Shown here: piece by piece, positions 1 to 64,000 of the stretch
How the letters are laid out: the number at the start of each line of letters is the position of its first letter
Position numbering within the stretch: position 1 is the stretch's first letter
From: Hydrolagus colliei
Lineage: Eukaryota
Length of the DNA stretch: 64,000 nt
Assembly: GCA_035084275.1 (NCBI GenBank)
Contig: CM068761.1
Coordinates: 9,114,001 to 9,178,000 of the forward strand
Direction: 5' to 3'
Made by a program: the position numbers and the translations under genes
Notes under the pieces: generated by a model
Database searches by the model: none
Told to the model about the DNA's origin: nothing
What the model saw: the letters and a program-made list of their open reading frames with translations, nothing else

Positions 1-1041
1 TCCCACAAATAGTCATGGAAGTGGGTCCCACAAATAGTCATCAGGGTGAAAAGGGGGAAAAGATGGCAAGGGGAGGGGTAGGGGGAAGGAGAGCAATAAA
101 ACCCACTACATTTGTGTGCGAAAAACGGCCGCCAAATTACGCACAGCAGTGTCTCACAATCAATCGCGGAAGCGTGGCCAGGGGAGAAAAGGGGAAAGAG
201 GGCAAGGGGGGAGAGGGAGGGAAAGGCGGGATGGGGCAAAGTCAGGGAGGAAGAGGGGTGATAAAGGCGGGTAAGGAAGAGAGAGAGGGAAAGGTGGGTG
301 AGGGGCAAGATCGGGGAGAAAGGGCTTTCTATTGGATTCTCGCTTGTTTGGTATTTGGGCAACTTCTTGCAGCTCTGCTGTGGAGGGTTTGCTGTATTGG
401 ATGCACATTGTTTTATTTGACATTTAATGAAAGATGTCAATATCAACAGTTAGCATAATTGCACAGGCGGCTAAATAGTGGCCAGAATAGAACTCTGAGG
501 TGTATTTTACCTTCATGAACTTCAGGATATAGTTCCCAATGATTCAGCGACTTGAATGAAGCCCAATGTTTTCTTTGGCCTGAGATTAAAAAAGAAATCT
601 GAATTAAATGAGATAAATATTTGGGGTGGACAGGTTTGCAGGGCTATGGGGAGAGCGCGGGGGAGATTTGTAGAGCTCCAAATAGACCATGTAAATGTTC
701 TGCTGTGCTGAAAAATTCTATGGTTGAAGTTATTAACTGAGTTAAGAGTTTTCTTTTAGGAAATTACATTATGAAACATAGTAATAAGTTGTTTGGGACA
801 TATGTGCTTGCAACCGCCAGGACATTGGATGGTCCTTCTGACATGAAAAGTGTGTAATTTTGCTGCTGTTCTTGTCTTTTTTATTTCTAGCGATTCTTAT
901 GTTCTTAACTTGAGAGTCTTTAGAAAAATACTTCAGAGAAAAAGGGATTCTTAACCACATTGTGGTGGTTGGGGATGGTGGGGTGATCAGTGGACAGTAA
1001 ATACCCGGCTGTGTAAAATTTCCTTTTTTATTCTATTTCAG

Positions 1042-1127
1042 AATTTGCTGAAGAAACAGATTGAGACCAGGACAGCTGATGGACGGAGAAGAATCACTCC
1101 CTTTTGCATCGCTCAGTTAGATACAGG
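1042..1127 (+). CDS. HIRA: HIRA exon containing the ASF1-binding B-domain (NLLKKQIETRTADGRRRITPFCIAQLDTG)
   Basis: ttcag acceptor, gtaagg donor, 86 bp. Confidence 0.96.
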
Positions 1128-4100
1128 GTAAGGAGGTAATTTCAGTTTCCTATGGGAAAAGATCTTAGAATGCGTTTAGCATCTATTTGGAAAAATAGAT
1201 CGGAACAATTATGTAACAAGACAATCACAAATTTCTGCATCACAAAGTTTTAATCTGACAGATCATGGCTTCACTGGGTCTCAGGCCACTCAAATGGTAA
1301 CATAAGCATTTGCTGGCAAAGAAAGAACATAGTTCATCTAGTTCGCCTTCCACCATCCTGGCAGTCGCTTGAGATGTCATGTCTGAAACTCTTAATTTGT
1401 TTTTGAAACAAACAACATTTTCTGCTTCCACTATCTCCCTGAGTCGCCTGTTCCATAGGCTTACTACTTGCTCACTGAAATATTTCTTTTTAACATTTGG
1501 TCTGTTTCACATTCAATACAAATCTAGGAATGTGTGTAAGATGATGGAGTCTTTTGACTCCTAGCTTCAAATAGTGTTTGAGCCATACCTATCCATGGTT
1601 TGGCTAAGTTTGTGATGCAAAGCAAGTGTTGTGTTGTAAAGAGCACAGGCGAAAAATGCAATGGATTAAGCTGGTGGGAAAAAAAATTCACAGTTTTTTA
1701 TTTGGTCAGCTGGGTATCTGACACCAGCACCAGCCTGCAATGAAATGTGTACTCTCCTTGGAGCAATAATAATAATAATCCTTGCATTTGATGTAGTACC
1801 TTATCACGTCTTCAAGATGTCTCAAAGCGCTTCACAGAGTATACTGTATAATAGTCAAGTGAATTGACTATATTGTGTGGGCGAAATGCAGCAGTCAATG
1901 TGGCAGTTTGTGGACTCTGCACACAGCAGAGTCCACAAACAGTCATGGATTGAGTGACCAAACTCTTGAAAATAAATTGATGGAATTATTACCCCCTGGA
2001 AATGCGATCCAACAACTGACTAACTACTTATTACTACTTGCCTAACGTTTTGCTCTCATAACTATTCTGGTTAACTAAAAGTGGAACACATTAAACCAGG
2101 TTGGTGAGATTGTCAAATGTAGCGGCTGTGTATTTGTAGGTGAACGTGGCAGGCAATTTGCGCACAACATTATCTTAAAAGAACACCCATGCTTGTGAAA
2201 TGAATGACTAATTTTGTTTGGGGGATTGTTGGTGAGGATATTGGAAAAAAACTTGTTTTCAAGAAATGCTGCAGGATCCCAAAGGTCCACCTGAACAGGC
2301 AGACTGGACCTCGGTTTAACTTCATAGTTAGAGGTGCCATACTTCGGCACCTTTAACTACAAAGTGCTCCCCCAACACTAGTTTGGAGTATCGGCCAAGA
2401 CTGTGAGTTCAAAGTCCTGATGTTACAACCGAGCCAAACTTACCCTTTAAAACAAGTGAAAATAATGGAAGGAATTGACAGGCTAGATGATGGACAACTA
2501 CTCTTCCCTTTGGTAGAGGGATCCATTCAAAAAGGGTATAACCTTAAAATCATGACCAAGCCAGTCAGGCTTTATCTCAGGAAGCCTTTCTTCACAAAGA
2601 GGGTTGTGAACGTGATACTTACGTAGTAGATTATGGTGAAAGAGTGGGGCATTGGGATTAACAACAGCAACAACAAAATTATATTTGTACAGCGCCTTCC
2701 ACATTGGGAGGACTTCCCAAGGTGCTGGACAGTCAACTGTTTTGGACCCAGGCAGGGTGGGAGGAGTAGTGCAGGGAAAGGGTAGTGGTCACAGAGAGTC
2801 TTGAGATGTGGCTTGAAGGAGGCAAGGGAGGGAGCGAGGTGAAGGGAATGTGGGATGGAGTTCCAAAGGGTGGAGGTGGAGAGGCTGAACGTCCGACTAG
2901 AGATACCACTGTATCACTGATCTCACTCATGCATTGTCCCTTATCCTGTGGGCAAATGACTTGCAGCTGCTCCAGTGAATGGCAGACTGGAGTTGCACAG
3001 GGACCAAACTATAAACCAAATCAAAGTGACAAAAAGGATGGCAGAAAACTGGAATGAAAAATGATTAGCTGATGGCAAGATTTTGTCTTTTAACTCTTCT
3101 ACAATAGAAATGAGTGGATCTACAACAACAACAAAATTACCTTTGCGTAGTGCCTTTCAGGTTGGGAGGATATTCCAGAATGCTGGACAGTCATTGTTTT
3201 GGACCTGAGCTGGGGGTTGGGATCAGGGAGGGTGGGGAGCAGTGGGGATGGAGGGTGACCATAGGCACAGTTGAAGTGCAGGGATTTGTGACGTGTCTAG
3301 AAGGAGGCAAGGGAAGTAATGAAACGGAGGGACTGCAGAATGGAGTTCCAGATGGTGGGGGCAGATTAGCAGAAGATAGGGTGGGCGAGGAAGGGAAAGC
3401 AGGCTGGAGCCTGCTGAGAGGAGCGGATGAGCAGGTTGGTAGGCGTTAAAAGTTTGCAGAGATAGGTGGAGAGCAAGGCCATGGAGGGTTTGAAGGTGAG
3501 GACCAGGATCTTCAACTATATCCTCTGTGTGATGGGAAGCTAGTTGAGTTTGGCGAGGATGGGGGCGATGGGAACATGGAGCCTACCGGGGGCTGAGAGG
3601 CCCGTTTATTTTATTATGAAACCGAGGCTGTGGAGTTCTGCATGATCTGCAGCCTATGGAGGGAAGAATTGGGGAGGCCAACAAGTAGTTAGTTTGTGTA
3701 GTTGAGCCTGGATGTTATGAATGCATGTATGAGGGTTTCGACAGCCTGAGGTATGAGACAATTGCAGAACCGGGCGAGGAGGTGATGGAAGGCAGAGTGG
3801 GTAATGGCACAGATGTGGAGTAGAAAGGATAGTCCAGGGTCAAAGCTCTCGACTAGCTTAGTAAGGTGGAGTGTGCATCCTTCGATGGTGATGCTGTCAG
3901 TACCTAAGTTGTGGAGGCAGTGATGGGAGCCAATCAAGAGAGCCTTGGTCTTGTTAACATTCAGTTTTAGAAAGTTGAACGTCACAAATCATAGACTTTT
4001 TTTTGTTCACAAATTGATTAAGCCAACTTCACCAAACAAGCATTCTAGTCTCTGAGATATTTAAACATTTAATATTGTGTGCATTTTCCTGGACCATTGA

Positions 4101-7100
4101 AACAGTCAGATCCCAAATCCCCTCTAAACAATAATTGCAAGATCATTCTTCAAACTGTTTTCTGAGCCTTTAGTCTGCTGAAGAATTAACCCTAAAGGGT
4201 TAATTGCATGTACTCCATATCACATTTTTACTTTAAAAAAAATATATTTTATGTGAAGTTTGTGGTTATTAAGCTCTCGAATGTCAGGGTTCGGAAATGG
4301 TTCATTTCAACCTGATAGGTTAGGGACAGAAGAAACCCTCCTTTACATTATCTCAATAATGTTACTGAACATCTATTGGATTAGTGATATTTCCTTTACC
4401 TACAATGGGAATCCTTGAAGTTTCGTATTGACAGTAAGAAGAGTAGTATGTCCCCTGTTGTCTCCTCTCTGGGGCAGATTTTTATGCATTAATCTTCTTT
4501 ATGTGTAGTTGAATTTACTCTCTTGCAATGAGATGCTTCTGAGTTGACTAAAGGACAATTAAGTTGAGCAAATTAGGATCTTTTATTTCTCTATAATTAT
4601 CAGTTTTGTTGGCGGATCTGCTTTGAGGACTTTCTCAATGATTCCCTATTCTGCTACCTCACTAAGTCCATGGCAACCCCTCCCTCATCTCGTTAATGAC
4701 TATGTGTCATACATACTGTGGTTGGGAAGGACGCTCAATTGACATATTATTTCCCTTCTGTCACCTTTACATTTGGTCTCTATATTTGTCTCCAATTCTG
4801 TTTTGCCTTGCGATTGAAATAGTATGTAAATACAAAATCACATTTACACAACATCTTTCAAGTTGGGAGGACGTCCCTAGGCCCTGGGCAATCAGGGATT
4901 TGGGCCTACAAGGGGTAAGGGGTAGCGGGTTGGTAGTTGATCAGGGAGGGTAGCGGGTTGGCCTAAGGCATGATCGAAGAGTAGGTCTTGAGACATGCCT
5001 TACAGGAGGTAAGGGAGGGAGTGAGGTGAAAGAATTGTGGAATAGAGTTCTAAACGGTGGGGGCAGAGAGGTTAAAGGCCCAACAACCGATAGTGGGTCA
5101 GGCTTGATGGGGGACGTGGAGCAGGCCGGAGCCTGCTGAGAGGAAGATGCAGACAGGTTGATATGATCACTGTGAAACCGAACCATACAGAGAGTGGGAG
5201 GTCCCTGGGTTGATTCTAAGGCTATGCTGAGTTAGCTATTGTCGGCTAGATTCATGGATTGGAATGCTGCATTTGGCTTCAGTGTCCCACGCTTGTGTAG
5301 TTGGGGGCGGAAATCAATCAGCCAGACAATGAACACTGAAACAGCAGGACAAGCTGGGCTGTGGTGCCCTCTGATGGTTAAGAGTTATTATGTTAGCCTA
5401 CACTTAGAACAATGGTCAATTTGGGGAAGTCCAAAGACAACCCTGAGACTTGTGGAATCATACCAGAAATCCAAGTACAGTACCCTCAGTAGAGGGAAGC
5501 AAAAATTGGACTGGATATGGGGAGAAATCGAAACAAAATCGAAGACTAAGTAGTCACAAATGTTGCAAATACAAATGTTTCCTGACTTATTGTGCAGGAA
5601 ATTGATGGGATTTTGCACCCTCAGAGTCTCAGTTTAACAAGTAGCCTGTGTGACTTTGAGGAGCATTAATGTTTGTGGCAGTAAAGTGTCTGCAAATTAA
5701 GCTTAATTCAGAGGGAGAAACAAATGCAATAATGGCTTTAACATCTGGTATCTGTAAGCAGAATGAGTCTCAGAGAACTCTACCAGAAACGGCCTTTGGA
5801 TTAGCCAGCTAAATTTATCTAATGCTTTCACCTGAATAGTCTGGAATGCAATATTTTAATTGCTGTAAGTGACCATGCAAGTGAATGAAAAATTTCTCTC
5901 ACGAGCTGAATCTGTTTTTTTTATTAGGGATTTTTCGACCGCTTTTTTTAATAGCGTACCTATCACAGGCGCACTTCCCGGCTCAGGGCTACCCTCACAG
6001 ATCAGCCAGTCGCAGACCACCTCAGACTCCAACGCTGCCAAATCCGTCTCTGCCAAACTAACTCAGGACCCTGCACCAGCCACCGCAAAGCCAGCCGAGG
6101 ACACACCCAACAAAGACGGGTAAGGTGCACAAAACTGAGTGTTAGGATAGTGAGTTATGGATACTTGGATAACAAACTCTGTTCTCAGTCGTTGCTGGTT
6201 ATGGTGCTCAGGGTAGTTGTTCAATAAGTTCAGACACAGGGCAAAACTTAATTGGTGAATCATTAATAATAATCCTTGCATTTGCTATAGCACCTTATCA
6301 CATCTTCTAGATATCTGTAAACGCTTCATAGAATATACTGTAAAGTGAATTTACTGTATTTTTTGTGGCCAAAATGCGGCAGCCAATTGCACACAGCAGT
6401 GTCCCACAGACAGTTGTGGATTGAGTGACCAAATTGTTTCAAACAAAAAATATTTTAAAGGAAATATGACCCCCTCTCCCCGCCCCCCCCCTCCCCCCCT
6501 CCCCAGGTGATCCGCCAATCGACTAACAACCGGGTTCCTACTTATTGCTAGGTAACCAGCATGTAGGGTAAGGAAACTTGCCCGATGTTTCGCCCTGCCG
6601 GGAATCAAACCCAGATCCTCTTTTTTGCAGGGTAGTGATCTAACCACTCAGCTACAGGACTCCAAATAAGTTTTGATACATTTTCAATGTTTAATATAAG
6701 CTTGAATTGATTATTGTATAGTAAGGTCAGAGGAGACAAAAATATAACTCTTCCCCTCCCCCATTAACAAAGTAAGTTGCAGGAAGTGACATTCAGCTGG
6801 ATGGTTTGTCAGACTGAAATTATTGCTAGAGCAACAGCACCACTGCCTGGCTGAAAATTGGACTAGAGTAACCACTTTGGGATGAACAAAATGAAAGTGA
6901 GTAATCATCTTAAAAGAGGGGGAGGGGATCCAGGTGGTTCAATGTGCAGTCCACAGCTGCTTCAACCTCTTGGGACCTTGCTTTGCATCAGACCCAGATT
7001 ATTGGCATGCAAATCTCATTTCTATATAGATCTCTATCAGAAATGTATTTGGAGAATCTAAATAAACAATAAAGTTGCACCAAAGTGACAACAAAATTGG

Positions 7101-10100
7101 TTGTCAAAATACCAGCTCTTGTCAAAACTGGAAAATGACACACTGTTGCTTCGCTGAGTTAAAAAATAATTTTAATCCTTGCTTTTGATATAGCACCTTT
7201 CACAAGAGAATGTCTCACAGAGCTTCACAGGATATACATTACTGTAAAGTGTATTGCCTTCGTATATTGTAGGTGAACGTGGCAAATTTGCACTCAGCAA
7301 TATCCTGCAAACTGCCATGAAGTGAATGACCAATTTTATTTAGGGGATTGCTGTCCAGGACACTGAGAAAAATTCCCTTCTCTTTTTAACTAGTACTATG
7401 GGATATTTGCCCTTCACCTAACCAGGCCAGTGGACCCTAGTTTAAATTCATTGTAACGGGGCATTAGATGGAAAATTAAACAGTGGAATGCTGTACAATA
7501 CCTGAGCTGATTGTAACTAAAATCAGAAGGTGTTCTATTTCCCTGCATCTATATTCTTCACCTTGAGCACAAAATACAGAGGGTTACAAACAATCTAAAG
7601 AAAATAATGAGTCTTTATTATTATTATTCCAGATTGTGTGGGCGTCCTAAAGCGCTGCAGAGGATTTACTGTGAAATGGAGTGACCTTATGTAGGCAAAC
7701 ACAGCAGCAATATGTTCACATCAATGTAAATTCAATATTGTAGTACCATATGTTGCTGAAATATATTTTGTATGCGTTTTGCCCAATTCACTTTACAGTA
7801 TATTCTGTGAAGCACCTTGAGACATCTTAAAAATGTGATAAGCCCCTGTATCAAATGTAAGGATTATTATATAAAATTTAGGCTTGTTCTGAAACTGGTC
7901 CATAAATTACAAAGCAGCAGAAGGTCATTAACCTCCTCCAGTTGAGAGAGAACCAGGCAACAGATTGAGCTGTTTGTGTATTTGCGGTGCCACAGCACCA
8001 TCTAATGGAAGAAAAACAACATTGCCTCAATTTGTAATAAAAATCTATGTCTTTGATACAGCGCTTTACATCATCCAAAGTGCTTCACAGAATGTTACTG
8101 ACTGTGTACTGATTGTGTACCTATAGGCGAATATGGCAATTTTATCTGGGAGATTATTGGAAAGGACATTGGGAGGAACTTCTCTTTATGGTGAGAACCA
8201 TGGGAAGTTTAACATTAAGATGAACAGGAAAGTGGAGCCTCAACGATAACAAAATTAACAACAAAATTACGTGTATAGAGCGTCTTTCACGTCGGGAGGA
8301 CATCCCAAGGTACCTCAGTTTAACATCTCATCTGAAGATTGCCACTTCCAATAATGCAGTCCAGCACTGCATTGGAGTGCCTAGCCAACACCATACATTC
8401 TAAGCCCTGACACGGGATAGAAGCCTTCTGATCTGCAGGCAAGACAGCTACCCAACTGAGCCAGGCTGACACCTGTTTGAATTTAACTTTGTTTGAACTA
8501 AGTTTTTACTTTGATTCCAAAGTGAAAGACCAGTGATGTATTCAGGACCCTTTAATAAGTTACAGAGGACGTGAAATCCCTGTATGTTAACATCATGTAC
8601 TGTTGAATTATGTCCTTTATCAATGAGCAATCAAATCGCTGGACACTTCCGCATTGCTATTCTCGGGGCACATTGTGCAATGAGAGTGTGTTTCAAATAA
8701 TGATCGAACAATCCAGCTGAATATTATACCACAAAACATAAAAGTCCTTTAGGTCTTTTTTAAGACATTTATTATACTTGGCGATGATAAGCTTCCTATT
8801 TTGGGCAATGAAATACAGTTGCAATAGGATCAGATATTTCACTAACCCTTTAATCGCACAGTGAAATGATGTAACATTACCCTCAAAGCATGTGTGAAAT
8901 ATTCTGAAACTCGAGTCCAGCTGTATGTAATAGGAACAAGAAGAGACCCTTGATCTGACTAACTCCCTGTCATCCAGCTTGAATTCTAACTCTCAATCGC
9001 ATGCTCACTTAGAAAACATTAAACCTGTATCCCTTTAGTTTATTGAATAGAATTGTTTGTTTAGAAAACAATTGTTTCATTTGAGAATTAGTGAATCACG
9101 CTAGGTGGCAGTCTTGGCCACTTTGCTGACAATTCTGAGCAGGTGGTATCCTTGTTCTGTATTCTATGACAGTTTATTTTGGGCAAACACCACTCCACGT
9201 AGACATTATTAATAATCCCACACCATTTTGATGTTCAGTTTTTCCTTTCCCCTTGAGAGCAACTTTACTTTCCAAACAAAAAAATGACATGTATTATATG
9301 GAGCATGTTTCATGTCAGGAGGATGTCCCAAGGCGCTGAATAGTCAGGGATCGGGACCCTTTTATGGGGGAGGGGCAGTGTAGCGGGGAGGGAGGGAGGG
9401 AGGGAAGGAGGGAGGGCAGCAGAAGGCTCGTTGGTAGGGAGTCATGAGGTCGGAGAGATAGGAGGGGTAAGGCCATGGAGGGCTTGAAAGTGAGGATGAG
9501 GATCTTGAATTCGATCCTCTGGGGGTTGGGGAGTCAATGGAGCCAGGTAAGGGTGGGAGTGATGGGGTTGTGGAGCTTAGTGCGGGAGAGGACATGAGCT
9601 ACAGAATTTTTAATGATCTGCAGCATGTGAAGGGAAGAGTCGGGAAGACCGACAAGGAAGGAGTTTCCGTAGTCAAGTGTTGATGTCACAAATACATGGG
9701 TGAGGGGCCTATTTCGTAGATGCACGATCTAAAATACATAATCATTGCTTCTCTTTCCCGTAAACTCATCAGTGTTGTGATCTTTCATTTAAATATGGTA
9801 AATCACAGATACAGTGTGATCATTATTGCTCTATGGAGCATCAGCATCACTTCACATTCTATGAATCTGCTTGTCGATTCTCTACTTTATTTTTATTTGC
9901 AAGTGATGCATTGAAGTATTCAGTGATTCCCAGGATGGTGTTGATGATCAGTTATCCAGTTGCAGGTGAAGAGCACAATTTGATTAATTGAGCACAATTA
10001 ATCAAATTCCTTACCTGACTGAAGCAGAGATGCAGCTGATGCCTTTCATAACAATTCTGAAGAATACTTTTGATTATGTGATGCCTGTTCAATATCAGGA

Positions 10101-13100
10101 ATACTATAGGGAGTGTGAGACAGCTGAATATTATCAGGAATACTATAGATAGTGAGAGCTGCCTTTGCATACTGTCTTGTCTTTGATTTTCAGGTCTGCA
10201 GCCATCAGTGTATCCAGTGCTGTCCCCACAAACACTCCATTGTTAACCTCCCCTTCACGGATTGAGCCAATGAAAGCACTTGACTCAAGGTTCACTGAAA
10301 GATCCAAATCAACTCCAGGAACAGCTCCCATCTCAGCTGCTGTCAGGCAGAGTGACCTGGACAGGTACGGGTTGGGGAGTGGCTAGATGTCGACAAGGGG
10401 TGGAAATTAATGTTTTCTGAGACGTATTGCTCTTCATGTCCTTGTGTGTCCTACAGGTATTATTCCGTGTAACTTGAGTCGGCAGTAAATTGTGTTGCTA
10501 CATTGGTCTGTGGAGCTTTTGAAGAGAGTGGGTGAGAAAGGGTTGGTCAGCAGTTATGACTGTGAATTCAGGTGAATCTCCCCTTTTCTAGGAGTAAAGA
10601 GCAGGGACCCTCCAAAGACTTGAAGCTTAAAGAGGTTCAGGAGAGTAGCAGCGACAGTGAAGAGAAAATCCAGGCTTCCAAAATCTCAGCATTGTCCAAA
10701 CGCAAGAGTGAAACCGATGGGGAGGTTGTAGAAAAAAAGAAGAAAGGCCGTCCGAGGAAAGAATCCAAGCATACACTCACAGCCATTGCAACTCAGGTAA
10801 TGCTCACGACTGCTCTAGCACTCAGACCTTAACTGCTTGGAAACTCAGTAAGTAAACTTAAGAGTTTAACACCAGAGCCCTAAGGATCAGCAGAGTTCCA
10901 GGTTTAGCCTTTGAGCTGGCCTGAATTATCTTATGTTGCTGTGGGATGACTATACTTGGTCTCTTGTTTCCTGGACTATGGATAGAATCAAACAGGCCTA
11001 ATGGCACTTCAGTGACCCTGGCTGGTATGTGTGAGCATCGTATGAGGTCAAGTTTAGGCCCATTGTGATTCAGTGTTTGGCAGCAAAATGTTTTGTTCTT
11101 AGCCCCAACCAGTATCTCTCCCCTCCTTCAGCAGATATTCACTGGAGAGAATTCTATGCTAATTCCTGCCAAGTCAGCCATAATAAATACACTAAAACTC
11201 ACATAGGCATCGTCAATCGGGACCATGACATTTAATATGACTTACACAAAGTATGAAGTGCCCATGTGGTGTCCGAGCCATTTCTTGAGATTCAATGCAT
11301 CTTGACCTGTTGCACATGTGCACTTACCGGCTATATTGAGTTACCCGTGCGTACTGTAGAACCCACAACCTTTCACTTGGGGTGGGGGAGGTGGAGTAGG
11401 GGGTGAGAGTGCTAATGCTGAGTCAGGATGACACACAAATTAAACCCAGTAAACATGACTGAATTAGGTTATGGTGGTGTTAGCGATTTGGCTTATACTC
11501 TGTGCTACCATTACAGGCGGCTCCAACGACAGAGAAGGAGGCTCTACGTGTCTCGGCACCCCCGATCGTCTTCAAACTCCCAACACCAACGCCAAAGAAA
11601 GCATTTAACATGCAGGTGAGTGACGACATCAGCAGAGCGAATGGTTGCTCAAGGCCTAACTTATAATTCATTGAACGATTAAAAAAATCTCTAGTTATTC
11701 ATCGCTAAAAAGAGACATTATTTTGAAAATAATTACCTTAATGTTAAAATTTAATTTTGTTAATCTGAAGGCTAAAATAAACCAGCATGGTTGTGGGTTT
11801 CTCTCCCGCTCCAGTGTGTGAATGAGGAGCTCAGGGTATCTGAGTACTAATTCCCCTTCTTGCTTTCAGGTGAGTTCTGATCCAGCTATGTACATAGAAG
11901 TGGAGAATGAGCTCTCTGCAGTCGCTGGGTGCAAACTGAGCCGGTTAAAGTGCATGAGGGAAGGAAAAGAATGGGACACACTACTAACCAGTCGAATCCT
12001 CACTGCTGCAGGGAGCTGGTAAGTGTGCGCTTTGAACCAGACTGACAGTGGTGCTTGTGAGGAACCCTTCATCCAGATCTAGCTGAGACTGCCTGTATAA
12101 TAATAATAATCCTTGCATTTAATAATAATCCTTGCACTATGGAAACTCACTCCTCGTCGGCCTTCCCAGCTCTTCTCTTCATAAACTGCAGATCATCCAA
12201 ATCTCTGCAGCTGGTGTCCTCTTCTGCACCAGGCTCCGCGATCCCATCACTTCCATCCTCGCCCGGCTCCATTGGCTTCCCATCCCTCAGAGGATCGAAT
12301 TCAAGATCCTCATCCTCACTTTCAAGGCCATCCATGGCCTTGCCCCTTCCTACCTCTTTGACCTGCTGACTCCCTACCAACGTGCCCGACCCCTCCGTTC
12401 AGCAGACTCTATTCTATTCCATGTCTCCCGTCCGACCCGCCCTGCCATCGGTGGACGGGCTTTTAGAATCTCCTCACCACACTCTGGAACTCCATCCCAC
12501 AGTCCCTTTGCCTCACTTCCTCCCTTGCCTCCTTCAAGCCCGGTCTCAATACCCTCCTTTTTGATTGTGCCTTCTGCCGCCCTCCCACCTCTTTCCCTCC
12601 CCTTCCCTGTCCATTGCCCATGCTGGGGTCCCAATCCCTGACTGTTCAGTGCCTTGGAATGTCTTCCCGACGGGAAAGGCGCTCTATAGATGTAATTTTG
12701 TCATTGTTGTTGCATTTGATATAGCGCTTTATCATGTCATTGAGACATCTCAAAGCGCTTCACAGGATATACTGTAAAGTGAATTGACTATATATTCTAT
12801 GGGCGAAGTGTAACCCGTGGAGTCTTGTCACGTGGCTGTTTTACTACTGAATTTCTCTACTTTATGGGGAAAGAAAGCAGAAGTAGTTTCCTATTACTGG
12901 TTCTCTTTAAAGTATTGAAGTGTTTTGTTAGAAATGCACACCCAGTCAGGTTAATTTGTACCCCTCCATTTTTTTACAAAAGTCATGAAGGGAACACATA
13001 TATTTCTATCTATGTTTATTGGTTGTTTATTAGTTCAAACTGTTTAATGGGTGGAACATATTATCTTAGGCAATATGTGTAAATATATCTTTGTACCCCT

Positions 13101-16100
13101 TCATTTCCTCTCTGTTGTTCTGTGGTTACAATCTAGTAGATTGGTCCCTGCATCAAATGTCTGTTCCTTTGTGATAATGTTCCAAGATTATTGTTGACTG
13201 GTATGACATTTTGTTTTCTGCTGCCTGTTCTATGGTCTTTTTAATCCCATACTCAAGAATGTAGTCATTTGGTATAAGTTTGAGTAGCATTTGAGAGTGA
13301 GTGGACAACAACAAATTGTATTTATATAGCACCTTTCACATGGGGAGGACGTCCCAAGGCCCTGGACAGTGGTGTGCTTGAACTCAGGTTGAATGTTTGT
13401 TAAGAATGTGGTGGAGAAGGGAAGATGATCAAAGGCACTGTTGAAAAGGAAGGTCCTCAGAGGGGCCCTGAAGGAGAATGAGGTGTGGGGACAGGGTGTG
13501 CGGTGAGGTTGAGGGGCTCCCGGGTGGAGTTCCCGCGGTGGGGACGTAAAGGCTGAAGACTCGATCGCTGACAATGGAGCAGACAGGCTGGGGGCGTGGA
13601 CATTTATAGTTAGCAAAGAAAATATTTTGTTTTCACTCCTCTTCCTCCTCCCGTTCATTGAGCCTTGACAGCAGATCACAGATGTGATTGATCATGTTGT
13701 CAATCTCTACTTCCTAGTGCCCTCCAACTACACCGTCATGTACTAAGGTTATGTATATTAACAATGAGTGTCCTTTACGTTACTTAATGAAGCTTCATTC
13801 AAATAAAAGTTTGGGTCAGTTACTTTCACTCTTGGGGCTGGGTCAGCAGTGTTTTCAAGTCTCATATGAGTCATGAGGTCTTAAGTCTAGGCAGCATTGC
13901 AGTCTGTCAGTGGAGTCCCATGTATGACATTTATCACTGAGCAATAGTGGGTTTGATTGCGCACACACTGACTTGCTCCCCAAGTACTGGGATGCACTTA
14001 CACTGAAAGAAACCATGACTGTTTGTGGGACATTGCTGTGCATAATTTCGTCCACAAATTCACAATCAATTCACTTTACAATATGGTCGTCTCCACGGTG
14101 TAATTTCTGTTGTAACCAAAGTTTCACTAAAGTGCGGTGTATTATAATGGAGCTACACTGTATTATGTATTAAGTGATGTAGGGGAAACTCATGCACTCA
14201 TTTCACCAGTGAAAACAAAACATTTTGGGTCGTTCTCATGAAAGGCACGACATTGTATAATTGTAAATATGTATTGTAAATAGACATTTGTTTTACAGCC
14301 CACTGTATAATTTCAAACATCAGATCCTTCAGTATGTCTTACACTTAGCACTGTGTACCACTTTGGTTATCAGAGATAAATAAATAGATTGATAGAAATG
14401 TGCTGGTGCGTATCCTTCAGTGGCTCCTTTCCCAGAGGCCTATGTGGTCTATCTGGACACAACTCTTATATTGGTGTGGAAACGAAGGAGAAATGGGTTC
14501 CTCTGTAGACCTCATGTATTCCATTCCAACAAGGAGTCCTGAAGCTTAGTGGTTAGAGCACTCGTCTTGCAAGTGAGAGGACCTAAATTGTGTTCCCGGT
14601 GGGGGCAAATAGTTGGGCAAGTTTCCTTACTCCACAAGTCTCTTTTTATCTAGTAGTAAGTAGGTTCTGTCGATATGGAAATTTTGCGATTTAAATATAT
14701 CGATGGGCTCATATTGAGATATACCGAAATATCGATATTTGGGGGGTTTTCGTACTGCGCACGCATTCGGGGCCTATCTCCTCAGAAGGTAAATATCTTT
14801 CTCTCTCTGTGTCTCTCACTCTCTCCATCTCTGTGTTTTTCTGTCTGTGTGTTTCTGTGTCTCTCTCCCTCTCTCCTCTCTCACATCCCCCCCATCTCTA
14901 TCTATCTGTATATTATCACATCCACCCCGTCTCTCCCCCCCCGCCCGCCGTCCCTCTCTCGCACCCCCCACCCCCGTCGTCTCTCCCCCACCATCCCCCC
15001 AGCCATCTCTTTCCCCATCCCCCCCCGCCGGCTCTCTCCCCGCCCAGCCGTCTCTCTCCCCCTCCCTCCAGCCGTCTCTCTCTCCCTCACCCCAGCCGTC
15101 TCTCTCTCCCTCACCCCAGCCGTCTCTCTCCCCCTCCCCCCAGCCGTCTCTCTCCCCCTCTCCCCACCTCCTCAGCCGTCTCTCTCCCCCTCCCCGCAGC
15201 CGTCTCTCTCCCCCTCTCCCCCTCTCCGCCCCCCCTCAGCCGTCTCTCTCCCCCTCCCCCCAGCCATCTCTCCCCCTCCCCCCAGCCTTCTCTCTCCCTC
15301 TTCCCCCAGCCGTCTCTCTCCCCCTCCCCCCAGCCGTCTCTCTCCCCCTCCCCCCAGCCGTCTCTCTCCCCCTCTCCCCACCTCCTCAGCTGTCTCTCTC
15401 CCCCTCCCCGCAGCCGTCTCTCTCCCCCTCTCCCCACCTCCTCAGCTGTCTCTCTCCCCCTCCCCCCAGCCGTCTCTCTCCCCCTCTCCCCACCTCCTCA
15501 GCTGTCTCTCTCCCCCTCCCCCCAGCCGTCTCTCTCTCCCTTCCCCTCCCCCCAGCCGTCTCTCTCTCCCTTCCCCCCCCATTCCCCCCCCATTCCCCCC
15601 CCCAGCCGTCTCTCTCTCCCCCTCCCCCCAGCCGTCTCTCTCCCCCTCCCCCCAGCCGTCTCTCCCCCCCCCCCGCCACCCCTTGCATACCTGTATATTG
15701 TATTCGAGGACTATGAATACAATATGGCGGTTTTGCACCTTGGTCTGTGCATTATGTATAGAGATGAGCATTCTGGGTCTTGTAGTTCAGTGTGCTCACA
15801 TCCCGATTTTTTAGCTCGATATAACGATTTTCCGATATATCGAAATTTTTTAAATGCCTATATCGGCATAGCAATCTGAAAATCCTTGCATTTGATAAAT
15901 TTTGCGCTAGTAGTAAGTAGCAACCTGGTTGTTAGTCGATTGGCAGAATGCTTTTCTTGGGGGAATATTTCCTTAAAAATATATATATTTTGGTCACTTA
16001 AATCCACGATTGTGGAACACTGCTGTGTGCAAATGGATATAGCATTTCTCCTACAAACATGCAGTCAATTCACTTTACAGTATATTCTGTGAAGGCTTTG

Positions 16101-19100
16101 AGTCTAGAAGACGCAAAATTTATCAAATGCAAGGATTATTATCATAAGACGCTATATCAATTGCAAGGATTATTTTTATTTTTAGCGTTCGTCAATCTTT
16201 CTTTTTGTCTTAATCATTTTCTTCCCTTTCAGTGACCTTGTGAGTGTTGCTTGCGAGGAGCGGACACTATCAGTATTCTCAACCAGTGGCCGACGGCTGC
16301 TGCCCGCTATCCTCCTCGGATCACCCATCTCCACATTACACTGTGCAAGTCACTTTGTGATGGCTCTCATGGCTACCGCAACACTTTCTGTCTGGTAAGT
16401 GGTCATTGCTGTTGGGGAAGAATTCTTTGTAGAGCAAAATGATACCCCTCTAACATAGATTGCTTACACAGAGAAGTGATAGTTGGTAAGTTCCAAGGAG
16501 ATATATAAAAGCACGATGAACCTCAAATAGGAGAAGAGCTTAATTGTTTCTTTCTTTTTCTAGGGATGCAAAAAAGTTGACCGTGCTAGTCAAAGACGAG
16601 TCACTAATCACAATATTATCAGGTACTGACTTTTGTTTATTGTTTTGGTCATAAAGTGGAGAATTAGAAAATTCTGACAATGTTCTGGGCTGATGTGGCC
16701 CAGGGTTTCAGTTTCACTCAGACTGTCAGCAGGTGTGTTCCATGTCCATTTGTGATGCCTTCTAGGCTAATGCCACGAGGACTGAATTTAAAGGCAGTTA
16801 GTTCTCTTTGATGGGATGGAATTAAAACAGCTCTTGAAACAATTTGTATATAACTCTCTTATATAGAGTTCCCAAAAGTGATATCTAGCCTATTTTTAAA
16901 AAAAATCATAATTTCTTTAAGACTTTTTGGACATTGATATGATATCATGACTTTTTGGTCACCCTGTACTGTTAATTTTTCTCTTGAATTTGCTGAATCA
17001 CAAACTCGATAATCTATGTGTAAAGAATTGAAATCTGAGTTGTCTCTTTGCCATCTCTCTGATTTTGAGTCCATGGTCCCTTCTTGCAGTTTTTGTGACT
17101 ATATAAGATGTTTAGTCTATCTATACTCTGATCTATGCCAATGGTTCTTTCCCTGGTTCAGATATATGTGGGAAAATAACGTTCCTTACTTGAAACCATC
17201 TGTTGGTTTTAGTACTGCAGGAAATAAAACTATAATTCTCCCAAAGTGAAGGATATGAGCTTTTGTATGAATTCCAGGGGAAAGCTGCTCAGAATGATAG
17301 ACTGGGTGTTAGGGCACAATGCTGCGTAATACAAATGCATTCAGCAGTACATAACCGTAACCTTATGTTTTAACCTTAGCTACCTCTTTACCTCTTTACA
17401 CAGACATGCAGCTTTTACAATACCCCATTTATAAAGTGATTTCCTGTTACTTTAAACTGTTTTAGTTTAAGTTTTAGAAAATAAAATGAAGGGTGATTGA
17501 GCCTGTCCAGCTGTTTGTCCACTGCACCTGATTCATACTGACACTGTCCTCTACATTTAAAAATAAAACAAATATGCTGTGTTTTTCTCACTGCAGTTCT
17601 CAGTTCCTCATTGTAATTTCCTGTGCATCTGTTTCCGAGGAGCCAGATCAAGCTTGGAGTAAACAAATGCTTTTCCTTTGCGTCATTGCCAGTTGGCAGG
17701 CATGCAAATTACTAACATTTAGATGAGGCATTCTGTTGTTTCATGTTCTCTTCCCCCACCCCCTCTCTCCCACAACAACCACACCCCCTAACATGGCTCA
17801 AGCAGTCAAAATAATCAGCTTGAGTAATTTCCCAAAGGTAATGGCATTTCTTTATCACAATCTTTAAAAAACCTTTGCTGGAGACAGATCCTCTACTTAA
17901 CTGAAGCAGGAGAGGCCTGGTATCATAATTTAAAAATGAACAGTAAAAAATATACTCCAAAATTACCTATGTTTCTTTTTGGGAATTAAAAAATAATTAT
18001 AATGGTCTTTAACAGTGCCATTTACATGTGTCAGCCCAGGTCAGTTGGTGGAACTCTTTTCTCTGAGTCAGAAGATGGCGAGTTTAAGACCCACACTAGA
18101 CTTGGAATCCATGCAGTCTATGCTGACACTTCAACAAAGCTGCTGCATTGCTAAAGTTGCCACCCTTTAAGTGAAACATTAAACCAGGTCCTATCTGCCT
18201 GTCCAGTAGGCAAAGATCCCATAGCACAATTTGGAAAGTCAAAAGAACTTTCTTGTGTTGTTCCCGGCAACAATTCCCCAAATAAAATAATCGGTCACTC
18301 CCTCCATGGCTGTTTGTGTTGTGGATAAATTAGCTGTGATGTTTGCCCGGAAAATAAACCAAGCTAAATCACAGCATTATCCATACGCTTTGAGATGCCT
18401 CAACGACATAATAAATCACTGTATCAAACACAAGGATTATTATCTAATCTATAGACATCTCTGATCTGGTGCCTTTTGTTCACAGGTAACGACATCACTA
18501 TCACTCAGTCGCTGCTCACACATCACGGTGTTCCAGTTGTCACGCTGTCCAATGGGAAGTCGTACTGCTTCAACACCTCACTCTGCACATGGTAAGCAGC
18601 GAGGGCCAGGGCTGTTCCCAACCTGAACCAAGTCTTGTGTTGTACAAAAGGGCAAGTTTCCCTTCTCGGAATTCCCTGATTGTATTGTACTGTGTACTGA
18701 AAACGGCACCAAACAATTGATTCAAAAGCAAATGACGCCGGAGGCCATCTGCTGACATCAGGTTAATACAAAATTACATTTGTAGAGCGACTTTCACATC
18801 GGGAGGATGTCCCAAGGCACTGAAGCCAGAGTTTTAGTAGCATATCAATTCCCACCACTGCTGTATGTATGCAGTCAAGCAAATTGCTCCAGGCTTCACG
18901 CAGAAACATTATTAAAAAGCCAACAGCTATTTAATAATATTGGGAAAACAAACAAGTGCTGACTAGCAAGCTCTGGCTATTTACAAGTCTGCTCTTCCCC
19001 ATTGCGATTCTGAAGGGTGAGGGGGAGTATGAATCAGGCTTCCTGCCAGTAACTGCTTTACAGTTCAAAGCAGTTTGTATCAAAAGGGCATTAAAGAATT

Positions 19101-22100
19101 ATGAAAGCCATATATAAATGGTTAATGCAAGTGGACCTGTGGTAATTGGGTCGGACATTATTATCACATGACTTTGCTATACATTAGCAAATTGTTACAT
19201 TTATTTATCCTTTCTAAGAGTATGAAATTCGGTGAGTATGTTTTATGTAATGAGTTTGTACCAGGACTCTATGCTTTACTGAAAAATGAATTGTATTGAT
19301 CAATGAGAATAGTAGCATAATGTATCACATGATTCATGAGAACTTGCGACTCTCAATTCCTTTCCTGGCCCGAGTCATGTGCCTTCCAATTTCATTATTC
19401 AGTGAAGCATCGTACAAACCCATTATTAACAGTTATATCTTTATTATAACTTTGTTTAATCACTTTGAAATGTGATTAATCTGGGACAGTTTGCCGTAAC
19501 AAACGATTCACTGCAATATGGTTGAGTTGTAATTGTAGTCAGTGTGGATTCAGTCTACCTATGGCACACATTGTAAGTAGTTCTGTAGCTCAGTGGTTAG
19601 AATACATGCCACATAAGAGAGAGAGAGACTTGGATTTGATACCCAGCAGGGTAAAACCCTGGACAAGTTTCCTTACTCCACACACCTGATAATAATCGCT
19701 CAAGAAAAAACACAATAATAATTTGGTCACTTCAATCCACCACTGTTTGTGGGGCATTGCTGTGCGCAACTGGCTCCAGCGTTTCGCTCCCAAAATATAT
19801 AATCAATTCATTTTACAGTATAATCTGTGATGCACTTTGAGACATCTAGAAGCCATGAAAAGTACTATATGAAATACAAGGATTATTATTATTACTTATG
19901 TAGTCGAAAACGTCTGGTTATATTTTTATTTTGGGTCATATTGAGAATATATATTTTCAATTGGTTGATCTGGGTTTTAACATGGGCCAGTTGAAAAGTG
20001 TGGAAATATTAGCCCCCAAATTACAGGGAAATTTGACAAATTTAGCTGAAAACTGCAGGCTTTTCATTGGTGCTGTTGAGGTACATTTTGCTGCCAAGAT
20101 ATATTTTTTCACTTTGTTGATTTAAAAACTAAACAACAAATAATTTTTTTTTAAACGCACTTCCTCTTTAACAAAACTAGGTGTCCCATTTATGGGGGGG
20201 GAGGGGGAAGATCGAGTGGGGGACAGGACACCATTACAGACCCTGGAGATAGCTAAAAACAATGTCCTGACTGTGCTCACCACCCACTGCCTCAAATGGC
20301 CCAGCAACGCACACAGAGCCAGACACCCAGAGAGAAAGAGAGATATACACAGAGAGAGACACATGCATTCACAGAGACACATATCCTCAGAGAGACACAC
20401 ACTCATAGATTGTATATACACACACATAAAGGGATTCACATAGAGACATTCATAAATGCACACAGCCACACTCACAAGCACAGTGGGGAGAGAGAGAGAG
20501 ACCCACACACTCAGATTCCATGGCAAAATCGCGGCTGCACTTTTCTGTTGGTGCAAGTTATTAGTGCTTATAACCACCAATGGATTAAAATGTTGCTTAC
20601 AGATTTCTGATTTTTTAAAATTGGATTTTCAATGAAAACTGAGTGAGGGATTAATATTTTAAATAGATGTTGTAACTGTAGCACCTAGTGATTAAGATAG
20701 TTTGAAGTTTTGAAATTGAATAAACTCTGTCATCAGTGAGTAGATGATTTGTACCCGTCTATCACTTTGTAGATTTCTCACTAAATAATCGTTGTGTTAG
20801 TGTAATTTTGTTATTTTGTTTCACGCACAAAATATACAGTCACTACACTTTATTGTGTGAAACACTTTGAGAGGTCTTGAAGATGTACAAAGGCGCTGGA
20901 TCAAATGCAATAATAATACTAATAAATAATAATAAGAAGCATCGTCCTTGCATTTGATATAGCACTTTTCACATCTTGTAAATGCCTTGAAGCGCTTCAC
21001 AGAATATATTGTAAAGTGAATTGACTGTATATTCATAGGCGAAACGCGGCAGCCAATTGCGCACAGCAGTGTTCCACAAACAGTCATGAAAAATGATCAA
21101 TTATATTTTTGAGGGATTATTATCAGGCATGTGGAGTAATAAAATGTATAACAATTACTGTAACAGTATCCCATATGCATCTCTGTTATTACGTTTCTCA
21201 CACACATATATGAGCTAAATGTTTTAAAGACTTGTACAAGCATTTTTAATTTAAAAAAACTTCTATCCCACACCGATTAAAGTACCAGCATACATGTTTA
21301 GTGGGGGATAACAATATCTGTGTTATATTCAGTTAAACATCTTTTGATGTTTGATTGGATAATTCAACTCAGTGTCTTTGTTGTCAAATCCACTAAATTT
21401 CATATTGCATGATAAAATGTTTCAACCGCACCTTAAGTCACCTTCTTATTCCTAACTTCCACCCCTGTCCAGGTCCAAATTCCTGATAGTCCAGTGCTTT
21501 GGGATGTCTTCCCGACATGAAAGATGCTCTACAAATGTCAATTGTTATTGTTGTTTTAGTAGCCATTCTAATTATTCAATAAAGCACTGCTAGAGTGGCG
21601 TACACATATATGGCTAATAGTAATGATATTTTGGATAACTCGGCAACTGTGATAAGTCATCATTTGAACTATATCCCTTAGGGTGATGAGTTTCACTGTA
21701 CAGTCAGTCTCGTTTTTCACAAAGTAGAAAACTACTCGTGTTTGATATATGAAACATTGGATATCAAAGATCAGTAATATTGTCACCTTGTAAATGCAAG
21801 GTTTGTAATTATATTATTATTAACAGTTGTAAGCTTACGTCCATGTTTATTGTTGTTCACTATGGATTGCAGGCTGTCTTTTCTAGGATTTAAAATATTT
21901 TTTTCTCTACACTTTTTAATGTGGGTAATTCCACCCAGAATCTGATGAACTGAAATGGTCATGAAACTCTCTGATGACAGTTGACATTTGACTATTGAAC
22001 TATAACTGAGCCGGCTGCACTTTCAAATTGAGTAAACTGGCAGCTAGCGTTACAGAAATAGCCTTGATTTGATGTATTTTTGTCAGAGTGGTTTCAATTT

Positions 22101-25100
22101 ATACGTGGGAGTTCCCCTCAGTGTCAAAACAAATTAATCTGTGGCCAGCACGTTGCTGCTGCTTTTTAAAGATAACAAATTATCCAAACTTTGTTTTTTC
22201 TTTACTGCTCACAATATCAATGAATTGATATTCATTGAAATTCTGCATTTCGCCCACATGTCTACGGTCAATTCACTTTACAGTATGTTCTGTGAAGCGC
22301 TTTGAGACATATAGAAGCCATATCAAATGCAAGGATTATTATTATTAACGTGCTATAGCAGGTTTAACTGCACAGAAACCTGTTTCCATTGCCCTGCGAA
22401 CAAAAAATAAAAGATGTCTGACGACTGAATTGTATGCACAGATGACCTAGAGGTTGATTTTTAAAAAAAAGTACTTTGTGCAACTCTGTCAACGCAGAGT
22501 GTCCCAAAACAGCATCAATGCGATTGCCATTGATTTTTAATGTTTCAATGTCTTGGGACATCCTCCCAACATAAAAGGCACTCTAGAAATGTAATTTAGC
22601 TGTTTTTGTTGTATATGAGGGTTGTTTGATGTATATTATTTAATGTTGATAGATTCGTTAGCACTAATACATGAGCAACATGTAAAATAATTTTAAATAG
22701 TTTTGTCTTGTCACATCACTAGAGGTGAGGATTTAGCCAGGCCAGCTAAATTTTATAACTAGCTGATGGGACACACACTGTATCACCAATGAGGGACGGT
22801 CCTAGCTATCCATGTATACGTGAGTTCTGTTCATGAAACATTGATGTGAAGTGTCCCAAAACAGCATCAATGTGATTGCCAGTGATTTTGAATGTTATTG
22901 CTTTATGGATCAAGCCAATGCAACAAAGAAGATGGTCAACCAACCAGTGTATTGTGTGTGACAAAAGGCCATCTGTTGTTGCTGCTAGTTACCTGGCTTT
23001 TGTACAGTGTTTGACAATTTAACTGATAATAATCTTAATAATTAATATTTCATATTAATTAGCTGCTGCGTTTTGCCCACAATATATTTTACAGTACATT
23101 CTGTGAAGCGCTTAGAGACATTTAAAAGACATGGAAAGCGCTATATCAAATGCAAGGATTATTATTATTATCATTACATAGATTTCCGGATTGTCAAATT
23201 AACTGTAAATTTGCTTTCGGATCTTGGAATCCTGTTGCTCAGTGGTTGGAGCACTCACCACGCAAGCGAGAGACATGGGTTTGATTCATGGGAGGACGAA
23301 ATGTTGGGCCAGTTTCCTTATTCCACACACCTCTGTTCACCAATTGCCTGCTGTGTTTTGCCCACAAAATGTACAGTCAATTCACTTATAGTATATTCTG
23401 TGAAGCACTTTGAGATGTCTCAAAGATGTGATAAGGCGTTCTATCAAATGCAAGGATTATTAATATCTTTGTTTTTGTTTTTCAGGAATCTGATCTCGGA
23501 CAAACAAGACTCACTGGTTCAATGTGCAGATTACAGGAGCTGCTTAACATCTCAGGAGGCCATGTTGTGTTCAGGGCCACTGGCTACAGTACAGGGCTGT
23601 GGGATAAAGTAAGTGTAATCATCAGCAAGGTTTTTTTTTAATGACTCATTTATTCTCTCTGGTGTACAAAATACACGGTCACTACGCTTTACAGTAAATC
23701 CCGTGAAACGCTTTGAGACATTGTACTGATCTGAAAAGTGCTAAATCAAATGCAAGGAATATTTATCGATGTATTTGTTTATAATTATTTAATTGTTTAT
23801 TCTAGTTTCCTTGTTAAGAAATCCCTTCAAAAAGCCAGTTTTGCTACCTTGAATCAATCCAAATTGAAAGTAAATTTGATTGCCTGAAATGTGCTGTATG
23901 CAATTGTCTGCCACATTTTGCCTACAAAATATACAGTCTATTCACTTTACAGTATATTCTGTGAAGTGCTTTGAGACATCTAGAAGACAAGATAAGGCAT
24001 TATATCAAATGCAAGGATTCTTCTTCTTCTTAATACAGATGGATGTGTTTGTGATACTTAAAATAATAGTTAAATCACTTTGGTTTAGATATGGATGGTC
24101 TGGTGAGGCCAGTGCTGTGTATCGGAATTATTTGTATTTTGTGACTAACCGATGGCAATCTCTTGAGGCCTGTTGTGGTTTCTTGAGGACTGAGGAATAA
24201 TGAGTAAGTAATATCTAAAGAGTTGAATAATTGAGATGATTTTATTAGTTGTCTAGGTGTTTGATATTAATTTGGTGATCACAAGTTAAATTAATCATCC
24301 TATAAATAATCTGTTCATTGCTGTACACAGATTGACCACACATTTGCCTACAAAATGCATAATCACTCCACTTTACATTTTATCCAATGCAGTGGCACTT
24401 TGAGACCGTCTTCTGATGTAAAAGTCGTCATATCAAATGCAAGGATTATTATTTTATTAATGTAGTTAATTTATTTAATTAGATAATGGAAGTTGCAGCT
24501 GGATATATTATGGTCATTCGGATAACATTGCTGGTGCTGACAGGAACCGACAAGTCAAATTAACAATGCAGCCTGTGTATAAACAGGCATTTCCTCTTCT
24601 TTGCTTGCAATTTCTCTCTTCTTCTTTCTCCATCCCTCACAGGTATATGTGTCCGCATACACACTTGCGTGCTCGCGTATACATGCACACACACAAATAC
24701 AAGCAGGCAGTAAAATGAGGTTAAGAACCTATCTCACAGCCTCTGAACAAGTGATTCTATATAACAATCAAACTACTATATATATATAAATATATAATAT
24801 ATGTATGCAGTAAACCTCTGGGTATACAGAAGCTGGACCTGACCGGGCCTGAAACTAAAATTATTTCTAAACATTCAGCAGGCCGTGTGTGAAGGCTCAA
24901 CTCTCCTCGCACGTGTGGACATCACGAGGAGAGTCAGGCCAGCAGGAGTTTACTTCCCCCAGTGGTCCAACTAGCTGAGGTTTTAGTGTACTCTCTTTTT
25001 ATTAATATGAAAGCTCTGACAATGCAAGCAAAGTTGTCATCAACTTTGATTAAAAATCCACAAGTCGTGCAGTTCACAGCTAACCCTGCGAATGTGTGAG

Positions 25101-28100
25101 CAGTACCACCAAACATTAGAAATGGTGTTTAACTTTGACTTAGCATTAGGAAATACAACAATAAAATTACATTTGTATTAGCGCCTTTCACGTCAGGAGG
25201 ATGTCCCAAGACGCTGGACAGCGACTGTTTCAGACCCGAGCTGAGGTCGGGGACGGGCAGGGTGGAGGAAAAGGTGGGGATTTGGGGTGACCGACGAGAC
25301 TGTCGAAGAGGAGGGTCTTGAGGCGGGATTTGAAGGAGGCCAGGGAGGGGACGAGGTGGAGGGACTGCAGGATGGAGTTCCAGAGGTTGGGGGCAAGGTG
25401 GCTGAAGGCTAACCCGCCAATGGTGGAGTGGTTGGGTCAGTGGAGCAGGCCGGTGCCTGCTAACCGGAATGGGTGGGCAGGTTGTTAGTGGATTAGGAGG
25501 TCGCAGAGGTAGGATGGGGCGAAACCATGCAGGGCTTTGAATGTGAGGAATAGGATCTTGAATTGGATCCTCTGGGTGATGGGGAGCCAATGGAGTCGGG
25601 TGAGGATGGGGGAGATGGGGTCAAGAAACTTGGAGCGGTAGAGGACATGAGCCGCAGAGTTCTGGATTATTTGCAACCTGTTTAAGGAAGGAATTGGGAA
25701 GGCTGGAAATCAAGGCATTGGAATAATCGAGCTGGGATGTGATGAAGGAGTGAATGAGGTTTTCAGCATCCTGGGAGTGAGGTAATGGTGGAGTCGGGTA
25801 ATATTGCGGAGGTGAGGGAAGGCAGAGTGGGTCATGGCTTGGATGTGGGGGAGGAAAGACAGTTGAAGATCAAACAAGACACCTAGGTTCCTAAGTGGCT
25901 TGGTGAGGTTGAGTGTGCAACCATGGAGGTGTGAAGGCACTAACGTGAAGGCGCTGGCGCGAGCCAATCAGGAGGGCCTCAGCCTTGTTGGCATTCAACT
26001 GTAGAAAGATAAGTCTCATCCAGGACTTAATGTCTGATAGGCAGGATGTTATGACAGCAGTGGTCCTGAAGTCAAGCGTAGAGGCAGAGATAGAGTTGGG
26101 TGTCATCCGCATATGTGTGGAAGTTGACCAATATGTCTGCGGATGATGTCACCAACATGAAGATGTTAAAAAGTAGGGGGCCAAGGAAGAGCCCTGGGGA
26201 CATCACAGATAACAGTGCGGAGGTTGGAAGAGAAGCAATATACCAAAATACCAGAAGCAAATATAGATATTTTCAGAACCAATTCATAATAAACAGGTCT
26301 ACGCTTCAGGGATCCTCACTTAAAAATTATAAATGAAGTGTCCAAGTGAAATAAAAGAAAACCGTTATTGTAGTGGGGCTGCGTGTGCAGCTAGATGCTG
26401 CCTCTAGCACAATAAATTGGTATCTAATTTTTGATCGGAGCCCTCCGATCTGGAGTATTACAGTATAAATTGACTAACACCATATCTTATTGATTATAAT
26501 TATATGATAATCCTAGCATTTGATAGTGCTTTTCTCATCTTCTAGATTTGCAGAATATATATTAAATGAATTGACTGTATATTTGTGGGCAAAATGTGGC
26601 AGCCAATTGTGCATGGCAGTGTATCACAAACAATTGGATTGAGTGACCAATTTGTTTGGAGAGGGATTACTATCAGGCATGTGGAATAGGATAACTTGAT
26701 TTCACCCTGCCAGGAATCGAACTTGCGAGGCAAGTGCTCTAAACACTGAGCTACAGGACTCCCCAAATTTTAGTTATCAATTTTCCTAACTGTTTTGTAT
26801 TATAGGTAGCAAGCGGACACCTGCCACTCCTGTGTTTTTTACTTTCTGCTGAATCTGACTAAAGGAGTGAGTTTCAGACAAATACTTAATCTGTAATAGC
26901 AACAAATAAATTATTTGGTCTATTCAAATTTCAATGCTGTCAATTCCTGTTATGGCCCACAAGAGGGAGACCCTCGTCTGCATTCAGTAAGAATCTCATC
27001 TATAACACAAATTAATCCTTTTCTAGCCTGTTGGTTTAGTGCTCATGTCTCATATCCTGTTTCTTTCTTATAATAGGAATTGAGATTTGCCACCACAGTA
27101 AGAGTCCAGTAGAGGGCAGTAATTCACCATATTACATCCAAACAATATAGAAAACATGTATACTGGGTTAATATATATATAATATATGTATATACTAGGG
27201 AACGGCGATATGGGAATTTTCCGGATATGGATATATCGGTTGGCTCATACCGAGATATACCGAAATATCGATATTTTCAGTTTTTTCGTACTGCGCATGC
27301 GCGCGCGCATTGGGGTGCGCGCGCATTCCGGGCCTATCTTCTCAGGATGTAAATATCTTTCTCTCTCTGTGTCTCTCACTCTCTCCATCTCTGTGTTTTT
27401 CTGTCTGTGTCTCTCTATGTCTCTCTCCCTCTCTCCTCTCTCACATACCCCCCCATCTCTACATATCTGTATATTATCACATCCACCCCGTCTCTCCTCC
27501 CCCCCCCACCCCCCGTCCCTCTTTCGCACCCCCCACCACCCCCCCAGCCGTCTCTTTCTCCCTCCCCCCCCCCCCCCGCCGTCTCTTTCTCCCTCCCCCC
27601 CCAGCCGTCTCTCTCCCCCTCTCCTTCCCCCCCCGCCGTCTCTCTCTCCCTCCCCCCCCCAGCCGTCTCTCTCCCCCTCTCCTCCCCCAGCCGTCTCTCT
27701 CCCCCTCTCCTCCCCCCCCTCCAGCTGTCTCTCTCCCCTTCTCCCCCCCCCCCCAGCCGTCTCTCTCCCCCTCTCCCCCCCAGCCATCTCTCTCCCCCTC
27801 TCCCCCCCAGCCATCTCTCTCCCCCTCTCCCCCACAGCCGTCTCTCTCCCCCTCTCCCCCCCACCCAGCCATCTCTCTCCCCCTCTCCCCCCCAGCCATC
27901 TCTCTCCCCCTCTCCCCCACAGCCGTCTCTCTCCCCCTCTCCCCCCCACCCAGCCGTCTCTCTCCCCCTCCCCCCCCCCCCCCCAGCCGTCTATCTCCCC
28001 CTCCCCCCAGCCGTCTCTCTCCCCCTCTCCTCCTCCCCCCAGCCGTCTCTCTCCCCCTCTCCCCCCCCCAGCCGTCTCTCCCCCTCTCCTCCCCCCCCCC

Positions 28101-31100
28101 AGCCGTCTCTCTCCCCCTTTCCCCCCCCCGGCCGTCTCTCTCCCCCCTCCCCCCCCCAGCCGTCTATCTCCCCCTCCCCCCAGCTGTCTCTCTCCCCCTC
28201 ACCGCCCCCCCCCAGCAGTCTCTCTCCCTCTCACCCACCCACCCCCAGCCGTCTCTCCCCCCCCCCACCCCTTGCATACCTGTATATTGTATTCGAGGAC
28301 TATGAATACAAGATGGCGGCTTTGCACCTCGGTCTGTGCATTGTGTATAGAGATGAGCATTCTGGGTCTTGTAGTTGATTGTGATCGCATCCCGATTTTT
28401 TACCTCGATATATCGTTTTTCGACATACCGATATTTTAAAAATGTCTATATCGGCATACCGATATGAAAATCATATTGGGTTTTAGCGATATACCGATAT
28501 ATCGCCGTTATATACACATCCAAAATTCTGCCTTTCCTAACCAGCCCAGTATTTCCTGAGTCTCCCCTCTATATCCCCCAAATAAAAAACAGTTCTTTGG
28601 GATCCAGGGTAATTTCTTCCTGACGGTCACAGTTCTGCTGGGCATTTTAGGAAATGTTTATCTAAGTGCATTATCTAGAGAGGGTGAGTCAAAGCCTCCT
28701 TGTAAACAATTATCGATTTGGGCTGGTTAAATGCACTTTTGGCTTGAAAACACTGGAAGTGCTGAATGCAGGAGGATTCCAGATGAAAGACTATAAAGTA
28801 CAGAGTTCCGTGAATTCATGTAACTTTTTTGAATTTTATTGTTGCTGAGGAAGATTGAGGGAGAGAATGCAAAGTTATTCATTATTTTTGTGCCTAAAAA
28901 ATGTGATATTTTATAATTATCCTTGCATATCACATGGCGCCTTATCACATTGTAGAGATGTCACAGGATTTTTTGTGAAGTTTTGACTTTATTTGTGGGC
29001 AAGCGCAGCAGCCAGTTTGCACACAGCAATGCTCCATAAACAGTCATGAAGTGAGTGACCAATTTTATTTGGGAGAATTGTTGCCTGGGGCAGCAGGAGA
29101 AATTCCCTTCTCTTTTTTTGTAGTGCAATGGTCAATTCAACATCCACTTGAGAGAAGCAGACAGGACCAGATAGGTTTAATGGCTCATCCAAAGGACAAC
29201 CTCTCTAACTCTGATGTGGAGTCCTGCAGCTCAGTGGTTAGAGTACTCACCTTTCAAGAGTGAGACCTGTGTTCGAATCCATGCAGGTCAGGGTGAAACC
29301 TTGGGCAAGTTTCCTTACTCCACATGCCTAATAATTATTCCTCCAAAAAATACACAATAATAAATTGGTCACTTCATTCCATGACTGTTTGTGGGACACT
29401 GCTGTGTGCAATTGGCTGCTGTGTTTTGCCCCCATAAATACAGTCAATTCACTTTACCGTATATTCTGTGAAACACTTTCAGACATCTAGAACGTGTGAA
29501 AAGCACTATATCAAATGCAAGGATTATTATTATTATTATTATAACTGTGCAGCATATCCCAGCAATGCATAGGAGTGTCAGACTAGACTGTATGTTCGAA
29601 GTCATGCCTCAGGGATTCAACCCATAATCTTTTGACTTGAAAGTGAGAGTGTTACCAGCTGAGCCAAATCGACACCTGCCTTTTTAGAATTGTTGTTGCA
29701 GTAATCTCTAGGTGTGCCTTACTCTGACACATCTGATGACACATCTGCTCTATAGTGAATCTGCGTGTTGAGTTTCGGATATCCTTGTTGTGATCGAGTA
29801 GGGGTCAGTGTTTGTAATGTGTAGGCACTTGTTTGTACATTCAGGTCATTGTGACTATGTGTGTGACTCTGTATCCCGGTTCCCCTTTCTGCAGTTCACT
29901 TGCTGTAACCCTGCCTCTTTGTGTTATCTAGTGCTGGCCGCCAGGCTGCCAGACTCTCCTCAATGCCCCACGCCTTTCAGCAGGGAACAACACTGGCGTA
30001 TCTGGAGAATCAGGTCGCAGCTGCAATGACGCTAAAATCCAGCCAGGAATACAGGCACTGGCTTCTCATCTACACTCGCTACCTGGTAAATGAAGGTAGG
30101 AGGCTGGGAATGCCATGTTTCACGTTGCCTCGAATTATTGATTCAACTCGGCTGCGCAGCATTTTGCTAACTGTTGTCTCTGATTCTAGGATTTGAAGCT
30201 CGTCTGAGGGAACTGTGTAAGGATTTGTTGGGTCCTGTTCACAATTCGTTCAGCAGCCAGTGGGAATCGACTGTGCTGGTAAGAAGCTAATTTCCTTGAC
30301 TTGCATTGAGTTATTGTACAGGATGAAGCGCATCACAAACGTATGTGACACAGATGCTATCCTTTGGCAAATTTTATTTCAATAATCAGAAACAGAGCTC
30401 CCAGCATTGCTCTCTCATTTCCTTCAGGTTCTTGTTTAGAAAGCGACAAATGAGATAAACAAACCCCATTGCTATCAGTAACAGCACAGAGCGGCCGTGC
30501 TTTGGGCAAGCGCTCTACAGCTTGTGCAGAGGTTCACCAGGTTCCGTGATTCTATCACACACACCCTCAAATGGCTCCACTCGCCAGCCATTCCCCAGAG
30601 GATAGAGTTCAAAATCTTTGTCTTCACCCTCATAGCCGACCACTGTCTTGCCCCTCTCTATTTCTGAGACATGCTACCCCATTCAGATCTGTCTGCAATG
30701 TCCTCTCAGCAGGCCTGCTCCATGTGTCCACCCCACCATTGGCAATCGGGCATTCAGTCTCCTTACCTGGTTCTATTGGAACTCTATCCTACATTTCCTT
30801 CAGCTCGTCCCCTCCCTTGCCTCCTCCAAGGCCTGTCTCAAGACCCTTTTCTTCGACACTCCTTCACCTACCCTCCTTTTCCCGCCACCCTCCTAATCCC
30901 AAACCGCAGCGCGGTTCCAAATCCTGACTGTCCGGCTCCTTCGGACATCCTCCCGATATGAAAGGCGCGTAGCAAACGTAATTTGCTATTGTTGTTGCTT
31001 GTGAAAGTGGGCATTGTAATGAAAAACATGGACTTAACAGAGGGCCATCTTGCAGTCAGAAAACTATTAAAAATAGATGAGTCAACACTAAAATGTTATA

Positions 31101-32268
31101 AAGTATCTGCTGCTTCTCCTTATTGCTTCTCCTGGATGGTGGTTTCCTGGTAGTGAAAGTATCAATCAGAATACTCATTTCCAACTATTTTAAGATTAGA
31201 ACCCAACAGAAAGAAAGTTTTTTCTCTCTCTGTCTTCCCTATTCCTCCCTTCTGATTTCTTCTACCCCCAAGATATCTAGCGTGCTGTTGTCTTAAACTT
31301 TAATAATTGCAGTCTGTTTTGTAGGATCTTTTCAGTCTATTGGGGAGTAGATGAGATGCTTAATCATCTTTTTGGCGAGCTGCTTGCCATGACCGGATGT
31401 GACAGAGTAAATAGAAAACATACAAACATAGAAATTTTCAATGTAGATATTTATCTTAGCTCAGGTGACTGTCTAGCGCCTTGGGACGTCCTCCTGACGT
31501 GAAAGGCGCTATACAAGTGTAATTTTGTTGTTGTTGTATTACCGCTTTCCAGCTCTATTCCCTTATTCCTCAATATTTTTACCGCTCAGTCATTAATAAT
31601 GATAATAATAATCCTTGCATTTGATATAGTGCTTTTCACATCTTCTAGATATCTCAAAGCGCTTCACAGAGTATTCTGTAAAGTGAATTGATAAATTGAC
31701 TATATTTGTGGGTGAAACGCAGCAGCTAATTGCATGCAGCTGTGTCCCACAAACAGTCGTGGATTGAAATGACCAATTTATTATTGTTTATTTTGAGGGA
31801 TTATCATCAGACATGTGGAGTAAGGAAACTTGCCCAAGGTTTCGCCCTGTCTGGAATTGAACCCAGGTCTCTCGTTTGTGAGGCAGGTGCTCTATCCACT
31901 GAGCTACAGGACTCCACAACTCTACCCTAATCCCCGAAACAGGTATCAGCTCAGAAAGACAGATTCAAGAGCATCGGTCTCCCTTGTGACTAGGCCATAG
32001 GCTTGATTTATTTGATGCAATGTCTCACAGTGAGTGGGGATCAACAGTTTAACTCGACAATGTAACTTGCAATGATATTCTCAGCTCACTGATCCACTTC
32101 AATGCACATTGCAAACTCCTTACTTGAAAGATCTTTCTGCTCCTTATCCAGGGTCTGCGGAAAAGAGAGCTGCTAAAGGAGATGCTTCCAGTCATCGGAC
32201 AGAATCTCAGATTCCAGAGACTCTTCACGGAGTACCAGGACCAGCTGGATCTGCTAAAGGACAAGTAG
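1042..32268 (+). CDS. HIRA: Histone chaperone HIRA, 3' part (13 coding exons, about human exons 13-25; 5' exons lie upstream of the window)
   Basis: Exons 1042-1127, 5928-6119, 10194-10364, 10592-10796, 11517-11615, 11870-12018, 16233-16394, 16564-16622, 18486-18591, 23486-23608, 29932-30095, 30190-30278, 32152-32268 splice in frame via GT-AG. Peptides match HIRA from memory (KKQIETRTADGRRRITP, IEPMKALDSRFTERSK, KKKGRPRK, LAYLENQVAAA, GLRKRELLKEMLPVIGQNLRFQRLF). Confidence 0.98.
3123..3985 (-). mobile_element. L2 LINE 3' fragment
   Basis: LKLNVNKTKALLIG and FITSRLNY motifs; (TTG)n tail. Confidence 0.88.
5928..6119 (+). CDS. HIRA: HIRA exon (DFSTAFFNSVP...PNKDG)
   Basis: attag acceptor, gtaagg donor, 192 bp, frame continuous. 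Confidence 0.95.
6264..6663 (-). mobile_element. tRNA-headed DeuSINE, full length
   Basis: GAGTCCTGTAGCT head with A/B boxes, Deu core GTGGGACACTGCTGTGTGCAATTGGCTGCC, (ATT)n tail. Confidence 0.9.
9280..9715 (-). mobile_element. L2 LINE 3' fragment
   Basis: LDYGNSFLVGLP and LHMLQIIKNS motifs. Confidence 0.8.
10194..10364 (+). CDS. HIRA: HIRA exon (...SRIEPMKALDSRFTERSK...)
   Basis: ttcag acceptor, gtacgg donor, 171 bp. Confidence 0.94.
10592..10796 (+). CDS. HIRA: HIRA exon (SSSDSEEK...KKKKGRPRK AT-hook-like motif)
   Basis: tctag acceptor, gtaatg donor, 205 bp. Confidence 0.95.
11517..11615 (+). CDS. HIRA: HIRA exon (AAPTTEKEAL...FKLPTPTPKKAFNMQ)
   Basis: tacag acceptor, gtgagt donor, 99 bp. 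Confidence 0.92.
11870..12018 (+). CDS. HIRA: HIRA exon (VSSDPAMYIEVENE...LTSRILTAAGS)
   Basis: ttcag acceptor, gtaagt donor, 149 bp. Confidence 0.96.
12132..12712 (+). mobile_element. L2 LINE 3' fragment nested in a SINE tail
   Basis: LHKLQIIQ and LHWLPIPQRIEFKIL motifs, TTG tail; SINE tail continues at 12711. Confidence 0.88.
14533..16145 (+). mobile_element. tRNA-headed DeuSINE split by hAT copy A (14533-14660 and 15918-16145)
   Basis: Head left and body/tail right, collinear with the 6264-6663 copy. Confidence 0.85.
14661..15909 (+). mobile_element. Non-autonomous hAT element, copy A (right TIR degenerate), inserted in a SINE
   Basis: Starts TAGGTTCTGTCGATAT, ends ...CTA; 8-bp TSD GTAGTAAG at 14653-14660 and 15910-15917; internal C-rich minisatellite. 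Confidence 0.85.
16233..16394 (+). CDS. HIRA: HIRA exon (DLVSVACEERTLSVFSTSGRRLLP...LSVW)
   Basis: ttcag acceptor, gtaagt donor, 162 bp. Confidence 0.96.
16564..16622 (+). CDS. HIRA: HIRA exon (DAKKLTVLVKDESLITILS)
   Basis: tctag acceptor, gtactg donor, 59 bp. Confidence 0.93.
18028..18445 (+). mobile_element. Older, longer DeuSINE family copy (SacSINE1-like)
   Basis: Head CTCTGAGTCAGAAG, degenerate Deu core; related fragments on the - strand at about 2080-2450, 7290-7560, 8130-8480 and 52850-53620. Confidence 0.65.
18486..18591 (+). CDS. HIRA: HIRA exon (NDITITQSLLTHHGVPVVTLSNGKSYCFNTSLCTW)
   Basis: cacag acceptor, gtaagc donor, 106 bp. Confidence 0.95.
19579..19893 (+). mobile_element. 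tRNA-headed DeuSINE, full length
   Basis: Head, Deu core, ATT tail. Confidence 0.88.
23226..23463 (+). mobile_element. tRNA-headed DeuSINE ending about 20 bp before a HIRA acceptor
   Basis: Degenerate head, tail CAAATGCAAGGATTATT. Confidence 0.82.
23486..23608 (+). CDS. HIRA: HIRA exon (NLISDKQDSLVQCADYRS...LCSGPLA)
   Basis: ttcag acceptor, gtaagt donor, 123 bp. Confidence 0.96.
25156..26205 (-). mobile_element. L2 LINE 3' fragment
   Basis: YADDTQLY, LRNLGVLFD and LHWLPI motifs; (TTG)n tail. Confidence 0.9.
26505..26763 (-). mobile_element. tRNA-headed DeuSINE
   Basis: Head, Deu core, tail. Confidence 0.85.
27196..28509 (+). mobile_element. Non-autonomous hAT element, copy B
   Basis: TAGGGAACGGCGATAT...ATATCGCCGTT; left flank GTATATAC, right residual TATATAC (7-bp terminal deletion). 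Confidence 0.88.
29218..29541 (+). mobile_element. tRNA-headed DeuSINE, full length
   Basis: Head, Deu core, long (ATT)n tail. Confidence 0.9.
29932..30095 (+). CDS. HIRA: HIRA exon (AGRQAARL...LAYLENQVAAA...YLVNEG)
   Basis: tctag acceptor, gtagga donor, 164 bp. Confidence 0.96.
30190..30278 (+). CDS. HIRA: HIRA exon (FEARLRELCKDLLGPVH...QWESTVL)
   Basis: tctag acceptor, gtaaga donor, 89 bp. Confidence 0.96.
30560..31000 (+). mobile_element. L2 LINE 3' fragment
   Basis: ORF2 C-terminal motifs and TTG tail. Confidence 0.8.
31595..31915 (-). mobile_element. tRNA-headed DeuSINE, full length
   Basis: Head, Deu core, tail. Confidence 0.9.
32152..32268 (+). CDS. HIRA: HIRA last coding exon (GLRKRELLKEMLP...LDLLKDK*)
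   Basis: tccag acceptor, 117 bp ending in TAG. Confidence 0.96.
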   Translation, partial: GLRKRELLKEMLPVIGQNLRFQRLFTEYQDQLDLLKDK

Positions 32269-33024
32269 CACTACACAGCATTACAAATGGGATCAATTCT
32301 CAACCCTCTGGGAGATCTGCTCTGTCCAGCCGGTGGCCCAACTCAGGAAAGAAGAACATTGAGGATTTGGGATTAACCCGGGAGAAGAGCCTGTGTTCTG
32401 TTACACAAAGCTGGATCACTCCAGTGGCAGATGTGCTCAGGAAACGGCGGTGCTGGTGCGCTAGCCTGAACATATCATTTCACAATAGCAGTACAGAAGC
32501 ACACTGAATATCCCAGAGATGGTCTGCAACTGCACTGGGAAGCGTTGGTGACTAGGAGGCCGGTGACAGCTCTCTACCCAGCAACTCGTTGCAATTGACC
32601 AAGATGGCATCTGCATCCAACGTGTAACGGACACTGGCCCTCTTATTCGCCAGATAGAGTGACTTGTGGTCGTAGCCCACTATAAGCTACCATGTAACGT
32701 GTACACACGTACTGTGTGAGACACAGCAGCTTCTCAGCTGCCCTGTCCTTTAGCAAAGGATGATTCAGATCTGTGGACTGAAACTCTCCATCTTTTCAGT
32801 TGAAAGATGAGCTGCCGAGTTCAGACTTTTGTATAATGTAGTTTTCTCTTTGGCTGATGTACTAAATTACAAATCCGTTACTGTCTGTCCTTGTTAAAAG
32901 TACAAAATGAAAAAAGAAAAGTTCTAATGAGAGTAACCATGGACCTGGTGGAAATGTACAGAATGCAATCTGCCCTTTGGTACCTTTTAACTGTTTATAC
33001 AGGCACATTTGTTTTTTTTTATAA

Positions 33025-33030
33025 AATAAA
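33025..33030 (+). terminator. Probable HIRA polyadenylation signal AATAAA
   Basis: AATAAA about 760 bp after the stop, following a T-rich tract. Confidence 0.6.
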
Positions 33031-35100
33031 GATAGAATATTGCAGTTCTATTTTTGCCCTTTTGAAGTTGAAATCTGCTCAATTTGCTCATCACTGTCAT
33101 GTGCGTCCATGGCAGACCTGACAGAAGAACCAGGGCTTGATTTATGCTAGAGCAAGGTAACATCCTTCCGAAACTGGACTCTTCCTTTCCTTGGCCAAGC
33201 CAAATGATGCATCACTCAGTTTAATTTTCTTTGCACTTTCAGTAATGTCCGATTACATTGTAGTTTCTGGCACTGACTTTGAAGGAGAAGCCAATCTTCC
33301 TAATTAATTATTAGTGGGCAGGAGAGTGATAGATAGGGAATATCATTTTAATTTAAATAACTGATTGAGATTGATATGTTTACACTCCACTTTCAATCGC
33401 TTGGGGAGTAAATTCACTATCAGCTATAGTACACTATCGCAATCCGCGACCATATCACTCCCACCCTCGCCTGTTTCTATGTCTGGAACTGGCCGAGTGG
33501 AGGCAGCAAGCAGTCGAGTGGGGTTATCAAAGGTAAGGAGTTGCGAGGGTATGAAGGGATTTGAAAACAAGTGAGAGGATCTTGTATTCAATCGTTCGGT
33601 AATTGGGAGCCGGCCTGGCAAGGACTGGCGTGACGGAGGTCTGGAGTTTTGTGGGTATTAGGATCTGGGTGATGAGGTCACTGATCCTGAAGCAGCTGTC
33701 CAGTGCCTCTCCACTTTCAACTCTCTCGTTCCCCTTAAATTCAGGTCTATCTCGAAACCCACCCGCTCCCCCTGGTACAACACTGATCTCCTCTCCCTGA
33801 AAACCCAAACCCGGCTGCTCGAGCGCAGGTGGCAGAAAACCGGCCTCACGGTTCACCACCAACTGTGGCTCGAGCATCTCCACAGCTACCGCCGTTCTTT
33901 GTGTCGAGCAAAAGCGGCTTGCTATTCCAACATTATCCTGGAGGCAAATAACAATCCCAAAGTCCTCTTTTCCACCACCCACCACCTCCTCCGCGCACCC
34001 CCTCAGGCCTCCTCAATCTTCACTTCAAATGCGAAGTGCGAGGAGGTCATGGATTTATTTTCCTCAAAAATCCAAAACATCCGCCAGGCAGCGTCATCCT
34101 CCTGCCTCTCATCTCCCTCTACCACCCCCACCCCATCCCTCTCACCCTCCTAGTCATCAACTTCTACCTCGACCCCCTTCCTACATTCCATCTCCCCAGT
34201 CTCTCTTTCCTCTCTCTCACGCACTCTCACCTCCTTGAAGACAACCACCTGCTGCCTCGACCCCATCCCCACCAACCTACTGCTCACCCAGCTCCACCTC
34301 CTCTGCCCACCTCTGGCTGATATCATCAACCAATCCCCCTCCACGGGATCAGTCCCTGCCCCCTTCAAAACTGCTGCCATCACCTCATTCCTTAAGAAAC
34401 CCTCACTAGCCCTCAAACTCTAGCCACTACCGCCCTATTTCTAACCTGCCCTTCCTTTCAAAAGCACTGGAATGCGTTGTTGCCAATGAACTCCGCACCC
34501 ACATCTCCTCCCACTCCCTCTTCGAACCCTTCCAGCCCTGCCCACAGTACAGAGACTGCGCTTGTGAAAGTCACAAATGACGTCCTCTCTATCTGCGACC
34601 AGGGTTCCCTCTGCCTCCTTATCCACCTGGACCTGTCCGCTGTGTTTGACACAGTCGACCACACCATCCTCCTCCACTGTCTGTCCTCCGTCATCCACCT
34701 CAGTGGGACCGCACTCGCCTGGTTTGAGTCCCACCTCACAAACCGCCAGCAGTACATCTCCACAAACGGCTTGTCCTCCCGCTCTCACCCGGTTACCTGT
34801 GGGGTACCCCAGGGATCCATCCTTGGCTCCCTCCTCTTCCTCATCTATACGCTCCCTCTTGGGGATGTCATCCGCAGACACGGGGCACACTTTCACATGT
34901 ACGCGGATGACACCCAACTCTATTTCTCCACTTCACTTTACGACCCCCAGTCCCCTGATGTTCTGTCAGCCTGCCTGTCAAACATCAGGAGCTGGATGAG
35001 AAAATTTCTTGCAGCTGCATGTTGACAAGATGGAGGCCATACTCTTTGGTTGTTGTCAACGTCTCCATTCACATGGTTCTCACCTCCTCCGCCTTCCCGG

Positions 35101-35384
35101 TAGGGTCCGTCGATATGGAAATTTTCTGATTTCGATATATCGCCGGCTCATATCGAGATATAGCGATATATCTATATTTTCGGGGCTTTCGTATTGCACA
35201 TGCGTGCGCGTTGTGAGGTGCGCGCTCATTCGGAGGTGCGCGCGTATTCGGGGCCTATTTCCTCAGGAGGGAAATATCTCTCTCTCTGTGTCGCTCACTC
35301 TCTCCATCTCTGTGCTTTTCTGTCTGTGTCTCTGTGTCTCTCCTCTCTCACATCCCACCCCACCCCCATCTCTCTCTCTCTCTG

Positions 35385-35454
<70 letters not shown>

Positions 35455-36003
35455 ATCACATTCCCCCCCATCACACATCCCCCCTGTCTCTCCCCTCTCC
35501 TCCCCGTCTCTCCGCCCTCCTCCTCGTCTCTCTCCCTACCACCATTTCTCTCCCGCACCCCATCTCTCTCCCAGTCTCCCTCCCCCTCCCACCGCCGTCT
35601 CTCTCCACCCCCCCGCTGTCTCTCCCCCCCCCCCCCGCCGTCTCTCTCCCCCCCTCCCCAAACTCTCCCCCCCCCCCCCGTCTCTGCCCTCCCATCCCCC
35701 GAAGTCTCTCCCCGGCCATCTCTCCCCCCCCATCTCTCCCCCCCCCGTCTCTCACCCCCCGCCCACACCCCTTGTTTACCTGTGTATTGTATTGGAGGAC
35801 TATGAATACAATATGGCGGCTTGCACCTCAGTCTGTGCATTGTGTATAGAGATGAGCATTCTGGGTCTTGTGCGCGCGCATTCCGATTTTTTTTGATATA
35901 TCGATTTTTCGATATATCGATATTTTTTAAATGTCTGTATCGGCGTATCGATATGAAAATTATATCAGATATAACCGATATATTGATATATCGCCGGACC
36001 CTA
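35101..36003 (+). mobile_element. Non-autonomous hAT element, copy C (complete), inserted in an L2
   Basis: 16-bp TIRs TAGGGTCCGTCGATAT / ATATCGCCGGACCCTA (15 of 16 match); perfect 8-bp TSD CTTCCCGG at 35093-35100 and 36004-36011. Confidence 0.95.
35401..35453. repeat. (TCTG)n microsatellite inside hAT copy C
   Basis: Direct reading. Confidence 0.9.
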
Positions 36004-37734
36004 CTTCCCGGTCTCCCCCTGAAACTCTGAACCTGTGTGCAACCTTGGCGTCAGGCTCGACCGCCAACTCCGGTCCCTCACCAGCACCGCTTCCTTCTAC
36101 CTCCGACAGATTGCCCGCTTCCGGCAATACCTCACCCCAAAAGCCGCTGAAACCCTGATCCATCACCTCACGGCTGGACTATTCCAATGCCCTCCTTGCT
36201 GGTCTCCCCTCCACCACAATCCATAAAATCCAACTCATCCAAAACTCTGCCGCCCGCATACTAACCTGCACCAAATTTCGCTCCTCCATTACCCCTGACT
36301 TCACTGGCCCCGTATCCCCGAGATGATCGACATCAAGATCCACACCCTTGTTTTCAAATCCCTCCACTCCTCTGCACCCCCCTACCTTTGACCTCTCTCC
36401 TCAAACCAGCTCCCATTGCCTTCGCTCCACTGGGTCTGGCCTCCTCCATGTCCCCCGAATCCTCCGATCCACCCTCAGCGGCCATGCCTTCAGCAACTAT
36501 GCCCCGAGGCTCTGGAATTCCCTCCCTCACTATCTTCATCTCACTCCCTCTTTTCTCAGTTTCAGGTCCCAGCTGAAGACCTTTCTCTTCGACCACACCT
36601 TTGGTCACCTTTCTACCCCTGTCCCTGGCTCGGTCCCAGGATCCGCTATTGTGAAATGCTCTGTAGATGCCGTCCGGCGTGGAGGGCGCGATATAAATTG
36701 AAGTTGTTGTTGTTGTTGAGGTTCTGAATTCATTCAGAATTCTGGTGAAACTGGGAGTCCAGCAAGGAGGGCATTTGAAAAATCGGGAAGTGACAAAGGC
36801 GTAAATGAGGGTTTCTGTTTCTGTGGGTGTGAGGTGCAAACAATGTGGGCGTGAGGTGCAAACAATGTGGGCAATGTGGCGGAGTTGGAAAAAAGTGGTC
36901 CTGGTCTCCAAAAAACACACAATAATAAAATTGGTCATATCAATGCACGGCTGTTTGTGGGTCACAGCTGTACGCAATTGGCTGCTGCGTTTCGCCCACA
37001 AATATATAGTCAATTCACTTCACAGTATATTCTGTGAAGGGTTTTGAGACGTCTAGAAGACGTGAAAAGCACTTTATCAAACGCGAGGATTATAATTTTA
37101 TTATCCACCAACTGGGTGGCAGTTACTACAAGGTTATAATTTGTCCTTCAGAACAGTTACTGTACTGTAGTAAAGTATTTACCTCAGAAATGTGATGAGC
37201 TCCAGTTCCTGATCTGACAGAAGAAGACAGGAAACTATTTACTCACTAGCTCTGTGTGTGTGTATGTGTGTATGTGTGTGTCAACATGCACACTTAGTAG
37301 TTGGGATATATCTAAAATGTTAAGTAAAGATTCAGTATGGATATTTAAAGAGGAAATCAAATCAACCCATATTTTAAAACCAGAGTATCAACCCATAGTG
37401 GGCTTGGAAACAACGTATGGTGCCATCAGGAAGCAGTTGTCTTGCTGTGACTCAGGATGGCTTTAAGGCTGGCGAAGAAAAATTTAGTCCTGAGTCTTGG
37501 AGTTCTGGAGCTCAGTCCTGGAGCACTCGCCTGCCAAGCACAAAAGGAGGAATGAGTAAGTGCACAGCAGTGTCCCACGAACAGTTATAGAAGCACAAAT
37601 TTTATTATTGTTTGTTTAACAATAAATTCGTTGCTTCAATAGTTGATGGATAAACTTGGATGTCAAGAATATCAGGCTGGCTGGCACATTGCAAATTGTC
37701 CTGCATTGGACCATCTCCCATGCTGAAGGTAGAT

Positions 37735-39290
37735 GAAGGTAGATTGAAGGTTGATGACCTCCATTCCCTCAAGGGCAGATGCGGGCCGCTGAACGCACCT
37801 GGCTCAAATCCGGGTTAATGGTCCACCGGCACATCTGGCTGGACCTCACGTCACCTCATCGCTCCGCCCTATCCTCCGCTAAATTGTCCTTCTACTCCAA
37901 GATAATCCTGGAGGCGAAGGACAATCTCCGGCTTCTCTTCTCCACCACCAACCATCTCCTCCGACTCCCCGCCTCCCCTTGAACTCCTGCTGTGAAGAGA
38001 TGTTGGATTTCCTTGAGACCAAAATCGAGGCAGGGGGTGGTTGGGGGGAGGGATGGGGTGGATGTGATAATATACAGATAGATAGAGATGGGGGGGATGT
38101 GAGAGAGGAGAGAGACACAGAGACACAGACAGAAAAACACAGAGATGGAGAGAGTGAGTGTGAGAGACACAGAGAGAGAAAGATATTTATCTCCTGAGGA
38201 GATAGGCCCCGAATGCACGCTCATGCGCAGTACGAAAAACCCCAAATATCGATATTTCAGTATATCTCGATTTGAGCCCATCGATATATCTAAATCGGAA
38301 AATTTCCATATCGACGGACCCTAGTATGCGGATGACACCCAAATCTACCTTTCTGCGTCCACCCTCGACTGCAGGACTACTGGTGTTCTGAATGCATGTC
38401 TGTCCGACATTGAGTCCTGGACGAGGGCCAATTTCCTCCAGCTCAATGACAACAAGACGGAAGCGCTCCTGATTGGCTCACATGAGCGCCTCCCCACCTC
38501 AGGCACTGACAACATCAGCATCCAAGGCTGCTCTCTCCACCTCTCGAAGCCAGTCAGGAATCTGGGCATCTTGTTTGACCCCGAACTGTTCTTCCTCCAT
38601 GACAGGTACAGCCTTCCACCACCTCCGCAATATTGCCAGACTCCGCCACTACCACCTCCCCCACCCATGCTGCAGAAACTCTCATTCACGCCTTTATCAC
38701 TTCCAGGCTCAGCTATGGGAACTCTCTCCTCATCAGCCTTCCCAGCTCCTCCCTTCACAGGCTGCAGATCATTTAGAACTCTGCAGCTCATTTACTCTCC
38801 CTCACCAAGCTCCGCGACCACATCATTCCCACCCTCGCCCGTCTCCACTGGCTCCCCATCCCCCAGAGGATCGAATTCAAGATCCTCATCTTCATCTTCA
38901 AGGCCATTCACGGTCTTGCCCCCATCTATCTCTCCGATCTGCTGTCTCCCTATCAGCCTATCCATCCCCCTCTGCTCAGCAGGCTCTGGCCTGCTCCCCG
39001 TCCACCGCCCTAATCACCCTACTTCAGTGGACGGGCTTTCAGCCTCTCTGCTCCCACACTGTGGAACTCCATCCCGCAATCCCTTTGCCTCACTTCTTCT
39101 TTTTCCTCCTCTTCGAGTGTACCTTCTGCTCCCCTCCTAACTCTTCCCCCTCTCCAACTCTCCTTCCCCTTCCCCCTTCCCCGACCCTTCCCACCCTGCT
39201 CGGGTACCGATCTGACTGTTCAGGTGTTTGGGACATCCTCCCGACGTCAAAGGCGCTCTATAAATGTAATTTTGTTGTTGTTGTTGTTGT
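37735..39290 (+). mobile_element. L2 LINE fragment with internal deletion and hAT copy D
   Basis: ORF2 motifs on both sides, YADD at about 38325, (TTG)n tail. Confidence 0.88.
38032..38323 (-). mobile_element. Non-autonomous hAT element, copy D (left end only)
   Basis: Reverse complement of the left TIR and subterminal region of copies A-C; abuts the L2 YADD codons. Confidence 0.88.
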
Positions 39291-39390
39291 ATATTGAATG
39301 GCTGGACAATGAGACAACAGCCGCTGCTGCTGCTGGAAAGATATTTCTGGAATCCAGGTCGTGCACACACAGTCATATATTCAGCAAACG

Positions 39391-39545
39391 AAAACCGAAA
39401 TATCTGGGAACACTCAACAGGTCAGTTCTAACGAAGGGTTAGATATGAAACATTGACTTACTTTTCTTTCTCCATAGATGCTGCCTGACCTGCTGAGTGT
39501 TCCCAGTAATTTCTGTTTTTGTTTCAGATTTACAGCATCTGCAGT
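39391..39545 (+). mobile_element. Penelope-like element terminal remnant with inverted repeat
   Basis: GATGCTGCCTGACCTGCTGAG...CAGCATCTGCAG end plus an inverted copy at 39404-39425; recognised from memory of shark PLE ends. Confidence 0.6.
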
Positions 39546-41004
39546 ATTTTGAGTTTTTGCTAATATATTCAGAGTTTGGTATCTACATTGAGTAACATGT
39601 ATAATGAGAAGCAATGCTTCCCACACTTTACAGTCTATTCTGCGAAGCACTTTGAGATATCTCAATGATGTGATAAGGCGCTATATAAAATGCATAATTA
39701 TTATTCCTGTTTCTGCAATTCATTTCCACCAATGGCTTCTTCTCCAGTCCTCACACTTTAATATGCAGCATTCCTCAGGGCTCTCTCCTTTATAATATCT
39801 GAATGCTCCCGCTCAATGTTATAATCTGCACACTTTCAGTTAATTTTCATACGTGGGATGTATGTAGATAATACCCAGCTCCCTCTCTATGCCTTCACTG
39901 TCATCTCTTAGATGACGGCTGTCCTGACAAAATGCCTGTCAAAAATCAAGTATTGGATGAGAACTAATTTCCTCCAGGTGAATTGTTGACAAGATCGAGG
40001 CCTTCCTGCTTGGCTTCCATTATTTTCTCCTCTTCTCCGGCACAGACAGCTTCCCTATCCATGGATGCACTCTCCACCTCACCGAGCCATTACAGATCCT
40101 CAGGTGTTGTTTGATCCTCAAATGTTCATTAACAACAACAACCTGGATTTATATAGTGCCCATCATGCCAGATGGCATCTCAGAGCACTTCCCAATAATG
40201 GATCCCGGGGTTTAGCCAGGGGAGGGGTAAAAGGTAAACTAAATTGTGGTCAAAAAGAAAGATCTTTAGCCGAGACATGAAAATAAGAATAGAGGGGGCG
40301 AGGCAAAGGGAATGAGGAAAGGAGTTCTTGAGTTTCGGGGCGTAGTGGCTAAAGCCACCGAGGGGGGAACAGAGGATTCAAGGGACAAGGAGGAGGCCAG
40401 ACCCAGTAGAGTGAAGGCAATAGATGCTGTTGTGAGGAGAGAGGAGGTCAGAGAGGTAGGGGTGTGCAGAGGAGAGGATCTTGAGTTAGTATCTTGAAAT
40501 CGATCCTCTCTGAGACAGGGAACCAGTGCAGTCTGGCAAGGACTGGGGTAATCGGAGAATGGAGTTTGGCATGGGTGAGAATGTGTGCAGCAGAATTCTG
40601 CATAACCTGGATTTCATGAATGGTAGCGGAGGGAAGACCGGCAAGGAGGGCATTTGAATAGTTCAAACGAGTGGTGATGAAGGCATGGATGAGGCTTTTG
40701 GCGAGAGATATTGGCGGAGACGGACGATGCATCGGAAGTGGAAGAAGGTGGTGCAGGTGAGCGACAGCATGTGGGGTGGGAAGGATCATTGGGGGGGTCG
40801 AACCTGATGCCTAGGTTGCCTACGAGTTCAGAGAGGTTTAGAGGCAGGTTCGGCAGTTGGAAGGAGGAGAGATTGGCTTGAAGAGAGATAAGCACCTGGT
40901 TAAATTCCGCATTTCCAATTGGTAGAACCGTCGCTTAAAGGGAAGGGACATGTGTCAAGCTGCAGATAGAAAGAGGATGGTAATGTTCTCACACATTTTA
41001 TGTT

Positions 41005-41890
41005 CATAGAATCACAGAATTTTATAGCGCAAAAGGAGGCCATTTGGTCCATCACATCTGTGCCGATTCTTTGAAAAAAACTATTCAAAATCAATCCCAC
41101 TCCCCAGTTCTCTCCCCATTTCCCAGCAAATCCGTCCTCCCCAAATAACCATCCACCTTTTCTTTAAAATTTGTTATTGAATTGGCCTCTATCACCCTTT
41201 CAGGCAATGCATTCCAGAATCAAACAACTTGCTGTGTGAAAAAAATTATCCTCACCTCCCCTCTGCTTCTTTTGGAAAATATTTTAAATCTGTAACCTCG
41301 AGTCACTGAGAAACCCACCAGTAGAAACTGTTCTTCCTTGTTTACCCTGTTGAATGCCCTCGTGATTTTGAAAACCTCTATTAGGTCTCTCTTTGTAACC
41401 TTCCCTGCTCTAATGAGAATACCCAGCCTCGCCAGCCTTTCTTCATAGCTCAAGTCCCTCATTTCTGGTACCATCCTGGTAAATCTCCTCTGCACCCTTT
41501 CCAATGCCTTAACATCCTTCCTAAAGTGTGGTGCCCAGAACTGAACACAGTACTCTAGCTGAAGCCTAACAAACATTTTATAACTTCCTGTCATCCTGAC
41601 TTTTGTACTCTATGCCCCTATTTATAAAGCCTAATATCCCGTATGCAGTCTTGTCTACCTGTCCTGTCACCTTGCATCACCTCCCATACAAAAAACTTCA
41701 TCTGTCATGTGTCTGTCCATTTTATCATTCTGTCTATGTCCTCTTGCAGTCTGCTACTATCCTCCTCACTATTTATTACTTTTCCTAACTTGATATCATC
41801 TGCAAACTTGTACTGTCTATACCCAAGTCCAGATCATCTATATTTATTGTAAAGAGCACTGGTCTAAATACCAAGCCCTGGGGGACTGGT
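41005..41890 (-). mobile_element. CR1 LINE 3' fragment
   Basis: LEYCVQFWAPHFRKDVKALERVQRRFTRM peptide, KFADD motif at about 41790-41810, TTCTATGA-type tail. Confidence 0.9.
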
Positions 41891-41939
41891 TGAGCTGTGT
41901 TCAGTTGGTTTGCCCACCATCAAACCTGTACTTGTTGGA

Positions 41940-44390
41940 GTCAAATGACAAACTAATGGGATATGGATGAGTATAGACCATACTCTTCTGTCCGTGGAAA
42001 AGGCTACTCCCTGAGATCCCCATAAAGGCTCTCACATTGTCTGACATCCTATCCATCTGGTCTTCCGCCGACACAGATCCTGAACCAGCCGTCCATCTGC
42101 ACCATGATTGCAAATTCTCCATCTTCAACTCTCTCATCCCCCTGAAATCCAGGGCCATCTCCAAAGCTACACAATCCTCCTGGTATAACAGTCATCTCCA
42201 CTCCCTAAAAACCAAACCCTGACTGCCCAAGCACAGATGGCAGAAAACCAGCCTGACAGTTCACCACCAACTGTGGCTTGAGCATCTCCACAGCTACTGC
42301 CGTTCTTTGTCACATGAGAAAACGGCTTGCTAATCCGACATCATCCTGGAGGCAAAACACAACACTAAAGTCCCTTTTTCCACCACCCACTACCTCCTCC
42401 GTGCGCCCCCTCAAGCCTCCTTCAATCTTCACATCAAATGCCAAGTACGAGGAGGTCATGGACTTCTTTTCCACCAAAATAAATAATATTCGCCAGGCAG
42501 CCTCATTCTCCTGCCCCATCATCAGCACGTACCATGATCCCCATCCTACATTCCTTCCTCCCCATCTCTACTTCCTCCCTCTCACCCACCATCACTTCAA
42601 TGAAACCCACCACCTGCTGCCTCGACCCCCTTCCCATCAATTTGCTGGTCACCCAGCTCACCCTCCTCTGTCCACTGCTGACTGCCATTATCAATCCGTC
42701 CCTCTCCTCAGAATCAGTCCCTGCCACCCTCAAAACCATTGTCATCACCTCCTCCTCAAAAAACCTACCCTAGCCAATACTGCTCCATTTCAAACTTGCC
42801 TTTCATTGCCAAAGTAAAGTTACTGTCAATCAACTCTGCACCCACCTCTCCTCCCATTCCCTTTGCAAACCCCTCCAGTCCGGTTGTTAGAGATTAAATT
42901 ACTCCTCTCTTTAAAACAGATTTGTTTATTCAGGTATACTCATTGAGCTGACACTAAAGCATATAAAACGACTACAATGCATGCAAAAGCCAACCACTCT
43001 ATTACTTCTGTTCCCTTCCGATTCTTCTTTTACTTTGTTCACCCTTTTCGCCTATTCCTTCTTATCCGATTCTGCCTCGGGTCTCAATATTGCATTATGC
43101 TCTAGTCTTCACTTTTGGAGTTTACCTGTCATCTACCTCTTGTGATAACGCTCCATTACACACTAGGTTTCTCATAATGCAATCTCATACACCAATATAA
43201 TACCCGGCACGCATTCTTCAGGTTAAAAGGGAATAGTCCTTTCTCTTCCTTGCTTCCTCTCAGTCGGTCTCGGGGAAAAGTAGGGGTGTTGATCTCTTTG
43301 GGGGTCTCCTGTCTCGTTACAGCTCTTCCATCAGTTGGTTCCCTTTCTCGAGAGCGGTTTGGCTACTGTCAGTTATAGTTTCTTCCATCAGTTGTTTCTC
43401 CTTCTCGAGAGCGGCTTGGCTACTGTCACATTACAGTATCTTCCATCAGGTCCTTCTCCTTCTGCTCCTCCGTCTCCGCTCTGCTCTATTCCTCTGTCTC
43501 AACACTTTTATCCTTTCTTGGACACATGGTGTTCACGTGAACATCTCATGCCACTCTCGTGCTTATTCACATTCTCTTTTACACCCAACTCTGCCTTTCT
43601 TCGCAAATAAGCTCTTCTTATCGCAGTTTATTCTAGCCGGTTTCTAATGGTGACCTTGACAACTCAAACTATGTGCAGCAACTTCCTTTATCTTGTACAG
43701 CAGTTATACAAAAACATCACATAGCATCATTCTAGCCCACTCTCTGTTTTTAACAGTCTATACTAATTTTATCCAGTTCTTCACCAACTCTAACACGGTT
43801 TCTGCCCTGTCCACAGTTCAGAGAAACTGCGAAAGTTTCACTGAACTGTGAAACTTCAGTGAAAGTCACAAACGACATCCTCTCTATCTGTAACTAGGGC
43901 TCCCTCTGCCTCCTTGTCCTCCTGGATCTCTCTGCCGCTTTCAACACAATCGATCACACCATCATCCTGCACTGTCTGTCCTCCGTCATCCATCTCAATG
44001 GGACCGCAGTTGCCTGGTTCGAGTCCTACCTCACAAACCACCAGCAGTACATCTACACAAATCGCTTTTCCTCCCATCCTCATGCAGTTACCTGTGGGGT
44101 ACCCCAAGGATCCATCTTTGGCCCCCTCCTCTTCCTGATCTACATGCTCCCTCTTGGTGATGTCGTTCATAGACATGAGGTACACTTACACAGATATGCA
44201 GACAACACCCAACTCTATTTTGCCACTTCACTATGCGACCCCCCACCCACCCCCCACCCCCAGTCCCCTGATGTTCTGTCAGCCTGCCTGTCAGGTATCA
44301 CGAGTTGGATGAGTGTGAATGTTGACAAGACGGAAGACATACTCTTTGGCTCTCGTCAACATCTTCAATCACACGGCTCTCAATCCCCCT
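41940..44390 (+). mobile_element. L2 LINE fragment split by the solo LTR
   Basis: RT motifs (FNTIDHTIILHCLS, PQGSIFG, YADN) resume after 43799. Confidence 0.88.
42885..43795 (-). mobile_element. Solo LTR (911 bp; ERV class I or Gypsy type) inserted in an L2
   Basis: TGTTAGAG...CTCTAACA termini; 4-bp TSD CGGT (42881-42884, 43796-43799); L2 resumes in register; internal 57-58 bp repeats. Strand is inferred only from an AATAAA on the - strand at 42925-42930. Confidence 0.85.
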
Positions 44391-45220
44391 TATGTGGAGA
44401 ATAGGGGTCAGAGGGTGGTTGAGGGGAGATAGGATGGTAGTGATCATTAGTAAAGTGGAAGTGAAATGGATTGAATGGATTCCCTCGATTTTGGACTTGA
44501 GGAATTCCAACATCTCCTCACAATCAAAGCATGAGAAGAAAATAGGTGAGGTGTAGGCTGCTGGATAGTTGCCCCTGCCCCTAGCTCGGTCCCATGATCA
44601 ATTCTTGTGAAGCGCTCCGAGACGCCGTCTGGTGTGGAGGGCGCTATATAAATCAAATCCGTTGTTGTTGTTGCCTTTGTTATTTGGCACGAGTGGTTAA
44701 AATGCATTGACAGTGGAGATCGGAAGAACGTGTTCCCCTCCCTCCCCATCCCAACATATTGCACAACTGGTTTCTCTGACTGTCTCACAGCCCTAAATCA
44801 TATTATTTAAGTCACATTATTTTGTGTCTGCCATTATTATTTTCCAACATTCCTTGTCTTTTTTCAGTGGACCTTATGGCAGGTGACTCCCAAACATTCT
44901 CCTGATTCTGTTGTCAGTTACTTGTCCTTAGTGAGACAGCATAATGGGTATCAGAAAGTGTTATTTAGTAATGGAATAATTGAATGAACTGACTCGTGTT
45001 ATCTGGTCAATTTAGCAAAGAGAAATCGTATTTTATTCTGATTTAGTTTTCTGGTAACATTCCTGAGTATTGTCCTGGGATGCAGTTCATAGATTGTAAT
45101 GGATTTCAAGACCACCAAAGGCCTTTCCTGGTGGGACAATTATAAACATCATCTCATTGGAGGCGTTTGCCCAGCGACGCTCCTGTCACTGTTACCAGTG
45201 GGCCAAGTGCCCAGAAATTA

Positions 45221-45292
45221 AACCCGCCCAATGAGGCGAGAACCCGCCCAATGAGGCGAGAAGCCGCCCAATGAGGCGAGATCCCGCCCAAT
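45221..45292. repeat. 20-bp tandem repeat AACCCGCCCAATGAGGCGAG, 3 units plus a partial
   Basis: Direct reading. Confidence 0.95.
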
Positions 45293-46287
45293 CAGCAAAC
45301 ATTGGCAGCGGGTCTCAGGGCGACTGAATTTATTGGTGGATCCCCTCCCCCCAGCGGTGCGTATTGGCTGCGTATTGGCATCCACCCCCAGCACGTTAGG
45401 TTGGCGGTCAGGTGTCCATCACCCCGGTAACACGCCCCCCTCCCCGGCCAGCCAGTCACCCTTTCCTGCCTCGGGGCCCCGCGCTATTGTATTTCATGTT
45501 CCCGAGGCCTCCACTGCACCAATTTATAATAATCCTGACAACCCTGGCGAGTTATAAGGAATTAAGATACAAACAGTCGGTTTGGGGGGTTAGCGCTGAC
45601 ACGTGTTGAGTGTAAAGCAATTAAAAGCATCTGTATCATGGCTGAAAATACCAGCAGCCGCGGGTCGGTAACATGAATGGTTTTGCTGAGAGTGGATCGG
45701 AGAACATGTCAATATGAGGGATTGGATAAGGGAACTGTATAATGGGCTGCAGTGAAATATTGTTCTCACTCGTTTATTTCCTGACTGTCAGTGACAGCGG
45801 AAGGGTGGGGGGGAGGGGGGGGATACCTTGTGGATTTTAGCCAAAGAACATTGAGATGACGCTCCAACAAGAGCTTTCCGTCCAATATTAATAGTAAATA
45901 GCAACTGATAATCTGCGGCAAATTGGGTGAATGTTGGAATTTAACCCGACAATAACCACACAGTTTGCTATTGGAATTACCAGCCACCTTCCCGCTGCTT
46001 GTTCAGCTGGCACCAAGTGTGTAGTCATGGCGTTGGCTTGCGGAACAGTCATCATTTGTCAGTAAATAAAATGATCAATAAAACAGTGTCAGTGATGGCA
46101 ATGAATCTGTGACTTTATTAAGCGGAGCTACTTAATAATGAAACAATGTGATTGTTAAGAGCCAGGAAACTAGCAAGACGCAGAAATGGCAATCAGCTAT
46201 TCCTAGATAATTGTACATTAATTAAGAATCCGGGAATCGCTGCGATCATTTAAAATAATGAATGAAACACAAGTAAAACAAGTTTTT

Positions 46288-46293
46288 TTTATT
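46288..46293 (-). terminator. IgL cluster 1 polyA signal AATAAA
   Basis: About 170 bp downstream of the TGA, followed by an A-run. Confidence 0.75.
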
Positions 46294-46459
46294 GCAAACT
46301 CAAACTACTCCACATTTTGATCTAAATTACAACTGCATCGAAATACAGACGGCGCGATACTGTGACACAGTTTGGCTCGTTATCAAAATGTGGGAATGTC
46401 GAATTGAACATTTCTCAACCAGGCTCCGTGGGCAGTACAGTTCAGTACAGTTCCCGGAA

Positions 46460-46782
46460 TCATACACAGGTGGATCTGGCGATGGTTGTTTTAAGAGGAT
46501 CTGCCCGAGCCTCGTGTGTGACCAGACAGGAATACAGCTCGTGTGACTCCCACTCGGAGGCTGGCAGAGTCAGATAACTGCTCACACTGTACGTGTTGTC
46601 CACCTCCTGCTTGATCGCACTCGTTTCAACACCTTCACTTCTGGCACTGCCATCCACAGTCCACTTGACCTCCACAGCTCCCGGGGTAAAATCATTCACC
46701 AGACACACCAGGGTCGCCTTGCTCTTTGCTGTGATTTGATCTGGTGACGGCGGAAGGACAGTCACCGAAGGGCCCCGTGGGT
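46460..46782 (-). CDS. IGL: IgL cluster 1 constant exon (lambda-like)
   Basis: DPRGPSVTVLPPS...ATLVCLV...YSVSSYLTL...YSCLVTHE...TCV*; ttccag acceptor. Confidence 0.96.
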
Positions 46783-48991
46783 CTGGAAATAAAGATTCAG
46801 TTTTGAAAACATCTGCTGAGAACTTTATCATTTCTCTCTGATGGTTTAGCAATATAAAGTGCTCTCCTCCTCAATCCCAATTGATGCGAATCTCAAACTA
46901 ATCTCGCCATGTTAACCTCCAATAACTATATACCGGCCACTAACTTTACCATTTTGCTAAGATCGATATTTAAATACAAACTCTGGCGGCTGGTATTGTG
47001 ATAGATGTGATTCTGGTTCAGGTAAATCATTACTATGTTTAGCAGAAACACGTTGATGTTATTCAAACAACTGCTTGTTGTGTTAAAATGATAAGAAATA
47101 GATTAATTACGGCTGGAAAACACGCGAATAATACTGTCGGGATCAATGTGATGAGTGTTGTGGATGCGGGTGTATAATGATTACACTCTAAACGTTCAGT
47201 GCAAAGCAATTGACAATGCGTTACAGTGATTAGAGCTCCTGCGATAGAATCCTCTTAAAATAACAAGATATTTGTTGCAGAAACAGTGTGTTTAGAGTTG
47301 ACCAGTCACCAGTGAGTTGTGGTCAGACTTCAATTGCACTTTATACCATCATGTTCACAGTGTTTACAGCTCCCGCTGGATATTATTCTAATCTTTAGCA
47401 TTTCTATTCTAAACCAATTCTGAATTTGATAATCAATGTGAATTATTAGCGATGATTTGATCCTGTCGATAAAATAACCATTATTAATAAGAAATTATCC
47501 ACAACATTGCGTTTAAAGTTAGAGATGAAATAAAGTTGGTGTTTGGGCTGGCCATGGGCCAGTGTACCTCCCGCCCACATTCGCTGTTCACTGTTCTCAA
47601 CATTTACACATCAACTTACAGCTTTGCTGCAGTTGGCGATTTGTTTTGTTTTTTCCTTCAATAACAATTACCTGGTCAGTAAAGCCGTCGGTGAAAAAAA
47701 GATGATTCACTTTATGGCTGTTTGTGGGACATTGCTGAGCACAATGACACGATGGCCACAAATGCACAGTCACTCACTGTATAGTAATTACTGTGAAGTT
47801 CATTGAAATATCTCGACCACAGAGTGATAGTTATTATTGTTATTATTGCTATTATACATGCAGTATTATTAAGAACAATACAGTCAACGTTTCCATCCGA
47901 TCTCTTTAAAATAAGCCAAAGAACTGTCTGTTGCTAATGTTTGGATGATCCTGGCAGCAAAGTCTGGCCTCTCAGCTTTCTTTCTGTGTCAGATCTGCAG
48001 AGATGTGTGAGGCCACCTATTCAAAACCGTTAGCAGCAATAAATAATCCTTTAATATTCTGGTATCATGGACTAATTCGTGGGTCACGGGCTGAGATTTG
48101 CTTCGGGAATGTCGGGTTTGTAACAAGATTCGATGCGAATCGGAATACAGTCGGTTACAATACAACACCATCTACATTGATGTCGCGGTTGCCTGGCAGG
48201 AGGATTTCGCAAATGGCCAAAACAAGTGAAACTGAATTAAAACAGCAGAATATCGCATTCAATTGATAGAATGGGATTCATACGGTAAACTTCTCACCAC
48301 CAAGAATTCAAATATATACCTATCACGTTAGAAAGGTTATCAATGAGGTCAGAAGATTAATGCAAATGATTTTTCGAAAAATAATTGAGCTCAATGTAAA
48401 ATACAGCGCCAGATAAATGATGAATAAAAACCCAATCTGTACCAAATCAGGAATATACTTACCACCAATCCCCACTCTGGTCCCTTTACCGAAGACATAG
48501 CCCGATTCCCACACAGCACAGTAATAATCAGCGGCGTCATCCCCCTGAACACTGGAGATGATTAAATCGCCAGACCTGGAATCCCTGGAGCCCGAGAATC
48601 GATCGGAAACTCCCGACATCCTGGTGAAGTTGTTCACTCCATTAGTGTACAGGAGATACTGAGGAGCATTCCCCGGCCTTTGCTGGAACCAATACACATA
48701 TTTGCTGCTAATACTGCCCCCAGTCATGGTACAACCCAGGGTCAACTTCTCTCCCAGGGAGGTAGAGACCGACGGCGGCTGATGTAAGGCTGGCAGCGAG
48801 TTTACACCTGTAAAACAGTAAGTCAGGAGAACACATAACAATATATGATGATTCTCAAATAAAAGGCAAATCAAAGCTCTCAGCCCATGTACCCAACACA
48901 AGAACAAGGAACTGGAGCAATAATAATCCCTGAAGGACTCACAGTGGAGGCAAGTCATCAATGTGGCGAGAAATGGAATCCAAGGCGCCAT
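46460..48991 (-). CDS. IGL: Immunoglobulin lambda-type (type II) light chain, germline-joined VJ, cluster 1 (238 aa)
   Basis: Leader 48991-48943, VJ 48807-48463, C 46782-46460; GT-AG introns of 135 and 1680 bp; 717 nt open frame. V has Cys, WFQQ, YYC and FGKG; the C domain ends STCV*. Confidence 0.96.
48463..48807 (-). CDS. IGL: IgL cluster 1 pre-joined VJ exon
   Basis: YYCAVWESGYVFGKGTRVGIG is contiguous with no RSS; tttacag acceptor, GTAAGT donor. Confidence 0.96.
48943..48991 (-). CDS. IGL: IgL cluster 1 leader exon (MAPWIPFLATLMTCLH)
   Basis: ATG, hydrophobic signal peptide, GTGAGT donor, 49 bp. Confidence 0.93.
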
Positions 48992-49070
48992 GGTGAGGGT
49001 TGCGAGATCGGTCACAAATTCCAACCGTTTCCTGACAACAACTGACTCTGGGTATCAGCCCGTGGCTCAG

Positions 49071-49133
49071 TTTATGAACTGACCCAATTCTGAACGTCAC
49101 ACGGCGCTGATCAGTTATGCAAATCCCCCGGGG
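49071..49133 (-). promoter_or_regulatory. IgL cluster 1 promoter: octamer ATTTGCAT (49117-49124), CRE-like TGACGTTCA (49091-49099), TATA-like CATAAA (49071-49076)
   Basis: Perfect Ig octamer about 126 bp upstream of the ATG in light-chain orientation; same motifs in copy 2. Confidence 0.85.
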
Positions 49134-50511
49134 CCGCCTGGCCCGGCCCGTTCACCTCCACGCGAGAGCCGGGTGACCAGCGGCTCATTGACAACACTTC
49201 ACACTCACAGGAATAAAGCACAGGATCAGTGGATTCTCAACTCGAATCTGAGACGTTTATACTTTTGTTGTTCGGTTAGCGGATCATTTACCAGCGACAC
49301 ATCAATTCAAACAATGTGGAGGAAATGGTCATCCGGAAATATCACCAAATATTCACATTAAAAAACTGTGGCATTTTTATGAATAAATAACATATTTATA
49401 TAACGTGGTAGATTTGTTGAATTGCAGCTGGAAAGGGTGAAGAATTATAAACTAAATCATGTTTTATAGATAAGTACAAATATTCAAATATCCCAGTTTG
49501 GACTTGGATTCCATTGTAGGTATTTGCTAGTAATAAGTAATAAGAATAATATTTCTTGCATTTGCTGTAGAGAATTTCTTGTCTTCTAAACGCCTCAGGA
49601 ACTTCACAGGATGTACTGTTATTGGAGGGCAAGATGGGTTAGTCAAATGTGCTCAGCAATGTCCAACAACCAGGCATCGATTGAAGTGACCAATTTATCA
49701 TTTATTTTATTATTGTTTAAATGGACGTTGAAAGGTTTCTGTTAATAGTTTCCATGGAGGTAAAGCACGAGTTTCCACACATCAAGTTATGATGTCAACG
49801 AGTCAATTTTACGTTTGTATTGACTTTTTCTTGCTGATTTAACCTAACAATTTACGGGAGTCTCAAGAGGTCTGACTGCCCCACGGCTCCGTCCTACTAA
49901 CAACAACAACAACAACAAAATTACATTGATAAAGCGCCTTTCACGTCGGGAGGATGTGAAAGGCTAAACAGAATTTACGTTTGAGATTGTATCAGCATGG
50001 ATTCCCGCAGCGCAATGGTTACAGCGTTTGCAAAGAAGAGATATGGGTTATTTTGCCGGCAAGGCGAAACCTTGAGCAAGGTTCCTGTTTCCACACTGAC
50101 TGACAATAGTCCCTCGATTAACAGGCAATTGTAAAATTGGTCATTTCAATCCAGAACAGTTTGTGGAGCGCTGCTGTGCGCAGTTTGCTGCCTGTCTTGT
50201 CCACAAAACTACAGTTAATTCACCATCGACTACCCCAATAACACACTCATCACAGTATCCTTTCACACGACATAAAAGAAAAATCCATGTATTATTAGAA
50301 ATCAGGTAAAACAATAAAGAATTTACACATTTGATCACTAGTTAACACATATCTGCCGTTTATTGCAAGCTATGACCTCAATGAATCACTTCTGCGTTTG
50401 TAATGACTTGTTTTTGCTGATATAACATAACAAGTTACAGCAGTCTGTATAGGTCAGCGCCAAGGCTCCGACCCGCGAAACAGAATTAACGTTTGAGATT
50501 GTTTCACCATA

Positions 50512-50770
50512 GAGTCCTGTAGCTCAATGGTTAGAGCACTTGCAAGCAAGAGATATGGGTTGTTTTCCCGGCAGGGCGAAACCTTCAGAAAAGTTTCCTT
50601 TCTCTACACTGTCTGACAATAATCCCTCGAAAAAAACCAATGATACAATTTCAATTCAGGACAATTTGTGGATTCCTCTGTGCGCTGTTTGCTGTCCATC
50701 TCACCAACAAAAATACAGTTAATTCACCATTGCCTACTCCAATAACACACTCCTCACAGCATCCTATTAC
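50512..50770 (+). mobile_element. Degenerate DeuSINE upstream of the IgL promoter (duplicated at about 63624-63880)
   Basis: Head intact, body decayed; present in both duplicated units. Confidence 0.78.
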
Positions 50771-51294
50771 ACTATCAATAACACATGAAAAATCCATCTT
50801 TATTGGACGTCAGAGAAAAGAATATACAATTGACACGTTTGATCACTTCATCCTCTTTAAGCAGTTTGTTACTAAACATTAGATGACAATTTACAGCATT
50901 ATTCTATTATACATTCAAAGACAGCAGAGAACATGGTGTGGATGGGTTAGGTGAAGTGCTGATATTATAAGAGTACATACAGTATTACAGAAGTGGATTG
51001 TGGTGGAGGGAAGCAATTACTTTTCATTGAATAAGGAATAAGATTTCGAATGTAGTCTGATGATTTGCTTTCACAGAACCTTTAATGTAGCAGGAAAATA
51101 TGATATGTTTTAACCGTTCACTGCAGTTTTGGAATGTGTTGATGTGTTCCACTTATTCTGAAAAATCCCAGTTTAGCCCCTGATTCCACCATAGTTAGTT
51201 GGTAAAACTATTGAAATAAATTATATTGACGTCTAGTTATTCCTTATGCGCTGTGCTCGCTTTAGCAGAATAAGTGATTACAGTTTATAAACCA

Positions 51295-51590
51295 GAGTCC
51301 TGTAGCTGAGTGGTTAGAACTCGCCTTGCAAGCGAGGAATCTGGGTTCAATTCCCGGACGGGTTAAAACTTGGGCAAGTTTCCTTACTCCACATGCCTAA
51401 TAAGAATGCCTTAAAAAAATTAGTAATTTTATCTACAACTGTATGTGGGACACTGCTGTGCATAATTGGCTGCCGCATTTCACCCACATATATACATATA
51501 CAGTCAATTCATTTTACAGTATATTCTGTTTGTGTAGCGATTTGAAATGTCTAAATGACGCATAAAGCGCAAATAAATCAACAAATCAAT
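51295..51590 (+). mobile_element. tRNA-headed DeuSINE
   Basis: Head with GGTTCAATTCC B-box, Deu core. Confidence 0.85.
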
Positions 51591-53734
51591 AATCCTTCCA
51601 TTAGATATAGCGCATTCCACATTTTATCGGTGTCTCAAATGAAAGGATTATTATTATTTGGATTTTTTGGCCGAAAATCGTATCAAATGTAAAAACCTAT
51701 TGAGAGATTTGAACAAAGCATTGCATCCTGAAGCTCTGCAAATACAGGTGTTTGTACCTAATTTCAAGCCCTTAAAAATTATATATTGTGTGATGTTCAA
51801 TGCAGGCCCTGAGCTCACAATCTTGGTGTCTGGTATTTCATTTCTACCTTACACCACATCAATGTTTAACTCATGTGTCGTCAATATTTCCAACATCTAA
51901 GATTTCAAAACCTGAATATCCAACTCAATAGGCTGCAGATCATCGAGAACTTTGCTTTCATGTCTCCTTCTGCTCCTACAGGAGGCTTCATGAAATTATC
52001 AACCCCACCACTTACAAATCAATGCCACATTCTCTTCACCAAGCTGACTGCCTTGCCTCCTTCAAGGTAGTTATCAGGACCTTCGACCACCTGTTTGACC
52101 TCCCTGCTACCCTCCCTGCCCTCCCAATACACGGATTCAATCCCCTCAACATGACTCCAAATCACTGACAAGACAGCGCCTTGGGATAATATCTAGATAT
52201 GAAAGGCAAAACACAAATGTAATTTCATAATTTTTATCTAATTGTGTCTAGCCGTATGGTTATTTCTGGATCATGACTAATCCCAAGTCAAGGAGCACAC
52301 AAGCCCATGTGGGCATCGACACCACACTACACTACACTGCGTGAAGGATACTACATAAATGCAAGTTGTTGTTGACGTCGTTGTTTTAATACTTGTTTTA
52401 GAATGCCAACTGGGTGACATTCAGCAAATCTATGTGGTTCTCTAGCTTTTTGCTTCCTATCAATCATCATGTATGGATTGCGTTAGCATCATACTTTTCC
52501 TCATATACTTTTTTTAATCTGCATATATATATACATCCGATGACAAAGTTAAAAATTGAATCAAGCACAAATGAAGGATGATCTTCAAACCAATCACAGA
52601 TCATTTCCTAGTGCTGAATTGTACCATTATTGAATTATCTTCCAATCATACTGGTTAGATCATTCTTTCTAAATCCATAATAATGATACATTTTGGATTA
52701 CATTCTTTTAGCTCCTTATTTGGGAGGTTGGCTCGATGGTCGTTGTGAAAATCAGCCCATTAGCTTATTGCAACATGGCAGAAAGAGCCAAAAACAGAAT
52801 TATAAATTTTAATTTGGTGGAAGGATGTCTAATATACTACAAATTCTTATTCTCATCCAAAGTAGAGCACGTCTGAAAATGCAATGAACCTCCCCCCACC
52901 CTGTACACAACGCTGCATTGGAGTATCAACATTGACAATATATGTTCCAACTGTAGACGTGGTGCTGGAACTCCCAATCCTCTGAATCTTGGGGAGAATG
53001 CCTGCAACTGTGCCAGACAGTCACACTGGCACATTCAGTCATCTGGCATGCCTTTAGTCAGAAAGTGAATAAATGACGTTGAACCAATCACACATCATTC
53101 CCTGGTCCTAAATTCTATCCATAGTAGTTTACCTGCCAATTGCACCCTATAGGACCCTTCTTTATCTGTCCAAAATTATAATACATTGATCGTTACTTTA
53201 ATGTTCACGTTACATTTGTAGGATGGCAAATGGATCAATGAATATTCTGCATATTTGCAGCAGCCCATTCAGACGCAACAGTTTTCCAAAACAGCCATGA
53301 AGTGAATCAAAATATCAACAATAAATTACAGTTGTATAGCACTGAATGACGAATTCTAATTTGGGGGCATCTTGTCCAGGATGTGGCAAATGCTCCTTTT
53401 ACCTTTTCAAATGTGTCATATTTTAGATCCAGATAAACTACCAGACTGAGATCTCATTGTAGCAATGGCACCTCCAACAAAACAGCAAATCTGCAGCACA
53501 GCATCAGTGTCAACATTTACAATATATGTATATGTTCCAATTCCATGTTTGGTGCTTGAAACCCCAACCCTCTGATTCAGAGGGTAATTCCAATTGAGCC
53601 AGGCTTACAAACTGACACAGGTGTCAATGTTCCTTCTTGCCTTCCACCTGGAGCGTTCCAAATGCATGACTAAGCTACTAAATTAAGTCTCGTGGCACAA
53701 GGGTAGAGCACTCACCTTGCAAGCGAATAATGTA

Positions 53735-55680
53735 GGATGAGTCGACCTTGACATTGTGGAGGGCTTTAAATGTGAGGACCAGGATGTTGAATGGGATCCT
53801 CTGGATGATGGGGAGCCAATAGAGTCAGGCGAGGATGGGGTAGATGGGGTCACAGAGTTTGGAACGGTAGAGAACATGAGCCGCAGAGTTCTGGATTATC
53901 TGCAGCCTGCGGAGGGAGGGGTTGGGAAGGCCAATCAGCAGGGCATTTGTATAATCTATCTGGGGTGTAGTGAAGCCATAGATGAGGGTTTCAGTGTCTT
54001 TGGGGGTGAGGTAGTGGCAGAGTAGGGCAATGTTGCAGATGGGGAACGGCAGAGTGAATCATTGATTGGATGTGGAGGAGGAAAAACAGTGGAGTGTTCA
54101 ACAAGACACCTAGGATCCTGACTGGCTTTGTGAGTTTGAGAGTGCCACCATGGAGGTTGATGCTGTCAGCGCCTGGTGCAAGAAGTCACTGGCATGAGCC
54201 AGTCAGTAGCGCCTCTGTCTTGTTGACATTCAACTGTAGAAATTTAGCTCTCTTCCAGGACTTGATGTCTGACCACTGTCAGGAGAGTGGTAGTCCAAGA
54301 GTCGAAGGCAGAGGCAGAGTGACAGAGTTGGGTGTCATCTGCATACATGTGGAAGTTAAACCAATATCTGCAGATGATGTCAGGTTGTAGATGTTGTAGC
54401 TGTTGATTTTGAAAAGTAAGGGACAAGGACAGAGCCTTGGTGGAAGCCACGGGGTGACAGTGTGGGTGCAGGAGGAGAAACCATTGGTGGTGACAATGTG
54501 GTGACATGAGAGAGGTACAACAACAACAACTTCGATTTATATAGTGCCCTCCATGCCAGACGGCGTATCAGAGCACTCCACAATAGCGGATCCTGTTACC
54601 GAACCAGGGGGAGAGGTAGAAAGGTGACCAAAGTTGCGGTCAAATAGAGAGGTCTTCAGCTGGGACCTGAACTGAGAAAAGAGGGAGCGAGGTGAAGGTA
54701 ATGAGGAAGGGAATTCCAGAGCCTCGGGCCTTAGTGGCTGAATGAGCAGCCATCGACGGTGGAGCAGAGGATTCGGGGAGCTTTGAGTAGGCCAGACCCA
54801 CTGGAGCAAAGGCATGGGGTGCTGGTTGAGGGAAGTAGGGGTGTGCAGTGGAGTGGAGGGATTTGAAGACAAGCTTGAGGATCTTGAAGTCGATCCTTCT
54901 GGCATAGGGAGGCAGTAAAGTCTGGAAAGTATTGGGGTAATGGGGGAGCGAAGTTTGGTGTGGGTGAGAATGTGGGCAGCAGAGTTCTGAATAAGTTGGA
55001 CTCTATGGATTGTGAAGCAGGGGAGAATGGCGAGGAGTGCATTGGAAAAGAGGTGTCAAAGGCGTGGACCAGGATTTCAGTGGCTTTTGGGGTGAGGTAT
55101 TGTTGGAGATGGGTGATCTATTGGAGGTGGAAGAAGGCAGTGCTGGTGACGGACTGGATGTGAGGGAAGAAAGACAGTTGGAGGTCGAACCTGATGCCTA
55201 GGTTGTGCACAGGTTTGCAGAGTTTTACGAGCAGACTGTGAAGATGAGGAGGTGAGAGCAGTGAAAAATGGAGACATTGGCGAGAGCCAAAGAGTATGAT
55301 TGGGTGTCGAACCAGGCAAGGGCACGTGTGTGTTGATTGACAAGCCAGGAGATACAGTGTAGGAGGACATTGTTAAAGGCAGCAAAGAGGTCAAGGAGTA
55401 CAGGAGGGAAATGAGCGAAGCTGGGAAGCAATGACTCATTGGAGTGGAAGGGTGGTTGGAGATGTGGCAATAGCTAGAGAGTAGTAATGCGTTGAGAGTA
55501 GGTTTGATCAGATGGGGGTGATGACAGCAGTTTTTAGAGGAATGTGGATGCTGCTGGTGGATAGGCAGAGGTTGATGATGTCAGTTAAGAGGGGAAAATA
55601 GGCGACAGAGCTGGAAGATGAGAAGAGGGGTGGGGATGGGATCAAGGGAACAGGTTGGTTGGTTTTATTTTGTGGAGGAG
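53735..55680 (-). mobile_element. Two adjacent L2 3' fragments (two tail types)
   Basis: YADD at about 54340; second (GTT)n tail at 54518. Confidence 0.8.
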
Positions 55681-58501
55681 CAGAAAAGGCTGGTGGAGAG
55701 ATATCCAGTGGGGGTGGGAGGGAAATGGATACTAGGGGAGAGTTAGAAGATGTGGGCTGAACGAATCCCCTCCATTTTCACCAACAAATATACAGTCAAC
55801 TCATTATAAAGTATATTTTGTTAAGCTCTTTTGGAAGTCTAGAAGACGTAAAATGCACTATACCACATTCAAAGATTTTTATTATTATCAATTCCTTGCT
55901 CCACTACTCCAAACCTAGCTCCTCCACGACCATCATCTCTGATCACTTAAATCCCAAATAGAGAATTTCAAGTGTCTCATAGTTCTCTGCCACACGTTTT
56001 TCAAGCATTCTCCAACTGACTCCCTTCAGACCCATTTCTCATTGTCTTCCCTATAGCTCTTTTGCCAATTAATATAACTCTGTTTTTGTCTGGCTACTGA
56101 CCCTCCCCCCCCCCCCCCCCCCCACTTCCCCCTCCACCCCCTCCCCACGAAAGTGATGAGGATAAGGAGTGATTGGTAGTGTCAGACGGTAGAGGGGCAA
56201 AGAGGTAGTGTTTGGAGATAACAAGGGTGTGGGGATGGTTTCAAAGGAGTGGGTTGTGTGTTTCATGGTCGATATGGTGGTGTTTGGGGAAATGTGGGAA
56301 ATGTGGAAGCGGCGAAGGTAGGGGTTGAGTGTGTGCAGAAGGTGGGGAAGAAGCTGTGTTTGGGGTTGGGGGTGGTGGTGGGTCAGAGGCTGCTCAATGG
56401 ATTTGGAAGAGACAAGAGAGGAACGGTACATTCTAATCTCATCTGGCCACATAGGCAGGTGGACCATTAAGTCAAATTTGAGCATATTGCATTCGATGTC
56501 CTCCACCTTACCCCAGAGGAGTGAGTGCGGTAACAGAGTGAGAATTGTGATTTGGATGTGGTTGCTGAGGTGAGGGGGCAAGGGCATTGACAGTAGTTCA
56601 GGGAGTGTTATGGAGGAAAAGGATTGAGCAGGATCAGTCAGTGTGTGACCACATTTCTCTGGTTTGAGTCCAAATTAGCGAACCACCATCACTTCATCTC
56701 CATAAATCATTTTACTTCCTACCCAGGCAGTCACCTGTGGTTTACCCCAAGGCTTAATCCTGAGTCTCCTTTTTTCCTTAGATTATTTACTCGCTACCTC
56801 TCCCTAATGCAGGAATGTTTTATTTATTTATCCCAATGCTTGACAATCAAATCCACGTCTATCCATCTATACTCCTCTTCATCCTTCTCCTTGTAACACT
56901 GGGACAAATCATGTTTTATTTAGCTGCTTGTCAAATATCAACTCCTGGTTCAACGCCAATTTCCAGCAGCTGCATTTCGACAAGATGGAAACCATACATT
57001 TTGGCTTCTATTAGTATTTTTTCTACTGTGGATCTGACCTGTTCAGCCACCCACAGCACATTCACCCCAACAACACCACCTCCACGACGACCACCACCTA
57101 CCTATTTCTACCATGTACCAAACCTGTGGAGAACTCAGGTGTCAAGTTCAATTTGGGTCATAGGATGGATCTCCTCACAAACCAGCACGACTTTCTTCCA
57201 CCTGTGTCATATTGCCCAGCTACACAACACACTGAATGCAGTTGGAAACTTCCCAATGCCTCTGTCACCTCCTCTCTCGACTACTCAATAGTCTCCCCTT
57301 CTCCACTGTACACAAAATCAAAGGTTCGGTTGTGGAGGGGGAGGGGAGAGGGGTGTGTAGCGTAAGAATCAGCGGCCCTCCAGCAGGTAATAGAGCTGTA
57401 TGCGGGTGTGTTGTCGAGTGGAAAGACCTACTTTTGCAGAACTTTGAATGTGTTTTCAGTAGGCAGTGTTGGAAACAGTTTGAAGTAAACGTGGTAATGA
57501 AAAGAGAGAAAGAGTTTAGCAGAGAGTGTGGAGAAGAAGTTGGATCATCAGCAGTATGGTGATGAGAAAGCTCAAGAGAGAAAGTAATGGGATTAAGGTC
57601 AATTACAATGTTGGAAATCGAGAAGGAATTAAGCAATAAATGTGTGTATAATACAAACACTAGGGGAGGCACAGGAGAAAGATGGAGGGAAGGCAAGAAC
57701 AGGCAAATGCTGCCTAGCGGATTTTGCTCATGACAAATAAATGAAAATAATAAGTGCTTCGAAATGCCATTGGGTGTGAAGGGCACTATAATCAATGCAA
57801 TATGTTGGGACGTCCTGAAGTCGTGAAAGGCTCTATACACATTTAATTTTGTTGTTAGTTGCACCTGCCCCTGGCTGGGTCCCAGGATCCATTGTTGTGA
57901 AGCGCTCTGAAACGCTGTCCCGTGTGGAGTGTGCTATAAAAATCAAAGATGTTGTTTTTGTAGTTGTTGATTTTATTATTTGTCAGGAGAGGTTACGAAT
58001 GCAGTGACAGTGGAGATCAGAAGAAATTGTTCAGCTCCCTCCTCAACCTAACATATTGCACAATTTATCTCTTACCCTCTCACAGATTATTTCAATCACA
58101 TTATTTTGTTTTTGCCATTATTATTTTCGACTTTCTTTGTCTTTTTTTCATTGGAGCTTATGGAGGTAACTCCCAAACATGTTTCTGATCTGTTGTCAGT
58201 TACATTTCCTTCGTGAGACAGTATAATGGGTATCCTCAGGTTATTTTGTAATCGACTAATTGAACGAACTGATGCATGTTATCTGGTCAATTTAGCAAAG
58301 ATAAATCATATTTTATTCTGATTTAGTTTTCTGGTACCATTCCTGAGTATTGTCCTGGGATGCAGTTCATAGATTGTAATGGATGTCAAGACCACCAAAG
58401 GCCTTTCCTGGTGGGACAATTATAAACATCATCTCACTGGAAGCGTTTGCCCAGCGACGCTCCCTGTCACTGTTACCAGTGGGACATGTGCCTAGAAAAT
58501 A

Positions 58502-58593
58502 AACCCGCCCAATGAGGCGAGAACCCGCCCAACGAGGCGAGAACCCGCCCAACGAGGCGAGAACCCGCCCAATGAGGCGAGAACCCGCCCAAT
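58502..58593. repeat. 20-bp tandem repeat AACCCGCCCAA(T/C)GAGGCGAG, 4 units plus a partial
   Basis: Direct reading. Confidence 0.95.
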
Positions 58594-59587
58594 CTGCAAA
58601 CATTGGCAGCGGGTCTCAGGGCGACTGAATGTATTGGTGGATCCCCTCCCCCCAGCGGTGCGTATTGGCTGCGTATTGGCATCCACCCCCAGCACGTTAG
58701 GTTGGCGGTCAGCTGTCCATCACCCCGAGAACACGCCCCCCTCCCCGGCCAGCCAGTCACCCTTTCCTGCCTCGGGGCCCCGCGCTATTGTATTTCATGT
58801 TCCCGAGGCCTCCACTGCATCAATTTATAATAATCCTGACAACCCTGGAGAGTTATAAGGAATTAAGATACAAACAGTCGGTTTGGGGGGTTAGCGCTGA
58901 CACGTGTTGAGTGTAAAGCAATTAAAACCATCTGCATCATGTCTAAAAATACCAGCAGCCGCGGCTCGGTAACATGAATGGTTTTGCTGAGAGTGGATCG
59001 GAGAACATGTCAATATGAGGGATTGGATAAGGGAACTGTATAATGGGCTGCCGTGAAATATTGTTCTCACTCGTTTATTTCCTGACTGTCAGTGACAGCG
59101 GGAGGGGGGGGTGGAGGGGGGGATACGTTGTCGATTTTAGCCAAAGAACATTGAGATGACGCTCCAACAAGAGCTTTCCGTCCAATATTAATAGTAAATG
59201 GCAACTGATAATCTGCGGCAAATTGGGTGAATGTTGGAATTTAACCCGCCAATAACCACACAGTTTGCTATTGGAATTACCAGCCACCTTCCCGCTGCTT
59301 GTTCAGCTCGCACCAAGTGTGTAGTCATGGCGTTGGCTTGCGGAACAGTCATCATTTGTCAGTAAATAAAATGATCAATAAAACAGTGTCAGTGATGGCA
59401 ATGAATCTGTGACTTTATTAAGCGGAGCTACTTAATAATTAAACAATGTGATTGTTAAGAGCCAGGAAACTAGCAAGACGCAGAAATGGCATTCAGCTAT
59501 TCCTAGATAATTGTACATTAATTAGTAATCCGCGAATCGCTGCGATAATTTAAAATAGAGAATGAAACAGAAGTAAAACAAGTTTTT

Positions 59588-59593
59588 TTTATT
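59588..59593 (-). terminator. IgL cluster 2 polyA signal AATAAA
   Basis: Orthologous position to cluster 1. Confidence 0.75.
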
Positions 59594-59759
59594 GCAAACT
59601 CAAACTACTCCACATTTTGATTGGAATTACATCAGCATCGAAATACAGACGGCGCGATACTGTGACACAGTTTGGCTCGTTATCAAAATGTGGGAATGTC
59701 GAATTGAACATTTCTCAACAAGGCTCCGTGGGCAGTACAGTTCAGTACAGTTCCCGGAA

Positions 59760-60082
59760 TCATACACAGGTGGATCTGGCGATGGTTGTTTTAAGAGGAT
59801 CTGCCCGAGCCTCGTGTTTGACCAGACAGGAATACAGCTCGTGTGACTCCCACTCGGAGGCTGGCAGAGTCAGATAACTGCTCACACTGTACGTGTTGTC
59901 CACCTCCTGCTTGATCGCACTCGTTTCAACACCTTCACTTCTGGCGCTGCCATCCACAGTCCACTTGACCTCCACAGCTCCCGGGGTAAAATCATTCACC
60001 AGACACACCAGGGTCGCCTTGCTCTTTGCTGTGATTTGATCTGGTGACGGCGGAAGGACAGTCACCGAAGGGGCCCGTGGGT
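59760..60082 (-). CDS. IGL: IgL cluster 2 constant exon
   Basis: 3 substitutions versus cluster 1; ends STCV*. Confidence 0.96.
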
Positions 60083-62101
60083 CTGGAAATAAAGATTCAG
60101 TTTTGAAAACATCTGCTGAGAACTTTATCATTTCCCTCTGATGGTTTAGCAATATAAAGTGCTCTCCTCTCCACTCCCAATTGATTCGAATCTCAAACTA
60201 ATCTCGCCATGTTAACCTCCAATATATAATCCTATATACCGGCCACTAACTTTACCATTTTGCTAAGATCAACATTTAAATACAAACTCTGGCGGCTGGT
60301 ATTGTGATAGATGTGATTCTCTTTCAGGTAAACCATTGCTATGTTTAGCAGAAACACGTTGATGTTATTCAAACAACTGCTTGTTGTGTTAAAATGATAA
60401 GAAATAGATTAATTACGGCTGGAAAACACGCGAATAATACTGTCGGGATCAATGTGATGAGCGTTGTGGATGCGGGTGTATAATGATTACACTCTAAACG
60501 TTCAGATCAAACCAATTGACAATGCGTTGCAGTGATTAGAGTTCCTGCGATAGAATCCTCTGAAAATAACAGTATATTTGTTGCAGAAACAGTGTGTTTA
60601 GAGTTGACCAGTCACCAGTGAGTTGTGGTCAGACTTCAATTGCACTTTATACCATCATGTTCACAGTGTTTACAGCTCCCGCTGGATATTATTCTAATCT
60701 TTCGCATTTCTATTCTAAACCAATTCTGAATTTGATAATCAATGTGAATTATCAGCGATGATTTGATCCTGTCGATAAAATAACCATTATTAATCAGAAA
60801 TTATCCACAAAATTGCGTTTCAAGTTAGAGATGAACTAAAGTTGGTGTTTGGGCTGGCCATGGGCCAGTGTACCTCCCGCCCACATTCGCTGTTCACTGT
60901 TCTCAACATTTACAGATCAACTTACAGCTTTGCTGCAGTTGGCGATTTGGGTTTTATTTTCCTTCAATAACAAATACCTGGTCAGTAAAGCCGTCGGTGA
61001 AAAAAAGATGATTCACTTTATGGCTGTTTGTGGGACATTGCTGAACACAATAACACGATGGCCACAAATGCACAGTCACTCACTGTACAGTAAATACTGT
61101 GAAGTTCATTGAAATATCTCGACCACAGGGTGACAGTTATTATTGTTGTTATTGCTATTATACATGCAGTATTATTAAGAACAATACAATACAGTACGGG
61201 CTGAGATTTGTTTTGGGAATGTCGGGTTTGTAACAAGATTCGATGCGAATCGGAATACAGTCGGTTACAATACAACACCATCTACATTGATGTCGCGATT
61301 GCCTGGCAGGAGGATTTCGCAAATGGCCATAACAAGTGAAACTGAATTAAAACAGGAGAATATCGCATTCAATTGATACAATGGGATTCATACGGTAAAC
61401 TTCTCACTACCAAGAATTCAAATATATACCTATCACGTTAGAAAGGTTATCAATGAGGTCAGAATATTAATGCAAATGATTTTTCGAAAAATAATTGAGC
61501 TCAATGTAAAATACAGCGCCAGATAAATGATGAATAAAAACCCAATCTGTACCAAATCAGGAATATACTTACCACCAATCCCCACTCTGGTCCCTTTACC
61601 GAAGACATAGCCCGATTCCCACACAGCACAGTAATAATCAGCGGCGTCATCCGCCTGAACACTGGAGATGATTAAATCGCCAGACCTGGAATCCCTGGAG
61701 CCCGAGAATCGATCGGAAACTCCCGACATCCTGGTGAAGCTGTTCACTCCATTAGTGTACAGGAGATACTGAGGAGCATTCCCCGGCCTTTGCTGGTACC
61801 AATACACATATTCGCTGCTAATTCTGCCCCCAGTCATGGTACAACCCAGGGTCAACTTCTCTCCCAGGGAGGTAGAGACCGACGGCGGCTGATGTAAGGC
61901 TGGCAGCGAGTTTACACCTGTAAAACAGTAAGTCAGGAGAACACATAACAATACATGATGATTCTCAAATAAAAGGCAAATGAAAGCTCTCAGCCCATGT
62001 ACCCAACACAAGAACAAAGAACAGGAGCAATAATAATCCCTGAAGGACTCACAGTGGAGGCAAGTCATCAATGTGGCGAGAAATGGAATCCAAGGCGCCA
62101 T
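59760..62101 (-). CDS. IGL: Immunoglobulin lambda-type (type II) light chain, germline-joined VJ, cluster 2 (238 aa)
   Basis: Leader 62101-62053, VJ 61917-61573, C 60082-59760; intact frame and splice sites; 8 nt differences from cluster 1 in 717 coding nt. Confidence 0.96.
61573..61917 (-). CDS. IGL: IgL cluster 2 pre-joined VJ exon
   Basis: Same CDR3/J junction as cluster 1; 5 substitutions elsewhere. Confidence 0.96.
62053..62101 (-). CDS. IGL: IgL cluster 2 leader exon
   Basis: Identical to cluster 1 leader. Confidence 0.93.
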
Positions 62102-62180
62102 GGTGAGGGTTACGGGATCGGTCACAAATTCCAACCGTTTCCTGACAACAACTGACTCTGGGTATCAGCCCGTGGCTCAG

Positions 62181-62243
62181 TTTATGAACTGACCCAATTC
62201 TGAACGTCACACAGCGCTGATCAGTTATGCAAATCCCCCGGGG
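62181..62243 (-). promoter_or_regulatory. IgL cluster 2 promoter with octamer (62227-62234)
   Basis: Same arrangement as cluster 1. Confidence 0.85.
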
Positions 62244-64000
62244 CCGCCTGGCCCGGCCCGTTCACCTCCACCCGAGAGCCGGGTGACCAGCGGCTCATTG
62301 ACAACACTCCACACTCACAGAAATAAAGCACAGGATCAGTGGATTCTCAACTCGAATCTGAGACGTTTATACTTTTGTTGTTCGGTTGGCGGATCATTTA
62401 CCAGCGACACATCAATTCAAACAATATGGAGGAAATGGTCATCCGGAAATATCACCAAATATTCACATTCAAAAACTGTGGCATTTTTATGAATAAATGA
62501 CATATTTATATAACGTGGTAGATTTGTTGAATTGCAGCTGAAAAGGGTGAAGAATTATAAACTAAATCATGTTTTATAGATAAGTACAAATATTCAAATA
62601 TCCCAGTTTGGACTTGGATTCCATTGTAGGTATTTGCTTGTAATAAGTAATAAGAATAATATTTCTTGCATTTGCTGTAGAGAATTTCTTGTCTTCTAAA
62701 CGCCTCAGGAACTTCACAGGATGTACTGTTATTGGAAGGCAAGATGGGTTAGTCAAATGCGCTCAGCAATGTCCCACAACCAGGCATCGATTGAAGTGAC
62801 CAATTTATCATTATTTTATTATTGTTTAAATGGACGTTAAGTTCAGGTTTCTGTTAATAGTGTCCATGTAGGTAAAGCACGAGTTTCCACACATCAAGTT
62901 ATGATGTCAACGAGTCAATTTTACGTTTGTATTGACTTTTTCTTGCTGATTTAACCTAACAATCTACAGGAGTCTCAAGTGGTCTGACTCCCCCACGGCC
63001 TCGTCCTACTAACAACAACAACAACAACAAAATTAGATTGATAAAGCGCCTGTCACGTCGGGAGGATGTGAAAGGCTAAACAGAATTTACGTTTGAGATT
63101 GTATCAGCATGGATTCCCGCAGCTCAATGGTTACAGCGTTTGCAAAGAAGAGATGTGGGTTATTTTGCCGGCAAGGCGAAACCTTGAGCAAGGTTCCTGT
63201 TTCCACACTGACTGACAATAGTCCCTCAATTAACAGGCAATTGTAAAATTGGTCATTTCAATCCAGAACAGTTTGTGGAGCGCTGCTGTGCACAGTTTGC
63301 TGCCTGTCTTGTCCACAAAACTACAGTTAATTCACCATCGACTACCCCAATAACACACTCATCACAGCATCCTTTCACACAACATAAAATAAAAATCCAT
63401 GTATTATTAGAAACCAGAGAAAACAATAAAGAATTTACACATTTGATCACTAGTTAACACATATCTGCCGTTTATTGCAAGCTATGACCTCAATGAATCA
63501 CTTCTGCGTTTGTATTGACTTGTTTTTGCTGATTTAACATAACAAGTTACAGCAGTCTGTATAGGTCAGCGCCAAGGGTCCGACCCGCGAAAAAGAATTA
63601 ACGTTTGAGATTGTTTCACCATAGAGTCCTGTAGCTCAATGGTTAGAGCACTTGCAAGCAAGAGATATGGGTTGTTTTCCCAGCAGGGATAAACCTTCAG
63701 AAAAGTTTCCTTTCTCTACACTGTCTGACAATAATCCCTCGAAAAAAACCAATGATACAATTTCAATTCAGGACAATTTGTGGATTCCTCTGTGCGCTGT
63801 TTGCTGTCCATCTCACCAACAAAAATACAGTTAATTCACCATTGCCTACTCCAATAACACACTCCTCACAGCATCCTATTACACTATCAATAACACATGA
63901 AAAATCCATCTTTATTGGACGTCAGAGAAAAGAATAAACAATTGACACGTTTGATCACTTCATCCTCTTTAAGCAGTTTGTTACTAAACATTAGATGACA

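What the first reader, a model, noticed from the sequence alone, without database searches (positions are those of the whole stretch)
32152..62101. Ig lambda-type clusters directly abut the 3' end of HIRA, echoing human 22q11
Seen: HIRA (+) and the first IgL cluster (-) are convergent, with polyA signals about 13 kb apart and only repeats between them. Established: human HIRA (22q11.21) and IGL (22q11.22) are a few Mb apart. Inference: this is ancestral jawed-vertebrate linkage, giving synteny support that cartilaginous-fish type II light chains are true lambda orthologues. It would also fix one edge of the multicluster locus.
Basis: partly seen in the sequence, partly recalled or inferred. 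Interest (0 to 1): 0.72.

Follow-up and report, generated by a model that had tools for sequence, protein, structure and literature searches.

The report
HIRA beside chimaera lambda light-chain array
In this chimaera-type genome the housekeeping gene HIRA ends 13 kb, tail to tail, from the first of a row of ready-joined lambda antibody light-chain genes. This extends to cartilaginous fish a HIRA-lambda neighbourhood already known in land vertebrates, but the tight abutment could not be shown in other species.

Summary
The window carries the last 12 coding exons of HIRA on the + strand, ending in a stop at 32266-32268 and a conserved AATAAA at 33025. Two intact germline-joined L-VJ-C light-chain clusters lie on the - strand at 46.3-49.1 kb and 59.6-62.2 kb. 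The two poly(A) signals are 13.26 kb apart. Between them are only retroelement pieces, SINE-like copies and CT-rich low-complexity DNA, with no Ig remnant and no other gene.

V and C are lambda-like by best matches, and C groups with tetrapod lambda against catfish light chains. No kappa or sigma references could be obtained, so the full isotype tree was not done.

HIRA/MRPL40 is already the published flanking marker of tetrapod Ig-lambda loci (PMC4762898), so linkage in a chimaera fits an old linkage group. The abutment itself is not shown to be ancestral: ten other species have no Ig exon or called gene within 10 kb 3' of HIRA, a reach shorter than the gap here.

Unique colinear anchors with Callorhinchus run to 41.0 kb, arguing against a misjoin up to there.

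This scan already noted, on other DNA of the same genome, lambda arrays next to GP1BB 312 kb upstream and a DDT exon past this array. I did not check either. If true, this is an inner edge of the locus, not its outer edge.

The parts
1039..30278 (+). HIRA internal coding exons for residues ~444-980: 1039-1128, 5929-6120, 10255-10365, 10581-10796, 11517-11627, 11864-12016, 16234-16395, 18476-18592, 23487-23606, 29927-30097, 30189-30278 (HSP limits, not exact splice sites)
   Evidence: tblastn with P0050 and P0039 and translations. Pfam Hira and PDB 5yje match on the 29.9 kb exon. Introns are colinear with Callorhinchus HIRA at about 80%.
32146..32268 (+). Last HIRA coding exon (residues 979-1018) with its stop codon
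   Evidence: 80% identity to P0050 residues 979-1018, then TAA/stop
32269..33045 (+). HIRA 3'UTR with poly(A) signal AATAAA at 33025-33030
   Evidence: 91-99% identity to Callorhinchus L002, falling to 82-86% just past the shared AATAAA. It is the only AATAAA in 31-34 kb.
33046..44565 (.). Intergenic interval made of repeats. It holds two copies of an RT-bearing element (33708-35082 and 42116-44382), a LINE tail ORF (41220-41594), a SINE-like unit (36906-37104) and a CT-rich low-complexity block (35100-35996). It also holds three unique anchors shared with Callorhinchus (37103-37483, 39560-40125, 40871-41002).
   Evidence: Self-BLAST, TRF, Pfam RVT_1, no other domain, no Ig remnant, anchors
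44566..50888 (-). Repeat unit of lambda cluster 1, the edge unit of the array. It is 94-98% identical to 57856-64000, with a period of 13.3 kb.
   Evidence: blastn of the two halves. The interval before 44566 is not colinear with the inter-cluster spacer.
46288..46782 (-). Cluster 1 C exon (46782-46460, stop TGA at 46462-46460) and 3'UTR with AATAAA at 46293-46288
   Evidence: C1-set 3e-27, sequence and motif positions, best PDB domain is human C-lambda at 90 bits
48463..48807 (-). Cluster 1 germline-joined VJ exon (...YYCAVWESGYVFGKGTRVGIG) with no RSS and a GTAAGT donor at 48462
   Evidence: Sequence, V-set, best PDB matches are human V-lambda 1 and 6 with lambda J
48943..49124 (-). Cluster 1 leader exon (ATG at 48991, donor after 48943) and promoter octamer ATTTGCAT at 49124-49117
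   Evidence: Sequence and motif scan
59588..62234 (-). Cluster 2: AATAAA 59593-59588, C exon 60082-59760, VJ exon 61917-61573, leader ATG 62101, octamer 62234-62227
   Evidence: Motif scan. C is 98% and V is 95.5% identical to cluster 1 at the protein level.
45221..45292 (.). 20-bp CCAAT-bearing minisatellite about 1 kb 3' of the C exon: 3.6 copies here and 4.6 copies at 58502-58593
   Evidence: TRF

Best explanation
This is a true chromosomal neighbourhood in a chimaeroid (holocephalan) genome. The 3' end of the histone-chaperone gene HIRA lies tail to tail, 13.3 kb away, from the first unit of a tandem array of lambda (cartilaginous-fish type II/NS3) light-chain clusters. Each unit is a self-contained gene on the opposite strand to HIRA: octamer promoter, leader, a V exon already fused to J in the germline, a 1.7 kb intron, one C exon and a poly(A) signal. 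It needs no RAG rearrangement to be expressed. The 11.5 kb between the genes is transposon debris. The neighbourhood most likely reflects retention of the lambda locus in the same ancestral linkage group that carries HIRA/MRPL40 next to Ig-lambda in tetrapods. The exact tail-to-tail abutment may be specific to chimaeras.

Shown: the gene identities, intactness, orientation, distances and repeat content, and colinearity with Callorhinchus to 41 kb. Inferred: the age of the linkage, and expression.
For: HIRA exon map through the stop codon and a conserved 3'UTR and AATAAA.

Two intact clusters with all signals present.

A tandem unit of 13.3 kb at 94-98% identity that begins at 44566.

Lambda affinity. 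The closest proteins are Squalus, Callorhinchus and Mustelus light chains at 68-82%, then only bird and camel lambda at 47-54%. The best PDB C domain is human C-lambda and the best V matches are human V-lambda. In the tree, C joins chondrichthyan type II (92/91) inside a 100/100 group with tetrapod lambda, apart from catfish chains. All lambda genes of cartilaginous fish studied so far are germline-joined (PMC4279169).

Contiguity. The window has no N. Three unique colinear anchors with the independent Callorhinchus assembly lie 3' of HIRA, as far as window 41002.

Old linkage. HIRA/MRPL40 flank Ig-lambda in human, mouse, chicken, Anolis and Xenopus (PMC4762898). True lambda of sterlet and gar lies by IFT81, which from my own knowledge is a 12q24 gene; 12q24 and 22q11 orthologues share chicken chromosome 15 (PMC5985310).
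Against: No read-level or Hi-C check was possible, and 41.0-44.6 kb has no cross-species anchor.

In Callorhinchus, Leucoraja, Rhincodon, Stegostoma and paddlefish the first 10 kb 3' of HIRA hold no Ig exon. In Heptranchias, Scyliorhinus, Hemiscyllium, Narcine and Cetorhinus no gene is called there.

Gene order differs from human.

Kappa, sigma and sigma-2 were not in the tree.
Confidence: 0.7

Rival explanations
1. The adjacency is real but secondary. Lambda clusters, which spread by tandem and dispersed duplication in cartilaginous fish, moved or expanded into the space 3' of HIRA only in the chimaeroid lineage, or in this species alone. The abutment would then say nothing about lambda orthology.
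For: No Ig exon or called gene within 10 kb 3' of HIRA in ten other species. The two units are only 2-6% diverged, so the array is young in its present form. HIRA's 3' side is not the IGL side in human (my own knowledge). Paddlefish keeps UFD1-C22orf39-MRPL40-HIRA with nothing Ig-like behind it.
Against: The 10 kb reach is shorter than the 13-14 kb gap here, and Callorhinchus carries an extra retroelement at just that place. Lambda is linked to HIRA/MRPL40 across tetrapods. Unchecked notes of this scan report lambda clusters beside GP1BB in four other cartilaginous-fish lineages and a DDT exon past this array.
Confidence: 0.2
2. Assembly misjoin. HIRA and the light-chain array were wrongly joined inside the repeat-rich stretch, most plausibly between 41.0 and 44.6 kb.
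For: The stretch is built of interspersed repeats with two copies of one element in the same orientation. No cross-species anchor lies beyond 41002.
Against: No gap or N anywhere in the window. Colinearity with an independent assembly of another genus covers 33-41 kb. The repeat copies are only 74-80% alike, too diverged to confuse a long-read assembler.
Confidence: 0.07

Closest known systems
Tetrapod Ig-lambda locus flanked by HIRA/MRPL40 on one side and GNAZ/RTDR1 on the other (human 22q11, mouse chr16, chicken chr15, Anolis, Xenopus type III; PMC4762898)
   Same: A lambda-type light-chain locus lies on the same chromosome stretch as HIRA. MRPL40 sits head to head with HIRA in Callorhinchus, Heptranchias, Leucoraja, Scyliorhinus, Narcine, Rhincodon, Stegostoma, Cetorhinus and paddlefish, but was not listed within 10 kb of Hemiscyllium HIRA.
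   Different: The distance here is 13 kb instead of hundreds of kb to Mb. The array lies on HIRA's 3' side and is convergent with it. The locus is a row of one-V, one-J, one-C clusters with V already joined to J, not a translocon.
Cartilaginous-fish type II / NS3 (lambda) light-chain clusters, germline-joined (Dooley and Flajnik; Criscitiello and Flajnik 2007, as reviewed in PMC4279169)
   Same: The L-VJ-C cluster spans about 2.8 kb, VJ is fused in the germline, and C is 68-82% identical to Squalus, Mustelus and Callorhinchus chains. The clusters form a tandem multicluster array.
   Different: Nothing essential. This is another species' copy, seen here with its flanking gene.
GP1BB-lambda neighbourhood found earlier in this scan in the same genome (s1-138772)
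   Same: It is another 22q11.21 gene within about 10 kb, tail to tail, of a lambda cluster, on the same assembled piece 312 kb upstream.
   Different: It is a different gene, a different array and the other side of the HIRA block. I did not check that note.
True lambda of sterlet and the C-lambda pseudogene of gar, linked to IFT81 (PMC5985310)
   Same: Lambda is tied to the 12q24/22q11-type linkage group outside tetrapods.
   Different: The marker gene differs. In paddlefish nothing Ig-like lies in the 10 kb behind HIRA.

Membership tests
Ig lambda (cartilaginous-fish type II/NS3) light-chain cluster | One V-set and one C1-set domain encoded as leader, V(J) and C exons | tested here: met
   Pfam V-set about 1e-15 and C1-set 3e-27 for both clusters. 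Exon and splice anatomy read from the sequence.
Ig lambda (cartilaginous-fish type II/NS3) light-chain cluster | V and J joined in the germline, as in all lambda genes of cartilaginous fish studied so far (PMC4279169) | tested here: met
   The V exon runs without an RSS into ...YVFGKGTRVGIG and a GTAAGT donor in both clusters. Literature.
Ig lambda (cartilaginous-fish type II/NS3) light-chain cluster | C domain groups with lambda and not with kappa, sigma or sigma-2 | tested here: inconclusive
   All named non-chondrichthyan hits are lambda. The best PDB domain is human C-lambda at 90 bits. The tree joins C to tetrapod lambda at 100/100 against catfish chains. No kappa, sigma or sigma-2 sequence could be fetched, and the Atlas scored lambda and kappa clusters equally at 0.97.
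Ig lambda (cartilaginous-fish type II/NS3) light-chain cluster | V domain of lambda type | tested here: met
   The best PDB alignments are human V-lambda 1 and V-lambda 6 with lambda J, at 88-90 bits per domain.
Ig lambda (cartilaginous-fish type II/NS3) light-chain cluster | Transcribed and spliced as a light chain | not testable with these tools
HIRA orthologue | Hira domain and C-terminal region colinear with vertebrate HIRA to the last residue | tested here: met
   Residues 444-1018 map in order on the + strand and end in a stop. Pfam Hira and PDB 5yje match. 83.8% identity to the chondrichthyan HIRA cluster representative P0264.
HIRA orthologue | Orthologous position: same locus as HIRA of a related species, next to MRPL40 | tested here: met
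   Introns and 3'UTR are colinear with the Callorhinchus HIRA locus L002 at 80-99%. That locus has MRPL40 and C22orf39 upstream. The window itself starts inside HIRA, so MRPL40 is not in it.
HIRA orthologue | N-terminal WD40 propeller | not tested
   It lies upstream of the window.
Conserved Ig-lambda / HIRA-MRPL40 synteny | A lambda locus and HIRA on one uninterrupted chromosome stretch | tested here: met
   13.26 kb between the poly(A) signals with no N. Support from an independent assembly reaches only 41.0 kb.
Conserved Ig-lambda / HIRA-MRPL40 synteny | The same neighbourhood in other cartilaginous fishes | tested here: inconclusive
   No Ig exon in 10 kb 3' of HIRA in Callorhinchus, Leucoraja, Rhincodon and Stegostoma. 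No called gene there in Heptranchias, Scyliorhinus, Hemiscyllium, Narcine and Cetorhinus. The tool reaches 10 kb, while the gap here is 13-14 kb.
Conserved Ig-lambda / HIRA-MRPL40 synteny | Same gene order and orientation as human 22q11 | not testable with these tools
   No human or tetrapod genome could be read here. From my own knowledge, human HIRA's 3' end faces CLTCL1/SLC25A1 and IGL lies about 2.6 Mb away on the MRPL40 side, so the order differs.

The most novel reading that the evidence does not exclude
In chimaeras the 22q11.21 gene block GP1BB...MRPL40-HIRA (about 310 kb) sits inside the lambda multicluster locus. Lambda arrays would abut both of its ends, and DDT would lie beyond the second array. 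The gnathostome ancestor would then have had lambda clusters interleaved with 22q11 genes, and the single tetrapod IGL locus a few Mb from HIRA would be what remains after loss and inversion. That would give a synteny rule for naming cartilaginous-fish light-chain loci, which large surveys still leave unlabelled (PMC13320880).
Probability: 0.35. Interest if true: 0.55.

Novelty: new member of a known kind. Interest (0 to 1): 0.35.

Why it matters
Light-chain isotypes of cartilaginous fish are assigned from short, saturated C- and V-domain trees. The recent VGP survey did not separate light-chain types in cartilaginous or ray-finned fishes at all (PMC13320880). A flanking single-copy gene that is also the standard marker of tetrapod Ig-lambda gives independent positional evidence that type II clusters are lambda. 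It also gives a fixed landmark for counting and comparing clusters between species.

The gain is modest. The lambda assignment of type II is already accepted, HIRA-lambda synteny is textbook for tetrapods, and the genes themselves are ordinary. I found no paper in the searchable library that states HIRA-lambda linkage for a cartilaginous fish. That library lacks most subscription journals.

Tried and rejected

2. HIRA of cartilaginous fish by homology search. A teleost HIRA query returned only ray-finned fishes. A first mixed alignment, A1, was misaligned by MAFFT and was dropped, and A2 was also dropped. The cleaned alignment A3 surfaced one Logan protein, P0264. Its 90% cluster gave the chondrichthyan HIRAs.

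3. Cross-species neighbourhood. Bowfin HIRA was not on record, and the Mustelus lambda gene gave no DNA and no neighbours. The other ten look-ups (nine chondrichthyans and paddlefish) showed nothing Ig-like within 10 kb 3' of HIRA. This does not reject the idea, because the reach is too short.

4. Full isotype tree. Only a lambda-versus-catfish tree was built. The Atlas look-up did not separate lambda from kappa.

5. Hidden gene or dead Ig cluster in the interval. This was rejected. There was no credible Pfam hit apart from RVT_1, no tblastn remnant, and the interval is not colinear with the inter-cluster spacer.

6. The bacterial promoter scan is irrelevant to a vertebrate gene and was ignored.

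7. Two papers (PMC7094790, PMC12010099) and the elephant-shark supplements were not held.


Full report
WHAT IS THERE

The window has no N runs.

On the + strand it carries the 3' half of HIRA. A full-length HIRA (P0050, Alosa, 1018 aa, found) aligns by tblastn to 12 ordered exons between 1039 and 32265. These cover residues 444-1018, and a stop codon follows at 32266-32268. The exon at 29927-30097 matches Pfam Hira (2.3e-13) and the human HIRA C-terminal domain in PDB 5yje (4e-25).

The 3'UTR at 32266-33065 is 91-99% identical to that of Callorhinchus milii. Identity falls to 82-86% right after an AATAAA at 33025 that both species share. This is the only AATAAA in 31-34 kb, so HIRA ends near 33045.

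On the - strand there are exactly two V and two C exons, forming two clusters.

Cluster 1 has these parts:
- octamer ATTTGCAT at 49124-49117
- leader ATG at 48991
- leader exon to 48943
- VJ exon 48807-48463
- J-C intron
- C exon 46782-46460
- AATAAA at 46293-46288

The V exon runs straight into a J (...YYCAVWESGYVFGKGTRVGIG) and a GTAAGT donor with no recombination signal. It is therefore joined in the germline.

Cluster 2 repeats every signal 13.1-13.3 kb further on. Its leader ATG at 62101 is the finding's end coordinate.

The repeat unit 44566-50888 matches 57856-64000 at 94-98%. The proteins differ at 5 of 112 V residues and 2 of 106 C residues.

THE INTERVAL

The two poly(A) signals face each other 13.26 kb apart.

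Of 33000-44566, 58% has another copy elsewhere in the window. The content is:
- an element with a reverse-transcriptase fragment, present twice in the same orientation at 74-80% identity (33708-35082 and 42116-44382; RVT_1)
- a LINE-tail ORF at 41220-41594
- a SINE-like unit of about 190 bp with many copies, also abundant in Callorhinchus
- a CT-rich low-complexity block that recurs in two HIRA introns

Ten further ORFs have no credible Pfam hit; the only one listed, a phage family at E=0.092, is far below its cut-off. There is no Ig remnant even at E<=5. The interval is not a decayed copy of the inter-cluster spacer. The array therefore truly starts at about 44.57 kb.

WHICH ISOTYPE

The closest proteins to the C exon are light chains of Squalus acanthias (70-72%), Callorhinchus (82% over part) and Mustelus ('lambda-1-like', 68%). 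After those come only bird and camel lambda chains (47-54%), then catfish chains (36-39%).

Against all PDB chains, with no word filter, the best single domain is human C-lambda at 90 bits, against 34-45 bits for gamma CH domains. The V exon's best PDB alignments are human V-lambda 1 and V-lambda 6 with lambda J.

A maximum-likelihood tree of the C domains puts the two window exons with the chondrichthyan chains (92/91). That group sits inside a 100/100 group with tetrapod lambda, across a long branch from the catfish chains. The review literature equates type II/NS3 with lambda and says all lambda genes of cartilaginous fish studied are germline-joined (PMC4279169).

The weak point is that I could not obtain kappa, sigma or sigma-2 references. 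The Atlas look-up gave lambda and kappa clusters the same score.

IS THE JOIN REAL

Indirect support comes from the independent assembly of another genus. Beyond the HIRA 3'UTR, three segments that are unique in both sequences lie in the same order and orientation in Callorhinchus locus L002:
- window 37103-37483 with L002 63102-63453
- window 39560-40125 with L002 63699-64286
- window 40871-41002 with L002 64342-64464

So 33-41 kb belongs behind HIRA. The stretch 41.0-44.6 kb has no such anchor. The repeats there are too diverged (74-80%) to mislead a long-read assembler, and there is no gap. I put a misjoin at about 7%.

IS THE NEIGHBOURHOOD OLD

For tetrapods it is established. HIRA and MRPL40 are used as flanking markers of Ig-lambda in human, mouse, chicken, Anolis and Xenopus (PMC4762898). 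In sterlet and gar, true lambda lies by IFT81 (PMC5985310). From my own knowledge IFT81 is a 12q24 gene, and 12q24 and 22q11 orthologues share chicken chromosome 15 with IGL.

For cartilaginous fish I found no published statement in the searchable library.

I then tried to test other species directly. After two detours, an alignment of paddlefish and bowfin HIRA with eight window exons brought up P0264. It is 83.8% identical to the window's HIRA. Its 90% cluster holds HIRA of thirteen cartilaginous fishes.

Look-ups with 10 kb flanks gave these results:
- MRPL40 is head to head with HIRA in eight of the nine chondrichthyans and in paddlefish. It was not listed within 10 kb of Hemiscyllium HIRA.
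- There is no Ig exon in the 10 kb 3' of HIRA in Callorhinchus, Leucoraja, Rhincodon, Stegostoma and paddlefish.
- No gene is called there in Heptranchias, Scyliorhinus, Hemiscyllium, Narcine and Cetorhinus.

This does not settle the matter. The tool reaches 10 kb past the stop codon, while the C exon here is 14.2 kb past it. In Callorhinchus the last 5 kb of the flank is a retroelement absent from the window. Elasmobranch genomes are also several times larger.

The abutment is therefore neither confirmed nor excluded elsewhere. I give 20% to the rival that the array reached HIRA's 3' side secondarily.

ORDER COMPARED WITH HUMAN

From my own knowledge, human HIRA's 3' end faces CLTCL1/SLC25A1 on the centromere side. 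IGL lies about 2.6 Mb away on the MRPL40 side. So the window echoes human 22q11 as shared linkage, not as shared order.

WHAT THIS SCAN NOTED BEFORE

These notes are unchecked leads. In the same genome, lambda arrays lie 312-500 kb before this window, the last one 9 kb from GP1BB. That neighbourhood was reported in four other cartilaginous-fish lineages (s1-138772). The array that begins here continues beyond the window (s1-138862). A DDT exon is said to lie 6.6 kb from it, about 61 kb past the window's end (s1-139003).

If these hold, the block GP1BB...MRPL40-HIRA is embedded between two lambda arrays. In that case 44.57 kb is an inner edge of the locus, not its outer edge. It would also strengthen the old-linkage reading, since HIRA and DDT lie on opposite sides of human IGL (my own knowledge).

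VERDICT

The kind of thing is known: lambda-HIRA synteny, and germline-joined type II clusters. What is new is a chimaera example at very short range, useful as a positional landmark. Interest is moderate to low.

Noticed in passing
L002:61388-61771 (Callorhinchus, - strand), compared with window 5739-6117: About 1.7-2.1 kb after its HIRA stop codon, Callorhinchus carries an inverted 86% copy of a HIRA intron piece plus the exon for residues ~474-529. The window's own interval has no such copy.
   Followed up: partly
window 48367 and 61477 (- strand): A second ATTTGCAT octamer lies in the J-C intron about 95 bp after the J donor, conserved in both clusters. It may be an intronic regulatory site or may mean nothing.
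   Followed up: no
window 45221-45292 and 58502-58593: A 20-bp minisatellite AACCCGCCCAATGAGGCGAG with a CCAAT core lies about 1 kb 3' of each C exon, with 3.6 copies in one cluster and 4.6 in the other.
   Followed up: partly
window 32266-33065: The HIRA 3'UTR is 91-99% identical between this chimaeroid and Callorhinchus, while the introns are about 80%. About 800 bases of UTR appear to be under strong constraint.
   Followed up: partly
window 14660-15883, 27192-28507, 35100-35996, 38033-38327: The same CT-rich low-complexity block, with reading frames full of PSLS/SPPP runs, recurs four times. Two copies are in HIRA introns and two in the intergenic interval. It is probably the tail of one transposon family.
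   Followed up: no
window 48323-48462 (- strand): Reading through the J donor gives an open frame with a hydrophobic tail. I saw the frame in the ORF list but did not test it.
   Followed up: no
L001 (paddlefish CM030274.1:21987521-22022971): Paddlefish HIRA spans only 15 kb, against about 50 kb in Callorhinchus and 66-190 kb in elasmobranchs. It keeps UFD1, C22orf39 and MRPL40 directly upstream.
   Followed up: no
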